A stretch of 64,000 bases of DNA from an uncultured archaeon (GTDB lineage Archaea; Thermoplasmatota; Penumbrarchaeia; JASLWR01). The translations under genes were made by a program, and so were the position numbers. Location of the stretch: the NCBI GenBank assembly GCA_964342815.1, contig CAYFHS010000015.1, positions 23,797-87,796 of the forward strand, read 5' to 3'. This document shows, in pieces, positions 1-64,000 of this stretch. Positions within the stretch are counted from its first letter, which is position 1; every line of letters starts with the position of its first letter. The notes under the pieces are model-generated. The model was not told the origin of the DNA, ran no database searches, and saw only the letters and a program-made list of their open reading frames with translations.

Positions 1-6
1 AATACG

Positions 7-954
7 ATGGTTGAAAGAACATTGGTGGTAAAAGTAATAAATACAAGCGGGGATGACGACACAGATGACGATGTCGATGATGATACTGACGACGATATCG
101 AGGATGATACGGACGATGACACCGAGATTGACGACACTGATGGAAGGGACACGACCGGTGAAAAGAGCTTTCTGGAGGGATCGTTCTTCATAATATTGAT
201 GGTGGGATTATTCATTCTGATCGTGGTGATCGTACTGATGATAATAATGCGAAGAAAAAAGAAAGATATATCGGATGATGAAACTACCGAACTGCAAAAA
301 ACCGAAACTCCCCATGAAGAATTGCCCGTGATGGTCGTTAAAGAGCCAATTACTGAAGACACCCATAGAGAGCTCGGGGGAATAGAGGAGGAAACGAATC
401 AAATCCCCGGCGGTGTCGTCGCGGAATATCCGATCGACGAATCAACCGCCCCTGAGTGCACAAAATGCGGGCGCAGGTCCGATTATTACGAGGAATATGA
501 CTGTTACTGGTGCGAAAACTGCCAGGAATATGTGGATGAAAACGTAACCACCGGGGATGAAATTGAATTTGAAGATACCTTGGTAAAAGAGGAGAACATC
601 ACTACCGAAGAGGAGCCAAGCACCGATAAAGTAATAGATGAAAGCGAGTTATTGGACACTGACGCCGATAAATCCGAACCGGGGGGAAATAGTGCTGGAA
701 ATGAAATGAATGATGAAAAAAAGAATATGGAAGCCGATGTCGATGCATCCGAAACCGAAACTAAGGAAAAAAGTTCTGAAAATGAAGTCAATGATGAAAC
801 GGAAATAATAGAAATCGATAACGAGGCATCAGCAGCCGAGATGAATGAAAAAAGTTCCGAAAATGAAATGGATGATATAACAGAAGTTAATGAAGCCGAA
901 GATGGTACGGATGAAGCTTGCATTACCGGTGAGAGTGCATCGGAAGAAGAATAA
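7..954 (+). CDS. C-terminal part of a membrane-anchored surface protein (acidic linker, single TM helix, Zn-ribbon, acidic tail); probably 5'-truncated by the window edge
   Basis: Frame is open to base 1. DDDT-repeat linker, hydrophobic helix FFIILMVGLFILIVVIVLMII followed by RRKKK, a CTKC...CYWCENC motif, and a long Glu/Asp-rich tail. Confidence 0.75.
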   Translation: MVERTLVVKVINTSGDDDTDDDVDDDTDDDIEDDTDDDTEIDDTDGRDTTGEKSFLEGSFFIILMVGLFILIVVIVLMIIMRRKKKDISDDETTELQKTETPHEELPVMVVKEPITEDTHRELGGIEEETNQIPGGVVAEYPIDESTAPECTKCGRRSDYYEEYDCYWCENCQEYVDENVTTGDEIEFEDTLVKEENITTEEEPSTDKVIDESELLDTDADKSEPGGNSAGNEMNDEKKNMEADVDASETETKEKSSENEVNDETEIIEIDNEASAAEMNEKSSENEMDDITEVNEAEDGTDEACITGESASEEE

Positions 955-984
955 ATGTTCCCAAATATATTTAATTAGCAATGG

Positions 985-2664
985 ATGGAATTATCTATGA
1001 GTGAAAAAAATGATAATACTGGAAATAGATTAATTTGCATGACAATAGCTTTTCTCTTTATCTTTATGAGCACCGCAGGAGTCTTTTCCTCCGGTGAAAA
1101 CGGGGGATCAATAGAGCTGGCCACCGGATCGAACGATCCCGTAGAAAAGATAAATTTCACATATTATCATACATTCGAAGAGACAACCGAATATCTTGAG
1201 AACGTCGCTTCGAGCCGGCCCGACATAGCGGTTCTATATTCACTGGGAAAGACTTACGAGGGGAGAGACGTGTGGGCATTGAAGATATCCGACAATCCTT
1301 CCCAGTACGAGGCGGACGAAGCAGAGATTCTTTATATCGGGATGCATCATGCCAGAGAGTGGATAACTAAGGAGATACCGTTGTATTTTATTCAATATAT
1401 CCTTGAGAATTACGGGACCGATCCACAGACCACATATGTTGTGAACCACCGCCAGTTATGGATAATCCCAATATTGAACCCGGACGGTTTTGTTTTTGAC
1501 GGGAACGGGGATTACTCGAATCGTGGAAATTGGCGCAAGAATCGCGAGCCGAACTGGGATGGATCCTACGGTACCGATCTTAACCGGAATTACGGCTGGC
1601 ACTGGGGCGAGGTGGGTTATCAGGGATATGTTAATCCACGTAAAGAGGACTACATAGGCCCGTATGATACTAAGGATGATGACGGTGATTTCCGCTTGAA
1701 CGAAGATCCTATGGATGGTGTAGACAACGATGGAGACGGTAAGATCGATGAGGATACGCGGGGTGGTTTCTCCACTGCCGAAACCCGCATCATACGTGAT
1801 CTCGCCGCGGACCATGTTTTTAAAATATCAATGGCATATCACAGCTATGCAGAAACGATATACTGGGGATACATGTACACGAGACAGCTTCCTCCCGACG
1901 AACAGCTTTACAAGCATATTGCGCGGGGAATTAACCGATACAACGGTTACGAGTACCGAAATTACACCGAGGAGGACCGGAACAGGAAAGGACCTCTCGT
2001 GGACGGCGACCTGAACGATTATCTCTACGGAAAGCATGACATACTTTCATTCTGTATAGAAGTGGGAAGTGACGCTACCGGAGGGTTCTATCCACCGGAA
2101 GATATGATTATTCCGATGTGCGAGCTGAACCTCTTGCAGAACCTCTATGTTGCCGAGATAGCGGACAATCCCTGGGAAAAACATTTCAGCATAGAACATA
2201 CCCCTGTGAAGAATATAACAAACAACAACGAACCCATAGAGATTCATGCGACAGTAAAAAGTTCCCAGGGGCTCGAATTGAGCGTGGGAAGCCCGAAATT
2301 GTATTATTCTATCGACACTGGAGAATATAACGAGATAGATATGGAACCCTGCGGTATGCCGAATGGATACAAGGCCAATATACCAATCCAAGGTTCAGGA
2401 ACACGTATCTCGTACTATATTGTTTGTGAGGATTCAAGGGGTCATATCACTCAACTGCCGAAATATGCACCATTTCAGTCCTTCGATTTCACCATCAGCG
2501 GGAGCGTGGATACCATGGATACTGTGTTGATTTTAATCTACATACTAGGTATACTGGTGTTCCTGATATTATTCCTGTTTTCATCCAGATACCTCATTCG
2601 TAATTTGAGAAGGACTGGAAAAAAGAAATCCTCATCGAATGAGAATGAAAGAGAAAAAGATTGA
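985..2664 (+). CDS. Membrane-anchored M14 zinc carboxypeptidase (carboxypeptidase T-like)
   Basis: N-terminal hydrophobic signal. M14 motifs HHAREW (Zn His/Glu), RKNR, GTDLNRNY, YHSY and FCIEV (catalytic Glu). C-terminal TM helix plus basic tail. Confidence 0.92.
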   Translation: MELSMSEKNDNTGNRLICMTIAFLFIFMSTAGVFSSGENGGSIELATGSNDPVEKINFTYYHTFEETTEYLENVASSRPDIAVLYSLGKTYEGRDVWALKISDNPSQYEADEAEILYIGMHHAREWITKEIPLYFIQYILENYGTDPQTTYVVNHRQLWIIPILNPDGFVFDGNGDYSNRGNWRKNREPNWDGSYGTDLNRNYGWHWGEVGYQGYVNPRKEDYIGPYDTKDDDGDFRLNEDPMDGVDNDGDGKIDEDTRGGFSTAETRIIRDLAADHVFKISMAYHSYAETIYWGYMYTRQLPPDEQLYKHIARGINRYNGYEYRNYTEEDRNRKGPLVDGDLNDYLYGKHDILSFCIEVGSDATGGFYPPEDMIIPMCELNLLQNLYVAEIADNPWEKHFSIEHTPVKNITNNNEPIEIHATVKSSQGLELSVGSPKLYYSIDTGEYNEIDMEPCGMPNGYKANIPIQGSGTRISYYIVCEDSRGHITQLPKYAPFQSFDFTISGSVDTMDTVLILIYILGILVFLILFLFSSRYLIRNLRRTGKKKSSSNENEREKD

Positions 2665-2741
2665 TTAGAATATATCTATATTGCATCTGTCTTTAACTGA
2701 ATTGAGTGTTTTAGGAATTAATTGGCGAGGACCGTGAAAAA

Positions 2742-3284
2742 ATGAACCGAGCTCGGCTAATGATAATCGGTATATTCATTACCGTTATCCTTCTAGTATC
2801 CACGGCAGTGGGGTACAATGTGATCATCAGTGATGAAAGCGATAACCAGGAAAAATCCGGAGAGGATGATGGAAATAGCACAGCATGTGAACATATGGGC
2901 GCAGAAGGGGTCTCCATTAAATGCAATGAGGGGAACTCCGGTACTATACAAATACCATTCATAGGCTTACAATTTCTGGAAACGGACGAGAAGCATCACT
3001 GGGATATGGAAGACGGTATTAAAAAAGTGGTGGCAAGGTTGGAATGGACCGATACTTCCTGGCAATTTGAATTTTCAATAGGTACCGGTGAATGCCCGGA
3101 CAGCGGCCAGGCAAAGGAGTCCGGTTCGGGGAACAACGGCACCATAATTCTAAACTACGGTGATGAGGAAGGATTGGCAGAAGGACAATGGTTTGCGCAT
3201 ATACGAAGCCTGGACAAGGAAAGCCATCGGGGAGAGGAATGTAAATATTCTTTAACTATCACCGTTTTCGAGTGTGCCATGTAA
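2742..3284 (+). CDS. Hypothetical secreted or membrane-anchored protein
   Basis: N-terminal hydrophobic segment, 180-aa ORF, co-oriented with its neighbours, four Cys in the mature part plus one near the C-terminus. Confidence 0.65.
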   Translation: MNRARLMIIGIFITVILLVSTAVGYNVIISDESDNQEKSGEDDGNSTACEHMGAEGVSIKCNEGNSGTIQIPFIGLQFLETDEKHHWDMEDGIKKVVARLEWTDTSWQFEFSIGTGECPDSGQAKESGSGNNGTIILNYGDEEGLAEGQWFAHIRSLDKESHRGEECKYSLTITVFECAM

Positions 3285-3309
3285 ACCTTGAAATAATGGA
3301 TGCCTTGAA

Positions 3310-3900
3310 ATGTCACTAAACCTGATCCCGTTCATTATATGGACCGTTGTCCTTTCGATATTCATGCTTGGATTTCTTTTCCAGAAGAAAGGGACCGATT
3401 GGAGGTCTCTGGGCGTGGTGGAAGGATTTCTGGTTGCTTTATTTCTCGAAATGTTCGGCATTCCCCTTTCAATATACATACTGTCCAGCATATTCGGTAT
3501 GTCCGATTTCTCGGGAACTGGAAACCTTAGAGTAGATTACCTTGGAAAAGGCCCCGTCCAGCTGTTCTTTATGATACCTTTGTTCTTTTTCGCCGTAGTG
3601 GGACTTCTGCTGATCTGCTTGGGCTGGTACAAGATCTACCATGCAAGGGACTCGTTGGTAACTGACGGGATTTACGCTTATACGAGGCACCCGCAGTATC
3701 TTGGCCTTATGATGGTTACCCTATCCCTGCTGTTCTGGTGGCCAACTATAATTACAATAATAATGTGGCCGGTCCTCTCGGTAATGTATTATATTTTAGG
3801 GAAAAGAGAGGAAAAGGTAATGATAAAGGAATTTGGAAAGGAATATTTGGAGTACAGAAATCGAGTAAATGCGCTTCTTCCGATTCCAAAGAGGAATTAG
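3310..3900 (+). CDS. Isoprenylcysteine carboxyl methyltransferase / phospholipid methyltransferase family membrane protein
   Basis: Multi-TM. Motif LVTDGIYAYTRHPQYLG and C-terminal REEKVMIKEFGKEYLEYR, typical of the ICMT/PEMT family. Confidence 0.85.
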   Translation: MSLNLIPFIIWTVVLSIFMLGFLFQKKGTDWRSLGVVEGFLVALFLEMFGIPLSIYILSSIFGMSDFSGTGNLRVDYLGKGPVQLFFMIPLFFFAVVGLLLICLGWYKIYHARDSLVTDGIYAYTRHPQYLGLMMVTLSLLFWWPTIITIIMWPVLSVMYYILGKREEKVMIKEFGKEYLEYRNRVNALLPIPKRN

Positions 3901-3944
3901 GAAATCAGAGAAGGTGGAAGCTTGTACGCTAGGTTTTTCATTAA

Positions 3945-4409
3945 TCAAGTATAGGTTGTCGGTATTTCATTTACTTTTAACTGTTTGAGTAATGCGATCC
4001 CACATTTATTTGATGGAGTCAGATAGATTTTACCTTCTTTGGTTTCTAATGTAATAAGGGGTATCTTTTTAAAACGCTGTAAAAAACGATTTTTTATCAA
4101 ATATATCGATGCATTTTCGACATCAGAATAATATATTGTTGTTTTCTTCCTAGTAATTATTGGCATCTTTTCGATTAATTCGATTCTGTCGGTATAAATT
4201 GTAATGCTTTGTTTTGGAAAACTATCTAATAAAAATAAGGTTGACATGATCAATAACAGAATCCCTAATAATATTTTGTTGGACTCTATAAATAATAACC
4301 ATGAAAAACCAATCATATAAAATAACGATATTAACGCGCGTATCCATGCCATATCTTTAAAAAATCCTGGTTTGTATAACTCCTTTTCGGTATTCCCTAC
4401 TTTTTCCAT
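3945..4409 (-). CDS. Hypothetical membrane protein (two TM helices plus PH-like beta domain)
   Basis: Two hydrophobic helices followed by a ITIYTDRIELIE...TTIYYSDVE pattern. AT-rich. GGAGG-like element upstream (rc of cctcc at 4420-4424). Confidence 0.6.
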   Translation of the reverse strand: MEKVGNTEKELYKPGFFKDMAWIRALISLFYMIGFSWLLFIESNKILLGILLLIMSTLFLLDSFPKQSITIYTDRIELIEKMPIITRKKTTIYYSDVENASIYLIKNRFLQRFKKIPLITLETKEGKIYLTPSNKCGIALLKQLKVNEIPTTYT

Positions 4410-4590
4410 ATACCTGTGTCCTCCAAATAATTATAACACCATGATATCAGGGCTATGGTTGATTAAAATAAATATATATTTTTACTTCAATTTGTTCGAG
4501 AAAAATATTATTTTTTTCTACCTGAATGATCGAATAATACTCGAACTGTATTCACTCATGACCGGTTTTATTCACCTATCCCCAACTAAT

Positions 4591-4896
4591 GACAAATGTC
4601 CCCCGTCTCTACCGAAAATTGTCCGACAACTAATTGATAAAAGTCTAGTGAAAGCATACCGAAGTCTAAGGCTAATACCGGCATTTGTTCGGGATAATTA
4701 CCAATTAATGTCTACTTTTTCTTTCGACAAATGTTAGCTAAGCATGTTGACAAATGTTTAATCGCATCAATTATCAAACCCCCCAAATCCGATTTTACTT
4801 TCACAAGCAATAATCTAAAGCCAGTACCGAAATAATCTTACTTTCACTCACCCCCGTCTCTCCCATTTTCCTTTATATAGTCACTGAACATTTGTC
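4591..4896. repeat. Dispersed 10-bp motif GACAAATGT(C/T): three direct copies and one inverted copy, plus 11-bp direct repeat CCCCCGTCTCT
   Basis: gacaaatgtc 4591-4600, gacaaatgtt 4726-4735 and 4749-4758, inverted aacatttgtc 4887-4896; cccccgtctct at 4600-4610 and 4851-4861. Confidence 0.7.
4872..4879 (+). promoter_or_regulatory. Candidate archaeal TATA box for the downstream wHTH ORF
   Basis: tttatata at 4872-4879, in an intergenic region upstream of the ORF. Confidence 0.4.
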
Positions 4897-4954
4897 CTTC
4901 AGTTATGAGATCACCGTTGCTCATGACCTGAACGAAAATAACGGGTTTGATATA

Positions 4955-5377
4955 ATGAACAAACGAAAGAAAGAACAGAAACAAAAGAAATATCTAAGGC
5001 AGGGAAAGGTCATCGAAAGAAAAATACAAGAAAAAATTTCCAGAAATGAAGCAAAATTACTACTTCACGTCTTGGTCTATCATTTCGACGGTTTTGCACG
5101 CCAGCAACAACTAATAAATTCTCACATGGCCACGAGATTCCACTGGGGTAATAAAAGAACAGCCCGAGTTCTTAATACATTGGCGCAATTAGGTGTTATC
5201 GACCGCTGGAAATCGGAATCCGACAACTGGACCCTTTTCTTTCTTGTCAAGGGTTTCCTCGAAGAGTGTAGAAATAAAATCATACGGGCTGGTTTTGCCA
5301 TAAAGGAAAGAATGGCGCATTGTTTTTCAGCAATCTTCTCGATAAAACTTGGAGTGAAAAATCGGACCGGAACCTGA
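4955..5377 (+). CDS. Hypothetical basic protein with a probable winged-helix DNA-binding domain
   Basis: Lys/Arg-rich N-terminus, then a helix-turn-helix-like segment (WGNKRTARVLNTLAQLGVIDRWK) with a beta-wing. The ATG at 4955 is preferred over the TTG at 4892. Confidence 0.5.
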   Translation: MNKRKKEQKQKKYLRQGKVIERKIQEKISRNEAKLLLHVLVYHFDGFARQQQLINSHMATRFHWGNKRTARVLNTLAQLGVIDRWKSESDNWTLFFLVKGFLEECRNKIIRAGFAIKERMAHCFSAIFSIKLGVKNRTGT

Positions 5378-5395
5378 TTATGTCTGCAATCCATC

Positions 5396-6508
5396 TCATT
5401 TTCCAGGGAAAATATGCTTTGTTCTCAGACAGATCTTGACCAGCATGAGCATCACCGGTACCTCGATCAATACACCCACTACGGTTGCCAGGGCAGCTCC
5501 CGAAGCAAGGCCGAACAGCATTGTGGCAGTAGCAATGGCCACTTCAAAATGATTGGAGGCTCCGATCATGGCTGCCGGAGCGGCGTCCTCGTACGTAAGT
5601 TTCAGGAATCGGGCTGCCACGAAATATCCCAGTACAAATATGAAAACAGTTTGAATGAAGAGCGGAATTCCGATCCATAGGATAGTCAATGGATTTTCGA
5701 TGATTATTTCACCCTTGAACGAAAACAGTAATACAAGTGTGACCAGAAGGGCGATTATACTTACGGGACTCAGATATTGAAGAAATCTTTCCTTGAACCA
5801 TTTTTCTCCCTTGTATCCGATTATCAATTTTCTGGAAAAATAACCGGCGGCCAGGGGAAGCGCAACGTAGATGGCAACTGACAACAGTATGGTTTCCCAG
5901 GGGATGGGCATTGAATTTATATCAAGTAGAAAACCGCCCAGGAATGCATATAATAACAGCATCATCAAGGAGTTTATGGCAACCATCACCAGCGTAAGCG
6001 CGTCATTCCCTTTGGCAAGGTAACCCCATACGAGAACCATTGCAGTGCAGGGTGCGATCCCGAGAAGAATTGCTCCTGAAACGTAGCTTCGCCAGAGTTC
6101 CACCTCCTCTCCGCTCTTCAATGTCTCGGTACCTGTGAGGAATCCTTTGAAAAGTACACCAAGAAAAAGGAAAGCTATGAGATACATGGTAAACGGTTTA
6201 ATGGCCCAGTTAATAATAAGAGTCATGAGAACAGGTTTTGGAGTCTTTGCAGCCTTCACAACCCTCCCGAAATCGATCTTTACCATGATCGGATACATCA
6301 TAAAGAAAAGACAGATCGCAATGGGTATCGAAACCTGATAGAGAGAAAGGGAATCCAATCCTTCGGCCATTCCCGGAGCCAAACGTCCCAGGAGGATACC
6401 TCCCCCTATACAGAACAGAACCCATATGGTGAGAAAGCGCTCGAAGAAACCAAGTTTGTTTCCTGTAGGTTCACCATTTTCGGTATTGGCCCTCTCACCC
6501 GCACTCAT
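5396..6508 (-). CDS. acr3: ACR3-family arsenite efflux transporter
   Basis: Motifs [62 protein letters not shown]. Confidence 0.95.
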
Positions 6509-6791
6509 CGCATTTCTCCTCGTCGTTTATCCGCTTGGATAATTCATTTATTGTGTTCAAAATATCAATTATCCCTTTATCGATAATTCTGTAGATGCTT
6601 TTCTTCCCTTCGCGCCGACTGCTAACCAGTCCACAATTTCTCAGAGCTTTAAGATGAAAAGAAACCAGGGTCTGTTCCAGATTTAATTTCTCAATTATCT
6701 CATTGACACACATTTCACGGGTACTGAGACACCAAATGATCTGTCTCCTGTTGTTATCCACTATACATTTCAGAAATCGCTCTTCATTCAT
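6495..6791 (-). CDS. arsR: ArsR/SmtB-family transcriptional repressor
   Basis: wHTH pattern RRQIIWCL...MCVNEI...[24 protein letters not shown]; overlaps the acr3 start. Start placed at the ATG at 6791. Confidence 0.88.
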
Positions 6792-6819
6792 ATCAAGCAC
6801 CACACATATGGACGAGGAC

Positions 6820-6843
6820 ACATATGAATGATTGCTTATATGT
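6820..6843. promoter_or_regulatory. Candidate ArsR/SmtB operator (imperfect palindrome ACATATGAA-N6-CTTATATGT)
   Basis: Outer arms ACATAT/ATATGT are perfectly complementary. The left half resembles the ATATGAA half-site of CzrA/SmtB-type operators. Lies ~30-50 nt upstream of arsR. Confidence 0.5.
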
Positions 6844-6979
6844 ATGTGTCGGTATCTTGATTTAATCCTAGAATTATATCAAGAGCGCAATTATTTCAGA
6901 AAGATGAATCTGTCATAAACCCTATAAAGTAAAAAAACACCTGTTGGCATGTAATATGAAAAAAGAAGGTGGTGTGACA

Positions 6980-9730
6980 ATGAAGGCTTTCAGGTCTTCT
7001 ATAGGCATTCTATTTCTAGCGATGATACTGGTGAGTTCCCCCTATCTTATACCCATTTCTGAACAGGATTTCACCGGAGCAACATACAAAAAAGGAATGA
7101 TGAGATCCACAACGGTCCCTAAAGACACCAGGGATGATATCTACTCGCCATTGACAAATCTCAGCTCGGGCGACAGCCAGGCGGAGATTAGTTTTCCCAT
7201 GACCGGTGGGATCGATTCGAACAATTCCATCACACTTCCGCCTCGAATTACAATTAACGAAGCCCGGTTCAATCTTACTAGCAAACCCCTGGAAAATGTG
7301 ACCATATCACATGTACATGATTACACGGACACCATAAACAACTCAGCCTGGAAAGGAGCTTTTACCGGAACTTCCCCGGCATCCCCCCCTGCCGATTACA
7401 TGGATGTCCCCTACGATGGTGTGGACTACAATAACGTGATATTTAGCGACGATCTGTATGTGGAATGTATCCTGAGAGACGGAAAAAGCCCCTACCAGCT
7501 TTTCGAATTCACTGTAAATGAGACCAGCATCAAGGAGATCTACCTATTTTTCGAGGGACTGGGATACTACCGCGTGGGTATGGCTAATTACCATTACAAC
7601 GTCACATTGTTCATATTCAATGAAAGTTTCAACCAGTGGGACAACATCGCGCAAAAGAACGAACGTCAGCCACCTGCAGGAGACTTTACCATGTCGCATA
7701 TCATAAGTACCAATCACACCGATTATATAGATGATCAAAATAAATTATATTTGATGGCTGTCGGCCCTTACGACCCATCTCCCGATACCCGGGATGAATG
7801 GTTGAGATGCGACCGGGCTTTTATAAATGTGAAAACCCTTGAGACGATCCATCCTTCCAATATTACCCTGGACGTTGGTAACGATGGGAAATTCGAATGG
7901 GTAAAAAATAATATCTTCACGGGGGAAGTCACGATCTCTGATGATGAAGGACTTGCCGTGTCACTCCAGCAAATAATCGACAATGGAAGTGAAATAAATG
8001 ATATTGTTATACCCATTATGATAGGAAGTGGCAGCGGTGGATCGATAATTATAGATACCCTTTTCATTTCATTTGAGAAAAAACCATTCAATCCCACCCC
8101 CATCTTAAGTAGACTGATACCATCCGATTTCCTGGAGTTCGCGGAGGATAGTGACGAAGGAGATAATTTGCTGGATCTTTCCGATTTTTTTAAAGATGAC
8201 GATCAAGGTAATCTTAGCTATGAGATCATTCTCAACCACAAAGAGATAAATGCATCCATAGACCCTGATGGAGTCCATATGGATTTCAGCTCAATTAAAG
8301 ATTATTATGGGAGAAAATCCTTTCAGGTAAAGGCGTTGGATCTTGGACTGGACGGCATCAGAGATACAGAAGACGACCTTTCTAATATATCAAATATTTT
8401 CAATGTAACAGTTTATCCCACTAACGATGCACCTGTTTTGAGGAAATTGAACAGTACCATTGTCCTTCCTGAACAAATTCAGGAGGGTTTTCGTCTGGAT
8501 GTTTGGGAAGATTTACCTGCAAACTTTGTTTTTGATTGTTTCGATGTTGATGGTGATATACTTTCCTATTCGATAATGGATCAGATTTCGTCACCCGGTA
8601 AGATCGATATGATAACCGATACTCAAAACAGGTCGATTGTTGAAATAACGATTCATGCAACCAATGAAAATATAGGGTGGTTCAACACCAGTATAATTAT
8701 ATCGGACGATAATGGATCGGGCCCGTTATTCCTCAAAATAAATCTCTCAATATTTATCCATAATACTAACGATGGTCCGGGGATCATTATGGTTGGAGAA
8801 AATATCCCTGATAATAATTTTCTGAAGTTGGATGTACCCGAAAGGAATTGGCTGAATTTCACCATTGAGGCAAGCGATCCAGACCCGGATGACCGCTTGA
8901 GCTTTTCCTGTAATCGAACCGATGGATTGGGGAATGACGACTTAGCTGGTATGGAATTGATTCAGGATCCCGATACCATGATTGGACGCTTCAGCTTTCA
9001 AGCTGAAATAGCCCCCGGCAACTATCTGGTAAATATTTCAGTTTCTGATTTGGCTGGAGCATATGATTGGGTGAATATGAAAATAACCGTATTGGACGTC
9101 AATGAAAACCCTGTTGTCGGGATACTGGACGTACATGGGGGTGAACAAAATCTCAGCGTTGTAATAGTCGCTAAAGGTTTCACGGACCCCGATGGAGACC
9201 CCCTAATGTACGACTGGGATCTGGGTGATGATATGGGCGAATATCTTGGATTGGAATTGATACAAGTAAATCATACCTATAAGATATCCGGAAACTATAC
9301 GGTGAAACTCGGATTAATAGACGGCAGGGGCGGATCATTGGAAGTAAATATTACAATACAAGTCACAGCTCCTCCCGATGATATCGACGATAATGGAAAC
9401 GAAATTGAGGACGATGATACATCTGGTCCTGACGACAATAATAGCAAGGATTCGGGTGGTGTGGAGAAAAGTATTCTGGAATCCAACCTGATATGGATAG
9501 TAGGTGGGACATTACTGCTGCTCTTGGTAGTGGGGATTATCTTCATTGTATTGGGGAGGAATAGAAAAAAGGAGGAGAATGATGATACGGAACCGTCAAT
9601 CCAAAGCGACGAAACTTCTCCCCCATCCAATGAGATTTCCGGTGATGATTCATTTCAGGACGAAACTGAAAAGCCTGAAGTTATGATTAAATCCGAAAAT
9701 CTTGAGTCAACGGATGAATCCGACAGCTGA
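6980..9730 (+). CDS. Large membrane-anchored surface protein with cadherin-like and PKD domains
   Basis: Signal-like N-terminus; repeated N-D-x-P-V / D-P-D-x-D-x-L motifs; PKD signature YDWDLGD...NHTYKISGNYTVKL; C-terminal TM, RNRKK and an acidic tail. Start could be 6944-6980. Confidence 0.85.
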   Translation: MKAFRSSIGILFLAMILVSSPYLIPISEQDFTGATYKKGMMRSTTVPKDTRDDIYSPLTNLSSGDSQAEISFPMTGGIDSNNSITLPPRITINEARFNLTSKPLENVTISHVHDYTDTINNSAWKGAFTGTSPASPPADYMDVPYDGVDYNNVIFSDDLYVECILRDGKSPYQLFEFTVNETSIKEIYLFFEGLGYYRVGMANYHYNVTLFIFNESFNQWDNIAQKNERQPPAGDFTMSHIISTNHTDYIDDQNKLYLMAVGPYDPSPDTRDEWLRCDRAFINVKTLETIHPSNITLDVGNDGKFEWVKNNIFTGEVTISDDEGLAVSLQQIIDNGSEINDIVIPIMIGSGSGGSIIIDTLFISFEKKPFNPTPILSRLIPSDFLEFAEDSDEGDNLLDLSDFFKDDDQGNLSYEIILNHKEINASIDPDGVHMDFSSIKDYYGRKSFQVKALDLGLDGIRDTEDDLSNISNIFNVTVYPTNDAPVLRKLNSTIVLPEQIQEGFRLDVWEDLPANFVFDCFDVDGDILSYSIMDQISSPGKIDMITDTQNRSIVEITIHATNENIGWFNTSIIISDDNGSGPLFLKINLSIFIHNTNDGPGIIMVGENIPDNNFLKLDVPERNWLNFTIEASDPDPDDRLSFSCNRTDGLGNDDLAGMELIQDPDTMIGRFSFQAEIAPGNYLVNISVSDLAGAYDWVNMKITVLDVNENPVVGILDVHGGEQNLSVVIVAKGFTDPDGDPLMYDWDLGDDMGEYLGLELIQVNHTYKISGNYTVKLGLIDGRGGSLEVNITIQVTAPPDDIDDNGNEIEDDDTSGPDDNNSKDSGGVEKSILESNLIWIVGGTLLLLLVVGIIFIVLGRNRKKEENDDTEPSIQSDETSPPSNEISGDDSFQDETEKPEVMIKSENLESTDESDS

Positions 9731-9749
9731 TCGATGGTCGAGGTCGAAA

Positions 9750-10691
9750 ATGAAAAAACAGCACAGTCAGATCGGTGAAGTCAAATCGGCCATGGAATCT
9801 GATAAGCGAGCCAAGGAAGCCTATTCCGTTACAATTATTGGGATGGTTCTTAATATCATCCTGACGATACTTAAAATTATCATCGGTTTGATGGGGAAAA
9901 GCAGTGCACTAGTGGCCGACGGTTTTCATTCACTTTCCGATCTAGGCTCGGATATAGCGGTTTTACTGGGTTTTAGAGCAGCAAAAAAGCCCAGGGACGA
10001 TTGTCACAATTACGGTCACGGCAAGTTCGAAACCCTCACTACCATTGTAATCGGTCTCATGCTCCTCGGAGCCGCGGCAGGAATTATTTTATCCGCTTTG
10101 GGTAATATATTGAATGCCATGGAAGGACAGACCCTTCCAAAGCCAGGCTGGATCACTCTTGGAGTTGTAGCAATTTCCATTCTAACGAAGGAATGGATGT
10201 ACCGGTATACTGTCTCGGTAGGCAAAAGGATAAACAGCAAACTGCTTATTGCAAATGCTTGGCATCATAGATCCGATTCTCTTTCCTCAATAGGGGCACT
10301 AATAGGAATTGGAGGCGCGATAATACTTGATGGAAGGTGGCGGATTCTCGATCCCCTGGCCGCATTGATAGTTGGTCTTTTCATTGTAAAGATCGCAATA
10401 GGTCTGATAAAAGAAAGTATGGAGGAACTTCTGGAAAAATCTCTCGATGATAAGACCGTGGATAATATAATCAAGATCGTAAAGGGAACAGAAGGGGTTG
10501 ACGATCAACATAAACTGAAAACCCGCAGGGTAGGGCACTGCATTGCCATAGACGTCCATGTGATTGTGAATGCAAACCTTACTGTAGCGCAAAGTCACGA
10601 TATCGCAACAAATGTCGAAAAAAATCTTAAAAAGAAATTCGGGAAGGAAACGATCATTTCGATCCATATCGAACCTTCTCGAAGTGAGTAA
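9750..10691 (+). CDS. Cation diffusion facilitator (FieF/CDF family) metal transporter
   Basis: SSALVADGFHSLSD, HNYGHGKFE and ANAWHHRSD motifs, plus C-terminal dimerisation domain (IDVHV...HDIA...IHIEP). Confidence 0.93.
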   Translation: MKKQHSQIGEVKSAMESDKRAKEAYSVTIIGMVLNIILTILKIIIGLMGKSSALVADGFHSLSDLGSDIAVLLGFRAAKKPRDDCHNYGHGKFETLTTIVIGLMLLGAAAGIILSALGNILNAMEGQTLPKPGWITLGVVAISILTKEWMYRYTVSVGKRINSKLLIANAWHHRSDSLSSIGALIGIGGAIILDGRWRILDPLAALIVGLFIVKIAIGLIKESMEELLEKSLDDKTVDNIIKIVKGTEGVDDQHKLKTRRVGHCIAIDVHVIVNANLTVAQSHDIATNVEKNLKKKFGKETIISIHIEPSRSE

Positions 10692-10792
10692 CAGGGTCCG
10701 GAGTTTCAAATCATGGGAATAAAGATAAATTAGATAGTAGCTCTCCAGGTCAAGCTCCAGGTGAAAAAAACACAGAAAGGAGATAGAAAATT

Positions 10793-10999
10793 ATGCCAGT
10801 AATAATATATGAAGGTCCAAAGATAAATAAGAGTCAAAGTGAAACACTTGTCAAAGGATTCACGGAAGTAGCACACAATGCCATGCCTGAGATTCCCAAA
10901 GAGGCTTTTTACGTTTTCATACGGGAGTATCCGGAGGATAAAGTTGGAGTTGGTGGATTATTGCTTCCCGATTTCCTGGCCAAAATGCGAGGTGAATGA
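10793..10999 (+). CDS. dmpI: 4-oxalocrotonate tautomerase family protein
   Basis: Starts M-P-V-I (catalytic Pro1); ~68 aa; VFIRE...VGVGG.L motif; RBS GAAAGGAG upstream. Confidence 0.85.
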   Translation: MPVIIYEGPKINKSQSETLVKGFTEVAHNAMPEIPKEAFYVFIREYPEDKVGVGGLLLPDFLAKMRGE

Positions 11000-11043
11000 G
11001 AATTTTTATATGGAATTTTTAAAGAGTGATCAGAGAACAGAAT

Positions 11044-13287
11044 TTATAATATTTTATTACCGGCTATGACGTTCTGACCTGCGGAAATCCCCCCATCGCC
11101 GTTTGGCAATCGGTTATGCAAGAGAAGTTGCAGGTTTGGATATTTTTTCATTTCTCCCTGAATCATCCTTATAATTGGCTCGTTGTACGACACACCCCCG
11201 GTGACGCCAATATACTTTATTCCCTGGCAGGATGCATGTTCGCATGCCACCCTCGTCATCTCCCCTACCATTGTGTAAACAAGAGAATGAGCAATGTCGC
11301 ATTTCTTGATGAAATCCATTTCTTTCGGCGGCCCGTGCGAAAAGATCTGTTCGAACAGGGGAAGGGTCTCTATCACCGAACATTCCCCTCCTCTCGTAGT
11401 TTTCTCGAAATTATATTTATGCCGTCCCATGGCGAGGTACTTCTCTAGTTTCATTGCGGGCTCGCCGTCATATGTGCGGTAATGGCAGATATCGAGATAT
11501 GCCGAAAGCGCATCGAGCACACGACCTGTGCTGCTTGTCAGAATGCTTTTATTAAGCAATTTTTTAAAAATATCCATTTCGGTATCGGAATAATTGGGAA
11601 AGTCGAGGTCGCTTTCGGTAAGTTCCGAAATGGCGAAAACAAGCCTCCTTACATCTCGTATTGCCTTTTCACCGCCCAGTAAAGGAATATTCTCGAGCTG
11701 CCCGATCCTTTTGTAATCCTCAAAGGAGGAGTCAATAATCTCGCCGCCCCATACATTACCGTCCGGGCCGTAACCGCTGCCGTCAAGAGCCAGCGCCACC
11801 ATTCTCCCGTCGATCCCGTTGTCCAGAGCCAGGGATGCAGCGTGAGCCCAGTGGTGTTGTACATCCAAAATCTCGCAGTCGAATTTCTTTCGGTATTCCT
11901 CCGCCTCGGCCCTGGTTGCGTATCGCGGGTGAAGGTCCCTTGCAACGCAATCCAGCTCCTCGATACCCAGAAGACCGCACATGTGGTCAGTGGCTTCCTC
12001 GAGGAAAAGAAGCGTATCGTAATTTTTTGTATTACCTATATACTGCGAGAGAAATATCTTACGTCGTTTCGATAAGGCCGTCACCACGTTCTCCTCGGCT
12101 CCCAAGGAGAGGATGGTACTTGGATAGTCAACATCAATGGGTTCCGGCACAAAGCTCCTGGATTTTCTAAGATAAAAGAGATTCTCATCAATAGTACGAA
12201 TTACACTGTCATCCACCCTTTGCACTATATCCCGGTCATGCAACAAATAACAATCGAGCCCCAGATCAAAGGAACTTTTGTTCTCGATGCATATCGGCTC
12301 GCCAGGGAGATTTGCGGAAGTGGCAACTATCCCGTCTCCGGAAAAATAACGAAAAAGAAGAAGGTGGGCAGGTGAATAGGGCAGCATCACCCCCACTGTA
12401 TCCAATCCCGGGGAGATCATTTCCATTATCTCCGATTCTACGTTTCTTTTTTTAAGTAGTACGATGGGTCTTTTGTGGGACGTCAATAATCCTTCGTCGG
12501 CGGGTGTGAGTCTCGTGTAGCTCCGTACCGCATCCATATCCCTCATCATCACCGCGAATGCCTTTTCAGGCCTGCGGTACAATTCCCTCATCCTCGGGAT
12601 AGACGCAAAATTACCACATATATGCATCCCTCCCCAGCTCTTCATCACCCCCACTTTTCCCTCATCCATATATTCTGCAAATTCCTCAAAACATCTTTCC
12701 TGGTTGGTTTCCGCAACATTTCCATCAGCATCATAGAGAATAAACTTAGGACCGCATTCTGGACAGGCCGTGGTCTGGGCATGGAAACGTCGGTTCCCGG
12801 GATCTATATATTCATCCTGACAGTTCAAGCACATATCAAACCCGACCATAGAGGTCTTCGGCCGGTCGTAGGGGACATCCCTGATAAGTGAATACCTGGC
12901 GCCACAGTCGGTACAGTTAATGAATGGGTATAGGTATCTTCGGTCCGACTCAGAAAAAAGTTCACTAGTACAGTTGTAACAGAGAGCTGAATCCGCCGGG
13001 ATCACGGATGATCTTTCACCTGTCCTCGACATAAGGATTGTGAATTTTTTGTAATCATCCATATCCACATCGTCGCTGGTCTCAGTTGTTATATTTTCGA
13101 TCTTTGCGAGAGGAGGCAAATCAAGTTTCAATCGTTCGATAAATTTCTTATGGTCACCATCCAGAACCACTTCTACATTGGATCCGTTATTCCGAACGTA
13201 TCCGGAAAAGCCCATAGCAGTGGCGATATTGTAGACGCAGGGCCTGAAACCCACGCCCTGAACGACTCCGGTCACTCGGATCCGCAT
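11044..13287 (-). CDS. hypF: Carbamoyltransferase HypF
   Basis: Acylphosphatase domain GVVQGVGFRP, two Zn fingers (CxxC...NCTDCG; CxxC...ACPECG), YrdC domain, and HHWAH / DGSGYG Kae1-like motifs. Confidence 0.97.
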   Translation of the reverse strand: MRIRVTGVVQGVGFRPCVYNIATAMGFSGYVRNNGSNVEVVLDGDHKKFIERLKLDLPPLAKIENITTETSDDVDMDDYKKFTILMSRTGERSSVIPADSALCYNCTSELFSESDRRYLYPFINCTDCGARYSLIRDVPYDRPKTSMVGFDMCLNCQDEYIDPGNRRFHAQTTACPECGPKFILYDADGNVAETNQERCFEEFAEYMDEGKVGVMKSWGGMHICGNFASIPRMRELYRRPEKAFAVMMRDMDAVRSYTRLTPADEGLLTSHKRPIVLLKKRNVESEIMEMISPGLDTVGVMLPYSPAHLLLFRYFSGDGIVATSANLPGEPICIENKSSFDLGLDCYLLHDRDIVQRVDDSVIRTIDENLFYLRKSRSFVPEPIDVDYPSTILSLGAEENVVTALSKRRKIFLSQYIGNTKNYDTLLFLEEATDHMCGLLGIEELDCVARDLHPRYATRAEAEEYRKKFDCEILDVQHHWAHAASLALDNGIDGRMVALALDGSGYGPDGNVWGGEIIDSSFEDYKRIGQLENIPLLGGEKAIRDVRRLVFAISELTESDLDFPNYSDTEMDIFKKLLNKSILTSSTGRVLDALSAYLDICHYRTYDGEPAMKLEKYLAMGRHKYNFEKTTRGGECSVIETLPLFEQIFSHGPPKEMDFIKKCDIAHSLVYTMVGEMTRVACEHASCQGIKYIGVTGGVSYNEPIIRMIQGEMKKYPNLQLLLHNRLPNGDGGISAGQNVIAGNKIL

Positions 13288-13310
13288 GGTGATTACCTAC
13301 CAAGATGATT

Positions 13311-13979
13311 TCAGTTTCCGCCGCCGGTCAAACCCATTGCCTCCATCAGCTCTTCGATGCCGTCCCCGTGTCTGGCATCTGTTAGAATCACAGGTAAACC
13401 GGGATCCACTGCCTTGATGTCCGATAATAGTCCTTGTGGGTCCACTTCCATGACTCCTGCAAGGTCGATCTTGTTGATTACAGCCAGATCAAGACACTGA
13501 AAGATCATTGGGTGCTTTCGTACCATGTCATCCCCTTCAGTGACAGAAATGACCATGACCCTCATTGTTGTTCCTAATGGAAAGTCAGCAGGACACACGA
13601 TATTACCCACGTTCTCTATGAAGAGAGTTTCTAGATTATTAAGGTCCATGTCATGTAGTGCGTGCTCCACCATATGGGCGTCAAGATGACATTCCTTACC
13701 GGTGTTCAGGTTGACCACGGGGAGGCCGTGAGCCCGGTACCGCCGGTAATCATCATCCCCTGCCACGTCCCCCGCTATCACGCCGATCTTCATCTTATCG
13801 GCTAGTTTATCAGATATAGCCTCTATCAACTTCGTTTTTCCGGAACCCACGGGGCCAAGAAAATCATAACTCTTGATATTATGTCGATCCAGATGTGCCA
13901 GATTTCCTGTGGCGATCCTTTCATTTTCCGAAAAAATATTGTTGCACAGGTCTATGGTGATTTCATGCATTACAACCAA
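13311..13979 (-). CDS. hypB: Hydrogenase nickel-incorporation GTPase HypB
   Basis: P-loop GPVGSGKT; motifs TGKECHLDAH, ENVGNIVCP and NKID. Confidence 0.96.
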   Translation of the reverse strand: MVVMHEITIDLCNNIFSENERIATGNLAHLDRHNIKSYDFLGPVGSGKTKLIEAISDKLADKMKIGVIAGDVAGDDDYRRYRAHGLPVVNLNTGKECHLDAHMVEHALHDMDLNNLETLFIENVGNIVCPADFPLGTTMRVMVISVTEGDDMVRKHPMIFQCLDLAVINKIDLAGVMEVDPQGLLSDIKAVDPGLPVILTDARHGDGIEELMEAMGLTGGGN

Positions 13980-14004
13980 CCTCTTCGTGAATCACTTTCC
14001 GCCC

Positions 14005-15081
14005 CTAGCAGATCCTCGGTATGGGATCGCCAATTGGAGCTTCCACCATTCTCTTTCCCCCGATTACGGTTTTCATAACAACCCCCCGTACGCTCCTAGT
14101 GGCAGTACCAATGATCATTGCATCCTTTCCCTCGGGTCTCCTTTTTATAGCCTCCAGAACCTCCTGAGCCAATCCGGGGACTACTCCCATGACCACCTTG
14201 CCCTCGTTACCTATCTCAAGAGGGTCAAGGCCAAGCATTTCGCAGGCACTTTGCACCCCGCTCATTATAGGAACCGCTTCCTCATGGATGAGAATACCCA
14301 GCTTGGATTTTTCCGCCATCTCGTTCAGGGTGTTTGCAAGCCCACCTCTCGTGGGATCTTTCATTCCAACGACACCTCCCACCTTAAGCGAATCCTCTAT
14401 CAATTTATTAAGGGGAGCCACGTCGCTGATTATCTCCGAGCTGAATTGATAACCTTCCCTGAAGGACAGAAGCGCTATGCCGTGATCTCCCATGGTTCCA
14501 GTAACAATTATCGAATCTCCTTCCGACAGGTTGGAATCCTGCAACCAGTTACCTTTGAAATCCCTGTGCTCCCTCACAGTATCAAAATTGCCGTCAAGCC
14601 ATTCAGACCTTCGACCGATTCCGCTGGTGTTGATGACCATCTTGTCAATAGCGCCATTCTCCACCACTTTCGTGTCCCCGGTTATTATCGGTACCTGGGC
14701 AAGCTCGCATGTTCGGGCAATACTCTCAACTATCCGTTCTAACTCCGATATGGAATAACCGTTCTCAATGACCATCGCAAGTGACAGGGCGAGGGGGTCC
14801 GCACCCATAACAGCCACGTCGTTCACGGTACCTGCTACTGACAGGCTGCCGATATCGCCTCCAGGAAAGAAGAGGGGTTTAACAGTATGTGAATCAGTGG
14901 TAAAAACAATCCCGTCAATGACAGCCCCGTCGTCCATTGCCCCCAGCGGAACCTCTATCTTCGAGCTTTTCATTTCATCACACAATGGCTCCAGGTGATT
15001 GAGGAATCTTGAAGATATCAATTCCTGCATCACACGACCGCCTGCTCCGTGGGAGAGCATTATTCGTTCGTCATCTACCAT
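14005..15081 (-). CDS. hypE: Hydrogenase maturation protein HypE
   Basis: HGAGG, DDGAV, TTDSHTVKPLFFPGGDIG, DPTRGG, and the C-terminal PRIC motif. Confidence 0.97.
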   Translation of the reverse strand: MVDDERIMLSHGAGGRVMQELISSRFLNHLEPLCDEMKSSKIEVPLGAMDDGAVIDGIVFTTDSHTVKPLFFPGGDIGSLSVAGTVNDVAVMGADPLALSLAMVIENGYSISELERIVESIARTCELAQVPIITGDTKVVENGAIDKMVINTSGIGRRSEWLDGNFDTVREHRDFKGNWLQDSNLSEGDSIIVTGTMGDHGIALLSFREGYQFSSEIISDVAPLNKLIEDSLKVGGVVGMKDPTRGGLANTLNEMAEKSKLGILIHEEAVPIMSGVQSACEMLGLDPLEIGNEGKVVMGVVPGLAQEVLEAIKRRPEGKDAMIIGTATRSVRGVVMKTVIGGKRMVEAPIGDPIPRIC

Positions 15082-15085
15082 GTTT

Positions 15086-16174
15086 TCACCCGTAGCGACC
15101 GTATTTCAACATGATGTTGCACGACCCTTCGGAGGTAACCATGCATGGACCAACAGGATTCTGCGGTGTACACACCTTTCCGAAAAGCGGGCATTCGTGG
15201 GAATGGATCAATCCTCTCAACACCTCCCCGCATCTGCAACCCTTGGGCTCTGTGAATTCCCTCCCCCTGAGTTCGAGTAGATCATCCTCAAACCTGACCC
15301 TTGCATCGTGCATTTCGTATTTCTTTCTGATACGCGAACCGCTAGCAGGTATTACTCCGAAACCTCGCCAACTAACATCGCAGACCTCAAAAACCGTTTC
15401 CATTAGTTTGATGGCTTTAAGATTCCCATGAGACCTGACAGCTCTTCCATAACCGTTTATCAATTTTCCCTCGCCCCTATTCACCTGAAGCGCCAGCTGG
15501 TATACTGCCATCATCAGGTCTAGGGGTTCGAAGCCGGTGATGACCTGGGGAACTCCGTATTCCGTTGAAAGGAACTCATATGGTGTTGAGCCGATAATGG
15601 TGGAAACATGTCCTGGTTCGATCAATCCGTCAAGTTTCAACTCACCCATCTCAACGATACCCTTCAGGGCAGGGGGGACCAATCGATGTGTGCACAATAT
15701 CGAGAAATTCGAAGGTAAACCCTCTTTTCCGGATAGCACTGCAGCGGTGGATGGTGCTGTGGTCTCGAATCCAATGGCCATGAAAACGACCTCGTGTCCG
15801 GGATTATCCCGTGCGATCACCACTGCATCGTCGATACTGTAGACCATTCTTACGTCCGCACCCCGGGATTGCATGTCAAAGAGTGTGAACTTTTCCCCGG
15901 GCACCCTCATCATATCGCCGAAGACAGTTATGGTCTTGCCCTTCTGGGCCAGGAGCATAACCTCCTCGATCTCTTCCGGAGGTGTAACGCAGACGGGACA
16001 ACCGGGACCCTGACGGATATCCACACCAAGATCCAGGATCAATGAATCGATTCCGTACCTGATGAAGGTATCCTGGTGCCCTCCACAAACATGCATAAGA
16101 GTTATATCGAGGTCCATTTCCTTCAATTTTGTTACGATCCGGTCGGCAATTTCCTTGTCACGATACTTGAACAT
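15086..16174 (-). CDS. hypD: Hydrogenase maturation protein HypD
   Basis: MHVCGGH, GPGCPVC, GFETT, PGHVS and the CRCG...C...C...PCMV cluster motif. Start moved to the ATG at 16174, which has GGAGG upstream. Confidence 0.96.
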   Translation of the reverse strand: MFKYRDKEIADRIVTKLKEMDLDITLMHVCGGHQDTFIRYGIDSLILDLGVDIRQGPGCPVCVTPPEEIEEVMLLAQKGKTITVFGDMMRVPGEKFTLFDMQSRGADVRMVYSIDDAVVIARDNPGHEVVFMAIGFETTAPSTAAVLSGKEGLPSNFSILCTHRLVPPALKGIVEMGELKLDGLIEPGHVSTIIGSTPYEFLSTEYGVPQVITGFEPLDLMMAVYQLALQVNRGEGKLINGYGRAVRSHGNLKAIKLMETVFEVCDVSWRGFGVIPASGSRIRKKYEMHDARVRFEDDLLELRGREFTEPKGCRCGEVLRGLIHSHECPLFGKVCTPQNPVGPCMVTSEGSCNIMLKYGRYG

Positions 16175-16607
16175 CGGGTACCTCCATTGTAATATTACGA
16201 ATAATACATTCCTTGCCGGTGGTGATATTGGGTACGGCATTGCATACCGGACATGAAATTAAGGGAAATATCTGATGAAAATCAGGTGTTTCCGAGTATT
16301 TTAGATCACCCTCATACCCGCAAACACATTGGATTGCGGCTTTTTTTTTCTTGACAATCAATTCTGCATTTTTCAGTATAGAAGAGCTTGCTGACGAGCC
16401 ACAATTTCGATTAGGGTTCATAAGACTCGGATTTTCAAGCAAGACACCATTTTTCAACACGTCAAAGGCGAATCCTAATTGTTCCTCTCCCAAAAATGTT
16501 AGTTCGCCTATTTCAAGAAATATTTTTGTTACCTCAGTCGCCCCATTCTTCTCTGCTTCAGCGATAACTGACCCCAGAATCTGGTTCATAACTGAGAGTT
16601 CATGCAC
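16158..16607 (-). CDS. hypA: Hydrogenase nickel chaperone HypA (with a 21-aa internal insertion)
   Basis: MHELS start (Ni site), IGELTF, Zn ligands CVCG and CPVC, GKECII. Confidence 0.93.
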   Translation of the reverse strand: MHELSVMNQILGSVIAEAEKNGATEVTKIFLEIGELTFLGEEQLGFAFDVLKNGVLLENPSLMNPNRNCGSSASSSILKNAELIVKKKKAAIQCVCGYEGDLKYSETPDFHQIFPLISCPVCNAVPNITTGKECIIRNITMEVPDVQVS

Positions 16608-16630
16608 CTTTGATCCCTACCTCGCTTCTT

Positions 16631-16876
16631 TCATTCAATTTCACCGTGCTTTGATGCATCATCTTCCACAGAAAGAAGTTCGTCCCACAGTCGAAGCGTC
16701 ACTTCTGCTTCTTTCCTGTCCATAACCTGGATCGCATAACCAGCATGAACCAGAACGTATTGACCTACATCAACTTCGACCAAAGTAATGTTCACTGCCT
16801 TGATCAACCCACCGTAATCCACCTCTGCCCTATTTCCTGTTTTCTCCAATACTTTACCGGGGATCGCTAAACACAT
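16631..16876 (-). CDS. hypC: Hydrogenase chaperone HypC
   Basis: MCLAIPG start (conserved Cys2) and VLVHAGYAI. Confidence 0.96.
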   Translation of the reverse strand: MCLAIPGKVLEKTGNRAEVDYGGLIKAVNITLVEVDVGQYVLVHAGYAIQVMDRKEAEVTLRLWDELLSVEDDASKHGEIE

Positions 16877-17236
16877 GACCACTCTTAAAACTCTCTACCT
16901 ATTTTAAGGTTATAACGAAATTGCCGACTATTGAAATCCTTCCAAGTAAAAAATAAGTTCGAATATTCCATTAATTCAGTTTTGCACAATCGATTGTTAT
17001 TTTTCGGTATAAAGTCTGAATCCATACTGTCCGAAAATACACAATCGTTAAAACTAACCTCATTTCATCCAACAAATTATTTAAATTACGACATAAATGT
17101 TCAGCTTGTATATTGTTAAAGTAATCCAGGTTTATAATTGAATTTCCACTGCGTTGCTTACGGAGTACCGGTCACTTGAAATAAGCCGTGTGTTTGGTAA
17201 GTATATCAAAAAAATCCGTCGTAATGGAGGGGTAGA

Positions 17237-19264
17237 ATGTCAATTGATGAGAATTCCGAAAGCGAAGAGCCGAAAGTGGGTGTTTACGTTTGTGAGTGCG
17301 GCATCAATATCAGTGCCGTTGTAGACGTTCAGGATGTATCGAAATACAACGAAACTCTTCAAAATGTCGTTACGAGCAAAGTTTACAAATACATGTGTTC
17401 CGACCCAGGACAGAACATGATCAAAAAGGATATCGAGGAATTGGGGCTTAACAGGGTAGTGGTGGCATCTTGTTCACCCCGTATGCATGAACCGACTTTC
17501 AGGAACGCAGTGGCTGACGGCGGATTGAATCCATATCTCTTTGAAATGACAAACATTCGCGAACATTGCTCCTGGGTACATAAAGATTCCCCGGAGGAAG
17601 CCACTGAAAAGGCAAAAGATCTCATCAGAATGGCAGTGGCAAAAGCAAGATTGCTCGAGCCTTTGGAGAAATCCGAAGTACCGGTGGAACCAACAGCTGT
17701 TGTGATAGGTGCGGGTATAGCTGGGATACAGGCCGCCTTGAGCATAGCCGATAACGGCTTCAAGGTATATCTCGTTGAAAGAACGCCCTCGGTGGGTGGA
17801 CGGATGTCTCAACTGGATAAAACCTTCCCCACTCTGGATTGCTCAGCATGTATACTAACACCGCGCATGGTGGACGTGGCAAGACACCCGAACATTGAGT
17901 TGCTTACCTATTCCGAAGTCACGGAGGTAAGTGGTTACATAGGAAATTTTTCCGTGAAGATCACCAAAAAACCAAGGTATATCGATATTGAAAAATGTGT
18001 AGGCTGCGGACTATGTGCATCCGCCTGTCGTCTTACCGGAAGAATTCCGAATGAATTCAACCTTGGGATGGATAAACGAGCCGTTCCATATATTCCTTTC
18101 CCTCAGGCCGTACCTTTGAAGTTCACCATTGATGGATCCCGTTGTCTCATGGTTACCCGTGGAAAATGTGGAGATCATCCATTGTGTGCTGAAGCATGTG
18201 ATGCCGATGCCATCGATTTCGAGCAAAAACCGGAAGAAATCGAACTCAAGGTAGGTACTATAGTAATCGCCTCGGGATTCGATATGTACGATCCCTCCCA
18301 TAAGCCGGAGTACGGGTACGGAAAGTACAAAAACGTCATTACGGGTTTGGAGTTCGAAAGGCTGGTATCCTCCTCCGGACCAACCGGAGGTCACATTGAG
18401 ATCGAGGGGGTCGAACCAAAAAACGTCGTCCTCATCCAGTGTGTCGGTTCCCGGGAAAGGGAAGAAGGCGGTAATTCTTATTGCTCGAGAGTTTGCTGCA
18501 TGTATACCGCAAAACACGGACACCTTATCCACGAGAAAATACCTGATGCCAATATTACAATCTTATATACTGACGTTAGAGCTTTCGGAAAGGGATTCGA
18601 AGAATTCTACAACCGTGTGAAAGGCGAAGGAGTGAATTATGTAAAGAGAGAACTTGAGGAGCCCATCGAAGTAGTTGCCAAAAATCCCGAGGGGGATGAT
18701 AATCTCCTGATGATAAAAAGTGGTGATGCACCCCCTCTGGAGGCTGACATGGTGGTTCTTGCAACCGCCATCGTCCCAAGGGAGGATGCGAAGAAGAAGA
18801 TCGGCCAGGTATTGAAGATATCTACCGGGGCAGACGGGTTCTTTCTGGAGGCCCATCCCAAATTACGCCCCATCGATACGATCACCAGCGGTATATTTTT
18901 AGCCGGATGCGGTCAAGGTCCGAAAGATATTCCCGATACTGTCGCCCAGGCCTCTGGCGCGGCTAAACGAGCGGCAATACCTCTTGCCCAGGGACGAGTC
19001 GAACTCGAACCTTTGAAATCGTTTCTGGTGGATAAAAACTGCGACGGATGCGCATACTGTATCGATCCCTGTCCGTACAATGCGCTCACGCTCATCGAAT
19101 ACATGAAAAAGGGAGATATGAAAAAAACCGTACAGGTGACCGAAGCTCTATGCCAGGGTTGCGGGGTATGCCAGGCCACCTGTCCCAAGCAGGGTATAGT
19201 TGTTAAGGGCTTCAAATTGGCCCAGTTGAATGCCATGGTCGATGCGGCTCTGGAGGTGGCATAA
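17237..19264 (+). CDS. hdrA: Heterodisulfide reductase subunit A (intact, full length)
   Basis: GVYVCECG, CSPRMHE, NIREHCSWVH, GAGIAG, LDKTFPTLDCSACI, inserted ferredoxin, CSRVCCMY, EAHPKLRP and C-terminal 2[4Fe-4S]. Confidence 0.96.
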   Translation: MSIDENSESEEPKVGVYVCECGINISAVVDVQDVSKYNETLQNVVTSKVYKYMCSDPGQNMIKKDIEELGLNRVVVASCSPRMHEPTFRNAVADGGLNPYLFEMTNIREHCSWVHKDSPEEATEKAKDLIRMAVAKARLLEPLEKSEVPVEPTAVVIGAGIAGIQAALSIADNGFKVYLVERTPSVGGRMSQLDKTFPTLDCSACILTPRMVDVARHPNIELLTYSEVTEVSGYIGNFSVKITKKPRYIDIEKCVGCGLCASACRLTGRIPNEFNLGMDKRAVPYIPFPQAVPLKFTIDGSRCLMVTRGKCGDHPLCAEACDADAIDFEQKPEEIELKVGTIVIASGFDMYDPSHKPEYGYGKYKNVITGLEFERLVSSSGPTGGHIEIEGVEPKNVVLIQCVGSREREEGGNSYCSRVCCMYTAKHGHLIHEKIPDANITILYTDVRAFGKGFEEFYNRVKGEGVNYVKRELEEPIEVVAKNPEGDDNLLMIKSGDAPPLEADMVVLATAIVPREDAKKKIGQVLKISTGADGFFLEAHPKLRPIDTITSGIFLAGCGQGPKDIPDTVAQASGAAKRAAIPLAQGRVELEPLKSFLVDKNCDGCAYCIDPCPYNALTLIEYMKKGDMKKTVQVTEALCQGCGVCQATCPKQGIVVKGFKLAQLNAMVDAALEVA

Positions 19265-20521
19265 ATGAAGATAGGCGTTTATGTCTGTGAATGCGGCATC
19301 AATATTGCTGCAACCGTTGACGTGGAAAAGGTTGTCGAATACGTCAAAGATATACCAAAAGTCGCAGTTACAAGATATTACAAATATATGTGCTCGGACC
19401 CCGGCCAGACCCTTATAAAGAAAGATATTGAGGAGCTTGGCCTTGACCGTGTTGTTGTTGCATCTTGCTCTCCAAGGATGCATGAGCTCACCTTCAGGAC
19501 CGTTTGCAAGGAAGCGGGTCTGAATCCATTCTGTTTCGAGATGGCAAATATACGTGAGCAGTGTTCCTGGGTTCACAAGGACAAAGAGAGAGGTACTGAA
19601 AAGGCGATTTCACTGGTAATGTCTGCAGTGGCACGGGCCGCCCTACTGGAGCCTTTGCAGATGAAAAAAGTTGGAGTAGTACCGAATGCAATGGTCATTG
19701 GCGCAGGTATCGCAGGAATACAGGCGGCATTGGACATAGCTGATACCGGATACAAGACCTACCTCGTGGAGCGGACCGCAAGCGTTGGCGGCAGGATGTC
19801 TCAACTGGATAAAACATTCCCCACGCTGGACTGTTCAGCATGTATATTGACCCCGAAGATGGTGGATGTTGCGAGGCACCCGAATATAGAGTTGTTAACT
19901 TATTCCGAAGTGGAGAACATTGACGGTTACGTGGGTAATTTCAAGGTCCGGGTGAGAAAGAGAGCCCGCTCAGTAGACGAGTCTAAATGTACCGGTTGCG
20001 GAGTTTGTACGGAGAACTGCCCCATATCGCTCCAAATCCAATTACAGGATAAACCCGATGAAGCTCCAGTTGTGAGAGATCGGGAATATATTGAGGAACT
20101 GATTGAGAAGAACTCCTATCACGAGGGACCACTTGTACAGATCATGTTGGAAGTAAACGATAAATACCGATATCTACCTAGAGATGTTCTTGAATATCTA
20201 TCGTATAAACTTGAGATACCCATGACCACGATTTATCGTGTGGCAACTTTCTACAAGTCCTTCAGTCTGGAAAAAAGAGGGAAATTTCACATAAAGATAT
20301 GTCTGGGTACTGCGTGTCATGTAAGAGGGGCGAGGAACATACTCGATAGGGTAAAGAGTTCCATATCCGGTGCTGAGGAAGGTTTGTTTTCCATCGAGAC
20401 AGTCAACTGTCTTGGTGCTTGTGCTCTGGGTCCAATTATGGTGATAAATGATGAGGTTCACGGTAACGTGACAGTAGATAATGTAGATAAAATAATTTCT
20501 AACCTGGGGGTGAATGAATGA
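19265..20521 (+). CDS. Fusion of the HdrA N-terminal half (to CTGCGVCTENCP) with a NuoE/HydC-like [2Fe-2S] subunit
   Basis: Residues ~1-255 are colinear with the upstream HdrA. The C-terminal ~150 aa carry RVATFY..F, ICLGTACHVRG and VNCLGACALGP (NuoE signature). Confidence 0.92.
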   Translation: MKIGVYVCECGINIAATVDVEKVVEYVKDIPKVAVTRYYKYMCSDPGQTLIKKDIEELGLDRVVVASCSPRMHELTFRTVCKEAGLNPFCFEMANIREQCSWVHKDKERGTEKAISLVMSAVARAALLEPLQMKKVGVVPNAMVIGAGIAGIQAALDIADTGYKTYLVERTASVGGRMSQLDKTFPTLDCSACILTPKMVDVARHPNIELLTYSEVENIDGYVGNFKVRVRKRARSVDESKCTGCGVCTENCPISLQIQLQDKPDEAPVVRDREYIEELIEKNSYHEGPLVQIMLEVNDKYRYLPRDVLEYLSYKLEIPMTTIYRVATFYKSFSLEKRGKFHIKICLGTACHVRGARNILDRVKSSISGAEEGLFSIETVNCLGACALGPIMVINDEVHGNVTVDNVDKIISNLGVNE

Positions 20522-22383
20522 ATAAGTTGCAAAACCCCGGAGAATTGGAAAAGCTGAAAAGGACCATCCAAGATGGTAGAGACCCCAAAAAACCTATAAT
20601 AACAATATGTGGCGGGACCGGATGCAAAGCCTCCGGATGCGATGATATAATTGGCATCTTTAAAAATGAGATCGAGAAACAAAACCTGGGAAATAAGGTG
20701 GACATTCGAATTACCGGATGCCATGGATTTTGCGAAAAAGGCCCTCTCGTTGTCATTCATCCCAAAAAGATATGCTATCCCAGGGTAAAAGGAGAGGATG
20801 TTTCGAGAATTATTTCAGAGACGGTAATGAACGATACGGTGATTGATGAACTGCTCTATGTCGATCCAATCTCAGGTGAAAAAATAACCTATGAATATGA
20901 CATACCATTCTACAAAAAGCAGACGAGGACAATTTTCGGAAGTAATGGCCATATCGACCCCACCAGTATTGAAGATTATATTGCCATCGGTGGATATTCC
21001 GCCCTTTCGAAGACGCTAAGCAATATGACCCCAGGTAGCGTTATCGAGGAAATAAAGAGTTCAGGGTTGAGAGGAAGGGGAGGTGGAGGATTTTCTACAG
21101 GTAGAAAATGGGCGACCGCAGCCAAATTCGATACGGAGAAGAAATACATATTATGCAATGCGGACGAGGGAGATCCCGGGGCATACATGGATCGTAGCGT
21201 TCTCGAAGGAAACCCCCACAGCGTGATCGAAGGTATGATCATCGGCGCATTCGCAGTTGGGTCCAATGACGGTTATATCTATGTCAGAGCCGAATACCCG
21301 CTGGCCGTCTCTCATTTCATAAAAGCCCTGGAAACTGCAAGAGAATATGGGCTCCTGGGCACGAACATATTGGGAAGCGGATTTGATTTTGACATAAGGG
21401 TCTATCAGGGTGGTGGCGCCTTCGTTTGCGGAGAATCGTCAGCTCTCATTCAATCCATCGAAGGAAAGGTGGGCGAACCCAGAGCAAAGCACATCCACGC
21501 TACGGAAAAAGGCCTATGGGGATACCCAACCGTATTGAACAACGTCGAAACCTGGGCCAACGTTCCACTGATAATCAACAAGGGTGCCGATTGGTATGCT
21601 GGTATAGGTACCGATGGGAGTAAAGGAACGAAAATATTTTCTCTCGTCGGGAAGATAAACAATACCGGTCTGGTGGAAGTCCCCATGGGTATTACCATAA
21701 GGGAAATAGTATATGATATCGGCGGGGGAATACCCGAAGGAAAAAAATTCAAAGCAATTCAAACCGGCGGCCCCTCCGGTGGATGCATTCCCGAATCACT
21801 GATCGACATGGCAATCGATTTCGACGAATTAACAAAAGCCGGCTCCATGATGGGATCCGGGGGAATGATCGTGATGGATGAAGGGACCTGTATGGTTGAT
21901 GTCGCCAAATATTTTATCGAATTCAACCTCGATGAGTCCTGCGGCAAATGCGTGTCTTGCAGGGAAGGCAATGCACGGATATTGGAAATACTTGAAGACA
22001 TCTGTCAAGGCAATGGCAATGAAAATTCGATACCCATGCTGGAGGAATTTGCAGATCATGTGAAGGACCTCTCGCTGTGTGGGCTTGGAAAGACTGCTCC
22101 AAATCCGGTTCTTACGACACTGCGGTATTTCAAAGACGAATATCTTGCCCATATCGAGAAAAAAGAGTGCCCCGCGAAGACCTGCAAGCCACTGATACGC
22201 TATGTCATAGACCCGGATGCATGCAAAGGCTGCAGAGCCTGTGCGCGAAAATGTCCGGTTGAGGCGATTACCGGTGAAAAGAAAGAACCACATGTTATCG
22301 ATGGAAATATTTGTACAAAATGCGGCACGTGTATCGAGACATGTAAATTCAATTCTATAATAATTGAAACGGGGGGGGTATAA
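20518..22383 (+). CDS. nuoF: NuoF/HydB-like FMN/NADH-binding subunit with N-terminal thioredoxin-like [2Fe-2S] and C-terminal 2[4Fe-4S] domains
   Basis: CGGTGC...GCHGFCEKGP, GLRGRGGGGF, CNADEGDPGAYMDR, GGGAFVCGE, GGPSGG, ESCGKCVSCREG, LCGLG, and two CxxCxxCxxxC motifs. Confidence 0.93.
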   Translation: MNKLQNPGELEKLKRTIQDGRDPKKPIITICGGTGCKASGCDDIIGIFKNEIEKQNLGNKVDIRITGCHGFCEKGPLVVIHPKKICYPRVKGEDVSRIISETVMNDTVIDELLYVDPISGEKITYEYDIPFYKKQTRTIFGSNGHIDPTSIEDYIAIGGYSALSKTLSNMTPGSVIEEIKSSGLRGRGGGGFSTGRKWATAAKFDTEKKYILCNADEGDPGAYMDRSVLEGNPHSVIEGMIIGAFAVGSNDGYIYVRAEYPLAVSHFIKALETAREYGLLGTNILGSGFDFDIRVYQGGGAFVCGESSALIQSIEGKVGEPRAKHIHATEKGLWGYPTVLNNVETWANVPLIINKGADWYAGIGTDGSKGTKIFSLVGKINNTGLVEVPMGITIREIVYDIGGGIPEGKKFKAIQTGGPSGGCIPESLIDMAIDFDELTKAGSMMGSGGMIVMDEGTCMVDVAKYFIEFNLDESCGKCVSCREGNARILEILEDICQGNGNENSIPMLEEFADHVKDLSLCGLGKTAPNPVLTTLRYFKDEYLAHIEKKECPAKTCKPLIRYVIDPDACKGCRACARKCPVEAITGEKKEPHVIDGNICTKCGTCIETCKFNSIIIETGGV

Positions 22384-22384
22384 A

Positions 22385-24157
22385 ATGGTCATGATCGAGA
22401 TCAACGGGACGAAGTTCGACGCCCCGAAAGGCAAAATGGTTCTCGAAGTTGCGAAGGAAAATAAAATCGACATTCCAACGCTTTGTTATCATAAAGCTCT
22501 TCCACCCTACGGGGCCTGTCAGCTCTGCGTTGTGGAGATTCTGAAGAACGGATGGTCCAAACTTGCAACATCCTGTACCCTACCGGTGATGGAGGGTTTG
22601 AAGGTTGAGACCGATTCCGAGCGTGTTATAAAAAGAAGAAAAATGAATATAGAACTTATGCTGGGTCGCTGCCCGGAAGAAGAAGTTCTCCTGAAACTGG
22701 CCCAGGAGTATAATGTTGGAAAACCAAGATTCAAGGAAATGGATGACGATTGCATCCTATGCGGATTGTGTGTCAGAATGTGCGAGCGGATGGGTATGGA
22801 GGCAATTAGCTTTACCGGTCGTGGCAAGGACCGTGATCTGGGAACGCCTTTCAAGGAAAAATCAGACGTCTGCATGACCTGCGGTGCCTGTTTATACGTC
22901 TGCCCCACATCGAGATTTTCAAGTGAGGAAGTCGAAAGTATTAGTGGAAACAAACCACTGCCGATTCCTGCGGAATTCAACGCAGGAATGGAACCCCGCC
23001 CAGTAATAAGTATTCCTTTTCCCCAGGCGGTACCAAAAATACCTGTTATAGACAGGGAACGGTGTGTCCATTTTCAGACGGGTAATTGTAAGACATGCGA
23101 AACTTTTTGCGAACCGGGAGCCATCGATTACGAGCAGGAAGATGAGATATTGGATCTTGATATAGGTTCTATTATCGTCGCTACGGGTTTCGATCTCTTC
23201 GATCCATCGATAAAACCTCAGTATGGCTATGGGAAATTCTCGAATGTGCTCACCGGCCTGGAATTCGAGCGGCTGGTTTCGGCGTCCGGTCCGACTGAAG
23301 GCCACGTTGAACTCAATGGTAAAGAACCCAAAAGGGTGGTGTTCATACAGTGCGTAGGTTCGAGAGACAAGGAGGGCCATGAATACTGTTCACGTGTTTG
23401 TTGCATGTACACTGCTAAACACGCTCATCTCGTGGGAGACAAGGTACCCGGTGCGGAGATAACAATTTTTTATACCGATGTAAGGGCTTTTGGGAAGGGA
23501 TTCGAAGAGTTCTATGTCAGGGTACAGGAGGAAGGCGTGGATTACAGGAGAAGAGAATTGGACGATTTTATCGAGGTTGTCCAGAAGGATGATAGTGATA
23601 GTTTAGTTGTTAGGGCGGAGGGTCATCCGGATATCGAAGCTGATCTGGTTGTGTTGGCCACGGCCATCGAGCCGAGAAAGGATGCCGGCAAGATGATGAA
23701 TATTCTGAACATCACCCAGAGCGGCGACGGTTTCATGCTGGAGGCTCACCCGAAACTACGACCTGTGGATACCTTCACAGACGGTGTTTTCCTGGCAGGA
23801 TGCTGCCAGGCACCGCGGGATATACCGGATACGGTGGCACAGGCGAGTGGGGCCGCCGCAATGGCATGCAGTATTCTTTCGAAGGATAATCTCGAGATCG
23901 ATCCTCTGACGTCTTATGTGGACGAGGCATTATGTCGGGGCTGCGGTTTCTGTGTCGAGGTCTGCCCGTACGATGCCCTTTCGCTGGAAGAAGTGAACCG
24001 GTTCGGACATCTGGTTGATGTGGCAAAGGTCAACGAGGCGCTTTGCAAGGGTTGCGGTTCATGTGTAGGCACCTGCTTGTCGGGTGCGATACAGGTTAGA
24101 GGATATAATGATAAACAGATACATGCCGCCATCAGCGCACTGGGGGTGACCAAATGA
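22385..24157 (+). CDS. Fusion of a NuoG/HydA N-terminal Fe-S module with the HdrA C-terminal half
   Basis: N-terminus has IPTLCYH...GACQLCVVE...SC ([2Fe-2S]), CILCGLCVRMC and CMTCGACLYVCP. From PIPAEFNAGM onward it is colinear with the upstream HdrA: IPFPQAVP, IVATG, CSRVCCMY, EAHPKLRP, C-terminal ferredoxin. Confidence 0.92.
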   Translation: MVMIEINGTKFDAPKGKMVLEVAKENKIDIPTLCYHKALPPYGACQLCVVEILKNGWSKLATSCTLPVMEGLKVETDSERVIKRRKMNIELMLGRCPEEEVLLKLAQEYNVGKPRFKEMDDDCILCGLCVRMCERMGMEAISFTGRGKDRDLGTPFKEKSDVCMTCGACLYVCPTSRFSSEEVESISGNKPLPIPAEFNAGMEPRPVISIPFPQAVPKIPVIDRERCVHFQTGNCKTCETFCEPGAIDYEQEDEILDLDIGSIIVATGFDLFDPSIKPQYGYGKFSNVLTGLEFERLVSASGPTEGHVELNGKEPKRVVFIQCVGSRDKEGHEYCSRVCCMYTAKHAHLVGDKVPGAEITIFYTDVRAFGKGFEEFYVRVQEEGVDYRRRELDDFIEVVQKDDSDSLVVRAEGHPDIEADLVVLATAIEPRKDAGKMMNILNITQSGDGFMLEAHPKLRPVDTFTDGVFLAGCCQAPRDIPDTVAQASGAAAMACSILSKDNLEIDPLTSYVDEALCRGCGFCVEVCPYDALSLEEVNRFGHLVDVAKVNEALCKGCGSCVGTCLSGAIQVRGYNDKQIHAAISALGVTK

Positions 24158-24348
24158 GCGAGGAAGTACAAGCTGAGTTCGAACCAGACATCGTTGCCTT
24201 TCTATGTAATTGGTGGAGTTTTTTTCTTTGTGCAATTTTCTGTGCTGGCTCCCCCTCGCAAAGAAAAAAATTCGGAAATGAAGAAACTCGAGGGAGCCTG
24301 CTCGAAAATTGTTACTCACTTCGTTCGCAGAAGGAGGTGGTTATTTGA
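24154..24348 (+). pseudogene. MvhD-like N-terminal stub (EFEPDIVAFLCNW) continuing into unrelated structured sequence; 64-aa ORF
   Basis: 24175-24215 matches the 5' part of the next gene (24351-24391) at 37/41 nt, then diverges. The ORF overlaps the upstream stop (ATGA) and the downstream start (TTGA). Confidence 0.55.
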
Positions 24349-24770
24349 GTGAGTTCGAACCAAATATCGTAGCCTTTCTATGTAACTGGTGCTCGTATGC
24401 AGGAGCCGATCTTGCAGGTACATCGAGAGCCCAATACCCACCGAACGTTAAGGTCATACGTGTGATGTGTTCGAGCCGCATCAATCCGTTATTCCTGATA
24501 AACACACTTCAGCAAGGGGCTGACGGTGTACTGATCGGCGGCTGCCACCCTGGTGATTGTCATTATGTCCAGGGCAATTACTTCGCCAGGAGGAAGTTCG
24601 GCCTCATAAAGAGTCTTATGGAGCAAGTCGGCGTCGATCCGGCAAGAGTGAAAATGGCCTGGGTATCCGCCTCGGAGGGATCAAAGTTTGCTGAATTGAT
24701 CCAGGAGCTTTCGGACGAATTGCGGGAGATTGGTCCCATGGAACAGTTCAAAAGGAGGGATGAGCTGTGA
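24345..24770 (+). CDS. flxD: MvhD/FlxD [2Fe-2S] subunit
   Basis: FEPNIVAFLCNWCSYAGADLAG, RVMCS, GCHPGDCHY, WVSASEG. TTG start at 24345 preceded by GGAGGTG. Confidence 0.93.
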   Translation: MSEFEPNIVAFLCNWCSYAGADLAGTSRAQYPPNVKVIRVMCSSRINPLFLINTLQQGADGVLIGGCHPGDCHYVQGNYFARRKFGLIKSLMEQVGVDPARVKMAWVSASEGSKFAELIQELSDELREIGPMEQFKRRDEL

Positions 24771-25735
24771 TTACGGAAATTCGAGAGGCGGTGAAGGAAT
24801 ATCTGGCCCGTGATGATGTAAAATATGCCATTGGCTACGAAAAGGGAACCTACGGCTCAAAGGTCGCTCCGTCATTTGCATTTTCTCCGAAGGACGTTGA
24901 TAAATTCATCTTTTCACCATTGTGCATCAATAACCTGGCCGTCTATCCGCTCCTAGAAGAAAAATTACCTTTACCAAGGGGACAGACAGCCGAGAAATCA
25001 AAGATTGTTGTTGTCCTGAAAGGATGTGACTCAAAGGCCATGCTCCAAATAATCAACGAAAAGGGATTGTCCCGTGATGATATCATTATTATCGGAGTGT
25101 CCTGCTCCGGAGTCATAGACCCGAAAAAGCTTCAGGCAAAGTTCCCAAATTCTCCAATCGACGCTGCCTATAAAGACGGTAAGTTCCTGCTGCTGGTCAA
25201 TGGGGAAGAACAGCATATTTCAAAAGATGAACTCATCTTTGAGAAGTGCAAGGTATGTGAAAATCCCAATCCGGTTATCTACGATCTGCTTGTGGGAGAA
25301 AAGGTTGAACCAAAGGTCGACGATTTTACCGACGTTACAGCGAGGAAGGACGATAAACCGGAGGAAAGATGGAACCACTGGGGACAGGAGTTCGACCGTT
25401 GTATCCGATGTTACGCCTGCAGAGGTGTTTGCCCCATGTGCTACTGCAAGAAGTGTATTGCAGAAGAGTTGAGACCGGCATGGATCGGACGTTCGGTAAA
25501 TTTGTCAGAAAATACCGCTTGGAACCTGATCAGGGCCTACCACCTTGCAGGAAGATGCATCGATTGCGGTGAATGCGAGAGGGTTTGTCCCATGGACCTC
25601 CCATTACGGGAACTGAACCGAAAGATGGCAAAAGATGTTTTTGAGTTATTCGATTACAAGGCCGGAATCAACCTGGACGGGAAACCGGTTTTAGCTGTCT
25701 ACAAACCCGATGACCCGGAGGATTTTATATTGTAG
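24767..25735 (+). CDS. flxC: FlxC-like Fe-S protein (FdhB/FrhB-related, C-terminal 2[4Fe-4S])
   Basis: CIRCYACRGVCPMCYC and RCIDCGECERVCP motifs; position between mvhD/flxD and an AsrA-like gene matches the flxDCBA order. Confidence 0.82.
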   Translation: MITEIREAVKEYLARDDVKYAIGYEKGTYGSKVAPSFAFSPKDVDKFIFSPLCINNLAVYPLLEEKLPLPRGQTAEKSKIVVVLKGCDSKAMLQIINEKGLSRDDIIIIGVSCSGVIDPKKLQAKFPNSPIDAAYKDGKFLLLVNGEEQHISKDELIFEKCKVCENPNPVIYDLLVGEKVEPKVDDFTDVTARKDDKPEERWNHWGQEFDRCIRCYACRGVCPMCYCKKCIAEELRPAWIGRSVNLSENTAWNLIRAYHLAGRCIDCGECERVCPMDLPLRELNRKMAKDVFELFDYKAGINLDGKPVLAVYKPDDPEDFIL

Positions 25736-25743
25736 GTGATAGC

Positions 25744-26754
25744 ATGATATTGCCAAAGAACAAACTGAACCATTGGCTGGCCGCCCTGAAGAAACATGAT
25801 CTGTTCACCCCTACCCGGAACGGTGACGTTGTTCTTTTCAGTCCCTTTTCCGGAGAAAAAGATGTCATTCTGGAGGGGAGGCCAACCTTGGGCCCCAAGG
25901 GTATATTGTTTCCCCAGACCGAAACCCTTTTTACATATCGTATCGGAAAAAATGCAGAAATTGTGGATGCTGCAGACAAGCGAACGAAGAGGATCATATT
26001 CGGCATCCGTCCCTGTGATGCCAGGGCGTTCTCGGTTCTGGATAATCTGTTCAAGGATGAATACCAGGACACTTATTACCTAAATGCGAGAGAAGCCACG
26101 ACCCTGGTTGGTCTGACCTGTTCCCAGCCGAATACAAACTGTTTCTGTACCTCCCTGTCCGGCAGCCCAGGTGAAAGAGACGACGTAGACATTCTGCTCA
26201 CCGACCTCGGTGACGGATATTACGTTGATATCGTAACCGAAAAGGGACAAATTTTGGTGGACGAGAACTATCAGCTCTTCTCGGAGGTCTCCGACAGTGA
26301 CGAAAGCAGGAAAGAGGCAATAATAGCGGATGCGGAAAAAAGCATTTCAAGAATGATCGATTCCACCGACCTGCCCAACAAATTAGGGAAGATTTTCGAG
26401 AGTGACTATTGGAATAAGACCGCTATGAAATGTATCGGCTGCGGGACCTGCACATACCTCTGCCCAACCTGCTATTGTTTCGATATACAGGATGAGATTC
26501 AGGGTATAAAGGGTAAGAGAGCGCGAATGTGGGATTCATGCATGTACCCCGAATATACCATACACACGTCCGGCCACAATCCCAGGCCTGCCAGGATGAA
26601 TAGAATTCGGAACAGGGTATATCACAAGTTCAAGTACTACCATGATAATTTTGACGTCCATCTCTGCATAGGATGCGGCAGATGCGTGGACAAATGTCCC
26701 GTGAACATAGATATAATCGACATAATAACCCATGTGAAGGAGGGAGCACAATGA
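25744..26754 (+). CDS. flxB: FlxB-like Fe-S protein (AsrA / sulfhydrogenase beta family)
   Basis: FGIRPCD, C...CFCTS, CIGCGTCTYLCPTCYCF, WDSC, RNRVYHKF, CIGCGRCVDKCP. Confidence 0.88.
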   Translation: MILPKNKLNHWLAALKKHDLFTPTRNGDVVLFSPFSGEKDVILEGRPTLGPKGILFPQTETLFTYRIGKNAEIVDAADKRTKRIIFGIRPCDARAFSVLDNLFKDEYQDTYYLNAREATTLVGLTCSQPNTNCFCTSLSGSPGERDDVDILLTDLGDGYYVDIVTEKGQILVDENYQLFSEVSDSDESRKEAIIADAEKSISRMIDSTDLPNKLGKIFESDYWNKTAMKCIGCGTCTYLCPTCYCFDIQDEIQGIKGKRARMWDSCMYPEYTIHTSGHNPRPARMNRIRNRVYHKFKYYHDNFDVHLCIGCGRCVDKCPVNIDIIDIITHVKEGAQ

Positions 26755-27677
26755 GCAATCCCTATGTACCCCGTCTTGCCAAAGTTGTTGAGATACGCAA
26801 GGAAGTGGGGGGTCCAAGGCCGATTAAGACCTTCAAGATGGAATTCAATGACCCGAATATAAGAAATTCTTTCGAGTTCAAACAGGGTCAGACCGCCATG
26901 CTGAGCGTTCTCGGTGTCGGGGAGAGTATGTTTGCCATATCGTCTCCCTCTACTCGAAAAGGATACATCGAGTGCAGCGTGATGAACGCAGGGGGGAAAA
27001 ACACAACAGCCCTTCACCAACTGGAAGTGGGTGATACGGTTGCTATCCGCGGCCCTTACGGCAATCATTTTCCATTGGATGATTGGAAGGGAAAGAACCT
27101 GATATTCATCGGAGGAGGGATTGGGCAGGCGCCTTTGAGATCAGTCTATATGACTGCTTTGGATCGAAGGGATGAGTTTGGGGATATCCTCATCATTTAC
27201 GGGGCGCGGACCTCCGACGACCTGGCTTTCAAATACGAACTTGATGAACTGGAGAAACGGGAGGATGTTGACCTCAGATTATGTCTCGACTGGAAATTCG
27301 GCCCGGGGGGAAAGATACAGGAAGAGGCGGAAGCAGGATGGAAGGTTATCAACACCGAGGAACCTGCTTGTACACTGGATGAGGATTCATTATGTTCAAA
27401 GTTCACCTGTTTCGTGCCAGAATTGGTGCTGGTGATGGCCCCCCGTTCAGAAAACACCATTGCCTTGACCTGCGGGCCGCCCATAATGATCAAGTTCGTG
27501 GTTCAGAATTTATCGAAACTGGGATTCCACCCGCAGCAGATATATACCACAATGGAGATGAGAATGAAATGCGGGATTGGTAAATGTGGTCGATGTAATA
27601 TCGGAAATCTTTATGTATGCAAGGACGGCCCCGTTTTCACCAATGAAGAATTGAAAAATGTACAAGGGGAGAGGTGA
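26751..27677 (+). CDS. flxA: FlxA-like FAD/NAD(H)-binding oxidoreductase (AsrB / sulfhydrogenase gamma family)
   Basis: RGPYGN, GGGIGQAPLRS, CGPPIM and MKCGIGKCGRC...C ([2Fe-2S]). ATG at 26751 overlaps the flxB stop. Confidence 0.9.
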   Translation: MSNPYVPRLAKVVEIRKEVGGPRPIKTFKMEFNDPNIRNSFEFKQGQTAMLSVLGVGESMFAISSPSTRKGYIECSVMNAGGKNTTALHQLEVGDTVAIRGPYGNHFPLDDWKGKNLIFIGGGIGQAPLRSVYMTALDRRDEFGDILIIYGARTSDDLAFKYELDELEKREDVDLRLCLDWKFGPGGKIQEEAEAGWKVINTEEPACTLDEDSLCSKFTCFVPELVLVMAPRSENTIALTCGPPIMIKFVVQNLSKLGFHPQQIYTTMEMRMKCGIGKCGRCNIGNLYVCKDGPVFTNEELKNVQGER

Positions 27678-27682
27678 TATAG

Positions 27683-28096
27683 ATGGATGAATACGAGCCA
27701 AAGATCATAGCTTTCTGCTGTAACTGGTGCAGTTATGCCGGAGCGGACCTCGCCGGAACGTCGAGAACGCAATATCCGCCAAATGTCAGGATCATACGGG
27801 TAATGTGCTCGGGTATGGTACACCCTAATCTCGTTATTGAAGCCCTAACAAAGGGAGCGGATGGTGTGCTCATATGCGGATGTCATATTGGGGACTGCCA
27901 CTATATCGAAGGGAACCACAGAACCGAGAAAAGGGCGGAGGCTATTGAGCTGATGCTGGAGGATTTTGGTCTTGAATACGAGAGATTCAGGCTGGAATGG
28001 GTATCGGCCAGCGAGGGAGCAAAATTTGCCCGAGTCGTAGGTGAAATGGTGGAGGATCTGAAAATGGTCGGACCCAGTCCTTACGCACCGATGTAA
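27683..28096 (+). CDS. mvhD: Second MvhD [2Fe-2S] subunit
   Basis: YEPKIIAFCCNWCSYAGADLAG, RVMCSG, GCHIGDCHY, WVSASEG. Confidence 0.93.
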   Translation: MDEYEPKIIAFCCNWCSYAGADLAGTSRTQYPPNVRIIRVMCSGMVHPNLVIEALTKGADGVLICGCHIGDCHYIEGNHRTEKRAEAIELMLEDFGLEYERFRLEWVSASEGAKFARVVGEMVEDLKMVGPSPYAPM

Positions 28097-28120
28097 TTAC
28101 ATTTCATATGAACTACCATT

Positions 28121-28630
28121 GTGAGCCTTATGGAAAACACGGACGTCCCGGATTATTTTAGCAGACCCATCCTGGTATTCGGCTGCGGGAATGATCTACT
28201 GGGTGATGACGGATTCGGCCCGGCAGTGATGGATTATTACCACAAAAAACATGAGATCCCGGATTTCGCTTGCGTTATGAACGTGGGAACCAGCATACGG
28301 AAGATCCTGTTCGACATCGTGATAGGTGAATCCAAACCTGACAAGATAGTGGTGATCGATGCTTTGGATGTCGGAAAAAAGGCCGGAGAGGTTTTCGAGC
28401 TGCCGTTGGATGATATTCCAGAAATCAAGATAGATGATTTTTCGATGCATCAGGTACCTACCTCGAACCTCCTAAAGGAACTGAGAGATTACTGCAGTGT
28501 GGAGATAGTGATACTCGCTTGCCAGATAGAGAACATTCCCGAAATGGTCCAACCGGGTCTTTCGGTCAGTGTAAGCAAAGCGATCCCTGTAATGTGTGAG
28601 ATGATCCATAAAATAATATACGCAGAGTAA
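28121..28630 (+). CDS. Hydrogenase maturation endopeptidase
   Basis: GCGNDLLGDDGFG, VIDA and SMHQ motifs (HybD/HycI/FrhD-type). Confidence 0.92.
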   Translation: MSLMENTDVPDYFSRPILVFGCGNDLLGDDGFGPAVMDYYHKKHEIPDFACVMNVGTSIRKILFDIVIGESKPDKIVVIDALDVGKKAGEVFELPLDDIPEIKIDDFSMHQVPTSNLLKELRDYCSVEIVILACQIENIPEMVQPGLSVSVSKAIPVMCEMIHKIIYAE

Positions 28631-28654
28631 CTATTTAAATTAAAATTTTCAAAA

Positions 28655-28873
28655 ATGGAGGAATCCATCATGGAAAACGATATAGACAGCTATAAGATCA
28701 TAGAAGGTAAGAAATTCATGTGGGATGGTCTCGTATACGAAGAGGAAAACAAGGCACAAGAGACTGAGAACGGATACAAGGAAAAGAATTTCGAGACAAT
28801 GGTTTTGGAAGAAGAGGGAAAATTTCTGATCTATACCAGGCGGGAAGTAACCGAGATAGTACTGGATGATTAG
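28655..28873 (+). CDS. Small acidic hypothetical protein at the end of the hdr-flx operon
   Basis: 72-aa ORF, co-oriented, GGAGG upstream of the second ATG; KFMWDG..Y motif. Confidence 0.6.
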   Translation: MEESIMENDIDSYKIIEGKKFMWDGLVYEEENKAQETENGYKEKNFETMVLEEEGKFLIYTRREVTEIVLDD

Positions 28874-29030
28874 AACTGTTTTCAATAATTTTGGTGACAG
28901 GTATAGTCGGATAACTGGGTGAATTACCGTTTCAGCCACCGGCATCATTCTTGCCGACTCTGTACCACCGCTGATACCAATGGTATTTCGGTATCTAAAA
29001 ATCTAAATACAGCAAAATCAGTTCAGATAT

Positions 29031-29681
29031 TCAATAACTCGGACAGCGGATTGGATCGTCAGGGTTCTTTCCCCGCAAATGGGCCCTGACGTGAGCTTTC
29101 CATTCCTCTTTTGAAGATAAACACTGCTGCCTTTTTATTTTGGATATGGAAGTACCAAGCACACCCGGTAGAACTCCGATGCTCGACGCCACGAATTTCT
29201 GTGCAGTTTCCACATCTTCAGCCACAAAGGAAAACAATATACTGTCAGTGAATAAATGGAAAGTATATGCAAGATAAACTGGGATAACATCAGAGGTTTC
29301 GGGAAAATTCGATATTGTATTGTATATGTTTTCGAATTCTCTTGGGTATGCCTTTATTGTGACTGTAAACCTCGTTTGTTCCCTTAACAGGCTTTCTTTG
29401 ATATAGAAAAACTTCATATTGGTGGGACTGAACATCCAAATGGCATCCACTCCTTTGATCTTGGCGATCCTCTTTGCGACAAAATCTCCCAGGACATCGG
29501 GGTCCTCTGCTTTTATAAAGAGACTTGTATCTTCATGTTTTGCACGTTTAGTAATATACACGAGTTTTGCTTTTCCCTCAAACTCTTTTTCCAATTCTTC
29601 TTGATTTTCCAATATGTAGTTCCAAAGCACATCGCTTCCTCGGCCAGTCTTTACACGTACGATTGCTATCATATATATCAA
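29031..29681 (-). CDS. Hypothetical protein, possibly two tandem ferredoxin-like (Lrp/AsnC ligand-binding-like) domains without an HTH
   Basis: Two similar beta-alpha-beta halves (..FVAKRIAKIKGVDAI / ..FVASSIGVLPGVLGT); GAGG RBS upstream. Confidence 0.6.
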   Translation of the reverse strand: MIYMIAIVRVKTGRGSDVLWNYILENQEELEKEFEGKAKLVYITKRAKHEDTSLFIKAEDPDVLGDFVAKRIAKIKGVDAIWMFSPTNMKFFYIKESLLREQTRFTVTIKAYPREFENIYNTISNFPETSDVIPVYLAYTFHLFTDSILFSFVAEDVETAQKFVASSIGVLPGVLGTSISKIKRQQCLSSKEEWKAHVRAHLRGKNPDDPIRCPSY

Positions 29682-29760
29682 CCTCTTTAGCTTTTAAATG
29701 GGTAATTTGTTCCTGAATGATTCAATCCTTCCGTAAATATTATTATTATTATTACAGGGG

Positions 29761-29869
29761 AATGCTGGGAACCATAAACTAAGGGATTCCCCCATGTCTT
29801 TCGCCGGACTTGACTTCCGTCCATCGGAAAACGTTGAGGGATTTAGATTTGTTATGGTTCTCCAGCATT
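29761..29869. other. ~110-nt intergenic element bounded by imperfect inverted repeats
   Basis: aatgctgggaaccataa (29761-29777) pairs with ttatggttctccagcatt (29852-29869) with one bulge; internal ttccg/cggaa hairpin. Confidence 0.55.
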
Positions 29870-29927
29870 GCATTGGATTTCAAGGATGTTAATCCTATTT
29901 TCTTCAAGAATTGAGATTTGCTTGATT

Positions 29928-31373
29928 TCAGTTCTTGAAGCTATCCAATAGATTTCCTTCATGGTCGACGATATCCACTTTCACGGCGATGGTGCCGTCG
30001 AGATTGTGTGTCGCACAACTCAGGCAGGGATCATAGGCTCTGATGGCCATTTCCACCATATTCAGGATACCCTCATCATAATGGCCATCCTTTATCAACG
30101 TGGTGGCAGCCTGTTTTACGGACATGTTGATGGGTGCGTTGTTATGTGTCGTTCCCACTATAATGTTCACATTCGTCAACAAACCATTTTCATCAGTTGT
30201 GTAATCGTGGATCAGTGTTCCCCTTGGAGCCTCTACACAGCCAACACCCCTTGCGGCACGCGGAGTCACCTTAACACGGGTTTCCCTACCGGTGATCTCC
30301 GGGTCATGAAGCAGTTCCAATGCGTGTTCAGCGTGATAAACCAACTCGATGAGTCTTGCCCAATGATACAGCAAAGTTGCCTGGACAGGACGTCCAAATG
30401 CGGCTCTGAATTCCTCGAATTCGGTCTGCGCCAATGGAGTTGCCATTTTATCAGCTACATTTATTCGTGCCAGTGTATTCGTTCGATAAATTCCTTTCGG
30501 TGCCGCCAGGTCCATATCGAATCCTTCGCCCCAGGACTTTGCATAAGGGAATTTCATGTAACTCCAAGGCAGTACCTTCTCACCTATGTGATCGAGATAC
30601 TGGTCGTATGCAAAATCAGTATAGGTACCGTCGGGCTTCATCAATCGCAGATTCCCATCATAGCAATTGAGTGAGCCGTCCCCGGTAACTGTTCCAAGGA
30701 AACCTGTGTTTATCACACCCACGGTTTTCACGGCATCCAGATAAGCTGGGAAAATATTTTTCTTGGCAAAATCGATGGTGAACTTGGCAAATTCCAGTAT
30801 CTCTTCCGCCAAGGGTATCAGTTTCTGTCGCTCCGATTCCATGAGTGGTTTGCTGAATCCACCCGGAACGGCCGTGACCGGGTGAATGGACTTTCCGCTC
30901 AATATATGTAGCATCTGTGCGCCAAGATGTCGGTTACGGATCACCTTTTTGGCAATATCGGGATGTTTCTGTGCGATACCTATCACGTTCCTGACGGAAT
31001 AATCCGCATCGGGGCCCATGACAAAGTCAGCTCCCGCGAGGAAATAGAAATGAAGTATGTGTTCTTCGGTATAGGCGACGCTGTTGCAGAGATCCCTCAA
31101 TTTTTTCCCGGTTGGTGTGGGGGTTACTCCATACACAGCATCATTGGCCTTTGCCGATGCCAGATGATGTGACCACGGGCAAACTCCGCAAATGCTCGTT
31201 ACTATGCGCGGCATTTCTTCCACGGGCCGACCGAGGCAGAACTTCTCGAATCCTCTCAGTTCCACAGTTTGGAATCTCGTGTCTGCAACATTCCCTTCAT
31301 CGTTCAATTCGATCACAACTTTCCCATGACCTTCAAGTCTTGATACTGGAGCTATCGTTAATGTCTTTCCCAT
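29928..31373 (-). CDS. mvhA: [NiFe]-hydrogenase large subunit, MvhA / group 3c-like
   Basis: SRLEGHG; L1 motif SICGVCPWSH; EAPRGTLIH; L2 motif RAYDPCLSCATH plus a cleavable C-terminal extension. Start moved to the ATG at 31373. Confidence 0.93.
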   Translation of the reverse strand: MGKTLTIAPVSRLEGHGKVVIELNDEGNVADTRFQTVELRGFEKFCLGRPVEEMPRIVTSICGVCPWSHHLASAKANDAVYGVTPTPTGKKLRDLCNSVAYTEEHILHFYFLAGADFVMGPDADYSVRNVIGIAQKHPDIAKKVIRNRHLGAQMLHILSGKSIHPVTAVPGGFSKPLMESERQKLIPLAEEILEFAKFTIDFAKKNIFPAYLDAVKTVGVINTGFLGTVTGDGSLNCYDGNLRLMKPDGTYTDFAYDQYLDHIGEKVLPWSYMKFPYAKSWGEGFDMDLAAPKGIYRTNTLARINVADKMATPLAQTEFEEFRAAFGRPVQATLLYHWARLIELVYHAEHALELLHDPEITGRETRVKVTPRAARGVGCVEAPRGTLIHDYTTDENGLLTNVNIIVGTTHNNAPINMSVKQAATTLIKDGHYDEGILNMVEMAIRAYDPCLSCATHNLDGTIAVKVDIVDHEGNLLDSFKN

Positions 31374-31378
31374 ATCAT

Positions 31379-32332
31379 TCACCTCCTTACGCGTCTCACT
31401 GGTAACGGCCTGAGCCTGTTCTGTCCACCGATATACCTGTTCAAAAGGGCTCTTCGGTCCTCGATCTGTTTCGCATCCAGACCTATGCTGGATAGTGCGC
31501 CTAACATGTCTACCAGTGGATTCGCTCCCTTGCGGACCGGTCCGAAGCAACCCCTGCACGGCATATAGCCTTGTACGCATCGCGGTACATTCGTTCCACC
31601 GCTGTCTTCAGTTGCACAACCTGAACGGGTCACCGGGCCCAGACACAGGAATCCCTGTTCCATGAGGCACCTTGTGTTCTCCCAGGGCTCACCCTGGGCG
31701 AAGGCTATATCTTCCAGTGGACGTTTAAGTGCGACGTCCGCTTTCTTATCACGTTTAACCGGGCAGGTGTCGCACACGCTCTTTTCCTCCATCTCGAAAG
31801 GTTTCCCTTCGAGAAGGCTTGTGAGAGCATCAACGATCAATCCCGGTCTTGTGGGACAACCCGGGATATATACATCCACCGGTACGACCTCATCCAAAGC
31901 ATAAACCCGATCCAATAATGGAGGCAGATTTTCCGTAGGTGTCTCCCCAGGGTCCGTGGAATCGGTATTTCGATATACCTTCTCATATAATCCCTCAAGC
32001 GTTGTCATATTCGCCAACGCAGGAATCCCGCCAAAACAGGCACAGGATCCCAGGGAAATGAGCGTTCCGCATTTCTCTCTCATCGCTTCGGCAACGTGTT
32101 TCTCTTTTTCGTTTCGTATCCCACCGGAGATTATACCCACATCGGCTTCGGGTATCTCAATTACGTTTGGATCGCCTTCCCCAGTTTGACCATGATACTT
32201 GTGATCCATTAGGACCGGGATATGGACAAATTCTAGAGCCGGAAGCAGGTCCAAAAGTGGTTCTCCAATGTCGAGTATGGAAACTTCACATCCACCACAG
32301 ATGTTAAGCCACTCTTCTGCTACTTTTACCAT
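31379..32332 (-). CDS. mvhG: [NiFe]-hydrogenase small subunit MvhG
   Basis: CGGCE, GSCA..GGIP, IPGCP, CxxC, CL...GFLCLGPVT..GC and PCRGCFG motifs. Confidence 0.93.
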   Translation of the reverse strand: MVKVAEEWLNICGGCEVSILDIGEPLLDLLPALEFVHIPVLMDHKYHGQTGEGDPNVIEIPEADVGIISGGIRNEKEKHVAEAMREKCGTLISLGSCACFGGIPALANMTTLEGLYEKVYRNTDSTDPGETPTENLPPLLDRVYALDEVVPVDVYIPGCPTRPGLIVDALTSLLEGKPFEMEEKSVCDTCPVKRDKKADVALKRPLEDIAFAQGEPWENTRCLMEQGFLCLGPVTRSGCATEDSGGTNVPRCVQGYMPCRGCFGPVRKGANPLVDMLGALSSIGLDAKQIEDRRALLNRYIGGQNRLRPLPVRRVRR

Positions 32333-32646
32333 TTTTTTCCCTCCTAGGATGTTTATTTAGTATTTATGGACAACTACCTTAATAATAATTATCCTTTCTA
32401 CCAAACATTGGATGATTATTTGTATTTTATTCACCCAATGGGCTTTTAATCAATTCGGACTAAATAATCTGTTTGTATATTAAATTTAACCAGTAAACGC
32501 TTTTGCATATGAAAATTGCATAGCCATACACTGAGTTGTGCATTCTTAATCAATAGGAAAATTTAAATATCGATTCTTTTATATACAACAGCGATCCTAC
32601 TTAATAGTATCCCGATTTATATAAAATGTAACACTAGGTGGCTCCG

Positions 32647-33288
32647 ATGAAATGTATCGTATGCAAGGATGAAATGATATACAAAGACCTTAAGAATGTC
32701 GAGATAGATGTATGTCCCGGTTGCGGAGGGACATGGTTGGACGGGGGGGAGTTGAAAGAATTAACCGGTTTCGACATTGGTGCCGGTCGATTGCTCTCAT
32801 GCTACAAATGCGAGGTGGTTATGCAGACGAAGATGGTTCGCGGAGTTGAGATCGACATTTGTCCCGACTGTTCCTCCATTTGGCTGGACGGCGGTGAACT
32901 CAAGCAGTTAGCGGATCTTGACTACGAAGCCGGCAGAGTAATAATATGCCCGAAATGCAACGTACATCTGCAAACGAAGGTGCACAGGGGAGTCGAGATC
33001 GACATTTGTCCGGATTGCACGGGAGTCTACCTGGACAGGGGTGAACTGGAACGATTGACGGCCCTCGAGAGTCAAAAGGGAGTAAAGACGGGTATCAGTC
33101 AGTTCCTGCACGATGCTCACGATATGCGTATAAAAGTGGCTGTTAGAACGTTCAATGAGGGAAGGCATGATAGAGGTAGGGCAGCGGATCTTGCAGGTCT
33201 TTCACTTGAAGAATTTGATAAAATCATTGAAAAACACAAATATTCAAACATTCTTGAAAAACATCATTCAAAGCTCCGCCGTCCATAG
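32647..33288 (+). CDS. Protein with three tandem zf-TFIIB-like Zn ribbons plus a C-terminal UPF0175-like helical domain
   Basis: Three repeats of CxxC...VEIDxCPxCxxxWLDxGEL; tail GRAADLAGLSLEEF. Confidence 0.8.
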   Translation: MKCIVCKDEMIYKDLKNVEIDVCPGCGGTWLDGGELKELTGFDIGAGRLLSCYKCEVVMQTKMVRGVEIDICPDCSSIWLDGGELKQLADLDYEAGRVIICPKCNVHLQTKVHRGVEIDICPDCTGVYLDRGELERLTALESQKGVKTGISQFLHDAHDMRIKVAVRTFNEGRHDRGRAADLAGLSLEEFDKIIEKHKYSNILEKHHSKLRRP

Positions 33289-33338
33289 GGACGAAATAGA
33301 TCGCGAATACCGATACCAAAAAGGAAAGGTGAAAGAAA

Positions 33339-33944
33339 ATGGAATGGACCGATAAATTTATGAAATGGTTGAAAGAAGGAAAAGAGGATGGCGAGAAGTT
33401 GCTGGACATGCCCTGGGACATCAGCGTCAAGGAAGGCTCTAAAGAGAATGTGATCACAGCGACACACCCCAAAATTCCGCTTCCTTTGAAAATATACGTT
33501 TCCAAATATTTTGCCAACCTGTACATGGATCCCGGAGTCCCCACGGATACCATGTCCGTAGAGGAGCGGATGCGGGCTTACAAAAAATTACTGTACATGA
33601 ACGCGGACCTCAATCTCATGAAGACAAGCCTGGTGGGTGTCGAACAGAGAGTTGTACTAATGGTGGACCTGGATCTGGTATGTCTGAACAAAAGCGAGTT
33701 CAATGATGCGCTGGCTGCGCTTTCTCTTGGGGTTCGCAGGGTTATCGACGCTTTCGATCTAGAGGAAGAATTGTCGGTACAAATGTTCGACCGGGCGGTT
33801 GAAATGGTGTGTGAAAAGATAAAATCCAAGGAATCGAAAGAGGATATCGTGGATTTCCTGGTGGACCGGGTCGGTATGAACGAGGAATACACAGATGAAT
33901 TCATGAAAAACGTCATGGACGCCATGAAGGAATACAATAATTAA
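33339..33944 (+). CDS. Hypothetical protein, possibly YbjN / type-III-chaperone-like fold
   Basis: 201-aa ORF with RAYKKLLYMNADLNLMKTSL...VLMVDL pattern; GAAAGGTGA RBS. Confidence 0.6.
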   Translation: MEWTDKFMKWLKEGKEDGEKLLDMPWDISVKEGSKENVITATHPKIPLPLKIYVSKYFANLYMDPGVPTDTMSVEERMRAYKKLLYMNADLNLMKTSLVGVEQRVVLMVDLDLVCLNKSEFNDALAALSLGVRRVIDAFDLEEELSVQMFDRAVEMVCEKIKSKESKEDIVDFLVDRVGMNEEYTDEFMKNVMDAMKEYNN

Positions 33945-34018
33945 ATATTCCCAAACCCTCGGTTACCACTAAATGTCTGCTTGCTGAATTAGGCACTTTG
34001 AATAAATTAATTCTGAAT

Positions 34019-35071
34019 TCATCCAACCTCGACTTTTTTAATTCTCGTTATGGATAGTATAATGAATATTATCGGCAGGCAGAGGCAGATCAACAGCGAG
34101 ACAAGCTGCGATACGAAATTATTCGGCGGGAGGGTGGTCAACTGGAATCCCTGGTCCATATCTATGGTATCCATGAAGGCTGCGGGATCGAAGGTCCCGG
34201 CGGTAAAACCGAATATCAGCTGGAAGTTGGGCGTGAGATCAACTGAAAAGGCATTGAGGAGCATTACATAGACGTTCCCCAGCAGGTATCCAATATCAAT
34301 ATAGTACAGATAATAATCCTGGTAGTATTTTGCCCCCAACAGACGGAAGAAAACGAAACCCAGGTAGAAAATCATCACCAAAAACGCCATTATAACAATG
34401 GTAAGCGCCGTCTTCCGGATCACCGTGGACAGGACCAGCGAGATGGAACCGAAAAACACCATCACCACAAAGGAATATATAACAAGGGGTGGCAGGAACG
34501 CCAGCATGGAGCTAAAAACCGATAGATGGCATCCGGAAAAATATACAAGCAGATAGCTGCTCAGAACAAACGCCAATATCTCGACCACAGCGAAGAGGAT
34601 GAAGAACGCCAGGAATTTCCCCACGATCACCTCCCATCTTCTCACCGGTTTGGTTATCAGTTGAAGCATGGTCCCTTCGGTCAGCTCGGAGCTTACCATG
34701 GATGAGACCATTCCCGCACTCATGAATATCAGCGGGATACCCGCGATCCAGAGGAAAGACAGCGTGAACATATAATCCGTAAGCTTTACAAGCTGCATTT
34801 CACGGGGATAGCTCGAAATGCTATTGGGAACCAACATGGCTGCAATAACCGGAACGACACAAAGAATAATTAGATATATAACTATTCGTCGAAGGGTGAA
34901 CATGTCCTTCAATGCCTGTCCCGTTATAAGCGGAAATTTGAAGCGGAGAGGGCGTATTCCCTTCCTAGTTTCTCTGGAGAAAAGACTTAACTTCCTCTTA
35001 TCGTCACGGGTGATATTTTTAACGGGAGCGGATCCTTCTTGAGGGATAGTATCATTATCCATTGAAACCAC
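34019..35071 (-). CDS. ABC-2 type transporter permease
   Basis: Multiple TM helices and the motif ELTEGTMLQLITKPVRRWEVIVGKFLA; follows an ABC ATPase. Confidence 0.9.
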   Translation of the reverse strand: MVSMDNDTIPQEGSAPVKNITRDDKRKLSLFSRETRKGIRPLRFKFPLITGQALKDMFTLRRIVIYLIILCVVPVIAAMLVPNSISSYPREMQLVKLTDYMFTLSFLWIAGIPLIFMSAGMVSSMVSSELTEGTMLQLITKPVRRWEVIVGKFLAFFILFAVVEILAFVLSSYLLVYFSGCHLSVFSSMLAFLPPLVIYSFVVMVFFGSISLVLSTVIRKTALTIVIMAFLVMIFYLGFVFFRLLGAKYYQDYYLYYIDIGYLLGNVYVMLLNAFSVDLTPNFQLIFGFTAGTFDPAAFMDTIDMDQGFQLTTLPPNNFVSQLVSLLICLCLPIIFIILSITRIKKVEVG

Positions 35072-36068
35072 CTCCTACGGCAGGGCCGCCACCACCAAGG
35101 GGTACGTGTGATGCAACAGATCTTGCGACCCCGGTCTTGCTCTCGGCAACAACCCTCAGGAATATATCCTCCAACGTGACTTCTTCCTTGGCGAACATAT
35201 GAAGGCGGGAATCCATCTCGCGTATCAGGTCTGGCAGATCGTCCTTCAGCGTTTCCGGATCTTCACAGATAAGATGCAGCCGCTCCTTTTCATCGAACCA
35301 CATCTTCGATATGTAATCGGTTTTTTTAAAGTCATCATAATAATTATCATTATGATCCGTATCCAGTATGAAATGGTCTCCGGCATACAGGTTCTTCAAC
35401 GAATTTATATTATCTGAGAGGATAATGCGACCGGCATTGATTATGGTGACCTCGTCAGCAAGTTTCTCGATCTCGGATAAAATGTGGCTGGAGACGAGAA
35501 CGGTCAGTTCCTTTTCGTCGGCCAGACTACGGACCTGGTTGATGATGTTCGCCCTGCCCAATGGATCGAGGTTTGCAGTGGGTTCGTCCAGAATCAACAG
35601 TTCGGGTTCGTGAACCAGGGCTTGTGCAAGACCCGCTTTCTGCTTCATCCCGGCAGAGAAGGCGTTGACATCCCGCTCCATTGCAGCCTCCAGTTCCAAC
35701 CATTCTATGAGTTCCATGGCATTGTTCTTAGCCCTAGTTCGACTCAAACCCCCAAGTCTTCCAAGGTACACCAGATATTTGTAAAATGAGTAATGGTAGA
35801 ACTTAGGGTGCTCCGGGAGATAACCGATATAGGATTTGGCTTTCAATGATCCCGCCCGCTTCCCCTTGATATAGGCTTTACCTGAAGTGATGGAAATAGC
35901 ACCAACCAGCATCTTTATCGCAGTGCTTTTTCCTGCGCCGTTAGGTCCCAGAAAACCATGTATTCCACCGGTCACCTCGAGATCGATTCCATTCACGGCC
36001 TTCACTGCTTTCGGTCCGATTCCGAAACGTTTGGTCAGGTTTTTCGTTTCGATGACGTAATCAGTCAA
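35055..36068 (-). CDS. ABC transporter ATP-binding protein (ABC-2 / exporter type)
   Basis: Walker A GPNGAGKS, signature FSAGMKQK, Walker B LILDEPT, H-loop SSHIL. Probable TTG start at 36068 overlapping the upstream stop. Confidence 0.95.
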   Translation of the reverse strand: MTDYVIETKNLTKRFGIGPKAVKAVNGIDLEVTGGIHGFLGPNGAGKSTAIKMLVGAISITSGKAYIKGKRAGSLKAKSYIGYLPEHPKFYHYSFYKYLVYLGRLGGLSRTRAKNNAMELIEWLELEAAMERDVNAFSAGMKQKAGLAQALVHEPELLILDEPTANLDPLGRANIINQVRSLADEKELTVLVSSHILSEIEKLADEVTIINAGRIILSDNINSLKNLYAGDHFILDTDHNDNYYDDFKKTDYISKMWFDEKERLHLICEDPETLKDDLPDLIREMDSRLHMFAKEEVTLEDIFLRVVAESKTGVARSVASHVPLGGGGPAVGGGFNG

Positions 36069-39000
36069 GCCAATCACCACCTTCGTCATGGGAATATCCG
36101 TCTTCACTTGACAAGTCACTACTTGTCCAGTGTGGTGAGTCAGCCGGGTCACCTACATCGGGCCAATCCTCATCTCGATAGGGGCCCGACGACCATTCAT
36201 CCCCTTCATCCTCCTCAGAATGGAAATCTTCTGGGGGTGGCAAGTATTCAACTCCTCCGCCATCCGGGTAAGGCAACTCAGGGGTTTGGGCATCCTGCCA
36301 ACCCTCACTCGGCCCATCACTCTGTCCTACGTAGTCCACCTCATCGGTCAGAAACATGGATGTGATCCTGATATCGCTCTTTTCTCGAGTCCACACGCGG
36401 TTGATGTTCTTTTTCGCCGAAGTGATGAATTCTTCCTGTTCGGATTCTTCCTTTTCCTTTAAAACCTCTTTTTGTTTTCCCATTCGTTTCTCCCTTCTTG
36501 CTCGGGTGACCATGGGAAGGGCGATACTGAGAATAAACAGCAACAATAATATTCCGATTATTACGTAATTTATCACCGTGGGTAGAGTGGATTCAGGGAC
36601 ATCGATAACAACCGTATCCGAAATGGTACCTCCGAAATCGTCGGTAAGCCTCACCTCTATGACATGCTCGCCTCCTGTCATTGTCAATTCGGCGGTACCA
36701 TCATCAAAGTAACCCCAGCTTTTCCTATCCACGAATAGTTCGCATCTAACCGAATCTTTATCCCATGACACACTAACCACATCTCCGCCCACAGAGCCCG
36801 GTGACGGGCTGAGAATATTCAACCCGAAGGTGGAATCCAGTCTGAATACGAGATCGGAAGTAGACAGCATAAGATCAGCCCTGCTGTCCCCGTTCACGTC
36901 GCTTGTGGAAAGGATATTGGCTTCCGGTAGAGGAATGGTCCGATAAGAAGTATATCCTTCCGTCTCGATCATTTTAAGTTCGGTTATTCTCTTAACCTCC
37001 GTCTCCACCTGATACAACAGCACCAGATCCTTTTTTCCGTCACCGCTGAAATCATCGACCTCGGTTATGAAAGAGACCGGAGGTGGATTCGAATCCTCTT
37101 CGATCTTAACGGGGGATTTCTGGTATTTGTATCTATTCGACGGTTTTCCACTGGCTCCATCCAGTATCAAAATTTCCGAAACAGACGCCACTGCAATATC
37201 GCCGATGCCATCGCCTGTCGAGTCATCGATAAAGGTCATAGGGACCGAACTATCGTATTCGGTCTGTACTCTTCCGAAAATACCTTTGTATTCCCACAAG
37301 TTCCGGTTGTCCTTACCGCTGATAGCCTTTACCGCCGGACCCTCTTCCCATTCTTCCGACCATTTATCAAATACTATCACGTCGGAATAGCCGTCATCAT
37401 TGTAATCATCACCGTATATGGAGCTTAGTCCCTCGGTCAATTTTGTGGCAAAGTTAAAGCGTTCCATATCCTTAAGAGCATTGTATTTATCATCTTGGGA
37501 GGGATCAAGGTTCAACGGCATTCCGGAGGAGGTATCCAGGATTATTATCCCGTTGGAGTTAGGGCCCCAGTACTGCAAACCCAACTCGTCGACGCCGTCG
37601 CCGTTCACGTCACCCAAAACGGTTATACGGGAGGGATCAAAATTATCGATATAAGGGAAAAAATCGCTTATTCGTGGTAATTCACCCTTTTTTTCCGGAT
37701 CATTGGAAGAGTTATCCAGAGTAACTAAAAAAATATCGGGGAAGATCCATATGGGCTTTACTAGGGCCTCCCCCGTCTTCTTGATAAGACCGCAGTATAT
37801 TCGATCCCAACTAGCGCTCAGAACGTGATAGCTCCCGTTACTCTGCTGCATCACTCTATAAAAATTATTTTCCTGGGAAAGAAATTCCACCTTGGTGGTG
37901 TCAGACGTCTTACCCCCAATACCACTGCCTCCTGGGACAAATAGACCCTGCACGATAGAATTGTTATCCGGCCTCATAATGGTTATGAGAGGTTCGCCTC
38001 CCGCAACCTTGATAATTACGTTATCTCTTGATATCTTTTCAGCTGATGTGAAACATTCGAGGGTGATATTATGAATTCCCGGGGATAGCTTCTTCCCCAG
38101 CCACTCTCCTTCAGTGAGGTTCCCGTCTATACTCGATATCCAACGTGCGTTCTGTTGGATCGATCCGGGATTATATGCGTTCATATGTACTTCATCATCC
38201 GGAGAATAGATATTTTTCACGAGGTTCATCTTATCGCGTATGAAGGCAAGCGGGAAAGCACCTTCTTTAATCCTCACCGACACCTTTTTTGTAGCTGTCA
38301 AACCCTTGCTGTTATCCACAGTTACATTTATATCATGGAAACCTTTGGAAAGCTTAGCCGAGATATCCCTACCCGTTCCAATTATATCGTCCAGAGATGA
38401 TCGCCACGTAATATTGAGCTTCTCATTGGACGCAAATCCATTATTATTGGTATTTATCTCCACGCCCATCTCCATTCCCTCGCCATCTCTCCCCGTGAGG
38501 ATCCCGGCATATGGTCGGTTGATGGAGATGTCCACGGTACGCCTGTAAATGTTCAAAGGAAACGTCCTTCTCCCGGTCACCAGAAAATTGTTCTTCGCTT
38601 CCACCGTAACCGAATGTAGACCGGGAGTGGAGAAATAATGTGATGCCGGGTTAGAATAGACAATCAGGGGATTATAGGGTCCGGAAAAGTTAAAAGAAAT
38701 GTTTTCGAAGGTGCCCTGAAGACCGGTATTGGCGCTAGCCATTGATGAAGACATGTCGAAAATGATATTATGTCCTGCCGGGAAACTTAAACCGTCACGA
38801 TAGAAGTTCTCCGTTTCGTCACGAGCGTTAAGTTTTATCAAAGGTTCCTCGTCTGCGTAAACCATCAAAATACGTTTTGCTGCTACCGAGACCATGCCGT
38901 TACGTTTAAGGGAGCAAGTTATTATATGTCGACCGGGATTGAGAGACTCTATCATATGGTTACCCGTGCCCAGAAACCCGTCTATATCCGAAGCATATTC

Positions 39001-42000
39001 TACTGAAAAAAGGGTTTGCGGTATGTTATAATAATTAATCTCTGCGCTGATGTTTATTTGATCGCTGGAAAGCGCTGATAAATCCTCCTGATCATTGGGA
39101 CGCGAGATTTCATTAATATTCAGATTTCGGATCATAGGATCCCCTCCCGCATACACCTTGACATTCCTTTCTATGAACGATGTATTTCCGCCGGTGTCCC
39201 TTATCGTTAGCCGTACAATGAAAATACCCTCGTGGTCGTATGTATGATTTGCTTTGGCGCTAAATGATACGTTGCCGTCCCCAAAGTCCCAGGTGTAATT
39301 ATCAATAGCAGCCGGACCGCCGGGATAACTACCGGATGAATCGAAGTTCATATTGGTGGAGGTCGTTGTAATGGATAGATCGGAATAAGGAAAGACTGGG
39401 ACGGGATATCCCGGTGGTACAACTTGGAGCTGTATCGATCTATTATCATATGTACCGTTGGTGTCGTTCCGTACTGAAAGATTTACCCTGAAGGCCCCTG
39501 CCCTGGAATAGATATGGGAAAGACCGTGTTCATGGGAGATATTCCCGTCCCCGAGATCCCAAGTGACGTTATCGACATTTACGTCACCTTTAGGCTGGTA
39601 GCTGAAGTCGACGTTTCCTCCGACCTTGGAATCGTTCGCGGGACTTGTGATCACGGCGAATGGTGCATCGCTGCCTCTTACCACAATGTAACGCGCAGCT
39701 GTGTGTAGCTGGCCGAACTCTTCCATTATCCCTTCCAGTACGTATTCCCCGGTTACAAGACCAATGTCGGCTTCTCTACCGCTGGCTGCAGTTACTCCGT
39801 TCACTTCCCATCGGATCGTCAGATCATCAATATCCACACTCCTGCCCTGGAGATCAACGTTCATGGAAACATGGAAAGGTACTCCGTCACGAAGGTCCGG
39901 CTCACTGTTATCCTTTCCCGTGAATTCGATCCGGGGAATGAGGTCCGGCTCACTGTTGACATTGATCTGCACCGTATCCCGAGAAATGTATCCAGAACTT
40001 GCGATACCTGCGAGAGTGATTGTGTGCGTACCTTCACTGAGATAGGTATTGATCGAAGAGGAATAATTCTCAAGTATTCCATCTATATTGCTTTTCCAGA
40101 TATACCTATCCGAGGAAAAATTGCTTGTTTCAGCCCATAAGGAGATCGGTTCCAGATCATCGAATGATTTTCCCTCGGTACCGGCGATCTTCACTTCCGG
40201 CATTCTCCCGTTGAAAGATGTTATTTTTCGAGTGTACACCGAACTCAGGCCAATTTCGTTGGTGACGTTCAGGGAAATAATATGTTCTCCGCTGTTATTG
40301 AAATGATAAGTAATGGAGCTTTCGTTACCGGCATAAACTCCATCCACAGTCCATCTGTAATTTATTATCGTATGTTCCATGGGATGTTCGGCTGCGGCCT
40401 GCGATGGACCTGCATCAAAATGTACCATTGCATGATTTTCAAAGTGGTATTCATTCACCCGACCCTCTCCTCCCGTATTTAAGGCCGGCACCGGTACCAG
40501 GCTTCCCAAGACCGTGATATTGTAGTATATAGTATCGTTAAAAGTTAGACCTTTGGGTTCTTTTCCGGTTATTTGGGCACGGATACGATGAAAACCTGAT
40601 GACAGCTTCACTGAAATCTCTCTTCCGTCTCCCAGCTTGCCATCCCTGTCAGAGTCAAACGAAATATTTAATCCCACAAGATCATCATCGGGTTTGTTCC
40701 GGTCGTATACCTGAATAGATATATCTTTGCTGTCCGTGATGTGAATATCACCCGGAAGGTTATTCAGATCCTGGCCGTCAAAATGCGCTGCCAATGAAAA
40801 AACCGGAAATGGAGCGGGGACCATATTGATCTGCCATTCATCCCAGAATACGTCGCCATCGAATTCCATCCTTAGACTGAGATTATGAGTTCCCGCCACC
40901 AGAAGTATATCTGCTTCATTCTGATCGCTGATGAAACCCTGTATATCCGAATACCAGGCATACACCGCTTCTTCAGGGCCCCAGCACGATACACGAAACG
41001 GTGAGCCTTCAACACCCCTTAAGGTTTCTATGTTTGAACCGGCGTATAGTTTGTCCATTGATACTACATCTAGATCGATGGTGGAGTAATCGAGTATTTT
41101 TCCATCTTGTTCCAAAAAAACCGTAATCGTATGGTTTCCGGCGGACAGTAAGTGCCGGATCTCACTTCCGGTTCCCATCTCTCCATCGAGAGAGCTTATC
41201 CATCGGATGGTGCCGTTTTCGGTATATTGTGCTTCGAATCCGGTCATTGGCCATGGCCAATCATCGCCTCCCCCTCCATGATCACCTTGCGAGTATTCCT
41301 TAATCCAGTAAATGCTTCCGTTAGAGCCTGAGAAAAGATACAATTTCGGTGAAAGACTGCGCTCGCTGAAATACCCTTCTCCCATCACAAGAACGTCGGG
41401 AATACTATCCCCGGTCATGTCAGATACGGGATCGGCGGAAACGATGCGTTTGAAGATGCAGTTCGAATCCTCGTATAATCCGTTCTCCGGTAAAATATTA
41501 GAGTCTATGAAGGGTGCAGTGAGATTTTTCTTCCAGATATATTTTCCGTCACTTCCGGATATTGCAAATACCCTTGAATTCTTGCTCACATTGTAGATTG
41601 TATGGGCCCGATACTTCTCATGGTCGTTCCGGTCTCCGAAATCCTCCTGAAGAAAACCGGAAAGATCGTTTATACCGTCACCGTTAATATCGCCGAGAAC
41701 TGAAATGGAATGAAATGAATTAACAGCAAGATTATCGAGTGAACTCTTCTTTTCCCACAGCACGTCCCCGCTCTCTGAGCTTATCGTGTAAACTCCACGA
41801 ACCTGCAGGCCGTCATAATTGATATATGTGGTCACCAGAACGTCCTCGAGTCCTTTACCGTCGATATCCCCGATGGTGCTAACCTCCACATCGTCCTTTT
41901 TGATAAAATCCCAAATGATCTCGTCCTTGATGGTATCTATCAGGAACAGACCGCTTTCGCCGTAGGTCACGAGAACCTGGGAATAATCGTTTCCGACCAG

Positions 42001-43380
42001 TGGAACTAGCTGAACGTCCTCAATCATTGATTTGCTGTTCGACACGAAGAAAGGGTGATCGAAAACGGATGTAGTGAAATTCCCCTCCTTTGTATCGACG
42101 ATCTTTAGCTGCCCTTCCGTTAGCATTATGAGATCGTTCCAATCGTCTCCTGTGACGTCCTCAATCACGAGATAATCACCTACACCGTCGAAGGGAAATT
42201 GGGGATTGGATTTTTTTTCGGAAATTATTCTCGTTTGTTTGTTGGCTCCTATGGACATTACAAATAAAGAACTGCTTTTTCCTTCCTTCTCACTCCCCCC
42301 CGTATCTACAAGTACACAGGCATCGCTCACCCGGTCATTGTCGCAATCATTCATTTTTTTGATTATTATGTTCCCGAAATTTTCGGAGAAGTAATTCGTG
42401 GGTTCCTTCTTCTCGCGGTTGGCAAGGGATATCACGTCCTGTTCCCATAATTTCTTCCCGCTGGCGCCGTCAATGAGATAAACATTTCCCATCTCGGTAC
42501 CGGCAGCGATCTCACGGATCCCATCACCATTGGTATCATCCATAATAACCGGGGACCAGACTGATTTCGGGGCAGATAACTTCAGGGTAGCAAAAGCCAT
42601 TTTGGCTTTAAAGGAGTACTTGTTCTCGAGATTGCTTTTCCAGATCAGTTTTCCATCGGCAGACGATACCGATCGCAGCGCACCTTCCTGTGTGTTGATG
42701 ATAACGTCAGCTTCTCCATCCCCATTCATATCACTACCTATCACGATATTCCAGAAATCATTTTTTCCGGTATGGGTCCAAATTATTTCACCGGTCTCGA
42801 TATCAAGACAGAAAAGCGTTCTCCACGAGTTGACCAACACCCTGGGATTCTCCCCCCATAGGAGTTCAAGAGCGTTCCAGGAACGGGTTTCCTCTTCATG
42901 CCAGCCCAGATTTGCAGTGTAAACCTCTTCCGTGGGAGCAAAATCCCATATCTTAACACCGGTTCGACTCGATGAGAATACCACATTCGGATGTACCTGA
43001 TCGATACATGTATATCCGATATCTCTCACTCCATCACCATCCACATCAGGTCCGGTAAAGACCGAGGTGACCGGTGAGGACACAGGTAGGCGGTTATATA
43101 CCTCCCCATTATCTAGTTCAAGGATATACACACCGGAAGTAGTACCGAAGATAACGGAATCGTTCCCAGCGGGTTCCCAAAGATCGGCGATTCTCAAGGG
43201 CGTGGTGATTGAGCCGGAAAATCCCTTGATATTCATCCAGAGAAGGCCGTTCCTCGCGAGCATCTCCTTCTGTGCTTCCTGCGAGGTGATTTCGCCGTCC
43301 GTTTCGGGAGGAATAAGATTTATCGTCTGAAAGATGAGCGTTAGGGATACTAATACCAGGAATAATCTGCTGTTTTTCAT
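36061..43380 (-). CDS. Giant (~2440 aa) membrane-anchored surface protein: FG-GAP/PQQ-like beta-propeller repeats plus a PKD/Ig array
   Basis: Signal peptide MKNSRLFLVLV...; many D-x-[DNT]-G-D-G motifs; PKD motifs (WDLGDG, WDFGDG..S..A.HTY); C-terminal TM, basic patch and acidic tail. Confidence 0.88.
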   Translation of the reverse strand: MKNSRLFLVLVSLTLIFQTINLIPPETDGEITSQEAQKEMLARNGLLWMNIKGFSGSITTPLRIADLWEPAGNDSVIFGTTSGVYILELDNGEVYNRLPVSSPVTSVFTGPDVDGDGVRDIGYTCIDQVHPNVVFSSSRTGVKIWDFAPTEEVYTANLGWHEEETRSWNALELLWGENPRVLVNSWRTLFCLDIETGEIIWTHTGKNDFWNIVIGSDMNGDGEADVIINTQEGALRSVSSADGKLIWKSNLENKYSFKAKMAFATLKLSAPKSVWSPVIMDDTNGDGIREIAAGTEMGNVYLIDGASGKKLWEQDVISLANREKKEPTNYFSENFGNIIIKKMNDCDNDRVSDACVLVDTGGSEKEGKSSSLFVMSIGANKQTRIISEKKSNPQFPFDGVGDYLVIEDVTGDDWNDLIMLTEGQLKIVDTKEGNFTTSVFDHPFFVSNSKSMIEDVQLVPLVGNDYSQVLVTYGESGLFLIDTIKDEIIWDFIKKDDVEVSTIGDIDGKGLEDVLVTTYINYDGLQVRGVYTISSESGDVLWEKKSSLDNLAVNSFHSISVLGDINGDGINDLSGFLQEDFGDRNDHEKYRAHTIYNVSKNSRVFAISGSDGKYIWKKNLTAPFIDSNILPENGLYEDSNCIFKRIVSADPVSDMTGDSIPDVLVMGEGYFSERSLSPKLYLFSGSNGSIYWIKEYSQGDHGGGGDDWPWPMTGFEAQYTENGTIRWISSLDGEMGTGSEIRHLLSAGNHTITVFLEQDGKILDYSTIDLDVVSMDKLYAGSNIETLRGVEGSPFRVSCWGPEEAVYAWYSDIQGFISDQNEADILLVAGTHNLSLRMEFDGDVFWDEWQINMVPAPFPVFSLAAHFDGQDLNNLPGDIHITDSKDISIQVYDRNKPDDDLVGLNISFDSDRDGKLGDGREISVKLSSGFHRIRAQITGKEPKGLTFNDTIYYNITVLGSLVPVPALNTGGEGRVNEYHFENHAMVHFDAGPSQAAAEHPMEHTIINYRWTVDGVYAGNESSITYHFNNSGEHIISLNVTNEIGLSSVYTRKITSFNGRMPEVKIAGTEGKSFDDLEPISLWAETSNFSSDRYIWKSNIDGILENYSSSINTYLSEGTHTITLAGIASSGYISRDTVQINVNSEPDLIPRIEFTGKDNSEPDLRDGVPFHVSMNVDLQGRSVDIDDLTIRWEVNGVTAASGREADIGLVTGEYVLEGIMEEFGQLHTAARYIVVRGSDAPFAVITSPANDSKVGGNVDFSYQPKGDVNVDNVTWDLGDGNISHEHGLSHIYSRAGAFRVNLSVRNDTNGTYDNRSIQLQVVPPGYPVPVFPYSDLSITTTSTNMNFDSSGSYPGGPAAIDNYTWDFGDGNVSFSAKANHTYDHEGIFIVRLTIRDTGGNTSFIERNVKVYAGGDPMIRNLNINEISRPNDQEDLSALSSDQINISAEINYYNIPQTLFSVEYASDIDGFLGTGNHMIESLNPGRHIITCSLKRNGMVSVAAKRILMVYADEEPLIKLNARDETENFYRDGLSFPAGHNIIFDMSSSMASANTGLQGTFENISFNFSGPYNPLIVYSNPASHYFSTPGLHSVTVEAKNNFLVTGRRTFPLNIYRRTVDISINRPYAGILTGRDGEGMEMGVEINTNNNGFASNEKLNITWRSSLDDIIGTGRDISAKLSKGFHDINVTVDNSKGLTATKKVSVRIKEGAFPLAFIRDKMNLVKNIYSPDDEVHMNAYNPGSIQQNARWISSIDGNLTEGEWLGKKLSPGIHNITLECFTSAEKISRDNVIIKVAGGEPLITIMRPDNNSIVQGLFVPGGSGIGGKTSDTTKVEFLSQENNFYRVMQQSNGSYHVLSASWDRIYCGLIKKTGEALVKPIWIFPDIFLVTLDNSSNDPEKKGELPRISDFFPYIDNFDPSRITVLGDVNGDGVDELGLQYWGPNSNGIIILDTSSGMPLNLDPSQDDKYNALKDMERFNFATKLTEGLSSIYGDDYNDDGYSDVIVFDKWSEEWEEGPAVKAISGKDNRNLWEYKGIFGRVQTEYDSSVPMTFIDDSTGDGIGDIAVASVSEILILDGASGKPSNRYKYQKSPVKIEEDSNPPPVSFITEVDDFSGDGKKDLVLLYQVETEVKRITELKMIETEGYTSYRTIPLPEANILSTSDVNGDSRADLMLSTSDLVFRLDSTFGLNILSPSPGSVGGDVVSVSWDKDSVRCELFVDRKSWGYFDDGTAELTMTGGEHVIEVRLTDDFGGTISDTVVIDVPESTLPTVINYVIIGILLLLFILSIALPMVTRARREKRMGKQKEVLKEKEESEQEEFITSAKKNINRVWTREKSDIRITSMFLTDEVDYVGQSDGPSEGWQDAQTPELPYPDGGGVEYLPPPEDFHSEEDEGDEWSSGPYRDEDWPDVGDPADSPHWTSSDLSSEDGYSHDEGGDWLD

Positions 43381-43648
43381 TTTTACCAGGCTCCGTTTGA
43401 TTAATGATTGAGATGGACTCGGTGTTGTGAACAAATAAAATCGGATTGATATGAGAGAACTCTTTATTATTAATAAACTACCATCATTTTTCAAACTTAG
43501 CCTGATGGAATCCTGGTTGTCGATAGATATTTCTTTAGAGTAAATAAGCTTATTGATAGTTCCCAGTATACATTGATCCATAAAAAAGAATAGATTTTCA
43601 GATCCCTTGTTCAGGCTATCTTCAATTTATTTCTTCGTCACTGATAAA

Positions 43649-44047
43649 TCAAATAAAATCTTTTCTTCCAATGATTATCAAGATAACAGCACCAATTCCC
43701 AGTATCGAGGCGATAAAATATGGAACAATGATGAGAAAGAGGCATATGATGGCTCCCGTCAACGCTAGCCCCCATTTCTTCTTCATCAACGAAAAGATAC
43801 CACCCATAATGGTGATAAGTGCAGGAATTAACATTATTCCGGCCCCGATCTGAGCAATTCCACTAATGAAAATATTTGACATATCTTCCCCTTCTGTCTT
43901 AAAAAATACCAGATAATATATGCAGAAACCCAACGAAACAATACCTGTCGTGAGCAAAATTATGCCCGCTGCCACGGGAATGGGTGAAGTTTTCAGAGCT
44001 TTTTCTTGATCGTATGATTCATTGTCCGGATCGGCTGATTTTTCCAA
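43649..44047 (-). CDS. Small hypothetical membrane protein (3-4 TM)
   Basis: Hydrophobic helices and the motif GGIFSLMKKKWGLALTGAI. Confidence 0.7.
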   Translation of the reverse strand: MEKSADPDNESYDQEKALKTSPIPVAAGIILLTTGIVSLGFCIYYLVFFKTEGEDMSNIFISGIAQIGAGIMLIPALITIMGGIFSLMKKKWGLALTGAIICLFLIIVPYFIASILGIGAVILIIIGRKDFI

Positions 44048-44134
44048 TGTATCACCAGGAATTTATCAGAATGTTTTTAATCAACCATTTGAATAAATAT
44101 ACCATTTATAAATTTTTTTGAAGAATAGTGTGAG

Positions 44135-44320
44135 TCAGATATTATTTAACAATCTGATAGAATATTGATATATTCTTTTCTTCAGAAATGCCATCTTAAA
44201 TGGAATCCCCTCTTCATAATGCTCGGGGAAATAAATGTTCTTCTCAGATCCCTTATCAAGCAGTTTTTCAAGCTTAACCAGTGTGTCCACGGCCTTCTCT
44301 TCCATCTCTTCAAAGCTCAT
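44135..44320 (-). CDS. Possible small hypothetical protein
   Basis: 61-aa ORF in an intergenic gap, AGGTG upstream, no recognisable motif. Confidence 0.3.
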   Translation of the reverse strand: MSFEEMEEKAVDTLVKLEKLLDKGSEKNIYFPEHYEEGIPFKMAFLKKRIYQYSIRLLNNI

Positions 44321-44590
44321 TTTGCGGCACCTATTAAGTTCCTTCCACGGTCTTTTATAGATTGTAATTCCCTACCTATTGATTCATAAAACTTCTTTTT
44401 ATCTGGTACAACCATTATCCCAACTCTAATCGGTATTATTATTTTCTATTGCTTGAAAAAGGATATATTTGTAAAATCCTTTCCTAAGTTCTATATTTTA
44501 TCGAGCTTTTCCTCCTAAATCGTTTCTCTCCTATGGATAAACTAATACTGATATGCTATTTAATCGGTTCTAAACAAGATTCGTTCTAAT

Positions 44591-45730
44591 TTACTTGATA
44601 TTCGGTCGCTCGAGAGAGATCACAAGCAGTTCGTCTTTTTTACGGATACGAGTCCCGGGAGGCGGATTTATCAGGAACCGGTCGATATAATATGCTTTTA
44701 TGTCATCCTTGCCGTTTTTGAGGTGTGTTTCATTTACCGAAGGGTTGATATCCTTTCGTACCATGGCCACCGCGATCATGTTTTTATCAAGCAGTTTCGC
44801 GGAAGTTTCCCTGAAGCTACGGCCCACCATCTTTGAAGTCACCTTTATACGGTAAACCTCATTTCCCTCACTGTCGAACGTGAGAAGACTTCTGAAAATC
44901 TCGTATGTACCGGGTGATAGGATCGATTGTGCAATGAGGCTGTGAGTAAGTGTCTTCGAATGGATAATTTCCGTTACACCGATCCGGTTAAAATGTTTTT
45001 TGTTACCCAGATCTTCCAGCTCTGCTATGATATTCAGGTCAGGACAAAATGATCTTGCGGCCAATGCTGTAAGAAACGTCCCCGAATCCTTGTTATCCGT
45101 ACCATGTCCTTCCGATTCATTCAATATTATCAGCGTTCCCGCATTTTTAAGATCGGCCAGTTCCATGAACTCATCCTTGATGAGAGTCCCGAAAATGCTG
45201 TACACTTGTTTATAATTCGCCTTCGCTTCGATAGGTATATGATCATTAAGCTCAGTAACAATTACTATGGAAGGTTTGTCCTTTATCACCGGCGAGCGGA
45301 GTTCCCGCACTATATTTTTGGTTTTTTCGGTATAACCGGCTATTACCACGTGGTTCGAAAGTGAGAGTTTGGCTGATTTTGGTGTTACGTTCTGACCATG
45401 CACGATGTTCTTTATCAGATCAGATGCCAGTGTGGCTACGAAACCTCCGATCGTAAGCGCTCCCAGGAGAACCGCGAACACGGCCAGAAGGCGTTCGCCG
45501 CCAGCCAACGTTGGGTCCCCGGTGGCGTTCTTCGGGATTCCCTGGTCTTCGAGACCGCTTGTGAGAAAAACCAGTATGGACCAGAAGGAATCCCAAAGGC
45601 TCATGTTCTCAGATATCAGCGTGAGAACAACCGAAAAGGAGAACCAAACGAACAGAATCAGGAATCCAAGTGAGATATATTTATGGGTGATGACGAATCC
45701 CAGTAATCGTTTATACGGGCTGGTGGCCAA
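44591..45730 (-). CDS. Two-TM ion channel with C-terminal RCK (TrkA-N/C) domains and a non-canonical filter
   Basis: TM, pore helix (WDSFWSILVFLTSGLED), TM, then HVVIAGY, ADLKNA..LII and IIAEL RCK motifs. Confidence 0.8.
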   Translation of the reverse strand: MATSPYKRLLGFVITHKYISLGFLILFVWFSFSVVLTLISENMSLWDSFWSILVFLTSGLEDQGIPKNATGDPTLAGGERLLAVFAVLLGALTIGGFVATLASDLIKNIVHGQNVTPKSAKLSLSNHVVIAGYTEKTKNIVRELRSPVIKDKPSIVIVTELNDHIPIEAKANYKQVYSIFGTLIKDEFMELADLKNAGTLIILNESEGHGTDNKDSGTFLTALAARSFCPDLNIIAELEDLGNKKHFNRIGVTEIIHSKTLTHSLIAQSILSPGTYEIFRSLLTFDSEGNEVYRIKVTSKMVGRSFRETSAKLLDKNMIAVAMVRKDINPSVNETHLKNGKDDIKAYYIDRFLINPPPGTRIRKKDELLVISLERPNIK

Positions 45731-45774
45731 GGTATTCCCCTATTTCATTGTTTGATAAAAAAGATCAATACCCA

Positions 45775-46485
45775 TCACTTCAGATCCGCTATATCGGGTT
45801 TGGTAATGGCAATAACCCATATTACATCGCCCTTTTTAAAACGACTCCCCGCCAGAGGATTGATCAGGGGAGTACGTGAGTCAGCATGCTTTAAACCTGT
45901 CAGGATTATCCTTTTTTCAAGCAGATTGATAAATAGCGAGCGGAAGGTCTTCCCCACATAATTTTTCGGCAGATCCAGCCGGTACACCTCGTTACCTTGT
46001 TCCTGAAAGGTCAGCAGCTCCAGGAAAAAGTTTGTGATACCCGGATTCATGGAAGCCTGGGAAAGCATCTTTTCCGATATCTCGTTGACGCTTATGATCT
46101 CATCCACTGTGGTTCTTCTGAAATGCACGATATTGCGGGAATCGAGAACTTCGACGCAGGTATATACCTCGCGGTTGATATTTTCGATGGCCAATGCGAT
46201 CAGAATAGATTTCGAATCCGCATATTCTCTTTCGTTCTCGTTTGCAAGTATTATCGCGCCGTACGCTTCGGCCACATTGGCTCTTCTCAAGGTAGTATCG
46301 TCTGTTGGGTCTCCGTGTACCGCATAGACGTCATCGAACTCGCTGTCCTTGGGCATCTCGCCGATGTCCTTGTCGATGATAACGATGGTCTTCTTGCCCT
46401 TGACCACCGGTGCATGCAGCTCTTTGATGATGTTTACCGCTTTGCTGTTCCAATGACATATTATGATGTGATCCTTTATTTTCAA
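45775..46485 (-). CDS. Stand-alone RCK (TrkA-family) gating-ring protein
   Basis: KDHIIICHWN, VHGDPT...LRRANV..A, DSKSILIALAI; no TM helix; adjacent to the channel gene. Confidence 0.85.
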   Translation of the reverse strand: MKIKDHIIICHWNSKAVNIIKELHAPVVKGKKTIVIIDKDIGEMPKDSEFDDVYAVHGDPTDDTTLRRANVAEAYGAIILANENEREYADSKSILIALAIENINREVYTCVEVLDSRNIVHFRRTTVDEIISVNEISEKMLSQASMNPGITNFFLELLTFQEQGNEVYRLDLPKNYVGKTFRSLFINLLEKRIILTGLKHADSRTPLINPLAGSRFKKGDVIWVIAITKPDIADLK

Positions 46486-46505
46486 CTTTTACCCCCCAAT
46501 GAATT

Positions 46506-47882
46506 TTACTTACTTCTTCCTTTTTTCATCTCAGTGAAAACATTGGTGAACTCTAGTTCCAATTCGTTAAGCCTTTTTTCAGAATGTGCTTCAACGGTTA
46601 TTCTTACCTTTGGCTGCGTGTTCGAACACCGGATCAACCCCCACCCGTCCGGATAGTTGATTCTTGCACCGTCGATTGTGCTGATCTCCAGATCGGAGCG
46701 TTCCATGGATTTGTAAAAGGTCACCACGTCCTCTATCACGTCGAACTTGATCCCGTCACCGCAGTCAAGTGCCTTTTCTGTTTTCGGATATGATGGTATC
46801 TCATCGGAAAGCTCCCCGAGAGTCGAGGTTCCGTTGGAGACAAGTTCCAGTAAAATCAGACTGGTCAAGAGCGGATCATCGAAAGAATAATCGAATGGAA
46901 TGAAAAAGTGAGCGCTGTCCTCCGCGGCAAACGATGCCCTATGCTCCTTTATAGCTTCCGCGACGAACACATCCCCTACTCTGATGGTGATCACCTCACC
47001 TCCGGCACGCTCGATTTCTTCTTTTACTATCATTGAACCGGAAACGGTGGTAATAACGGGCCCGGAATGATCTTTTATGATCATCCTGCCTAGAAGAACC
47101 GCCACCTTCTCCACCTGTACAACCCTGCCTCGCTCGTCAACGAATACACACCTATCTGCATCACCGTCGAAACCGATACCGAGGTCGGCTCCCGATTTTA
47201 CCACCATATCGCAAAGATCCTTGAGAGTTTCAGCGTTCGGCTCCGAAGGCCTCCCAGGGAAGGTTCCATCCACCTGTGAGTTAATTGTAATAACATTCAT
47301 GCCAAGCTTTTTCAAGATCAGCGGAGCGGTGAGAGTCCCAACACCGTTGCCGGGATCGATCACTACTGTCAATTTAGTTTCGAAAGAACAATGTCTCGTT
47401 ATAAAGGCCAGATATTCCTCGATAACCCTGTCGCTGTCTTCATAGAAAACTTGGCCCAATGAATCCCAATCCGCTTTTAGGAAACGATTTTCCAAATAGA
47501 TATCACGTATCTTATGGTTTCCACTGGTGTATCCGGTGCCGTCAGGGTGCCTGAAACGTATCCCGTTATATTCCGCGGGGTTATGTGAAGCAGTAATATA
47601 TGTACCTGCCTTGAATTCATTCTTCCAGGTCCAGTAATTTGCAGTTGGTATAGGCAGGAGACCCAGTGATACGACATCGACCCCTGTGGAAACTATACCG
47701 GATATAAGAGCTTGCTCCATAGCAATGCTGGAAGTTCTGCCATCCCTTCCGATAGATACTCTTCCGGTGCCACCAAGATAAGTTCCAAACGCCATTCCTA
47801 TCTTTGCCACGATCGAGGGGTTCAGCTCTTCATTATAGATTCCTCTGATGTCATAAGCCCTAAATATGTTGTTCATTATCAT
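46506..47882 (-). CDS. Phosphomannomutase/phosphoglucomutase (alpha-D-phosphohexomutase)
   Basis: IFRAYDIRG, ITASHNP (catalytic Ser), FDGDADR (Mg loop) and RCSNTQP. Confidence 0.95.
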   Translation of the reverse strand: MIMNNIFRAYDIRGIYNEELNPSIVAKIGMAFGTYLGGTGRVSIGRDGRTSSIAMEQALISGIVSTGVDVVSLGLLPIPTANYWTWKNEFKAGTYITASHNPAEYNGIRFRHPDGTGYTSGNHKIRDIYLENRFLKADWDSLGQVFYEDSDRVIEEYLAFITRHCSFETKLTVVIDPGNGVGTLTAPLILKKLGMNVITINSQVDGTFPGRPSEPNAETLKDLCDMVVKSGADLGIGFDGDADRCVFVDERGRVVQVEKVAVLLGRMIIKDHSGPVITTVSGSMIVKEEIERAGGEVITIRVGDVFVAEAIKEHRASFAAEDSAHFFIPFDYSFDDPLLTSLILLELVSNGTSTLGELSDEIPSYPKTEKALDCGDGIKFDVIEDVVTFYKSMERSDLEISTIDGARINYPDGWGLIRCSNTQPKVRITVEAHSEKRLNELELEFTNVFTEMKKGRSK

Positions 47883-47957
47883 TCACCTTGCTCTTGAATA
47901 AGAAATAATTACTTGGCCCCTGGGTATTACCAATGTAATTTATTAACCCGCCCAACA

Positions 47958-48605
47958 TCACGATTCAAAATCCGCTTCCAACATTTTCTCGAACATGATT
48001 CTAGGCTTTAAGTTAAACTCGTCGGTCTTTTCCAGCTCGGCCTTTGTGGGATCGATATAGACGAAACTGTCTGTAGCATCGAATAATGCTTCCATTTCCC
48101 TTATGAAAAACTCGTTTTCCTCTATGTGGGGAAAATCTTGAAAGAGAAACTCAATGGATCCATTAATAGTTGCCAATTTTTCTTCAAATAATCTCTCACC
48201 TAAACCCATAAAAGAAACAGGGCGCAATCCTTTTGAATGAGATAGAAGACCCATTTTCTCCAAGGTCTTTGCCCGGGTGCGAAGATCCTGCCAACGATGC
48301 ACCATTTCTTCAGTATCCGGGATCCCGTTCTTTCTTTCACTGAAAAGTGTGATCAGATCACGTTTTACATTCTCCCTGCATATCTTACGTATGCACTCCA
48401 TACAGCGGTCATTCTCCTTGAATAACGGTTCTAATTCATCGAGTTCATCATATTGGTTCGTCAGGTAAGGATTATTCCCCAGTAACTCAATTTTTTCTAT
48501 TCCTTGGGTGGAAATTCGAAATTCATTATTACAGATCGAACATCTCTGCCATGATCCCTCATGGTGATTGTTGGCAGTAAGCTCTGGATAATTGGACTCG
48601 ACCAT
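47958..48605 (-). CDS. Hypothetical protein with N-terminal Cys motifs
   Basis: 215-aa ORF; CSIC and CMECIRKIC could form a Zn site; no family recognised. Confidence 0.55.
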   Translation of the reverse strand: MVESNYPELTANNHHEGSWQRCSICNNEFRISTQGIEKIELLGNNPYLTNQYDELDELEPLFKENDRCMECIRKICRENVKRDLITLFSERKNGIPDTEEMVHRWQDLRTRAKTLEKMGLLSHSKGLRPVSFMGLGERLFEEKLATINGSIEFLFQDFPHIEENEFFIREMEALFDATDSFVYIDPTKAELEKTDEFNLKPRIMFEKMLEADFES

Positions 48606-48919
48606 GTTATCAGCACCGTTATCACGCTTGTGATATTATAAATCTTTGGGTTAGACATACTTTCAAGAATTCCAGATTTTTTTTTATCCATTATAACTTT
48701 TTACAATAACCCAAAACACATGTAATTCAGTAACGGAACTTCCAGATATTACTTTCTGTATGAAATGAACTTTGTTGTGGCGATTTATTGAAAATATCAG
48801 CATATTAATATAATATGAATCCTGTACCAATTACTATAAATAGAATTTAAACCTAATGTATTTACTGCATTTGCAATCACATCAATCTCATAGGAAAACC
48901 AACAAGGAACTCTGAGAAA

Positions 48920-49447
48920 ATGAGAAATATCGAGTACTTTGACAAACAGCGAGGATTGATTAACCTTCTGCTATTCATAGAGAAAAATGGAAAGGCGAAC
49001 ATATCGAGGATACGGAACAAGGGAAAGATCAATTTTGGGATAGCATACAAATGCTTGAAGATAATGAACGATATGGGACTTCTCACTGTGGAAGAGGAAG
49101 GATTTAATAAATTATCCAAGGGTTATAAGGCCAAACATTATCATCTTACAGAGAAAGGGAAAAAAGTAGCAGCGGTCTTCAATGAGATCGAGAATGGGTA
49201 TGACAGATCGTGCAAGATCGAACATTTCGACAATCAGACCGGGCTTATCAAGCTGGTGCTTTTTCTTTTCAACAATAATAAAGCATACGTTACCGAGATC
49301 CAGAAGCGGGGAAAGATCAACACCGCATCAGAGTGCCTTTACCTTTTGGATAACTGGGGATTCATAGAAACTAAACAAGAATATTCCGCGAAGAGCAGGC
49401 GACGACTGAGGACGAATCACTATTCCCTTACGAAAAATGGCCGATAA
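48920..49447 (+). CDS. Tandem-duplicated winged-helix (MarR/ArsR-like) regulator, with the last helix cut by an in-frame TAA
   Basis: Two internal repeats (FDKQRGLINLL...HYHLTEKGKKVA / FDNQTGLIKLV...HYSLTKNGR*VA). Confidence 0.7.
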   Translation: MRNIEYFDKQRGLINLLLFIEKNGKANISRIRNKGKINFGIAYKCLKIMNDMGLLTVEEEGFNKLSKGYKAKHYHLTEKGKKVAAVFNEIENGYDRSCKIEHFDNQTGLIKLVLFLFNNNKAYVTEIQKRGKINTASECLYLLDNWGFIETKQEYSAKSRRRLRTNHYSLTKNGR

Positions 49448-49710
49448 GTTGCAAAAAAACTCAGGGTGATAGAGAATATCGTAGAAAACTGAGATGTATC
49501 TTTCCGATTTTAGTCAACGGTTATAACAAGTCCCCTGGACTGCATTCTCTGCAAAATCGATTCGGAGATCAAACCTTTCCCTGCATTTTTTCAGAATCGT
49601 AAGACCTATAATATTATATGCGGTGTACACGATTACAGTTCGTCCATATCCGTTAACAAATCTGACTGTGCCGACACCCAAAATTTTACGGATTTAAGGA
49701 AAGTCTTACA

Positions 49711-52700
49711 ATGAGATCAAAACAATTCTTCAGCACATTAATAGCAGCCGGTTTCGTTCTGGTACTGTATTCCAGTTTCCTCTCCACAGCCACACCTACG
49801 CTACTTTTTTCAGATCCCGGCGAAATTCAAAGTGTTAAGCTCCGTGATCAAACTGCCCTCCATTCCAATGACAACACCGTATACCTGGACCTGATGAAAA
49901 GAGAAACCATAAGTGAGCCAAAGGAATTTCCCGGTAAGGGGGGGAAACACCGTCGTTGTCACCAGTTATTACGAACATTTTGGGAGAATATGACGTATTG
50001 CTTGATAATGCCGATATATTCAATCAAACTGGAGATCATCAAAGAAGGACCATTATAGTTCATGAAGATGAGGCAACATATTTCGACGATCTTCTTTACA
50101 CCGCTGCTGTACCGGCGGCAGTTCACTGGGAAGGCAGTTCGAGATATACCTCTCTCCTGACGTATGATTCGAAGGTGAGGGAAACGGGAATTCTGCACGG
50201 GGACTGGGCGGGTTATCTGGACCAGACCGGAGGGGCGAAACACATCGATTTTCTAGGACCAGTATCAACCCAACGGCAAGGTGAGATCGCGGCTTATTAC
50301 GGATATCCCCAAGATACGGAAGTGGTAACAGAAGCAGAATCGGTCTATGAAGCTGCAGCGGACATTGCCAGCTATTACTGGGGAAGTGAACGTCTGAGAA
50401 ACACGGATACGGCTGTGATTGCATATGCGCCGGAACCGGATGGTGGCGTACAGGTTTCAGATATCCACATCAATTCCAGCAATTCCAATGAGTATTACAA
50501 TATATCCACGAACGGTACGGAAAACGCCTGGTTGAGAGCGAATGTTAGCTGGTTGGATCCGGGGGACGATACTGTTTACGATCTCTCAATAAAGGACCCT
50601 TACAGCACTCACCATTCCAGCTACAATACCTTTTCCAACTGGTACAAGGAAAATCCAAGCGATAACCTTGTATTTTCACACCGGGGAGAACGTGTCGTAG
50701 GTGTTTCGCCTCTGTACTCATATGCGCCTTTCAAGGATGCAAGAACTTTTGGAAATGTATCTTTTTCAGACAGTGTGGGTCCCAATGACGGCAGCGGCGT
50801 TCCAGAAGCTCCTTTTGCCGATGTGACCACTCATACAATCGGACCGCTTGAGAATGGAACGCTGGTGGAATGCTCCCTCATGTGGCCGGGTGGTAGCGCT
50901 CTTGAACTGTACATCCACCCTAACGGGATAGGTCCCGATGAATACGAATTTGCCTGGTATTACAACAAACCTCTCGAAATGCGGTTCGTGACCAACAGAC
51001 CGGGATACTGGGATATTTCGGTCCATACATACACTGGAAACGGTGACTCGTACGATCTTGACGTCAGCTGGGGCGCGTCGGCCGAGCAAGAATGGCATAT
51101 TCACCAGTTTCAAAATAGCGACGATACATATGATATAGAGGTCCGGGAAACATTGGTTATACCAGACGCGGTAAGCGAATCTGCCGCCAATGCAGCGGTT
51201 ATGGCATCACTGCTGGATAGTCCTATGCTCTACAGTGCTGGTAAAACACCTGAGGGGCAGGTGCTTGAAACCATTGACGAGCTTGGAATAACCAAGGTAA
51301 TAATCGTTGATCCGGCTGCGAAAATAGACGCTCAGGAATGGATTGGTGCGGGCCTCGAGGTAAATCATCTTTCCACGGACAAGGAAATATTCAACACTAT
51401 TGCTGATATTGGCTTCGAAAAGACCCAAGAGAGAGATGTTGTTATTCCAGCCCTAGGTGGTCCCTGGTTCGCCGCAGCCGCATTGGAGGGGGCTGCCCAT
51501 GCAGCTCCGGTCCCGGCGCCTAACGACGATCTTGCCCTAAGGGCCACCAACAGAAGCACTCTGGTCTGGTGGGAGATGATAGAATTGGGAGCTGTCTTCA
51601 GCGGAACCAGCGGTAGCGAAGATCAACCACCCCGAAGAAGTGACATGGAACGAATTGCTGATGATTTTTATTCCTGGTTGGGAGGTTTCAATCCAGCATA
51701 TGATCCCTCTTGCAATGATGTTGACGGCGACGGGATTCCCGATTCCGGAAACTCATGGGATTATACCGAGGACATAGATGTTGTGGTTGTATCTCCCATG
51801 AATGCAATTAAAATGTGTTTTGACCGGGCAATAAATGGGAAGGGATCAGTTGGAAGAATACCGGAAGCAGATGCTACCTTGACAGCGGCCATAGCTGCAA
51901 GAGCGGTTCTTTACTGGGAGCTCGCCTTCAGCAATGGAACCAATCCGGATGATGTTTTGGCTGTACCGGAGAGTTCCGGGTTCTGGGATAGCGCGGGCTG
52001 GACCTTCGTTGCCTATACCCATGACGACGATATCATGGACGATGACCTGGGTGACGACGTCGACGACGATTACTGCGAAAAGGAGGACGGTGGAGCAAAT
52101 CAGATAGCATACAAGATGAGCGATGAACTTCCGCAGTACGCCTCCGATTACGGAGTGGGTTTAAACGAGTTCAATACGTACTACCCCAACGTAATGGAGA
52201 TGCTTGAAAGCGGCGTGGGATTCTGGACTCACGCCGACCATGGAGGATATAACCAGCGATTCGAGACCGGAGCGGGAGTGATCGGACTTTCAGCAAAGAA
52301 CACTAATCCCTGGAGAGATTGGGACGACGGAGCCAGTATTAATGATCCCGACGGTGCCGGGGACACTGTGGGGCTTTCGAATCCTTCCGCTTTAGACCAT
52401 ATTTCCGGCAATGATCTATACTACGGCCTTCATGATCTTCCATCTACACTGATCTATCTCCAGGACTGTCAAGTAGGGGGCACTCACATGCCGGGGATGC
52501 TCCTGAAATTGGGATCTGCGGGAGTAATAGGAGATCATTATTCCATGTATATCGATCCGTCACCGGTCTATAACGACCGACTCATCAAGGGTTTGTATTC
52601 GGGAATGGATTTCGGACAAGCCAATAGATGGGCCCTTGACGAGGCATCTGCAATATACTCCATGCACGACCCTTCGCCCCCCGATGCAGGTGATTCTGCC

Positions 52701-55532
52701 ATGGGTTACAGCGTACAATGTACTCTGTATGGTGATCCCGAGATCGTGATCGCCACCCCGACGCTGCGGCCGCACGTAACCTGGAACTTACCGGTTTCCG
52801 GTGAGGGGAATGTCACATTTAATATTTTTGTTACGGACCAGGACGGCAACGCCTATCCGGCTGCCCCAAACGTTTCAATGAACGGGGAAATCCTCGCAGA
52901 TGTAACAGCCGACGGGGGTGTGGGCCAATACTCTTTCAACTGGTTAATTGAGGATTCCGGGGATAACATTCTGTCGATGGAGCTAAATGAACCTGGTTAT
53001 TACGACCGGGAGCACAACGAAACGATCCGACAGGATTACCTCATTGAGCTGCCCTCCATACAAGCATCCGTCACGAATATTGACTATATTGGCAACATGA
53101 GCCAAACCGTCTCTTTCGGTGCGTCAGTATACCTCGATGCACCTCATAGGCAGCTGATGAATAACACAACCGTTGGAATTGCACGGGCTGACCTATACAA
53201 TATCGACGGAACTTATACCGGGAGCGGGGGAAATCTTAGCTACAACGGAAACCAATGGATCTTCAGAGAAAACGTTTCAAGTCTTCCCGGCGGCGAATAT
53301 TATGTGAACGTCTCCCTTTGGTCTCCGTTCTATTCAATTATCATTGTACAATCCTCAACATTCGAATTGGTCCATAAGATAAGTATCAGTACTCCGGTTA
53401 TATCCTATTCTGGTGAGCAAAAACAAACTCTAGACATACAAAATATCACTGCAGTCAGCAGCAGGTACGGGATACTAGATGAGAATAACACAGTTGATGC
53501 ATCCTATGACATAATTAACGGAGAAAATATATCGACGAACGTTTCGGGCCTTCTGGTTTTTGGAAATAACGGGTGGGAAGCGGGCAATATCTCCACATCC
53601 CCACTCGGTTCGGGAGAATATGCCGTGGAAATCACATTTTACGACGGAGATACTCTGGAAAAATCCAACAAAGGGCTGTTTTTCGTTGAACATCTGCTTT
53701 CCGTTTCGAATTTTACCGTGCACGTAAATGAGGGGATTCATCCAACATTGGAAATTAAGGGATTGACTGTTACCAACACTCTTGGTAGCGGCAGGCCAGT
53801 TAATGATACCACGGCGGAGCTACATAAATTCGAAATTCTTTCGGTTTACACACTTGATCCGGTTGCTTCGGGAGAGCTTCTTTTTTCGGGCTCCGTCTGG
53901 GAAAGGGAGGATGTCGATATCTCGGGAATACCATCGGGTGGTTACATTGTCAGGTGTACCTTTTCCACTGAAAATGAAGGGCCCGTTTCCGCGGAATCGG
54001 CGGTATTCGCACTGAACCATATTCTCATTTCAACTATACCCCCGCAAGTCGTTTACCGCGGTGATTTTGTTCAGGAGATTGATATTAACGTCAATCTGAG
54101 ATCCGGTTTCAACGGTACCATGGCAGAGTCCAACATTTCTATCAGCACCTGCGAATTCGAGATACTGGACGATATGGGAGCCTCCGCGGGAATAAAAGGA
54201 AATCTCTCACAGGATAATGAATCATACTATGTAAAGGACTTGGACGTATCGGGTCTCGACGAAGGTATATACAGCGTCAGGTGTCTATTCAGCGGCTCAG
54301 GTGCGCTGGCCACGAGCGTTGCCACAAATAACTTTACGGTAATACATAAAATTGGGCTTTCGGAACCTGTCATAAATTATGATAAATTTGAAAATAATCT
54401 ATCCATCGATAGTGTCACTTTTAGCTGCTCGAAATACGGAATTTCGTCGGAAGAGGTCACAGTTAGATATACGATAAATGATTTCCACGGGGAGTCGACA
54501 GGTATCGGCGGCGAGATGGAGGGATCCAGTGGCGAATACAGCTCGGGCGTGATCGACGTATCGGGACTTGTTACAGGGACATATCAGATCGAGCTTACCT
54601 GTGAGGTCATCCAAATTGCCAAATCCTATTCAGGCGTGATTGGTCAGTTCGATATCACTTTCAAACTAAGCATAGGGGATTTCATTGTATCAGCTGATGA
54701 CGGTATGTTAAAGGGTTCTCCATTGAATATCACAAGTAACAGGGCAAACTCGGAAATTGGTGAAAATGACGTTTCCAGTTCAAGATATTATATTGTCGAC
54801 GATAATGGAAATCACACCGAGATCAGCGGAAATCTTAGCTGGAAGGACGGAAAATTATTTATTCCGGATATCGATATATCTTCTCTTGCACCCGGCGAGT
54901 ATAAAATTGTAATCGAGGTTATATCCAAAGGGACGACGTGGATAAAACAGGGCGATCCGTTCGTTGTGGAGACCGTGGATACGAATAAGGAAGTTGATAA
55001 TGACCCCGATGAAACAGCATGGTACAAGGGATCTTCCCGGACGCTGATATTGATCATCATTGGGTCGTTGATCGCGATCATTTGTGCTTTGGTTTTTGTT
55101 GCGATATACCGTAGAAAAGATGACCGTAGTCAAAAAATGCAGGACGAAGAGGACGAAGACGATGACGAATGGTGGAAGGATGAAGAGGAGGAAGTTGTGG
55201 GCGGACCGGATACCGATTGGGTCGTTGAAGAAAAATCCAAGCCTAAGGCCGAGCGAAAAAGGAGAGGTAGTTACGGAAGGAACCGCAGTAGACGGGATTA
55301 TTATTCGAGGAAATATTCAGAGCCAGCTGACGATGAGGACGATTTCGATGACTATTTTGACGAGGGTCAGGATGACGACGGTGACGTATACGACGATTAT
55401 GATGAAAATGATGATGACTATACCGAAGATGTGGAATTTGGTGGTTGGGACGATGACTATGATGATTCCAATGATGAGTATGAAGACTTCGGCGAAGAAT
55501 TTTATGACGATAACGAATACGACGATTATTAG
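49711..55532 (+). CDS. Large surface protein with CWB2-like segments, a gingipain-like (C25, clan CD) protease domain, an Ig-like stalk, a TM anchor and an acidic tail; frameshifted at G7 (49938-49944)
   Basis: Signal-peptide ORF 49711-50058 and long ORF 49956-55532 join if the G7 tract gains one G. C25-like motifs VGRIP, DHGG (His 52239), QDCQVG (Cys 52467) and LYGDP (52725). Confidence 0.8.
49938..49944 (+). repeat. Poly-G tract (G7) at the frameshift point
   Basis: Sequence ggtaaGGGGGGGaaacac; G8 or G5 would restore one continuous ORF. Confidence 0.85.
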
Positions 55533-55549
55533 AGATTGATGTTTTTAGA

Positions 55550-55580
55550 GGACCTGCGAGCTTCAGCCAAACGCAGGTCC
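55550..55580 (+). terminator. GC-rich hairpin just after the protease gene (terminator-like)
   Basis: Perfect 9-bp stem ggacctgcg/cgcaggtcc with a 13-nt loop, followed by AT-rich sequence. Confidence 0.45.
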
Positions 55581-55805
55581 GATTTATAATTAATGTTATT
55601 CCAATGAAAGTAGGCCGCAGGCCTCCAAGGTCGCCAGTCGGCGACCTTCAATGATTCTTACACCCTCCCTTTTAGGTCGTTGACGAGAATATTTTAGTTT
55701 TACTCATCTCTCTTACAGTAATCTTTATTTGCATCCGATGACATCATCACCTCTAATCCCTTCTGCTGATAAAAATTCTGATGAAAAAATTTGTGGAGGC
55801 TTGAA

Positions 55806-56804
55806 ATGCATCTACCCCATTTCGAAATTACCAACGCACGGACCCTTGATGATGCCTTATCGGTCCTATCCGACCACGAAGATAGAATAATGATAAAAGC
55901 CGGCGGTACCGCCCTGATCCCTGCAATGAAGTTGGGCCTTGCCAATCCGGACAGAGTGCTGAACATTTCCACCATATCAGGTCTGGATCAGATCAATCGA
56001 CATGAAGAAGGGATTATAAGTATCGGGGCCAACACAAGCCTATTCCAAATCCGACACTCACCCATTATCAAAGAGAACTTTCCTGCGCTGGTGGAGGCGG
56101 TGGAATCTGTTTCATCACCTCCCTTGCATCACAGCTCAACAATAGGCGGAAATATATGTCAGGACTGCCGGTGCATCTATTATAACCAGTCGCGTACATG
56201 GCGGGCTTTACGGCCGAAATGCTTCAAGGCCGGCGGCAGGTTATGTCATGCGGTTCCCGACGCAGGAAGGTGTTCGGCGGTATACAAAGGCGACCTCGCG
56301 CCGATTCTTATTTCATTGAATGCTTCTGTGGTTCTTGCCAGCGGAAAAGGAACCAGAAAAATCCCGTTATCTGAATTCTTCACAGGAAACGGAATACGTC
56401 CAAACATACTGGGTCTAACGGAGATACTCACGGAAATACTCATCCCAAAACCGAAATCCCGATCGCGTAGTGCCGTGGAGAAAGTCCGAATACGCTCTTC
56501 GCTGGATTACGCCATTGCCACTGGAGGAGTAACGGTTTGTACCGATTCAGAAGGCAAGTGTACTGATTGTAAAATAGTGCTTGGAGCACTGGGTCCGGGC
56601 CCAATTGAAGCGACGGAAGCCGAGAAAATTATCATCGGTACAATACCGGACAAAGAAATATGCAGAAGAGTGGCAAAGGAAGTAATAAATAAAATTCATC
56701 CGGTGGCGAATACGGAAAGCACACCGGAGCACCGCATGAAACTTGCCGAATTTATTATATTACGATGCTTAAGTAAGGTCCATGCTATAGATGGGGGCGA
56801 TTAG
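55806..56804 (+). CDS. hcrB: Xanthine-oxidase-family FAD subunit with a [4Fe-4S] insert, 4-hydroxybenzoyl-CoA reductase beta (HcrB)-like
   Basis: AGGT FAD motif, TIGGNIC, and the Cys-rich insert CQDCRC..YNQS..W...C......C......C diagnostic of HcrB-type subunits. Confidence 0.8.
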   Translation: MHLPHFEITNARTLDDALSVLSDHEDRIMIKAGGTALIPAMKLGLANPDRVLNISTISGLDQINRHEEGIISIGANTSLFQIRHSPIIKENFPALVEAVESVSSPPLHHSSTIGGNICQDCRCIYYNQSRTWRALRPKCFKAGGRLCHAVPDAGRCSAVYKGDLAPILISLNASVVLASGKGTRKIPLSEFFTGNGIRPNILGLTEILTEILIPKPKSRSRSAVEKVRIRSSLDYAIATGGVTVCTDSEGKCTDCKIVLGALGPGPIEATEAEKIIIGTIPDKEICRRVAKEVINKIHPVANTESTPEHRMKLAEFIILRCLSKVHAIDGGD

Positions 56805-56805
56805 C

Positions 56806-57285
56806 ATGGTGGATAGGGCCATTAAACTCATTGTTAACGGTGATCGGTATAGCGTAAACGTACCTGCGGAAACGACTCTACTGGAGGTATTACGGGAGAA
56901 TCTTCAAATGACTGGGACCAAGTTCGGCTGCGATACGGGAGAGTGCGGGGCCTGTACCGTTCTCGTGGACGGCCTCCCATTCCGATCCTGTCTGACATTG
57001 GCAGTGGAAGTGGAAGGAAAGCGGATAACAACCATCGAGGGTCTCGCAAAGGGCCACGAGCTGCATCCGGTACAGAAAAAATTTGTAGAGCTACAGGCGA
57101 TCCAGTGCGGATTCTGCTCGCCTGGGATGATACTTACGGCAGTGGCATTTCTAGCCGAGAACCCGAAACCAACTCGTGATGAAGTCCGGCGAGCCATGTC
57201 TGGAAATATCTGCCGCTGCACCGGATATCAGAAGATCGTTGAAGCGGTTCTTGCAGCTTCGGAGATGGACGGAGGTGATGCCTGA
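56806..57285 (+). CDS. hcrC: Xanthine-oxidase-family 2x[2Fe-2S] subunit (HcrC-like)
   Basis: GTKFGCDTGECGACTV, SC, QCGFCSPG and GNICRCTGY. Confidence 0.9.
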   Translation: MVDRAIKLIVNGDRYSVNVPAETTLLEVLRENLQMTGTKFGCDTGECGACTVLVDGLPFRSCLTLAVEVEGKRITTIEGLAKGHELHPVQKKFVELQAIQCGFCSPGMILTAVAFLAENPKPTRDEVRRAMSGNICRCTGYQKIVEAVLAASEMDGGDA

Positions 57286-59555
57286 TGTCATCCGAGACAT
57301 TAATCGGCAAGAGCGTACCACGGATCGATTCTATTCGCAAAGCCACTGGGGCAGCAAAATACACCGCTGATCTATTTCTTTCGGGAATGCTCCACGCAAA
57401 GGTTCTGCGAAGTCCTTACGCCCACGCAAAGATACTCAATATAGATACGTCCAAGGCCGAGCAGCTGGAGGGCGTAAGAGCAGTAATAACCGGTAAGGAC
57501 ACCAAGGGAGTGAAATGGGGGGTTTTCCCGTACACTCAGGATCACGGTATGATCGCAACCGACAAGGTGAGGTTCATAGGGGAGGAGGTGGCCGCTGTTG
57601 CGGCGACTAGCGAAGATATTGCACAGTGTGCAATAGAACTTATTACTGTAAAATACGAAGAGCTTCCTGCTGTTTTCGACCCGGAAAAGGCCATAGAGGA
57701 CGGCGCTCAACTTATACACGAGGATCGCGGTACCAATGTAAATGTGCACGTGGACATCGACGTGGGTGATGTGGATAAGGCCTTCGGGGAGGCTGAAATA
57801 GTTCTCGAAGATATGTTCACATCCGGCGGTGAAGCCTATGCTATGATGGAGCCTTATGCCGTTGTGGCAGACTACAACAGCGAGGGGTATCTGGATCTTT
57901 GGATACCCAATGCCGGGCCCCACGTTCGGGCAAAAGCACTTTCCAATCTTCTGAAAATTCCGCTCAATAAAGTAAGGGTACGCAAGATCGATATAGGAGG
58001 TGCCTTCGGCGGCCGCTCAGAGGTTTCGCCAAGCGATGTTGTAACGGCACTCCTTTCAATCAAGAGCCGACGACCGGTGAAACTGGTCCTAACCAGGGAA
58101 GAAACCTTCACGGCAACCCGGCAGGTCCACGACATGATAGTGTACCTCAAAACCGGAGCGGATGCAAACGGTCTGATCACAGCGAGAGATGCGCGGGTGA
58201 TATACGACGGGGGAGCCTATTCCAGCACGGGACCCATCGCAACCTCCGTACCCTTTTACGTATATGAGGAAACGTACAAACACCCCAACGTTCGTTACAA
58301 CGGATACCGGGTGTATACGAACAAATGTCCCAGAGGAATGTACCCCCATCACGGCAGGGCATACCAGGTGGCAATGACGACGCACATGGACATGGTGGCG
58401 GAAAAACTGGGACTCGACCCAATGGAGATACGTCTTAGAAACGCCAACCGATCGGGAGATCATACTGCCACCGACTCGGTCATATCGAGCTGTGGCTTAT
58501 CGGAATCCATCACAATGACAGCGGAAATGTCACGTTGGAGTGAGAAACGTGGAAAACTGCCGAAATACAGGGGTATCGGGATGGGTAGCATGGGGTTGAT
58601 GTGCGGCTTTCCCATGGGATTCCGCACCGGTGCAACTGCATTCATACGGATGAACGAGAGCGGTCAAATAACTTTGTTTACCGGTATGGTGGACAACGGT
58701 CAGGGCAACGAGAACATGGTGGTGCAGATCGCGGCAGAGGTTATCGGAATACCAATGAAAATGGTCAACCTCATAAATGCCGATACCGAAATGACAGGGC
58801 ACGACCCCGGGGCCTACTCTCAAGCGGCGACCTTTGTGGGTGGAAATGCGGTAATGCGGGCAGCGCAAGACGTCCGGCGTCAGGTATTGGCTGCCTCGGC
58901 TGAGATGATGAAGGTGGACCCAAGTGAAATTGATATAACAAATGGTATGATCCACCATAAAAATGACCCGGAAAAATCGTTCTTCATTGCAAGAGCCGCG
59001 CGATACGCCATGGCTAACGGCGGGAATATTGTAGGGAAGGGTTCATATTTCCCAAAGATCAGCCGGGATCGTGAATGGGTAAAGAACCCTCGGGGCCAGA
59101 TGGGCGGTACCTACAGCTTTAATACCGTCGTGACAGAGATCGAGGTGGACCCAGAAACGGGTATAATTAAAATGCTCGACGTTTGGGCGGCTCATGACTG
59201 CGGGAAACCTATAAATCCGGCCACGGTAGTAGGGCAAATACACGGTGTCGTCCACAGGGGCGGGGTGGCAACGTACATGGAGAAGATCGATTGGGAAGGA
59301 GGGCAGGTATTGAATCCCAACCTGCTGGATTACAAGGTACCATTGGCCACGGACATGCCGGAAATGGATGTGGAATTAATCACCACTGATGATCCCGAGG
59401 GACCCTTCGGCGCGAAGGAAGGCGGTCTTACAGCGTCTATGAACGTCTACAAGGCTATCGTTTCGGCGTTCTATGACGCGACGGGTATCTGGCTCAAGGA
59501 ATTACCGTTCACACCCGAAAAGGTTTTACGCGCCCTTGCTACAAAAAAGGATTAA
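57285..59555 (+). CDS. Xanthine-oxidase-family molybdopterin subunit (HcrA-like, divergent active site)
   Basis: GAAKYTAD, LRSPYAHA, GGAFGGR, GGAY, DCGKPINP, NLLDYKVP, GPFGAKE and PFTPEKV. Confidence 0.85.
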   Translation: MSSETLIGKSVPRIDSIRKATGAAKYTADLFLSGMLHAKVLRSPYAHAKILNIDTSKAEQLEGVRAVITGKDTKGVKWGVFPYTQDHGMIATDKVRFIGEEVAAVAATSEDIAQCAIELITVKYEELPAVFDPEKAIEDGAQLIHEDRGTNVNVHVDIDVGDVDKAFGEAEIVLEDMFTSGGEAYAMMEPYAVVADYNSEGYLDLWIPNAGPHVRAKALSNLLKIPLNKVRVRKIDIGGAFGGRSEVSPSDVVTALLSIKSRRPVKLVLTREETFTATRQVHDMIVYLKTGADANGLITARDARVIYDGGAYSSTGPIATSVPFYVYEETYKHPNVRYNGYRVYTNKCPRGMYPHHGRAYQVAMTTHMDMVAEKLGLDPMEIRLRNANRSGDHTATDSVISSCGLSESITMTAEMSRWSEKRGKLPKYRGIGMGSMGLMCGFPMGFRTGATAFIRMNESGQITLFTGMVDNGQGNENMVVQIAAEVIGIPMKMVNLINADTEMTGHDPGAYSQAATFVGGNAVMRAAQDVRRQVLAASAEMMKVDPSEIDITNGMIHHKNDPEKSFFIARAARYAMANGGNIVGKGSYFPKISRDREWVKNPRGQMGGTYSFNTVVTEIEVDPETGIIKMLDVWAAHDCGKPINPATVVGQIHGVVHRGGVATYMEKIDWEGGQVLNPNLLDYKVPLATDMPEMDVELITTDDPEGPFGAKEGGLTASMNVYKAIVSAFYDATGIWLKELPFTPEKVLRALATKKD

Positions 59556-59572
59556 AATTGGATGTCGAATAA

Positions 59573-59992
59573 ATGAAGGTAGAAAAGATCGATCACATCT
59601 GCTTTGCGGTGAAGGACCTGGACGCGGCAAGGGAAAAGTACGAAAGTATCCTGGGGTTCAAGCTCGATACACTCTATACGGCCGAATCGGAAAAGATTAG
59701 GGTCGCGCGTTATTACGTGGGAGAGGTGGCGATTGAGCTTATCGAGGCAACCGGACCGGACAGCGAAGTGGCAAAGTTCATAGAGAGGCAGGGCGAGGGA
59801 TTCTTCCTGATATCATACAGGGTACCCGATGTCGAAGACGCTTTGGCTGAGCTGAAGGGGAATGGCAATAAATTAATCGATGAAAAACCTCGAAAGCTCA
59901 TGGGAAACCGCTATGCCTTCATCAATTATCCCAATGAATTGAACGGAATTCTCACTGAAGTACTGGATGGCGATTTCGACCCAGAGAAATAA
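59573..59992 (+). CDS. VOC-superfamily protein, methylmalonyl-CoA-epimerase-like
   Basis: IDHICFAVKDL, IELIE, FIERQGEG, P....GILTE. Confidence 0.8.
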   Translation: MKVEKIDHICFAVKDLDAAREKYESILGFKLDTLYTAESEKIRVARYYVGEVAIELIEATGPDSEVAKFIERQGEGFFLISYRVPDVEDALAELKGNGNKLIDEKPRKLMGNRYAFINYPNELNGILTEVLDGDFDPEK

Positions 59993-60001
59993 TAACTGTG
60001 G

Positions 60002-60499
60002 ATGACAATTATGGCCCGATATCATATGCGGAAATCCGAGCGGGAGATCACGGAAATAACGGAAATAATTGATATTCTTTTAAAGGGTAAATACGCTACA
60101 ATTTCGCTGTGCAGAAATGATGAACCGTATCTAGTGACCCTGAGCTACGGTTATGATAGAGCCGAAAACGCGCTGTATTTCCATGCTGCGCCGCTGGGGC
60201 TGAAACTGGATTTTATAAAAGCGAATCCAAATGCATGCGGTACTGTCATCGAAGATCACGGATACGTGGTCGACCAGTGCGAGCAGAATTTTCGCTCATT
60301 GGTGTTTTTCGGGACAATGTCTATAGTCGATGATCTAGATGATATGAAGCACGCTATGAATATTTTACTCGAGCACCTTGAGGGAGAGCCCGAACCAATC
60401 AAACAGAGAAATGTCCCCGACGACGAGTCATACAAAAAGGTGTCTATGTTGAAATTTAAGATCACTGAGATGACGGGGAAGAGTAATTTGAAGAAGTGA
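60002..60499 (+). CDS. Pyridoxamine 5'-phosphate oxidase / NimA-like flavin-binding protein
   Basis: MRKSEREI, EPYLVTLSYGY, LYFHAA..G.KLDFI..NP and FRSLVFFG. Confidence 0.85.
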   Translation: MTIMARYHMRKSEREITEITEIIDILLKGKYATISLCRNDEPYLVTLSYGYDRAENALYFHAAPLGLKLDFIKANPNACGTVIEDHGYVVDQCEQNFRSLVFFGTMSIVDDLDDMKHAMNILLEHLEGEPEPIKQRNVPDDESYKKVSMLKFKITEMTGKSNLKK

Positions 60500-60695
60500 A
60501 AAATCCGTTGTAAGTAGGCTTTTGTATCTAGCAAATCGTGAAATATTCTGATTATCAGGCCATTCTTTAACATCAATCTCGATCTCTCTGGGAAATACAA
60601 ACACTTCGCCAAGGCTATAAAAAAGTTTTTTTTCTACCATTTTAACGCTATTATTCTGGAAAGGTTTCCCTATTTTTCTAGCCAAAATAGGGATT

Positions 60696-61106
60696 TTACC
60701 TTTCCCATGCGAATAAGAATTGTTGGGCCGACACTATTTCAAATTCAGTAATATTTACCTCTCTAAGGAAGTGGCGATTTTCAGTAATGAGAACATCCGC
60801 ACCGATATACTCAGTAAAAGCTCCGATAAGTGCATCGGCATCTTTCAGTCCGTGTTCCCGGTATTTAGATACCAAAGACGTAGGGACAATGTAATCATCA
60901 ATAACATTAAAAATAGAAAACAATCCATTTCTAAATTCCCACATGTCATTCTTCGAAGAAAAACTGATATTTCTGATGACCTCTCTCAGTATCAAGTGGG
61001 GAAGAAAAATCTCGTTGGGGCTCACTGATTTGAATAGTTTCACTTGAATCTCTCTACGCTCCTGAAATGCAAATACAAATTCATTGCTATCCAAAACGAC
61101 CCGCAT
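60696..61106 (-). CDS. vapC: PIN-domain (VapC-like) toxin
   Basis: VVLDSN start, ..LREV.., DADALI and ADVLITENRHF acidic PIN motifs. Confidence 0.82.
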   Translation of the reverse strand: MRVVLDSNEFVFAFQERREIQVKLFKSVSPNEIFLPHLILREVIRNISFSSKNDMWEFRNGLFSIFNVIDDYIVPTSLVSKYREHGLKDADALIGAFTEYIGADVLITENRHFLREVNITEFEIVSAQQFLFAWER

Positions 61107-61368
61107 ATTTTTCGCTCCAAATTTCTTCGCGAGATTTTCTTAATCTATCAATGATCTCCTTGTCCTTCAATTGGGAAGGTGTGGTTAGCATTGCGAATCT
61201 CTCAAACCAGTCTTCGTTCCGTTTTGGAAACAGGTAAACTTCCAGTTGTGCCCTTATACCGGCGCGTACTATGTCGGAAAAATTCGCGAAATATCCCGAT
61301 TCGATCATTTTTTTACATTCGTCATGTAAACGTTCAGGTATGGTTAGAGTTACCTTTTTGAACTGCAT
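61087..61368 (-). CDS. Ribbon-helix-helix antitoxin (CopG/Arc-like)
   Basis: KKVTLTIP...MIESGYFANFSDIVRAGIR; overlaps the PIN gene start. Confidence 0.8.
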   Translation of the reverse strand: MQFKKVTLTIPERLHDECKKMIESGYFANFSDIVRAGIRAQLEVYLFPKRNEDWFERFAMLTTPSQLKDKEIIDRLRKSREEIWSEKYAGRFG

Positions 61369-61541
61369 TTAATACCACCTTAATATGTATTCAATAGGTA
61401 TTATATGCTATTTAAATGTATCGTTGGAATGTTATAGTGCCTGGGGGTCAAACCTTGCTCTTAAAGCGAACACTGGGGCAAAATCCTTATACTTCACTGT
61501 ACTTATCAATTACTGTTTACAACTTCATCGGAGACATTCCC

Positions 61542-63956
61542 GTGCCCAGGAAAGAACAAATAATTAGCGTAGTCTTTTCGATCCTACTGCTCCTCAACGT
61601 TTTGATTGTATTCTCTCCCACCTACTTCTTACCTGTCGCAAAGGCCGAGGTCGGAGGCCCCGTTCTTGGCGAAGATTCGCATGAGAACCTTACAGGCGAC
61701 TGGAAAATTAACGTGAGTGATACCAGATTCTACGGGAATCGGACATTGAACCTGACCGGGAACCTCACGATATATGGAAACTTGACTCTGCAAAATGTGA
61801 CTATAAGGTTCAATTCGACGTATGACGGTCAGCATGGGATCTACGTGATGAGTGGTGGGACTCTTGTCATCAGGGATAATGATGGAGATCGTAATACGAC
61901 GGGGGATGGGTGTAATATCACTGCAGTTAATACGAGTAATGCATTCCTATTTAAAGTGTGGGCAGGATCTAATTTTACCATGAAGAACAGTAAGTTGAGT
62001 TATTGTGGATATGGTCGCGGAGGTGATTGGGGATTATATGTAAGAACATATGATGCAATTGTCACGGGTAATGTGATAGAAAATAATTATTATAGCATAA
62101 TTCTAAATAATGCCAAGGATTCCATAATCACTTATAATAACTGTAGCAACAATCACTATGGGATATATCTTTACTCTTCGATTGATAATACAATTATGAA
62201 TAATATCTGCAATTTGAACATAGAAGATGGAATCGGAGTAGTTTGGGAAAGTGATAGCAACAATGTATCGAATAATATATGTAAAAATAACGGTGGCAAT
62301 GGAATGTACCTCTATACGTCCGACCACAACGATATAATGGGAAATGTGTGCAATAAGAATAACATTGGTGGATTAAAATTGCGTTATTCATATCATAATA
62401 ATGTAACGAATAACAACGTCGGTTTGAATAATAACGCAGGCATTCTCTTGGAACATGCTCAAAATATCAAGGTAAAAAATAATACTATGAAAGGAAGTGG
62501 AATAAGTATATTTGGGGATTACCTAAAAAATTGGAATACTCATTCAATTGATACATCAAATACAGTTAATGGTAATCCAGTTTATTATTGGAAAAATATG
62601 GTCGGGTACACAATCCCTAACAATGCTGGTGGAGTGATATTGGTAAATTGCAGTGAAATATTGGTCCATAATTTAAATATTTTCAACTCGTCCACTGTGA
62701 TAGAAGTCGCATTTTCATCTAAAATTACAATAAAAAATAATTCGATAGTTTCAAATGTTGGTTTTGGGATATATTTGTCCGACGCAAAAAATAATATTAT
62801 AGAAAATAATACGTGTAATAATAATTCGCTTTCAGGAATATATGTTTATACCAAGTATGGTAATTGTAGTTACAATGTGTTCCGCAATAATACATGTAAT
62901 TCAAATAAACAACATGGCATCTATATCCAAACTGTCATAAGTGGTTCTTCTTCCGATCATTTAATTTTAGAAAATAACACATGTAATAACAATAGTGAGA
63001 AAGGAATCGGAATTCAGTCTTGTTCCGCGAATATCGGAAAAATTACAAATAGCAGGTGTAACAACAATGACTATGGAATTTATGTAAGCGGAGTCAATAA
63101 TCACCATCCGGTGAAAAGATATACTATATCGAATAATACATGTATGTTAAATCATATGTTTGGCCTTTACATTCTTTATGGAAATGTCAATTCTATTGTT
63201 AAAAATATTTGTAGTTTCAATAGCTACGGGATTCGTATAAAAGGTAATAATAATAACGTGATTAACAACACTTGTGAGTCTAACCTACAATATGCATTAA
63301 GAATTGATTACGATGGAAATAATATATCCCTTAATAACTGTTCAGGAAACATAAATGGAATTATTCTTAATGGTGGAAAGAATTGTAAAGTTCTCAATAA
63401 TTATATAAGCCTAACAGGAACTGGAAACGGAATATTTGTAGATGAAGCGGAATCTTGCAACATTTCAAATAACGTTATATTAAAAGGTGATTATGGAATA
63501 TACTTGAATGAGGCAAAAAGCCAAACAATTTATGGAAACACCATGGTACAATGCGGTTTATATATATTGGGGGATGATGATGAGTGGGACTCCCATATTA
63601 TTGGGAAATCTAATAAAGTGAATGGTAAACCTGTCATATATCATATCAATAAAAATGGTGGATTAATTCAAAATAATGTAGGGCAAGTTATACTCGTAAA
63701 ATGCAGAAATATTCTTATTGAGGGTATTACCCTTAATAATTCGAGCACGAGTATCCTCGTTGGGTTTTCTGATTCCAATATAATAATTAATAGCACCTTA
63801 TGTTCAAACAAAGGTAATGGCGTATTATTATATGAATCAAATTCGAATTCAATCATCAATAACTCAATCAATTCTAATGGGAAAAATGGGATATGGATAT
63901 CCCAAGGTGATAACAATCGAATAATTCACAATAACATCAGTTTCAATAGGCCTTGA
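61542..63956 (+). CDS. Secreted right-handed beta-helix (NosD/CASH-repeat) surface protein
   Basis: Signal-like segment after the GTG at 61542; many NNxCxNN..GI.L repeats; two copies of an NxVNGxPVxY module; no C-terminal anchor before the stop. Confidence 0.8.
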   Translation: MPRKEQIISVVFSILLLLNVLIVFSPTYFLPVAKAEVGGPVLGEDSHENLTGDWKINVSDTRFYGNRTLNLTGNLTIYGNLTLQNVTIRFNSTYDGQHGIYVMSGGTLVIRDNDGDRNTTGDGCNITAVNTSNAFLFKVWAGSNFTMKNSKLSYCGYGRGGDWGLYVRTYDAIVTGNVIENNYYSIILNNAKDSIITYNNCSNNHYGIYLYSSIDNTIMNNICNLNIEDGIGVVWESDSNNVSNNICKNNGGNGMYLYTSDHNDIMGNVCNKNNIGGLKLRYSYHNNVTNNNVGLNNNAGILLEHAQNIKVKNNTMKGSGISIFGDYLKNWNTHSIDTSNTVNGNPVYYWKNMVGYTIPNNAGGVILVNCSEILVHNLNIFNSSTVIEVAFSSKITIKNNSIVSNVGFGIYLSDAKNNIIENNTCNNNSLSGIYVYTKYGNCSYNVFRNNTCNSNKQHGIYIQTVISGSSSDHLILENNTCNNNSEKGIGIQSCSANIGKITNSRCNNNDYGIYVSGVNNHHPVKRYTISNNTCMLNHMFGLYILYGNVNSIVKNICSFNSYGIRIKGNNNNVINNTCESNLQYALRIDYDGNNISLNNCSGNINGIILNGGKNCKVLNNYISLTGTGNGIFVDEAESCNISNNVILKGDYGIYLNEAKSQTIYGNTMVQCGLYILGDDDEWDSHIIGKSNKVNGKPVIYHINKNGGLIQNNVGQVILVKCRNILIEGITLNNSSTSILVGFSDSNIIINSTLCSNKGNGVLLYESNSNSIINNSINSNGKNGIWISQGDNNRIIHNNISFNRP

Positions 63957-64000
63957 CGCTAAACTAATATCCAAACAAAAATTCTTTACAAGCCAGTGCT

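Follow-up and report, generated by a model that had tools for sequence, protein, structure and literature searches.

An uncultured marine Thermoplasmatota archaeon (genome 89% complete) carries a 21-kb island that encodes a [NiFe] hydrogenase with its maturation proteins, an intact and a split HdrA, FlxABC and two MvhD adaptors, with no HdrB or HdrC. The island spans positions 11044-32332 of the window, the 64,000-nt stretch of DNA analysed here, and by Pfam and NCBIfam comprises hypFBEDAC, a ten-gene operon on the + strand and a convergent mvhG-mvhA unit. The + strand genes run HdrA; HdrA-N::NuoE; HydB-type NuoF; NuoG-N::HdrA-C; MvhD1-FlxCBA; MvhD2; HycI, and what had been labelled NuoEFG is a complete Bfu (HydABC-type) NADH/ferredoxin module inserted into the ferredoxin domain of the second HdrA. 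To the reading that these genes specify a thiol-independent H2/NAD(P)H/ferredoxin complex, in which MvhD2 would dock MvhAG and MvhD1 would dock FlxABC, we would give not quite an even chance. All of the hyp, protease, HdrA, flx, MvhD and mvhGA genes named by the sequence-only reading were recovered where it had placed them, and its three transcription units follow from the strand layout. Two of its descriptions required refinement: NuoE and NuoF are genuine while "NuoG" is the N-terminal Fe-S part alone, and the second of its two HdrA equivalents, both of which are present, is divided over two fusion genes.

HdrA1 (17237-19264, +) is a full-length flavoprotein of 675 residues that matches the solved HdrA subunits 5odc_A (4.5e-235) and 8rvu_a (1e-238) throughout, and it retains the CxxC pair, K426 as the counterpart of K409, and all six sets of cluster cysteines. 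The second HdrA is broken so that residues 1-258 are joined to NuoE and residues ~254-670 lie behind a NuoG/HoxU-like domain. Its N-half (19265-20521, +; more than 120 full-length homologue clusters) is fused to a NuoE/HydC/BfuC-type [2Fe-2S] domain (Pfam FAD_oxidored and, at 276-414, 2Fe-2S_thioredx; NCBIfam HdrA at 2-257 and HoxE/NuoE at 267-414); the HdrA part, 68% identical to HdrA1 residues 13-270, holds the N-domain, the first part of the TrxR domain and the first Cys motif of the inserted ferredoxin domain. The C-half (22364-24157, +) follows a short BfuA/NuoG/HoxU-like Fe-S domain with motifs for one [2Fe-2S] and two [4Fe-4S] clusters (Pfam Fer2_4, Fer4; NCBIfam HoxU/FeFe-A6 at 8-105, HdrA at 167-593) and supplies the second ferredoxin motif, the remaining TrxR domain and the C-terminal ferredoxin domain, being 53% identical to HdrA1 residues 254-670. 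Between them lies the NuoF (20518-22383, +; Pfam, motifs inspected), with an FMN/NAD(H) site, whose N-terminal [2Fe-2S] and C-terminal 2x[4Fe-4S] domains mark it as HydB/BfuB-type. Its top solved relatives are 7t2r_B (5.7e-237), 8a6t_B, 7q4v_B, 9n5u_B and 8oh5_B; the HydB-type subunits belong to proven bifurcating enzymes (PMC9304861; bioRxiv 10.64898/2026.04.10.717634) and outscore respiratory NuoF (~1e-108) about twofold, which speaks for a complex free of HdrBC. So does the fact that neither HdrA unit has lost any Cys cluster set, the CxxC pair or the lysine that aligns to 5ODC K409. Both units also keep the TrxR-domain [4Fe-4S] cluster, which hands the high-potential electron to HdrC or BamD in solved complexes (bioRxiv 10.64898/2026.04.10.717634) and has no evident electron partner here, a point against that reading.

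Downstream, the [2Fe-2S] adaptor MvhD1 (24309-24770, +; Pfam FlpD, 1.2e-53) occupies the FlxD position ahead of the Fe-S protein FlxC (24767-25735, +; Pfam Fer4_17/Fer4_8, weak FrhB_FdhB_C), the sulfhydrogenase beta/AsrA-like FlxB (25744-26754, +; Pfam Fer4_22; NCBIfam ShyB, HydB, AsrA) and FlxA (26751-27677, +), an FAD, NAD(P)H and [2Fe-2S] subunit (Pfam FAD_binding_6, NAD_binding_1, DHODB_Fe-S_bind) that NCBIfam assigns to sulfhydrogenase gamma. FlxA and the HydB-type NuoF are the two NAD(P)H-type modules already suspected on the island. MvhD2 (27683-28096, +; Pfam FlpD, 5.5e-54) follows as the presumed MvhAG adaptor. Across related loci MvhD1-type genes always lie immediately 5' of flxC, and MvhD2-type genes (78-81% identical) accompany mvhGA or its HdrA in four genomes (G042, G041, G006 and G040), a division that favours the HdrBC-free reading. 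In the solved Fdh-Hdr complexes FdhB contacts MvhD through its C-terminal region. The C-terminal Fe-S domain of FlxC matches this region of FdhB (7bkb_E, 8rvu_E), again in favour. The suggested pairing of one MvhD with MvhAG and the other with FlxABC fits the gene neighbourhoods. Electrons enter at MvhD in the solved structures; Flx as an acceptor would therefore need a reversed path, which weighs against the HdrBC-free reading.

The hydrogenase consists of MvhG, the small subunit (31379-32332, -; Pfam Oxidored_q6; NCBIfam VhuG), and MvhA, a large subunit of group 3c type (29928-31373, -; NCBIfam VhuA; the 550-aa ORF starts too far upstream). MvhA matches 5odc_F (4.3e-121) and 7t2r_D (8.1e-116) and bears a C-terminal extension beyond DPCLSCATH; the HycI-type endopeptidase (28121-28630, +; Pfam HycI) matures hydrogenase large subunits. 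The maturation unit contains hypF, the carbamoyltransferase gene (11044-13287, -; Pfam HypF_C_2, zf-HYPF, Sua5, Acylphosphatase), present once in the genome; hypB, for the nickel-inserting GTPase (13311-13979, -; Pfam cobW/HypB/UreG); hypE (14005-15081, -; Pfam AIRS, AIRS_C), 60-62% identical to the mvh-adjacent hypE of G006 and G040; hypD (15086-16240, -; Pfam HypD, 447 bits), whose real start is probably ~21 codons into the ORF; hypA, for the nickel metallochaperone (16158-16607, -; Pfam HypA); and hypC (16631-16882, -; Pfam HupF_HypC). No hydrogenase other than MvhA turned up in the genome (89% complete), which counts towards independence from HdrBC. Of 401 genomes sampled from the phylum, only 7 have a close MvhA, and a relative of the same genus (G001) has neither mvhA nor a window-type cluster.

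All 19 island genes are open, with tight or overlapping junctions, and every part is present and intact by domain and motif inspection, a further argument for the HdrBC-free complex. The 354-bp divergent region between hypC and hdrA1 (16883-17236; 32% GC) holds putative promoters for both operons. The + strand operon has one sizeable gap, 151 nt between the HdrA/Bfu genes and mvhD1, in which sits a 42-nt relic of the mvhD1 5' end (24174-24215, +; 90% identical to 24350-24391; translation EFEPDIVAFLCNW). The relic and the orientation of mvhGA, inverted relative to G042, are rearrangement scars and count against the HdrBC-free reading. The genes flanking the island are unrelated to its contents. 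Two ORFs had been omitted from the earlier gene list. One (28670-28873, +) encodes a putative conserved acidic protein of 67 residues with 30 homologue clusters, for which Pfam gave no family; relatives 48-56% identical adjoin mvhA or hycI in G042, G006 and G041. The other, orf216 (29031-29681, -), lies downstream of mvhA and encodes tandem Lrp/AsnC-type ligand-binding (RAM) domains (weak Pfam AsnC_trans_reg; atlas feature and structure matches) without a DNA-binding domain; it has a paralogue on contig C21 and was not found at the related loci of relatives.

Chance clustering is ruled out by the linkage of the same genes in two further genomes, the outcome of the synteny check that the sequence-only reading had proposed. 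In G042, another Thermoplasmata MAG, the island genes form one tightly packed, co-directional operon of twelve genes without hdrBC, in which HdrA1 follows mvhA; 243 nt of non-coding, 32%-GC DNA precede it and a convergent ORF follows. G041 has HdrA1-MvhD2-[HdrA-N::NuoE]-NuoF-[NuoG-N::HdrA-C], with mvhGA and hycI ~5 kb away and CooS where the window has mvhD1-flxCBA. Island orthologues elsewhere are 63-81% identical. The G042 operon and the G041 core support the HdrBC-free reading. Against it, the window-type arrangement is rare (seen in three genomes), hdrCB stands in cis in most of the related clusters (f7 genomes, G007, G008, G040, L031, L064 and L118, the last also with mvhDGA), and the BfuB tree does not place the clusters that lack HdrBC in a single clade.

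The absence of hdrB and hdrC claimed for the window holds: tblastn with two HdrB queries returned noise alone at E up to 10, and no CCG family (PF02754) match, hence no HdrB/HdrD gene, occurs anywhere on the 87.8-kb contig C15 that contains it. The search of the full genome gave a mixed answer. Three intact hdrCB pairs and additional CCG proteins are present elsewhere, which counts against the HdrBC-free reading; each pair is in cis with another hdrA operon (contigs C4, C41 and C1), none standing alone, which counts for it. One more pair is decaying. Because HdrBC genes occur elsewhere in the genome, and usually in the related clusters, "self-contained" and "thiol-independent" are inferences, and a direct H2-NAD(P)H-ferredoxin link is possible and unproven.

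The favoured complex would be a soluble assembly of Fe-S flavoproteins with a core of two HdrA units, one intact and the other cut inside its inserted ferredoxin domain, the cut being filled by the HydBC/NuoEF-type Bfu module with its NADH and ferredoxin sites. The two adaptors would connect two donor/acceptor modules to the HdrA pair, MvhD2 supplying MvhAG (H2/H+) and MvhD1 supplying FlxABC (NAD(P)H/NAD(P)+). HdrBC would form no part of it, NAD(P)+ would replace the disulfide as the higher-potential partner, and H2-NAD(P)H/NADH-ferredoxin coupling would be reversible through flavin-based bifurcation or confurcation.

Alternatively, the island may encode two distinct enzymes, a hydrogenase-HdrA unit (MvhAG-MvhD2-HdrA1) and an Nfn- or Stn-like NADPH:NAD+/ferredoxin transhydrogenase (FlxABC-MvhD1-split HdrA-Bfu), which we regard as unlikely while giving it real weight. 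The modules do occur separately (C4 without Mvh; G006 and G040, where Mvh, MvhD2 and a double HdrA have no adjacent Bfu; G041 with CooS), two NAD(P)H-type sites per operon suit a transhydrogenase, and Bfu-type Nfn enzymes are known, with 9n5u_B and 8oh5_B among the best BfuB matches. The 151-nt gap falls between the HdrA/Bfu genes and mvhD1, as two enzymes would have it; however, the co-directional G042 operon and the position of MvhD2 at the end of the window's flx operon tell against separation, and the solved complexes contain HdrA as a dimer or pseudo-dimer (bioRxiv 10.64898/2026.04.10.717634), favouring one particle with an HdrA1/split-HdrA pair.

A conventional Mvh/Flx-HdrABC, borrowing HdrBC in trans from another hdrCB locus and reducing a disulfide such as a lipoyl or DsrC-like carrier, seems rather improbable. 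The three intact pairs, the GcvH-like carrier genes on C4 and C18, the prevalence of hdrCB among related clusters and the HdrC-feeding cluster kept by both HdrA units suit it, but those pairs are embedded in other hdrA operons, G042 likewise lacks hdrBC, and C15 has neither a CCG nor a GcvH-like gene. It is very improbable that the island is a rearranged remnant that lost hdrCB and bifurcation, its hydrogenase still working with one HdrA or Flx partner. The mvhD relic, the flipped mvhGA, the gene content of G001 and the decaying hdrCB pair would fit such a history, but 19 of 19 open genes, conserved HdrA cofactor ligands, tight junctions and orthologues persisting in other genomes oppose it.

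Among known systems, MvhAGD-HdrABC of hydrogenotrophic methanogens (5ODC, 8RVU) shares MvhA, MvhG, MvhD and full-length HdrA with the island, which has every HdrA cofactor ligand as well as the counterpart of K409. The island lacks HdrB, HdrC and the polyferredoxin MvhB, and adds the Bfu-split HdrA and a second MvhD with FlxCBA. FlxABCD-HdrABC, found in Desulfovibrio and many Clostridia (Ramos et al. 2015, cited by PMC5861303), has the same flxD(mvhD)-flxC-flxB-flxA order and homology; about 60 bacterial loci carry hdrB-hdrC-hdrA-flxDCBA, whereas the island lacks hdrB and hdrC and gains the Bfu-split HdrA and a [NiFe] hydrogenase. Closer relatives are the C4, f7, G007, L031 and L118 clusters, which combine split HdrA, Bfu and FlxCBA (BfuB 62-65% identical). 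Unlike the island they begin with hdrC-hdrB, and C4, in the same genome, has no hydrogenase; the N-terminal domain of the split HdrA is kept in G007 and L118 and missing from C4, f7 and L031. With the Bfu family HydABC/NiFe-HydABCSL of Acetomicrobium mobile (7T2R) the island shares all BfuB-defining domains and, as proposed here, a known net reaction of H2 with NAD+ and ferredoxin (PMC9304861). In NiFe-HydABCSL the hydrogenase subunits attach straight to the HydABC core, whereas the island has a Mvh-type hydrogenase with an associated MvhD adaptor gene, and its BfuC and BfuA are fused to two HdrA halves. The only solved complex joining Bfu, an MvhD-like adaptor and HdrA is the class II benzoyl-CoA reductase (BCRII) Bam(BC)2DEFGHI, in which BamGHI (Bfu), BamF (MvhD-like) and BamE (an HdrA pseudo-dimer) act in series (bioRxiv 10.64898/2026.04.10.717634), a precedent that counts for the HdrBC-free reading. 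The island has neither the HdrBC-like high-potential exit BamD nor the tungsten enzyme. Bfu feeds the C-terminal ferredoxin domain in Bam and lies inside the inserted ferredoxin domain, the low-potential exit, in the island, and the signature lysine, confined to one FAD site in BamE, is present at both in the island.

All of the genes that the sequence-only reading had placed between positions 11044 and 32332 were recovered by ORF listing and profile searches, with hypF, hypB, hypE, hypD, hypA and hypC (11044-16882, minus strand) at the left end. A divergent spacer of 354 bp (GC 32%) separates hypC from a plus-strand operon of ten genes (17237-28630) that encodes, in order, HdrA1 (an intact HdrA), HdrA-N::NuoE, NuoF, NuoG-N::HdrA-C, MvhD1 (the adaptor in the FlxD position), FlxC, FlxB, FlxA, MvhD2 (a second MvhD) and HycI. 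The junctions of this operon are overlaps or gaps of at most 24 nt, with the sole exception of a 151-nt gap 5' of mvhD1. Convergent to it, on the minus strand, lie mvhG (31379-32332) and mvhA (true start near 31373), with orf216 (29031-29681) downstream of mvhA. The flanks carry genes for transporters, peptidases and surface proteins, none of them related to it, so that the limits of the island are those originally described.

The one sizeable gap of the ten-gene operon holds a 42-nt relic (24174-24215), a copy of the mvhD1 5' end that shares 90% identity with 24350-24391 and codes for EFEPDIVAFLCNW. It resembles a scar left by local duplication or recombination where the HdrA-C gene meets mvhD1. 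An acidic ORF of 67 amino acids 3' of hycI (28670-28873, plus strand) is kept at 48-56% identity next to mvhA/hycI in three other genomes (G042, G006 and G041), and the sole named match among its 30 homologue clusters is a Thermoplasmata archaeon. Atlas and Pfam searches, which assigned this ORF to no Pfam family, yielded no function; it may encode an unrecognised accessory protein of the MvhAG hydrogenase. The product of orf216 consists of stand-alone tandem Lrp/AsnC-type ligand-binding (RAM) domains from which the DNA-binding domain is absent. Related Mvh islands have no conserved counterpart of it, and a paralogue (24% identical) lies on contig C21 of the source genome (G000, GCA_964342815.1), directly downstream of the gene for a 903-aa protein with a CCG domain (PF02754), the marker of HdrB and HdrD. 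A CDF-family cation efflux gene (9702-10691) adjoins hypF, and divergent from mvhG is a gene (32638-33288) whose product has three TFIIB-type zinc ribbons; either could be linked to the metal supply or regulation of the island.

Both of the HdrA equivalents originally recognised are present, the second being split over two polypeptides. HdrA1 aligns end to end with the HdrA of methanogens (5odc_A, 4.5e-235; also 8rvu_a). In one of the two, a NuoE/HydC [2Fe-2S] domain is fused to residues 1-258 of the split HdrA, which take in the N-domain, the initial part of the TrxR domain and, from the inserted ferredoxin domain, its first CxxCxxCxxxCP motif; in the other, residues ~254-670 follow a short NuoG/HoxU-like domain ([2Fe-2S] plus 2x[4Fe-4S]). 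Neither HdrA1 nor the split HdrA has lost any of the six cluster-binding Cys sets, the CxxC pair or the lysine aligned with K409 of 5ODC. Between the two split-HdrA genes lies that of NuoF, in which Pfam matches and Cys motifs delineate an N-terminal [2Fe-2S] domain, an FMN/NAD(H) core with a [4Fe-4S] cluster and a C-terminal 2x[4Fe-4S] domain, as in BfuB. Over its full length this protein best matches solved HydB-type structures, namely the HydB of NiFe-Hyd (7t2r_B, 5.7e-237), then 8a6t_B, 7q4v_B, NfnB (9n5u_B) and 8oh5_B, with respiratory NuoF at ~1e-108; HydB-type enzymes among these matches have been described as bifurcating (PMC9304861). The three parts previously read as NuoEFG are thus present, and given the HydB-type NuoF with NuoE/HydC and NuoG/HoxU-like domains they amount to a complete Bfu module, a HydABC-type NADH/ferredoxin unit as defined by Schut et al. 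2022 (PMC9304861), spliced into the inserted ferredoxin domain of HdrA. BfuC (the HydC/NuoE [2Fe-2S] protein) and BfuA (the N-terminal Fe-S domains) are each joined to one HdrA half, and domain and motif analysis of BfuA found neither the His-ligated cluster motif nor any catalytic domain.

The large subunit MvhA is closest to group 3c, with N- and C-terminal Ni-Fe cysteine motifs (RxCGxC and DPCxxC) and MvhA of 5ODC as its closest solved relative (5odc_F, 4.3e-121), closely followed by the large subunit of NiFe-HydABCSL; its top NCBIfam match is VhuA, at a score under the equivalog cut-off. MvhA, MvhG, the Hyp proteins and HycI occur once each in the source genome (88.9% complete), in which searches turned up neither a group 4 [NiFe] or complex-I 49-kDa homologue nor an [FeFe] hydrogenase. 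Against this one hydrogenase stand six MvhD genes in the genome. Two matches to the MvhD adaptor family (PF02662) fall within the island, which combines MvhD with HdrA (FAD plus six [4Fe-4S] sites) as MvhAGD-HdrABC does. The order flxD-flxC-flxB-flxA beside hdrA, and the homology of its products, are as in ~60 bacterial loci. FlxB and FlxA resemble the beta and gamma subunits of sulfhydrogenases, and the C-terminal Fe-S domain of FlxC matches FdhB of solved Fdh-Hdr complexes, in the part that contacts MvhD in those structures. The earlier suggestion that one HdrA-MvhD pair serves MvhAG and the other FlxABC gains from the gene neighbourhoods, which back MvhD1 as the FlxD-position protein and MvhD2 as the adaptor of MvhAG.

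The absence of hdrB and hdrC from the window was borne out. Searches by tblastn within it returned only noise for HdrB (E up to 10) and only generic Fe-S similarity for HdrC, and PF02754 has no match on the whole 87.8-kb contig. The island contains neither the HdrB (two CCG domains) and HdrC of MvhAGD-HdrABC nor the adjacent hdrB/hdrC of FlxABCD-HdrABC. This absence does not extend to the genome, where a search for hdrB, hdrC and hdrD located three intact hdrCB pairs, on contigs C4, C41 and C1 (207 kb), along with a decayed pair (C1, 261 kb), an HdrD-like gene on C46 that neighbours a multihaem cytochrome, and genes for CCG proteins on both C12 and C21. Each intact pair directly adjoins its own hdrA genes, and none of the three stands alone. 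The C4 operon, hdrC-hdrB-[HdrA'::NuoE]-NuoF-[NuoG-N::HdrA::HdrA]-MvhD-FlxCBA, is paralogous to the island and has no hydrogenase; the C41 locus encodes a giant HdrA-HdrA-MvhD fusion, and at C1 hdrA is followed directly by hdrC and hdrB. Genes for GcvH-like lipoyl carriers occur near hdrCB-bearing Hdr clusters, on C4 (94392-94817) and in G041 (L115, 5640-6074, upstream of the hdrCB of locus L031), and are absent from the contig of the window.

Synteny in relatives gave a divided answer, with an operon of the same kind lacking hdrBC in one genome and related clusters often bearing hdrCB. The class of the source archaeon is represented by only 37 genomes in the collection, and window-type clusters were found in only two other species genomes (G041 and G042), with identities of 75% for the full N-domain fusion, 73-80% for MvhA, 79-81% for MvhD2 and 69-70% for HdrA1. 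Across the phylum, MvhA at 63% identity or above was found in only 7 of 401 sampled genomes, G040, G006 and G012 among them. In G042, an uncultured Thermoplasmata MAG, the genes form one co-directional operon, [HdrA-N::NuoE]-NuoF-[NuoG-N::HdrA-C]-MvhD1-FlxC-FlxB-FlxA-MvhD2-MvhG-MvhA-small ORF-HdrA1. Upstream of this operon are 243 nt (GC 32%) in which every frame contains stops, downstream is a convergent ORF, and the operon is free of hdrBC. The groundwater MAG G041 has HdrA1-MvhD2-[HdrA-N::NuoE]-NuoF-[NuoG-N::HdrA-C]-CooS, with mvhGA and hycI ~5 kb away and hdrCB-bearing Hdr clusters on both sides. Its CooS-type Ni-CO dehydrogenase (L029, 14968-16884; Prismane family, 530 bits) takes the position that mvhD1-flxCBA have in the window, which suggests that donor modules are exchangeable; a CooS on contig C2 of the source genome is 43% identical to it. 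Additionally, HdrA1 and HdrA-N of the window (17237-20038) share 73% identity with their counterparts in a MetVF cluster of the same genome, an HdrA pair on C1 (253131-256001). This lies above the values for the positional orthologues of HdrA1 in G041 and G042 and hints at recent duplication or gene conversion among paralogues. The paralogy of HdrA1 and HdrA-N accounts for joints at which read unitigs double back. These short unitigs, 100% identical to the stretch and spanning no gene junctions, come from four DNA runs of four studies and show that the source organism is present in several marine and seawater samples.

Clusters of the C4 type, or of the type present in a set of related genomes (f7), start with hdrC-hdrB wherever upstream DNA is available, as confirmed by Pfam for G007, G008, G025 and C4 and seen by BLAST with HdrB and HdrC queries at L031, L043 and L064; a short G010 contig has an HdrB-like gene alone. 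In the f7 genomes the 3' end of the operon is mvhD-mvhG-mvhA. The HdrA-N::NuoE fusion has more than 120 homologues, and a metagenome search with its NuoE part returned relatives at 49% identity or below, none of them a window-type locus. Among these, contig Ga0164318_10001112 (L118) carries hdrC-hdrB-[HdrA-N::NuoE]-NuoF-[NuoG-N::HdrA-C]-mvhD-mvhG-mvhA, which, judged by its genes, is a full Mvh-HdrABC set whose HdrA is split by the Bfu module. The ~60 bacterial loci have the canonical order hdrB-hdrC-hdrA-flxDCBA, with hdrB/hdrC in nearly all complete ones compared. In G040, where hycI and hyp genes are also close by, mvhGA converge with an hdrA operon that includes hdrC-hdrB, and in G012 mvhGA adjoin no Hdr gene, the closest CCG gene (a short, 264-aa frame) lying ~5 kb away and probably being unrelated. 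Contig C6 of G006 (L108-L109) places mvhGA, hycI and hypE next to a long same-strand array in whose repeated units a double HdrA of ~1000 aa comes after an MvhD, or a fusion that contains one; towards its distal end on the contig the array encodes an HdrD-like CCG protein (frame of 384 aa). A rule equating the number of HdrA N-domains with that of MvhD genes was dropped, being broken by L031, G041 and the C1 cluster. The BfuB tree places the window with G041, G042 and the HdrCB-linked G001 and L031 clusters (support 97/97); the HdrBC-less state is thus not monophyletic and modules have been exchanged.

In the island the Bfu module is tied covalently to the low-potential exit of one HdrA, the split one, and two adaptors are available for two peripheral modules, MvhD1 probably serving Flx and MvhD2 MvhAG, with the usual high-potential exit left without an evident partner. 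A single particle on a pseudo-dimer of HdrA1 and split HdrA could interconvert H2, NAD(P)H/NADH and ferredoxin with no thiol couple involved, which appears the most economical interpretation. The boldest reading is a hierarchical double-bifurcation hydrogenase, in which the HdrA pseudo-dimer and Bfu would work one after the other, as they do in class II benzoyl-CoA reductase (BCRII), FlxABC (NAD(P)+) would replace HdrBC as the high-potential branch, Bfu would be hard-wired to the low-potential ferredoxin domain of HdrA, and the exits would be pyridine nucleotides and ferredoxin, with no thiol or disulfide; we advance it tentatively, as a possibility well short of likely.

Retention of the TrxR-domain cluster and the frequency of hdrCB in relatives keep two other models viable. 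That the island encodes two separate enzymes is likewise possible though unlikely, and that HdrBC for the Mvh/Flx-HdrA proteins is supplied in trans from the other hdrCB loci, all of whose intact pairs have hdrA genes of their own, seems doubtful.

In genome surveys, any group 3c hydrogenase beside hdrA is routinely taken for an Mvh-HdrABC that reduces some heterodisulfide (e.g. PMC11287216, PMC9723677). The conserved operon, which unites Mvh, two HdrA, Bfu and Flx but lacks HdrBC, suggests that some group 3c hydrogenases need no thiol couple. If so, the H2 metabolism inferred for Thermoplasmatota of anoxic marine settings would change, as it probably would for the Asgard archaea there. Should the double-bifurcation reading hold, a non-methanogenic archaeon would have its H2/NADH/NADPH/ferredoxin balance set by a thiol-free HdrA enzyme, by way of its sole hydrogenase. 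The twelve-gene operon of G042 offers a defined target for expression and cryo-EM.

Among known systems, BCRII is the single solved example, and the island complements it as an instance in nature where gene fusion joins bifurcation modules of two unrelated kinds. In solved complexes, as described for BCRII, the bifurcating FAD receives mid-potential electrons from MvhD-type adaptors. HdrC or BamD takes up the high-potential electron from the TrxR-domain cluster, the low-potential one leaves by the inserted ferredoxin domain, and NADH and reduced ferredoxin can enter the HdrA unit through a Bfu module (bioRxiv 10.64898/2026.04.10.717634). The BCRII electron module (BamDEFGHI) and the island, the latter known from its genes, share the Bfu module, an MvhD-like adaptor and the HdrA pseudo-dimer, whereas the BamD (HdrBC/HdrD-like) exit and the BamBC tungsten enzyme of BCRII have no counterpart in the island; no aldehyde-oxidoreductase-type gene occurs among the ORFs of the island or its scanned flanks. 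HydABC and NiFe-HydABCSL catalyze the same net reaction as that proposed here, albeit by a different route. Full-text searches of the literature brought up the classification of Bfu enzymes, the structure of BCRII and surveys on the diversity of HdrA, and no account of an Mvh-HdrA-Bfu-Flx operon without HdrBC; the architecture of the island is one of known modules in a new combination.

What the first reader, a model, noticed from the sequence alone, without database searches (positions are those of the whole stretch)
19265..24157. HdrA split inside its inserted ferredoxin domain, with a whole NuoE-NuoF-NuoG (HydCBA-like) NADH module spliced into the gap
Seen in sequence: ORF 19265 follows the intact HdrA (17237) residue for residue up to the first ferredoxin motif (CTGCGVCTENCP, ending ~20023), then switches to NuoE. 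ORF 22385 begins as the NuoG/HydA Fe-S module and resumes HdrA at the next segment (PIPAEFNAGM...IPFPQAVP, ~22961; intact copy IPNEFNLGM...IPFPQAVP). A free-standing NuoF/HydB lies between them, and the two halves add up to one complete HdrA with nothing obviously lost. Established knowledge: in 2[4Fe-4S] ferredoxin folds each cluster takes three Cys from one motif and one from the other; HdrA binds FAD through an N-terminal GxGxxG plus C-terminal ATG/G-C segments; HdrL is a precedent for an NAD(P)H-binding insertion in HdrA. Inference: both clusters of the inserted ferredoxin, and the FAD site, would be ligated across two different polypeptides, clamping a NuoEFG loop onto HdrA. That would wire an HdrA-type flavin to an FMN/NADH centre of the HydABC type, putting two different electron-bifurcation chemistries in one covalently pre-organised complex. 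I do not recognise this split-fusion architecture as a characterised system.
Basis: partly seen in the sequence, partly recalled or inferred. Interest (0 to 1): 0.92.

Follow-up and report, generated by a model that had tools for sequence, protein, structure and literature searches.

The report
Split HdrA enclosing a Bfu module
An electron-splitting flavoprotein (HdrA) is encoded here in two pieces, fused to the first and last subunits of a second, different electron-splitting NADH/ferredoxin module; the layout is real, is conserved in many uncultured archaea and bacteria, and I found no paper that describes it.

Summary
ORF 19265-20521 is the N-terminal half of HdrA, up to the first Cys motif of the inserted ferredoxin domain, fused to NuoE/BfuC. 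ORF 20518-22383 is a full HydB/BfuB-type NuoF. ORF 22385-24157 is a small NuoG/BfuA-type Fe-S module fused to the rest of HdrA.

It is not a misassembly or a pseudogene:
- Contigs from other samples and studies bridge both junctions.
- Both fusion proteins have more than 100 full-length homologues (50-89% identity) in many archaeal and bacterial lineages.
- All eight Cys of the split ferredoxin domain are invariant.
- A complex model joins the two halves (ipSAE 0.85; best control 0.00).

The core operon recurs with MvhD, a FlxABC-like NAD(P)H module, an Mvh-type [NiFe] hydrogenase, and in some lineages HdrBC or MetF.

The closest characterised system is class II benzoyl-CoA reductase (BamE + BamGHI). 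There the Bfu module feeds the input side of HdrA. Here it sits inside the low-potential output arm.

Ten literature searches found no description of this architecture. This scan has already noted it in at least 25 other genomes, with the same conclusion.

Verdict: a real, widespread, uncharacterised variant of coupled HdrA-Bfu electron bifurcation. The reaction it catalyses is only inferred.

The parts
17237..19264 (+). Intact hdrA (675 aa). Probable partner protomer of the split HdrA'.
   Evidence: NCBIfam HdrA2 model, 832 bits over residues 13-673. An intact or HdrL-type hdrA lies directly upstream of the split unit in L004 and L005, upstream of an uncalled stretch that tblastn reads as HdrA'N::NuoE in L002, and one mvhD gene further upstream in L001.
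19265..20521 (+). hdrA'N::bfuC fusion (418 aa). HdrA N-terminal domain, first half of the FAD domain and the first Cys motif of the inserted ferredoxin (nt 19265-20023); a linker of about 20 residues; then a NuoE/HydC-type [2Fe-2S] domain (about nt 20090-20506).
   Evidence: More than 100 full-length homologues. C242/245/248/252 and the NuoE Cys C346/351/382/386 are invariant.
20518..22383 (+). bfuB (621 aa): HydB/BfuB-type NuoF with FMN/NADH site, N-terminal [2Fe-2S], N3-type [4Fe-4S], C-terminal 2x[4Fe-4S] and the 4Cys+His B2 site.
   Evidence: PDB 7t2r_B 792 bits, 9mqx_B 783 bits, 8a6t_B 768 bits, each full length. C458, C496, H545, C551 and C556 lie at the positions of A. mobile C438/C476/H525/C531/C536 (PMC8880783).
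22385..24157 (+). bfuA::hdrA'C fusion (590 aa). [quoted passage not shown]
   Evidence: 9mqx_A E 4e-39 for residues 11-184; 8rvv_A and 5odc_A for 198-592. More than 100 full-length homologues. Invariant Cys and K345.
24345..24770 (+). mvhD/flxD copy 1. The listed ORF starts at 24309; TTG 24345 behind GGAGGTGG is the likely start.
   Evidence: PF02662, E 1e-53; sequence. An mvhD follows the split unit in L002, L004, L005, L032 and L057, but not in L001, where a Prismane gene follows.
24767..25735 (+). flxC-like Fe-S protein (FrhB-C-like domain + 2x[4Fe-4S]).
25744..26754 (+). flxB-like (AsrA / sulfhydrogenase-beta type, Fer4_22).
26673..27677 (+). flxA-like FAD/NAD(P)H-binding protein with a [2Fe-2S] domain (AsrB/PyrK type). 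The ORF is given as listed; the true start is probably further downstream.
   Evidence: PF00175, PF10418, PF00970.
27683..28096 (+). mvhD/flxD copy 2.
   Evidence: PF02662, E 6e-54.
28121..28630 (+). HycI-type [NiFe]-hydrogenase maturation protease.
   Evidence: PF01750.
29928..32332 (-). mvhA-like [NiFe] large subunit (ORF 29928-31580) and mvhG-like small subunit (ORF 31379-32332), convergent with the operon.
   Evidence: PF00374 and PF01058.
11044..16882 (-). hypF, hypB, hypE, hypD, hypA and hypC maturation genes, divergent from hdrA.

Best explanation
The four genes at 17237-24157 encode the core of one soluble redox complex.

Assembly. The two HdrA' halves assemble in trans into a complete HdrA-type flavoprotein. 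Its FAD site and the two [4Fe-4S] clusters of its inserted ferredoxin domain are each built from both polypeptides. The loop between the two Cys motifs of that ferredoxin is replaced by a complete three-subunit HydABC/Bfu-type module: BfuC fused to the N-half, BfuB free, BfuA fused to the C-half.

Wiring. The three BfuA clusters therefore continue directly into the arm of HdrA that in Mvh-Hdr and BCRII carries the low-potential electron away from the bifurcating FAD. The Bfu FMN/Fe-S site, which reacts with NAD(H) and ferredoxin, takes the place of free ferredoxin as the redox partner of that arm.

Partners. In this lineage HdrA' probably pairs with the intact HdrA encoded just upstream, forming a heterodimer. 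The two MvhD adaptors would connect the C-terminal ferredoxin domains to the Mvh-type [NiFe] hydrogenase and to the FlxABC-like NAD(P)H module.

Proposed function. This operon has no hdrBC. I therefore propose a reversible hydrogenase-linked (and NAD(P)H-linked) NAD+/ferredoxin oxidoreductase, an archaeal NiFe/HdrA-based counterpart of HydABC. Where HdrBC or MetF are attached in other loci, it would act as a two-stage bifurcating enzyme.

Shown: the gene structure, its conservation, cofactor ligand conservation, and the modelled reassembly. Inferred: electron path, direction, substrates and heterodimer.
For: (1) Domain boundaries: the halves cover HdrA2 model positions 1-258 and 249-640.

(2) Conservation. 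The best 120 hits of each fusion are nearly all full length at 50-89% identity. They come from Thermoplasmatota, Theionarchaea, Methanofastidiosia, Syntropharchaeia, Prometheo- and Heimdallarchaeia, Spirochaetota, Chloroflexota, Gemmatimonadota and Planctomycetota, plus Zixibacteria and Myxococcota.

(3) Ligands. Invariant across 25+25 sequences: C242/245/248/252 of P0002 and C227/235/238/242 of P0124 (the split ferredoxin); the GxGxxG motif; the TrxR-cluster Cys; K345 (the HdrA Lys409 equivalent); and all BfuA and BfuC Cys.

(4) Complex model of P0124 residues 100-590 with P0002 residues 1-275. ipSAE 0.85 in 3 of 3 runs; best of 3 controls 0.00. That mark was reached by 58 of 80 solved complexes and 2 of 110 mismatched pairs. 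The runs share at least 94% of contacts and partner pLDDT is at least 88. Contacts include Rossmann-sheet pairing and P0002 residues 241-261 against P0124 residues 161-172 and 204-249. HdrA structures are solved, so the pass may come from memory.

(5) The Bfu-type definition is met: the BfuB domain set, BfuC, a minimal BfuA (definition in PMC9304861) and the five B2 ligands.

(6) Synteny. The split unit recurs with mvhD, flxCBA-like genes and [NiFe] hydrogenase genes. In Zixibacteria (L032) the order is hdrC-hdrB-split unit-mvhD, with an mvhA-like large-subunit gene about 0.8 kb further on. In L003 and L057 MTHFR genes are adjacent.

(7) Variants keep the same break point. Free HdrA'N ORFs of 276-289 aa occur in L042, L045, L048, L056 and L057. 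L048 has the split with BfuA only and no NuoE/NuoF. A second paralogous locus in this same genome (L006) follows hdrC-hdrB.

(8) Contigs from other samples and studies bridge nt 20030 (X7 19514-20068; X3 19880-20369) and nt 22950 (X4 22769-23000) with no differences.

(9) The BCRII cryo-EM work shows that HydBC-type and HdrA-type modules can work in series, and that the inserted ferredoxin domain is the low-potential arm.
Against: - There is no biochemical, expression or structural datum for any member.
- The complex model covers only two truncated chains and has no cofactors.
- In BCRII, the only characterised HdrA+Bfu enzyme, Bfu feeds HdrA's input side (C-terminal ferredoxin domain/BamF), not the inserted ferredoxin domain. 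The wiring proposed here has no experimental precedent.
- The thermodynamic logic of placing a Bfu site on the low-potential arm is not obvious.
- No hdrBC lies in this operon, so the high-potential acceptor of the HdrA flavins is unknown. CCG-domain genes exist elsewhere in the genome.
- No second HdrA-like match above 150 bits lies beside the split unit in L010, L032, L040 or L065, and only a divergent HdrA-like::MvhD protein in L057. The heterodimer is therefore not universal.
- The two NAD(P)H-linked modules (Flx-like and Bfu) in one operon make the net reaction ambiguous.
Confidence: 0.6

Rival explanations
1. The wiring is the same, but the NuoEFG-like module is a plain, non-bifurcating NADH diaphorase of the HoxEFU type. 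NAD+ simply replaces ferredoxin as acceptor or donor on the HdrA' arm. This would be a three-subunit analogue of the NfnB/GltD-like NAD(P)H insert of HdrL.
For: HdrL-type HdrAs with an NfnB-like insert in the same ferredoxin domain are the partner genes in Asgard and Theionarchaea loci. Chadwick et al. describe such inserts in ANME-1 (PMC9012536). This shows that the arm is repeatedly wired to pyridine-nucleotide modules.
Against: P0003 has the complete HydB/BfuB architecture: N-terminal 2Fe-2S, C-terminal 2x[4Fe-4S] and the 4Cys+His B2 site. The cited papers report this set for bifurcating enzymes but not for NuoF, HoxF or FdsB. It scores 770-790 bits against bifurcating HydB/BfuB chains and 340-370 bits against Nqo1/NuoF.
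Confidence: 0.17
2. Series arrangement as in BCRII, but entering through the inserted ferredoxin domain. Bfu confurcates NADH + reduced ferredoxin and delivers mid-potential electrons to the HdrA' flavin. That flavin then bifurcates toward HdrBC or MetF (high potential) and toward H2 or a very low-potential acceptor via MvhD.
For: Schut et al. proposed this logic for Bam-Bfu and the BCRII preprint demonstrated it. hdrCB or MTHFR genes flank the split unit in L003, L032, L057 and the C4 paralogue.
Against: In solved Hdr and Bam complexes the mid-potential entry is the C-terminal ferredoxin domain with MvhD/BamF, not the inserted ferredoxin domain. MvhD genes are retained here, which suggests that the normal entry is still in use.
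Confidence: 0.15
3. The halves do not reassemble. P0002 and P0004 would be independent Fe-S/flavin subunits, or remnants of an hdrA disrupted by insertion of a nuoEFG cassette.
For: None beyond the fact that the gene is split.
Against: Neither half holds a complete FAD-binding fold. All cofactor ligands are invariant over sequences as little as about 50% identical, there are no internal stops, and the genes are translationally coupled. The model joins the halves.
Confidence: 0.04
4. Assembly chimera at about nt 20030 or nt 22950.
For: The genome is a 116-contig metagenome-type assembly.
Against: Contigs from other samples and studies bridge both junctions without differences. The same junctions occur in more than 100 independent assemblies.
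Confidence: 0.01

Closest known systems
Class II benzoyl-CoA reductase Bam[(BC)2DEFGHI]2 of Geobacter metallireducens ('Bam-Bfu'; PMC9304861; cryo-EM preprint bioRxiv 10.64898/2026.04.10.717634)
   Same: One complex contains an HdrA-type flavoprotein (BamE), an MvhD-like adaptor (BamF) and a HydBC/Bfu-type NADH/ferredoxin module with a small three-cluster BfuA (BamGHI). The two energy-coupling modules work in series. BamE is a fused HdrA dimer, like the 1076-aa protein of this genome's second locus.
   Different: In Bam the subunits are separate, unsplit genes. BamI passes electrons to the C-terminal ferredoxin domain of BamE (the input side), and the inserted ferredoxin domain is the low-potential output to BamBC. 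Here the Bfu module is covalently inserted into the inserted ferredoxin domain itself. There is no AOR-type BamB/BamC and no HdrD-like BamD. The partner modules are Mvh hydrogenase and FlxABC-like proteins.
MvhAGD-HdrABC of methanogens (PDB 5ODC, 8RVU/8RVV, 7BKB)
   Same: The two halves together have every HdrA domain and ligand set. MvhD, MvhA and MvhG homologues are encoded alongside. HdrA dimerisation is expected.
   Different: HdrA' is split after the first Cys motif of the inserted ferredoxin and encloses a Bfu module. There is no hdrBC in this operon. The genome has no McrA (89% complete), so CoM-S-S-CoB is unlikely to be the substrate.
HdrL, and HdrA with an NfnB/GltD-like insert (Desulfobacterium; ANME-1; PMC9012536)
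   Same: An NAD(P)H-binding module interrupts the inserted ferredoxin domain of HdrA. Such proteins are the upstream partners of the split unit in Asgard and Theionarchaea loci.
   Different: HdrL is a single polypeptide with a one-domain NfnB-like insert. The insertion point lies about 35 residues further on, after the IPFPQAVP segment. The module is not of the Bfu type.
Bfu family: NiFe-HydABCSL (7T2R), FeFe-HydABC (8A6T, 7Q4V, 7P5H), Wor-Bfu (9MQX), Nfn-Bfu/Stn
   Same: The BfuB and BfuC parts are full-length homologues (about 790 bits to 7t2r_B). The BfuA part resembles the small type-2 BfuA of 9MQX chain A.
   Different: The 'third substrate' port of BfuA leads into an HdrA flavoprotein whose halves are fused to BfuC and BfuA. 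No clade with this architecture is named in the Bfu classification. That survey excluded metagenomic sequences and left 17-18 clades unassigned.
FlxABCD-HdrABC of Desulfovibrio vulgaris
   Same: The downstream genes reproduce the Flx composition: MvhD-like, two Fe-S proteins, and an AsrB-like FAD/NAD(P)H protein.
   Different: A second HdrA (split), a Bfu module and a second MvhD are present. hdrBC is absent from the operon.

Membership tests
Bfu (HydABC-type) family as defined by Schut et al. 2022 | BfuB with Nuo51 FMN domain, SLBB domain, NuoF 4Fe-4S domain and a 4Fe-4S ferredoxin-type domain | tested here: met
   P0003: PF01512 (residues 179-350), PF10531 (374-422), PF10589 (461-545) and Fer4 x2 (562-612), plus an N-terminal 2Fe-2S domain (24-101). 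Definition.
Bfu (HydABC-type) family as defined by Schut et al. 2022 | BfuC with a NuoE-like thioredoxin-type [2Fe-2S] domain; BfuA with at least a 2Fe-2S ferredoxin-type and a 4Fe-4S ferredoxin-type domain | tested here: met
   P0002 residues 276-414: PF01257, E 1e-39. P0004 residues 7-85: Fer2_4; residues 127-182: 2x[4Fe-4S]. All ligands are invariant. Both are fused to HdrA halves, which the definition does not foresee.
Bfu (HydABC-type) family as defined by Schut et al. 2022 | B2 site with 4Cys+His ligands in BfuB (A. mobile C438, C476, H525, C531, C536) | tested here: met
   C458, C496, H545, C551 and C556 of P0003 lie at the +20 offset of the full-length match to 7t2r_B.
Bfu (HydABC-type) family as defined by Schut et al. 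2022 | Ferredoxin- and NAD(H)-dependent electron bifurcation or confurcation | not testable with these tools
   Needs enzyme assays.
HdrA (bifurcating heterodisulfide-reductase flavoprotein) | N-terminal cluster domain; TrxR-like FAD domain with GxGxxG, its own [4Fe-4S] and the Lys near FAD N5; inserted 2x[4Fe-4S] ferredoxin; C-terminal 2x[4Fe-4S] ferredoxin | tested here: met
   All are present, distributed over P0002 and P0124. HdrA2 model positions 1-258 and 249-640 are covered. Invariant Cys and K345. PDB 5odc_A and 8rvv_A are the best hits for both halves.
HdrA (bifurcating heterodisulfide-reductase flavoprotein) | One continuous polypeptide | tested here: not met
   It is split after the first Cys motif of the inserted ferredoxin domain, with 2.9 kb of Bfu coding sequence between the halves.
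MvhAGD-HdrABC complex | HdrB/HdrC (CCG-domain) subunits encoded with HdrA | tested here: not met
   No CCG domain lies in the operon. The twelve CCG matches in the genome all lie on other contigs, one set beside the paralogous split unit on C4.
Class II benzoyl-CoA reductase (Bam) | AOR-type tungsten subunit BamB with BamC, and an HdrD-like BamD | tested here: not met
   None of the operon's genes between 17237 and 28630 has an AOR or CCG domain.
FlxABCD module | FlxA (FAD/NAD(P)H + 2Fe-2S), FlxB and FlxC Fe-S proteins, and FlxD (MvhD-like) | tested here: met
   By domain composition only. Orthology to the D. vulgaris proteins was not tested.

The most novel reading that the evidence does not exclude
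A widespread, so far undescribed class of two-stage electron-bifurcating complex. The low-potential arm of an HdrA-type flavin is hard-wired, through a trans-assembled ferredoxin domain, into the Bfu FMN/Fe-S bifurcation site. H2 (Mvh) or NAD(P)H (Flx) oxidation would then be coupled to NAD+ and ferredoxin reduction, with HdrBC or MetF as optional high-potential sinks. This would be the missing NADH/ferredoxin-coupled hydrogenase system of Asgard archaea, Thermoplasmatota and many uncultured anaerobic bacteria that lack [FeFe] HydABC.
Probability: 0.4. Interest if true: 0.85.

Novelty: new variant of a known kind. Interest (0 to 1): 0.75.

Why it matters
Flavin-based electron bifurcation sets the energy budget of strict anaerobes. 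Until the 2026 BCRII structure, no enzyme was known to combine two different bifurcating modules. That example is confined to aromatic-degrading bacteria.

The architecture here combines the same two module types in a different and more intimate way: one flavoprotein fold and one ferredoxin domain are shared between two fusion proteins. It occurs across many phyla, including Asgard archaea, marine Thermoplasmatota, Chloroflexota and Zixibacteria. In those genomes the genes carry only generic automatic annotations: 'NAD(P)H-dependent oxidoreductase subunit E' or 'NADH:ubiquinone oxidoreductase subunit E' for the N-half fusion, and '(2Fe-2S)-binding protein', '4Fe-4S binding protein' or 'heterodisulfide reductase subunit A' for the C-half fusion.

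Knowing what the complex does would change metabolic reconstructions of H2, NADH and ferredoxin balance in these uncultured groups. It would also give a natural test case for how bifurcating modules can be chained.

Tried and rejected
- **Literature.** Ten full-text searches and 15 papers read. Terms included 'split HdrA', 'HdrA-Nuo', 'Hdr-Bfu', HdrA+NuoEFG, HdrA+NuoE-like, HdrA+HydBC and HdrA+HoxF. None describes the split-fusion. The Appel et al. 2021 BBA review is not held, so I cannot exclude a mention there or in other subscription journals.
- **Expression.** No RNA holder was listed for the stretch. This says nothing either way.
- **Misassembly.** Rejected (and the homologue searches).
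- **Recent duplication or gene conversion between hdrA and the split copy in this window.** Rejected. Third-position identity is 0.40-0.45 and the longest exact run is 22 nt.
- **Single origin of the split.** A quick maximum-likelihood tree of 96 HdrA C-halves does not make the 14 split forms one clade. It needs at least 6 changes across starred branches. The archaeal-type group of 6, including the window, is one clade at 99% support. This could reflect repeated insertion or loss of the cassette, or gene conversion by neighbouring intact hdrA. It was not resolved, and the tree is unrooted and 'quick'.
- **Dehalococcoidia locus L003.** HdrA'N and NuoE are in different frames with a 50-nt overlap. 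I cannot tell a true unfused form from an assembly frameshift. The free HdrA'N ORFs in L042, L045, L048, L056 and L057 argue that unfused forms exist.
- **Census.** The junction-only search found about 20 representatives of 50%-identity clusters that span the junction in one stretch, many of them fragments. These figures give a lower bound, not a count.

Full report
**1. Observation**

The window carries a co-directional run of genes from 17237 to 28630.

- Gene 1 (17237-19264) is an intact 675-aa HdrA, with 832 bits to the NCBIfam HdrA2 model.
- Gene 2 (19265-20521, P0002) starts one base after the hdrA stop.
  - Residues 2-257 match HdrA2 model positions 1-258. That covers the N-terminal cluster domain, the GxGxxG half of the FAD domain and the first CxxCxxCxxxCP motif of the inserted ferredoxin (C242-P253, ending at nt 20023).
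  - After a linker of about 20 residues, residues 276-414 are a NuoE/HydC-type thioredoxin-like [2Fe-2S] domain.
- Gene 3 (20518-22383, P0003) overlaps gene 2 by ATGA. It is a 621-aa NuoF with the long HydB architecture.
- Gene 4 starts at ATG 22385, behind a G-rich ribosome-binding site (the database form is P0124, 590 aa).
  - It opens with a [2Fe-2S] Fer2_4 domain and a complete 2x[4Fe-4S] ferredoxin. The best solved match is 9mqx chain A, a 247-aa small BfuA (E 4e-39).
  - From about nt 22958 it continues as HdrA2 model positions 249-640. [quoted passage not shown]

**2. The arrangement is real and under selection**

- Logan contigs from other samples and studies lie on the stretch without differences and bridge both junctions: X7 19514-20068 and X3 19880-20369 for about nt 20030, and X4 22769-23000 for about nt 22950.
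- The best 120 database relatives of each fusion protein are almost all full length (94-100% coverage) at 50-89% identity and carry the same Pfam combinations.
- Where a source is named, they come from Euryarchaeota/Thermoplasmatota, Theionarchaea, Methanofastidiosia, Syntropharchaeia, Prometheoarchaeota, Heimdallarchaeia, Spirochaetales, Dehalococcoidia and other Chloroflexota, Gemmatimonadota and Planctomycetota. A scan of species-representative genomes adds Zixibacteria, Myxococcales and Anaerolineales. The nearest match there is an uncultured Thermoplasmata archaeon at 75%.
- A search with the 114-residue junction alone finds about 20 representatives of 50%-identity clusters that span it in one stretch.
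- Within the window the intact and split copies are old paralogues: 68% and 57% amino-acid identity, third-codon-position identity only 0.40-0.45, longest exact run 22 nt.

**3. Cofactor sites**

In alignments of 25 diverse members of each fusion family the following are invariant:

- the four Cys of the first inserted-ferredoxin motif (P0002 C242, C245, C248, C252);
- the four Cys of the second motif (P0124 C227, C235, C238, C242);
- the GxGxxG glycines;
- the TrxR-domain cluster Cys (P0124 C323, C335, C339, C340);
- K345, five residues after the CC pair, in the position I recall for the Lys beside FAD N5 in methanogen HdrA (Lys409, from memory);
- the eight Cys of the C-terminal ferredoxin;
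- the twelve Cys of BfuA and the four Cys of the NuoE domain.

It is established knowledge that in 2x[4Fe-4S] ferredoxin folds each cluster takes three Cys from one motif and one from the other. Both clusters, like the FAD site, must therefore be built from both polypeptides.

A two-chain model (P0124 residues 100-590 with P0002 residues 1-275, each with its alignment) gave ipSAE 0.85 in three runs against 0.00 for the best of three controls.

- That mark was reached by 58 of 80 solved complexes and 2 of 110 mismatched pairs.
- The runs agree in at least 94% of contacts. Partner pLDDT is at least 88.
- There are about 460 contacts. They include Rossmann-sheet pairing, and the first Cys motif of P0002 lying against the second motif and the last BfuA motif of P0124.

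HdrA structures are solved, so this pass shows likeness to an HdrA fold and may come from memory.

**4. The enclosed module is of the bifurcating Bfu type**

- P0003 scores 792, 783 and 768 bits, full length, against BfuB of NiFe-HydABCSL (7T2R), Wor-Bfu (9MQX) and HydABC (8A6T). It scores only about 340-370 bits against Nqo1/NuoF.
- It has all four domains that define BfuB, and the partners meet the BfuC and minimal BfuA definitions.
- The five ligands of the unusual B2 site of A. mobile HydB (C438, C476, H525, C531, C536; PMC8880783) are present at the expected offset: C458, C496, H545, C551, C556.
- The BfuA part has three clusters and lacks the His-ligated cluster. This matches the 'type 2' BfuA of Wor-, Por- and Bam-Bfu.

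**5. Context**

In the window:

- Upstream and divergent lie hypF, hypB, hypE, hypD, hypA and hypC.
- Downstream in the same operon lie mvhD, a FrhB-like Fe-S protein, an AsrA-like Fe-S protein, an AsrB-like FAD/NAD(P)H protein (together a FlxDCBA-like set), a second mvhD and a HycI-type protease.
- Convergent lie mvhA- and mvhG-like genes.
- There is no CCG-domain (HdrB/D) gene in the operon. The genome (4.35 Mb, 116 contigs, 89% complete, no McrA) has several on other contigs.

In related loci the core recurs. It consists of an intact or HdrL-type hdrA, HdrA'N::NuoE, NuoF and BfuA::HdrA'C, usually followed by mvhD. It comes with different attachments:

- Flx-like genes and [NiFe] hydrogenase genes in a Prometheoarchaeota locus (L002). 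Flx-like genes in a metagenome locus whose C-half fusion NCBI assigns to Theionarchaea (L005). Two mvhD genes, a FrhB-like gene and a [NiFe] large-subunit gene in a Euryarchaeota locus (L001). mvhD and a FlxC-like gene, up to the contig end, in a Spirochaetales locus (L004).
- hdrC-hdrB in front, mvhD behind and an mvhA-like gene further on in a Zixibacterium (L032).
- hdrC-hdrB in front and MTHFR genes a few kb downstream in a Dehalococcoidia MAG (L003).
- An MTHFR gene, an FAD oxidoreductase and an HdrA-like::MvhD protein in front of the unit in a deltaproteobacterial MAG (L057).

Variants keep the same break point:

- free HdrA'N ORFs of 276-289 aa, with NuoE as a separate gene or several kb away (L042, L045, L057);
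- a form with BfuA::HdrA'C but no NuoE/NuoF (L048).

A second form occurs in this same genome on contig C4, as well as in L075 and L081. In the C4 copy:

- the N-half lacks the N-terminal domain;
- the C-half lacks the C-terminal ferredoxin and is fused to a second HdrA unit;
- that second unit lacks the inserted ferredoxin;
- the locus is preceded by hdrC-hdrB and followed by mvhD and flxCBA.

That fused dimer of complementary HdrA units recalls BamE. It supports the idea that the split HdrA' works with a second HdrA protomer. No second HdrA-like match above 150 bits lies beside the split unit in several bacterial loci, so the heterodimer is not universal.

**6. Mechanism**

[quoted passage not shown] They are bifurcated at the FAD. 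The high-potential electron leaves through the TrxR-domain cluster to HdrBC/BamD. [quoted passage not shown]

Here the Bfu module is spliced into that low-potential arm. The last BfuA cluster motif is only about 50 residues upstream of the second inserted-ferredoxin motif on the same chain. The first inserted-ferredoxin motif is tethered by about 20 residues to the N-terminal helical part of BfuC. In solved complexes that part contacts BfuA.

The inference is that the Bfu site, which reacts with NAD(H) and ferredoxin, replaces free ferredoxin as the partner of this arm.

- For this operon (Mvh, Flx-like, no HdrBC) I commit to a reversible H2- and NAD(P)H-linked NAD+/ferredoxin oxidoreductase. 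That would be a functional counterpart of HydABC/NiFe-HydABCSL built on an HdrA scaffold.
- With HdrBC or MetF attached, as in other loci, it would be a two-stage bifurcating enzyme.

The direction, the substrates and whether the HdrA' flavin bifurcates or only relays electrons are not shown. The rivals are a plain diaphorase reading and a BCRII-like 'confurcate then bifurcate' reading that enters through the inserted domain.

**7. Comparison and novelty**

The closest characterised system is BCRII. The authors of its structure state that coexistence of two distinct bifurcation modules in one complex had not been reported before. There the modules are separate subunits and Bfu feeds HdrA's input side.

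The nearest architectural precedent is the NfnB-like insert in HdrL and in ANME-1 HdrA. I found that insert to lie about 35 residues further along the same domain.

I found no description of the split-fusion in ten searches and fifteen papers. The Bfu family survey excluded metagenomic sequences and left 17-18 clades unassigned. The Appel 2021 review could not be read.

Earlier notes of this scan report the same architecture in at least 25 other genomes, and several follow-ups reach the same conclusion. One of them reports gene conversion between the intact and split copies in another genome. That may explain why split forms are not one clade on my C-half tree. It does not apply to this window.

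**8. Verdict**

The finding is a real, conserved and apparently undescribed variant of coupled HdrA-Bfu electron bifurcation. The structural reading is well supported in silico. The physiological reaction is inferred only.

Noticed in passing
window 24154-24348: A 64-codon ORF starts at the ATGA overlap with the stop of the bfuA::hdrA'C gene. Its first ~20 residues repeat the N-terminus of the following MvhD up to CNW. Then comes about 130 nt of unrelated sequence before the real mvhD start (TTG 24345). Contigs of run X3 show variant letters at 24251, 24252 and 24279 and loose ends at 24199 and 24311, so the insert may be polymorphic.
   Followed up: partly
L006 (own genome, contig C4:97000-115000), minus strand 1067-12161: A second, differently permuted split-HdrA/Bfu locus lies in the same genome. 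Gene order: hdrC, hdrB, [FAD N-half without the N-terminal domain::NuoE, 294 aa], NuoF (621 aa), [BfuA::HdrA'C without C-terminal ferredoxin::second HdrA without inserted ferredoxin, 1076 aa], mvhD, flxC/B/A-like. The same type occurs in L075 (uncultured archaeon) and L081 (Fibrobacterota).
   Followed up: partly
L007 (own genome, contig C13) 3233-8500, minus strand: A third NuoE (231 aa) - NuoF (630 aa) - BfuA-like (893 aa) cluster with no HdrA parts. A fourth, short NuoF (448-aa frame) lies on contig C27. The third substrate of the C13 Bfu-like enzyme was not examined.
   Followed up: no
L048 8001-10623 (uncultured deltaproteobacterium): A split HdrA with a free 276-aa N-half directly followed by BfuA::HdrA'C, with no NuoE or NuoF. 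This could be an intermediate or a reduced form of the architecture.
   Followed up: no
L002 3504-6818 and L005 6681-10004: In a Prometheoarchaeota locus (L002) and a metagenome locus assigned to Theionarchaea (L005), the HdrA encoded just upstream of the split unit is an ~1100-aa HdrL-type protein. Its inserted ferredoxin domain is itself interrupted by an NfnB/GltD-like NAD(P)H module, after the IPFPQAVP segment. Both protomers of the presumed dimer would then carry pyridine-nucleotide modules on their low-potential arms.
   Followed up: partly
tree of 96 HdrA C-halves: Split forms group with intact HdrAs of the same bacterial lineage (for example L003 with Dehalococcoidia, L040 with Thermoflexia/Anaerolineae). 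At least 6 changes of state are forced. This could reflect repeated cassette gain or loss, or gene conversion by the neighbouring hdrA.
   Followed up: partly
window 21572-21715 (inside bfuB): One contig each in runs X5 and X7 skips 142 nt here, with only 23 nt on the shorter side. It most likely comes from related organisms in those metagenomes.
   Followed up: no
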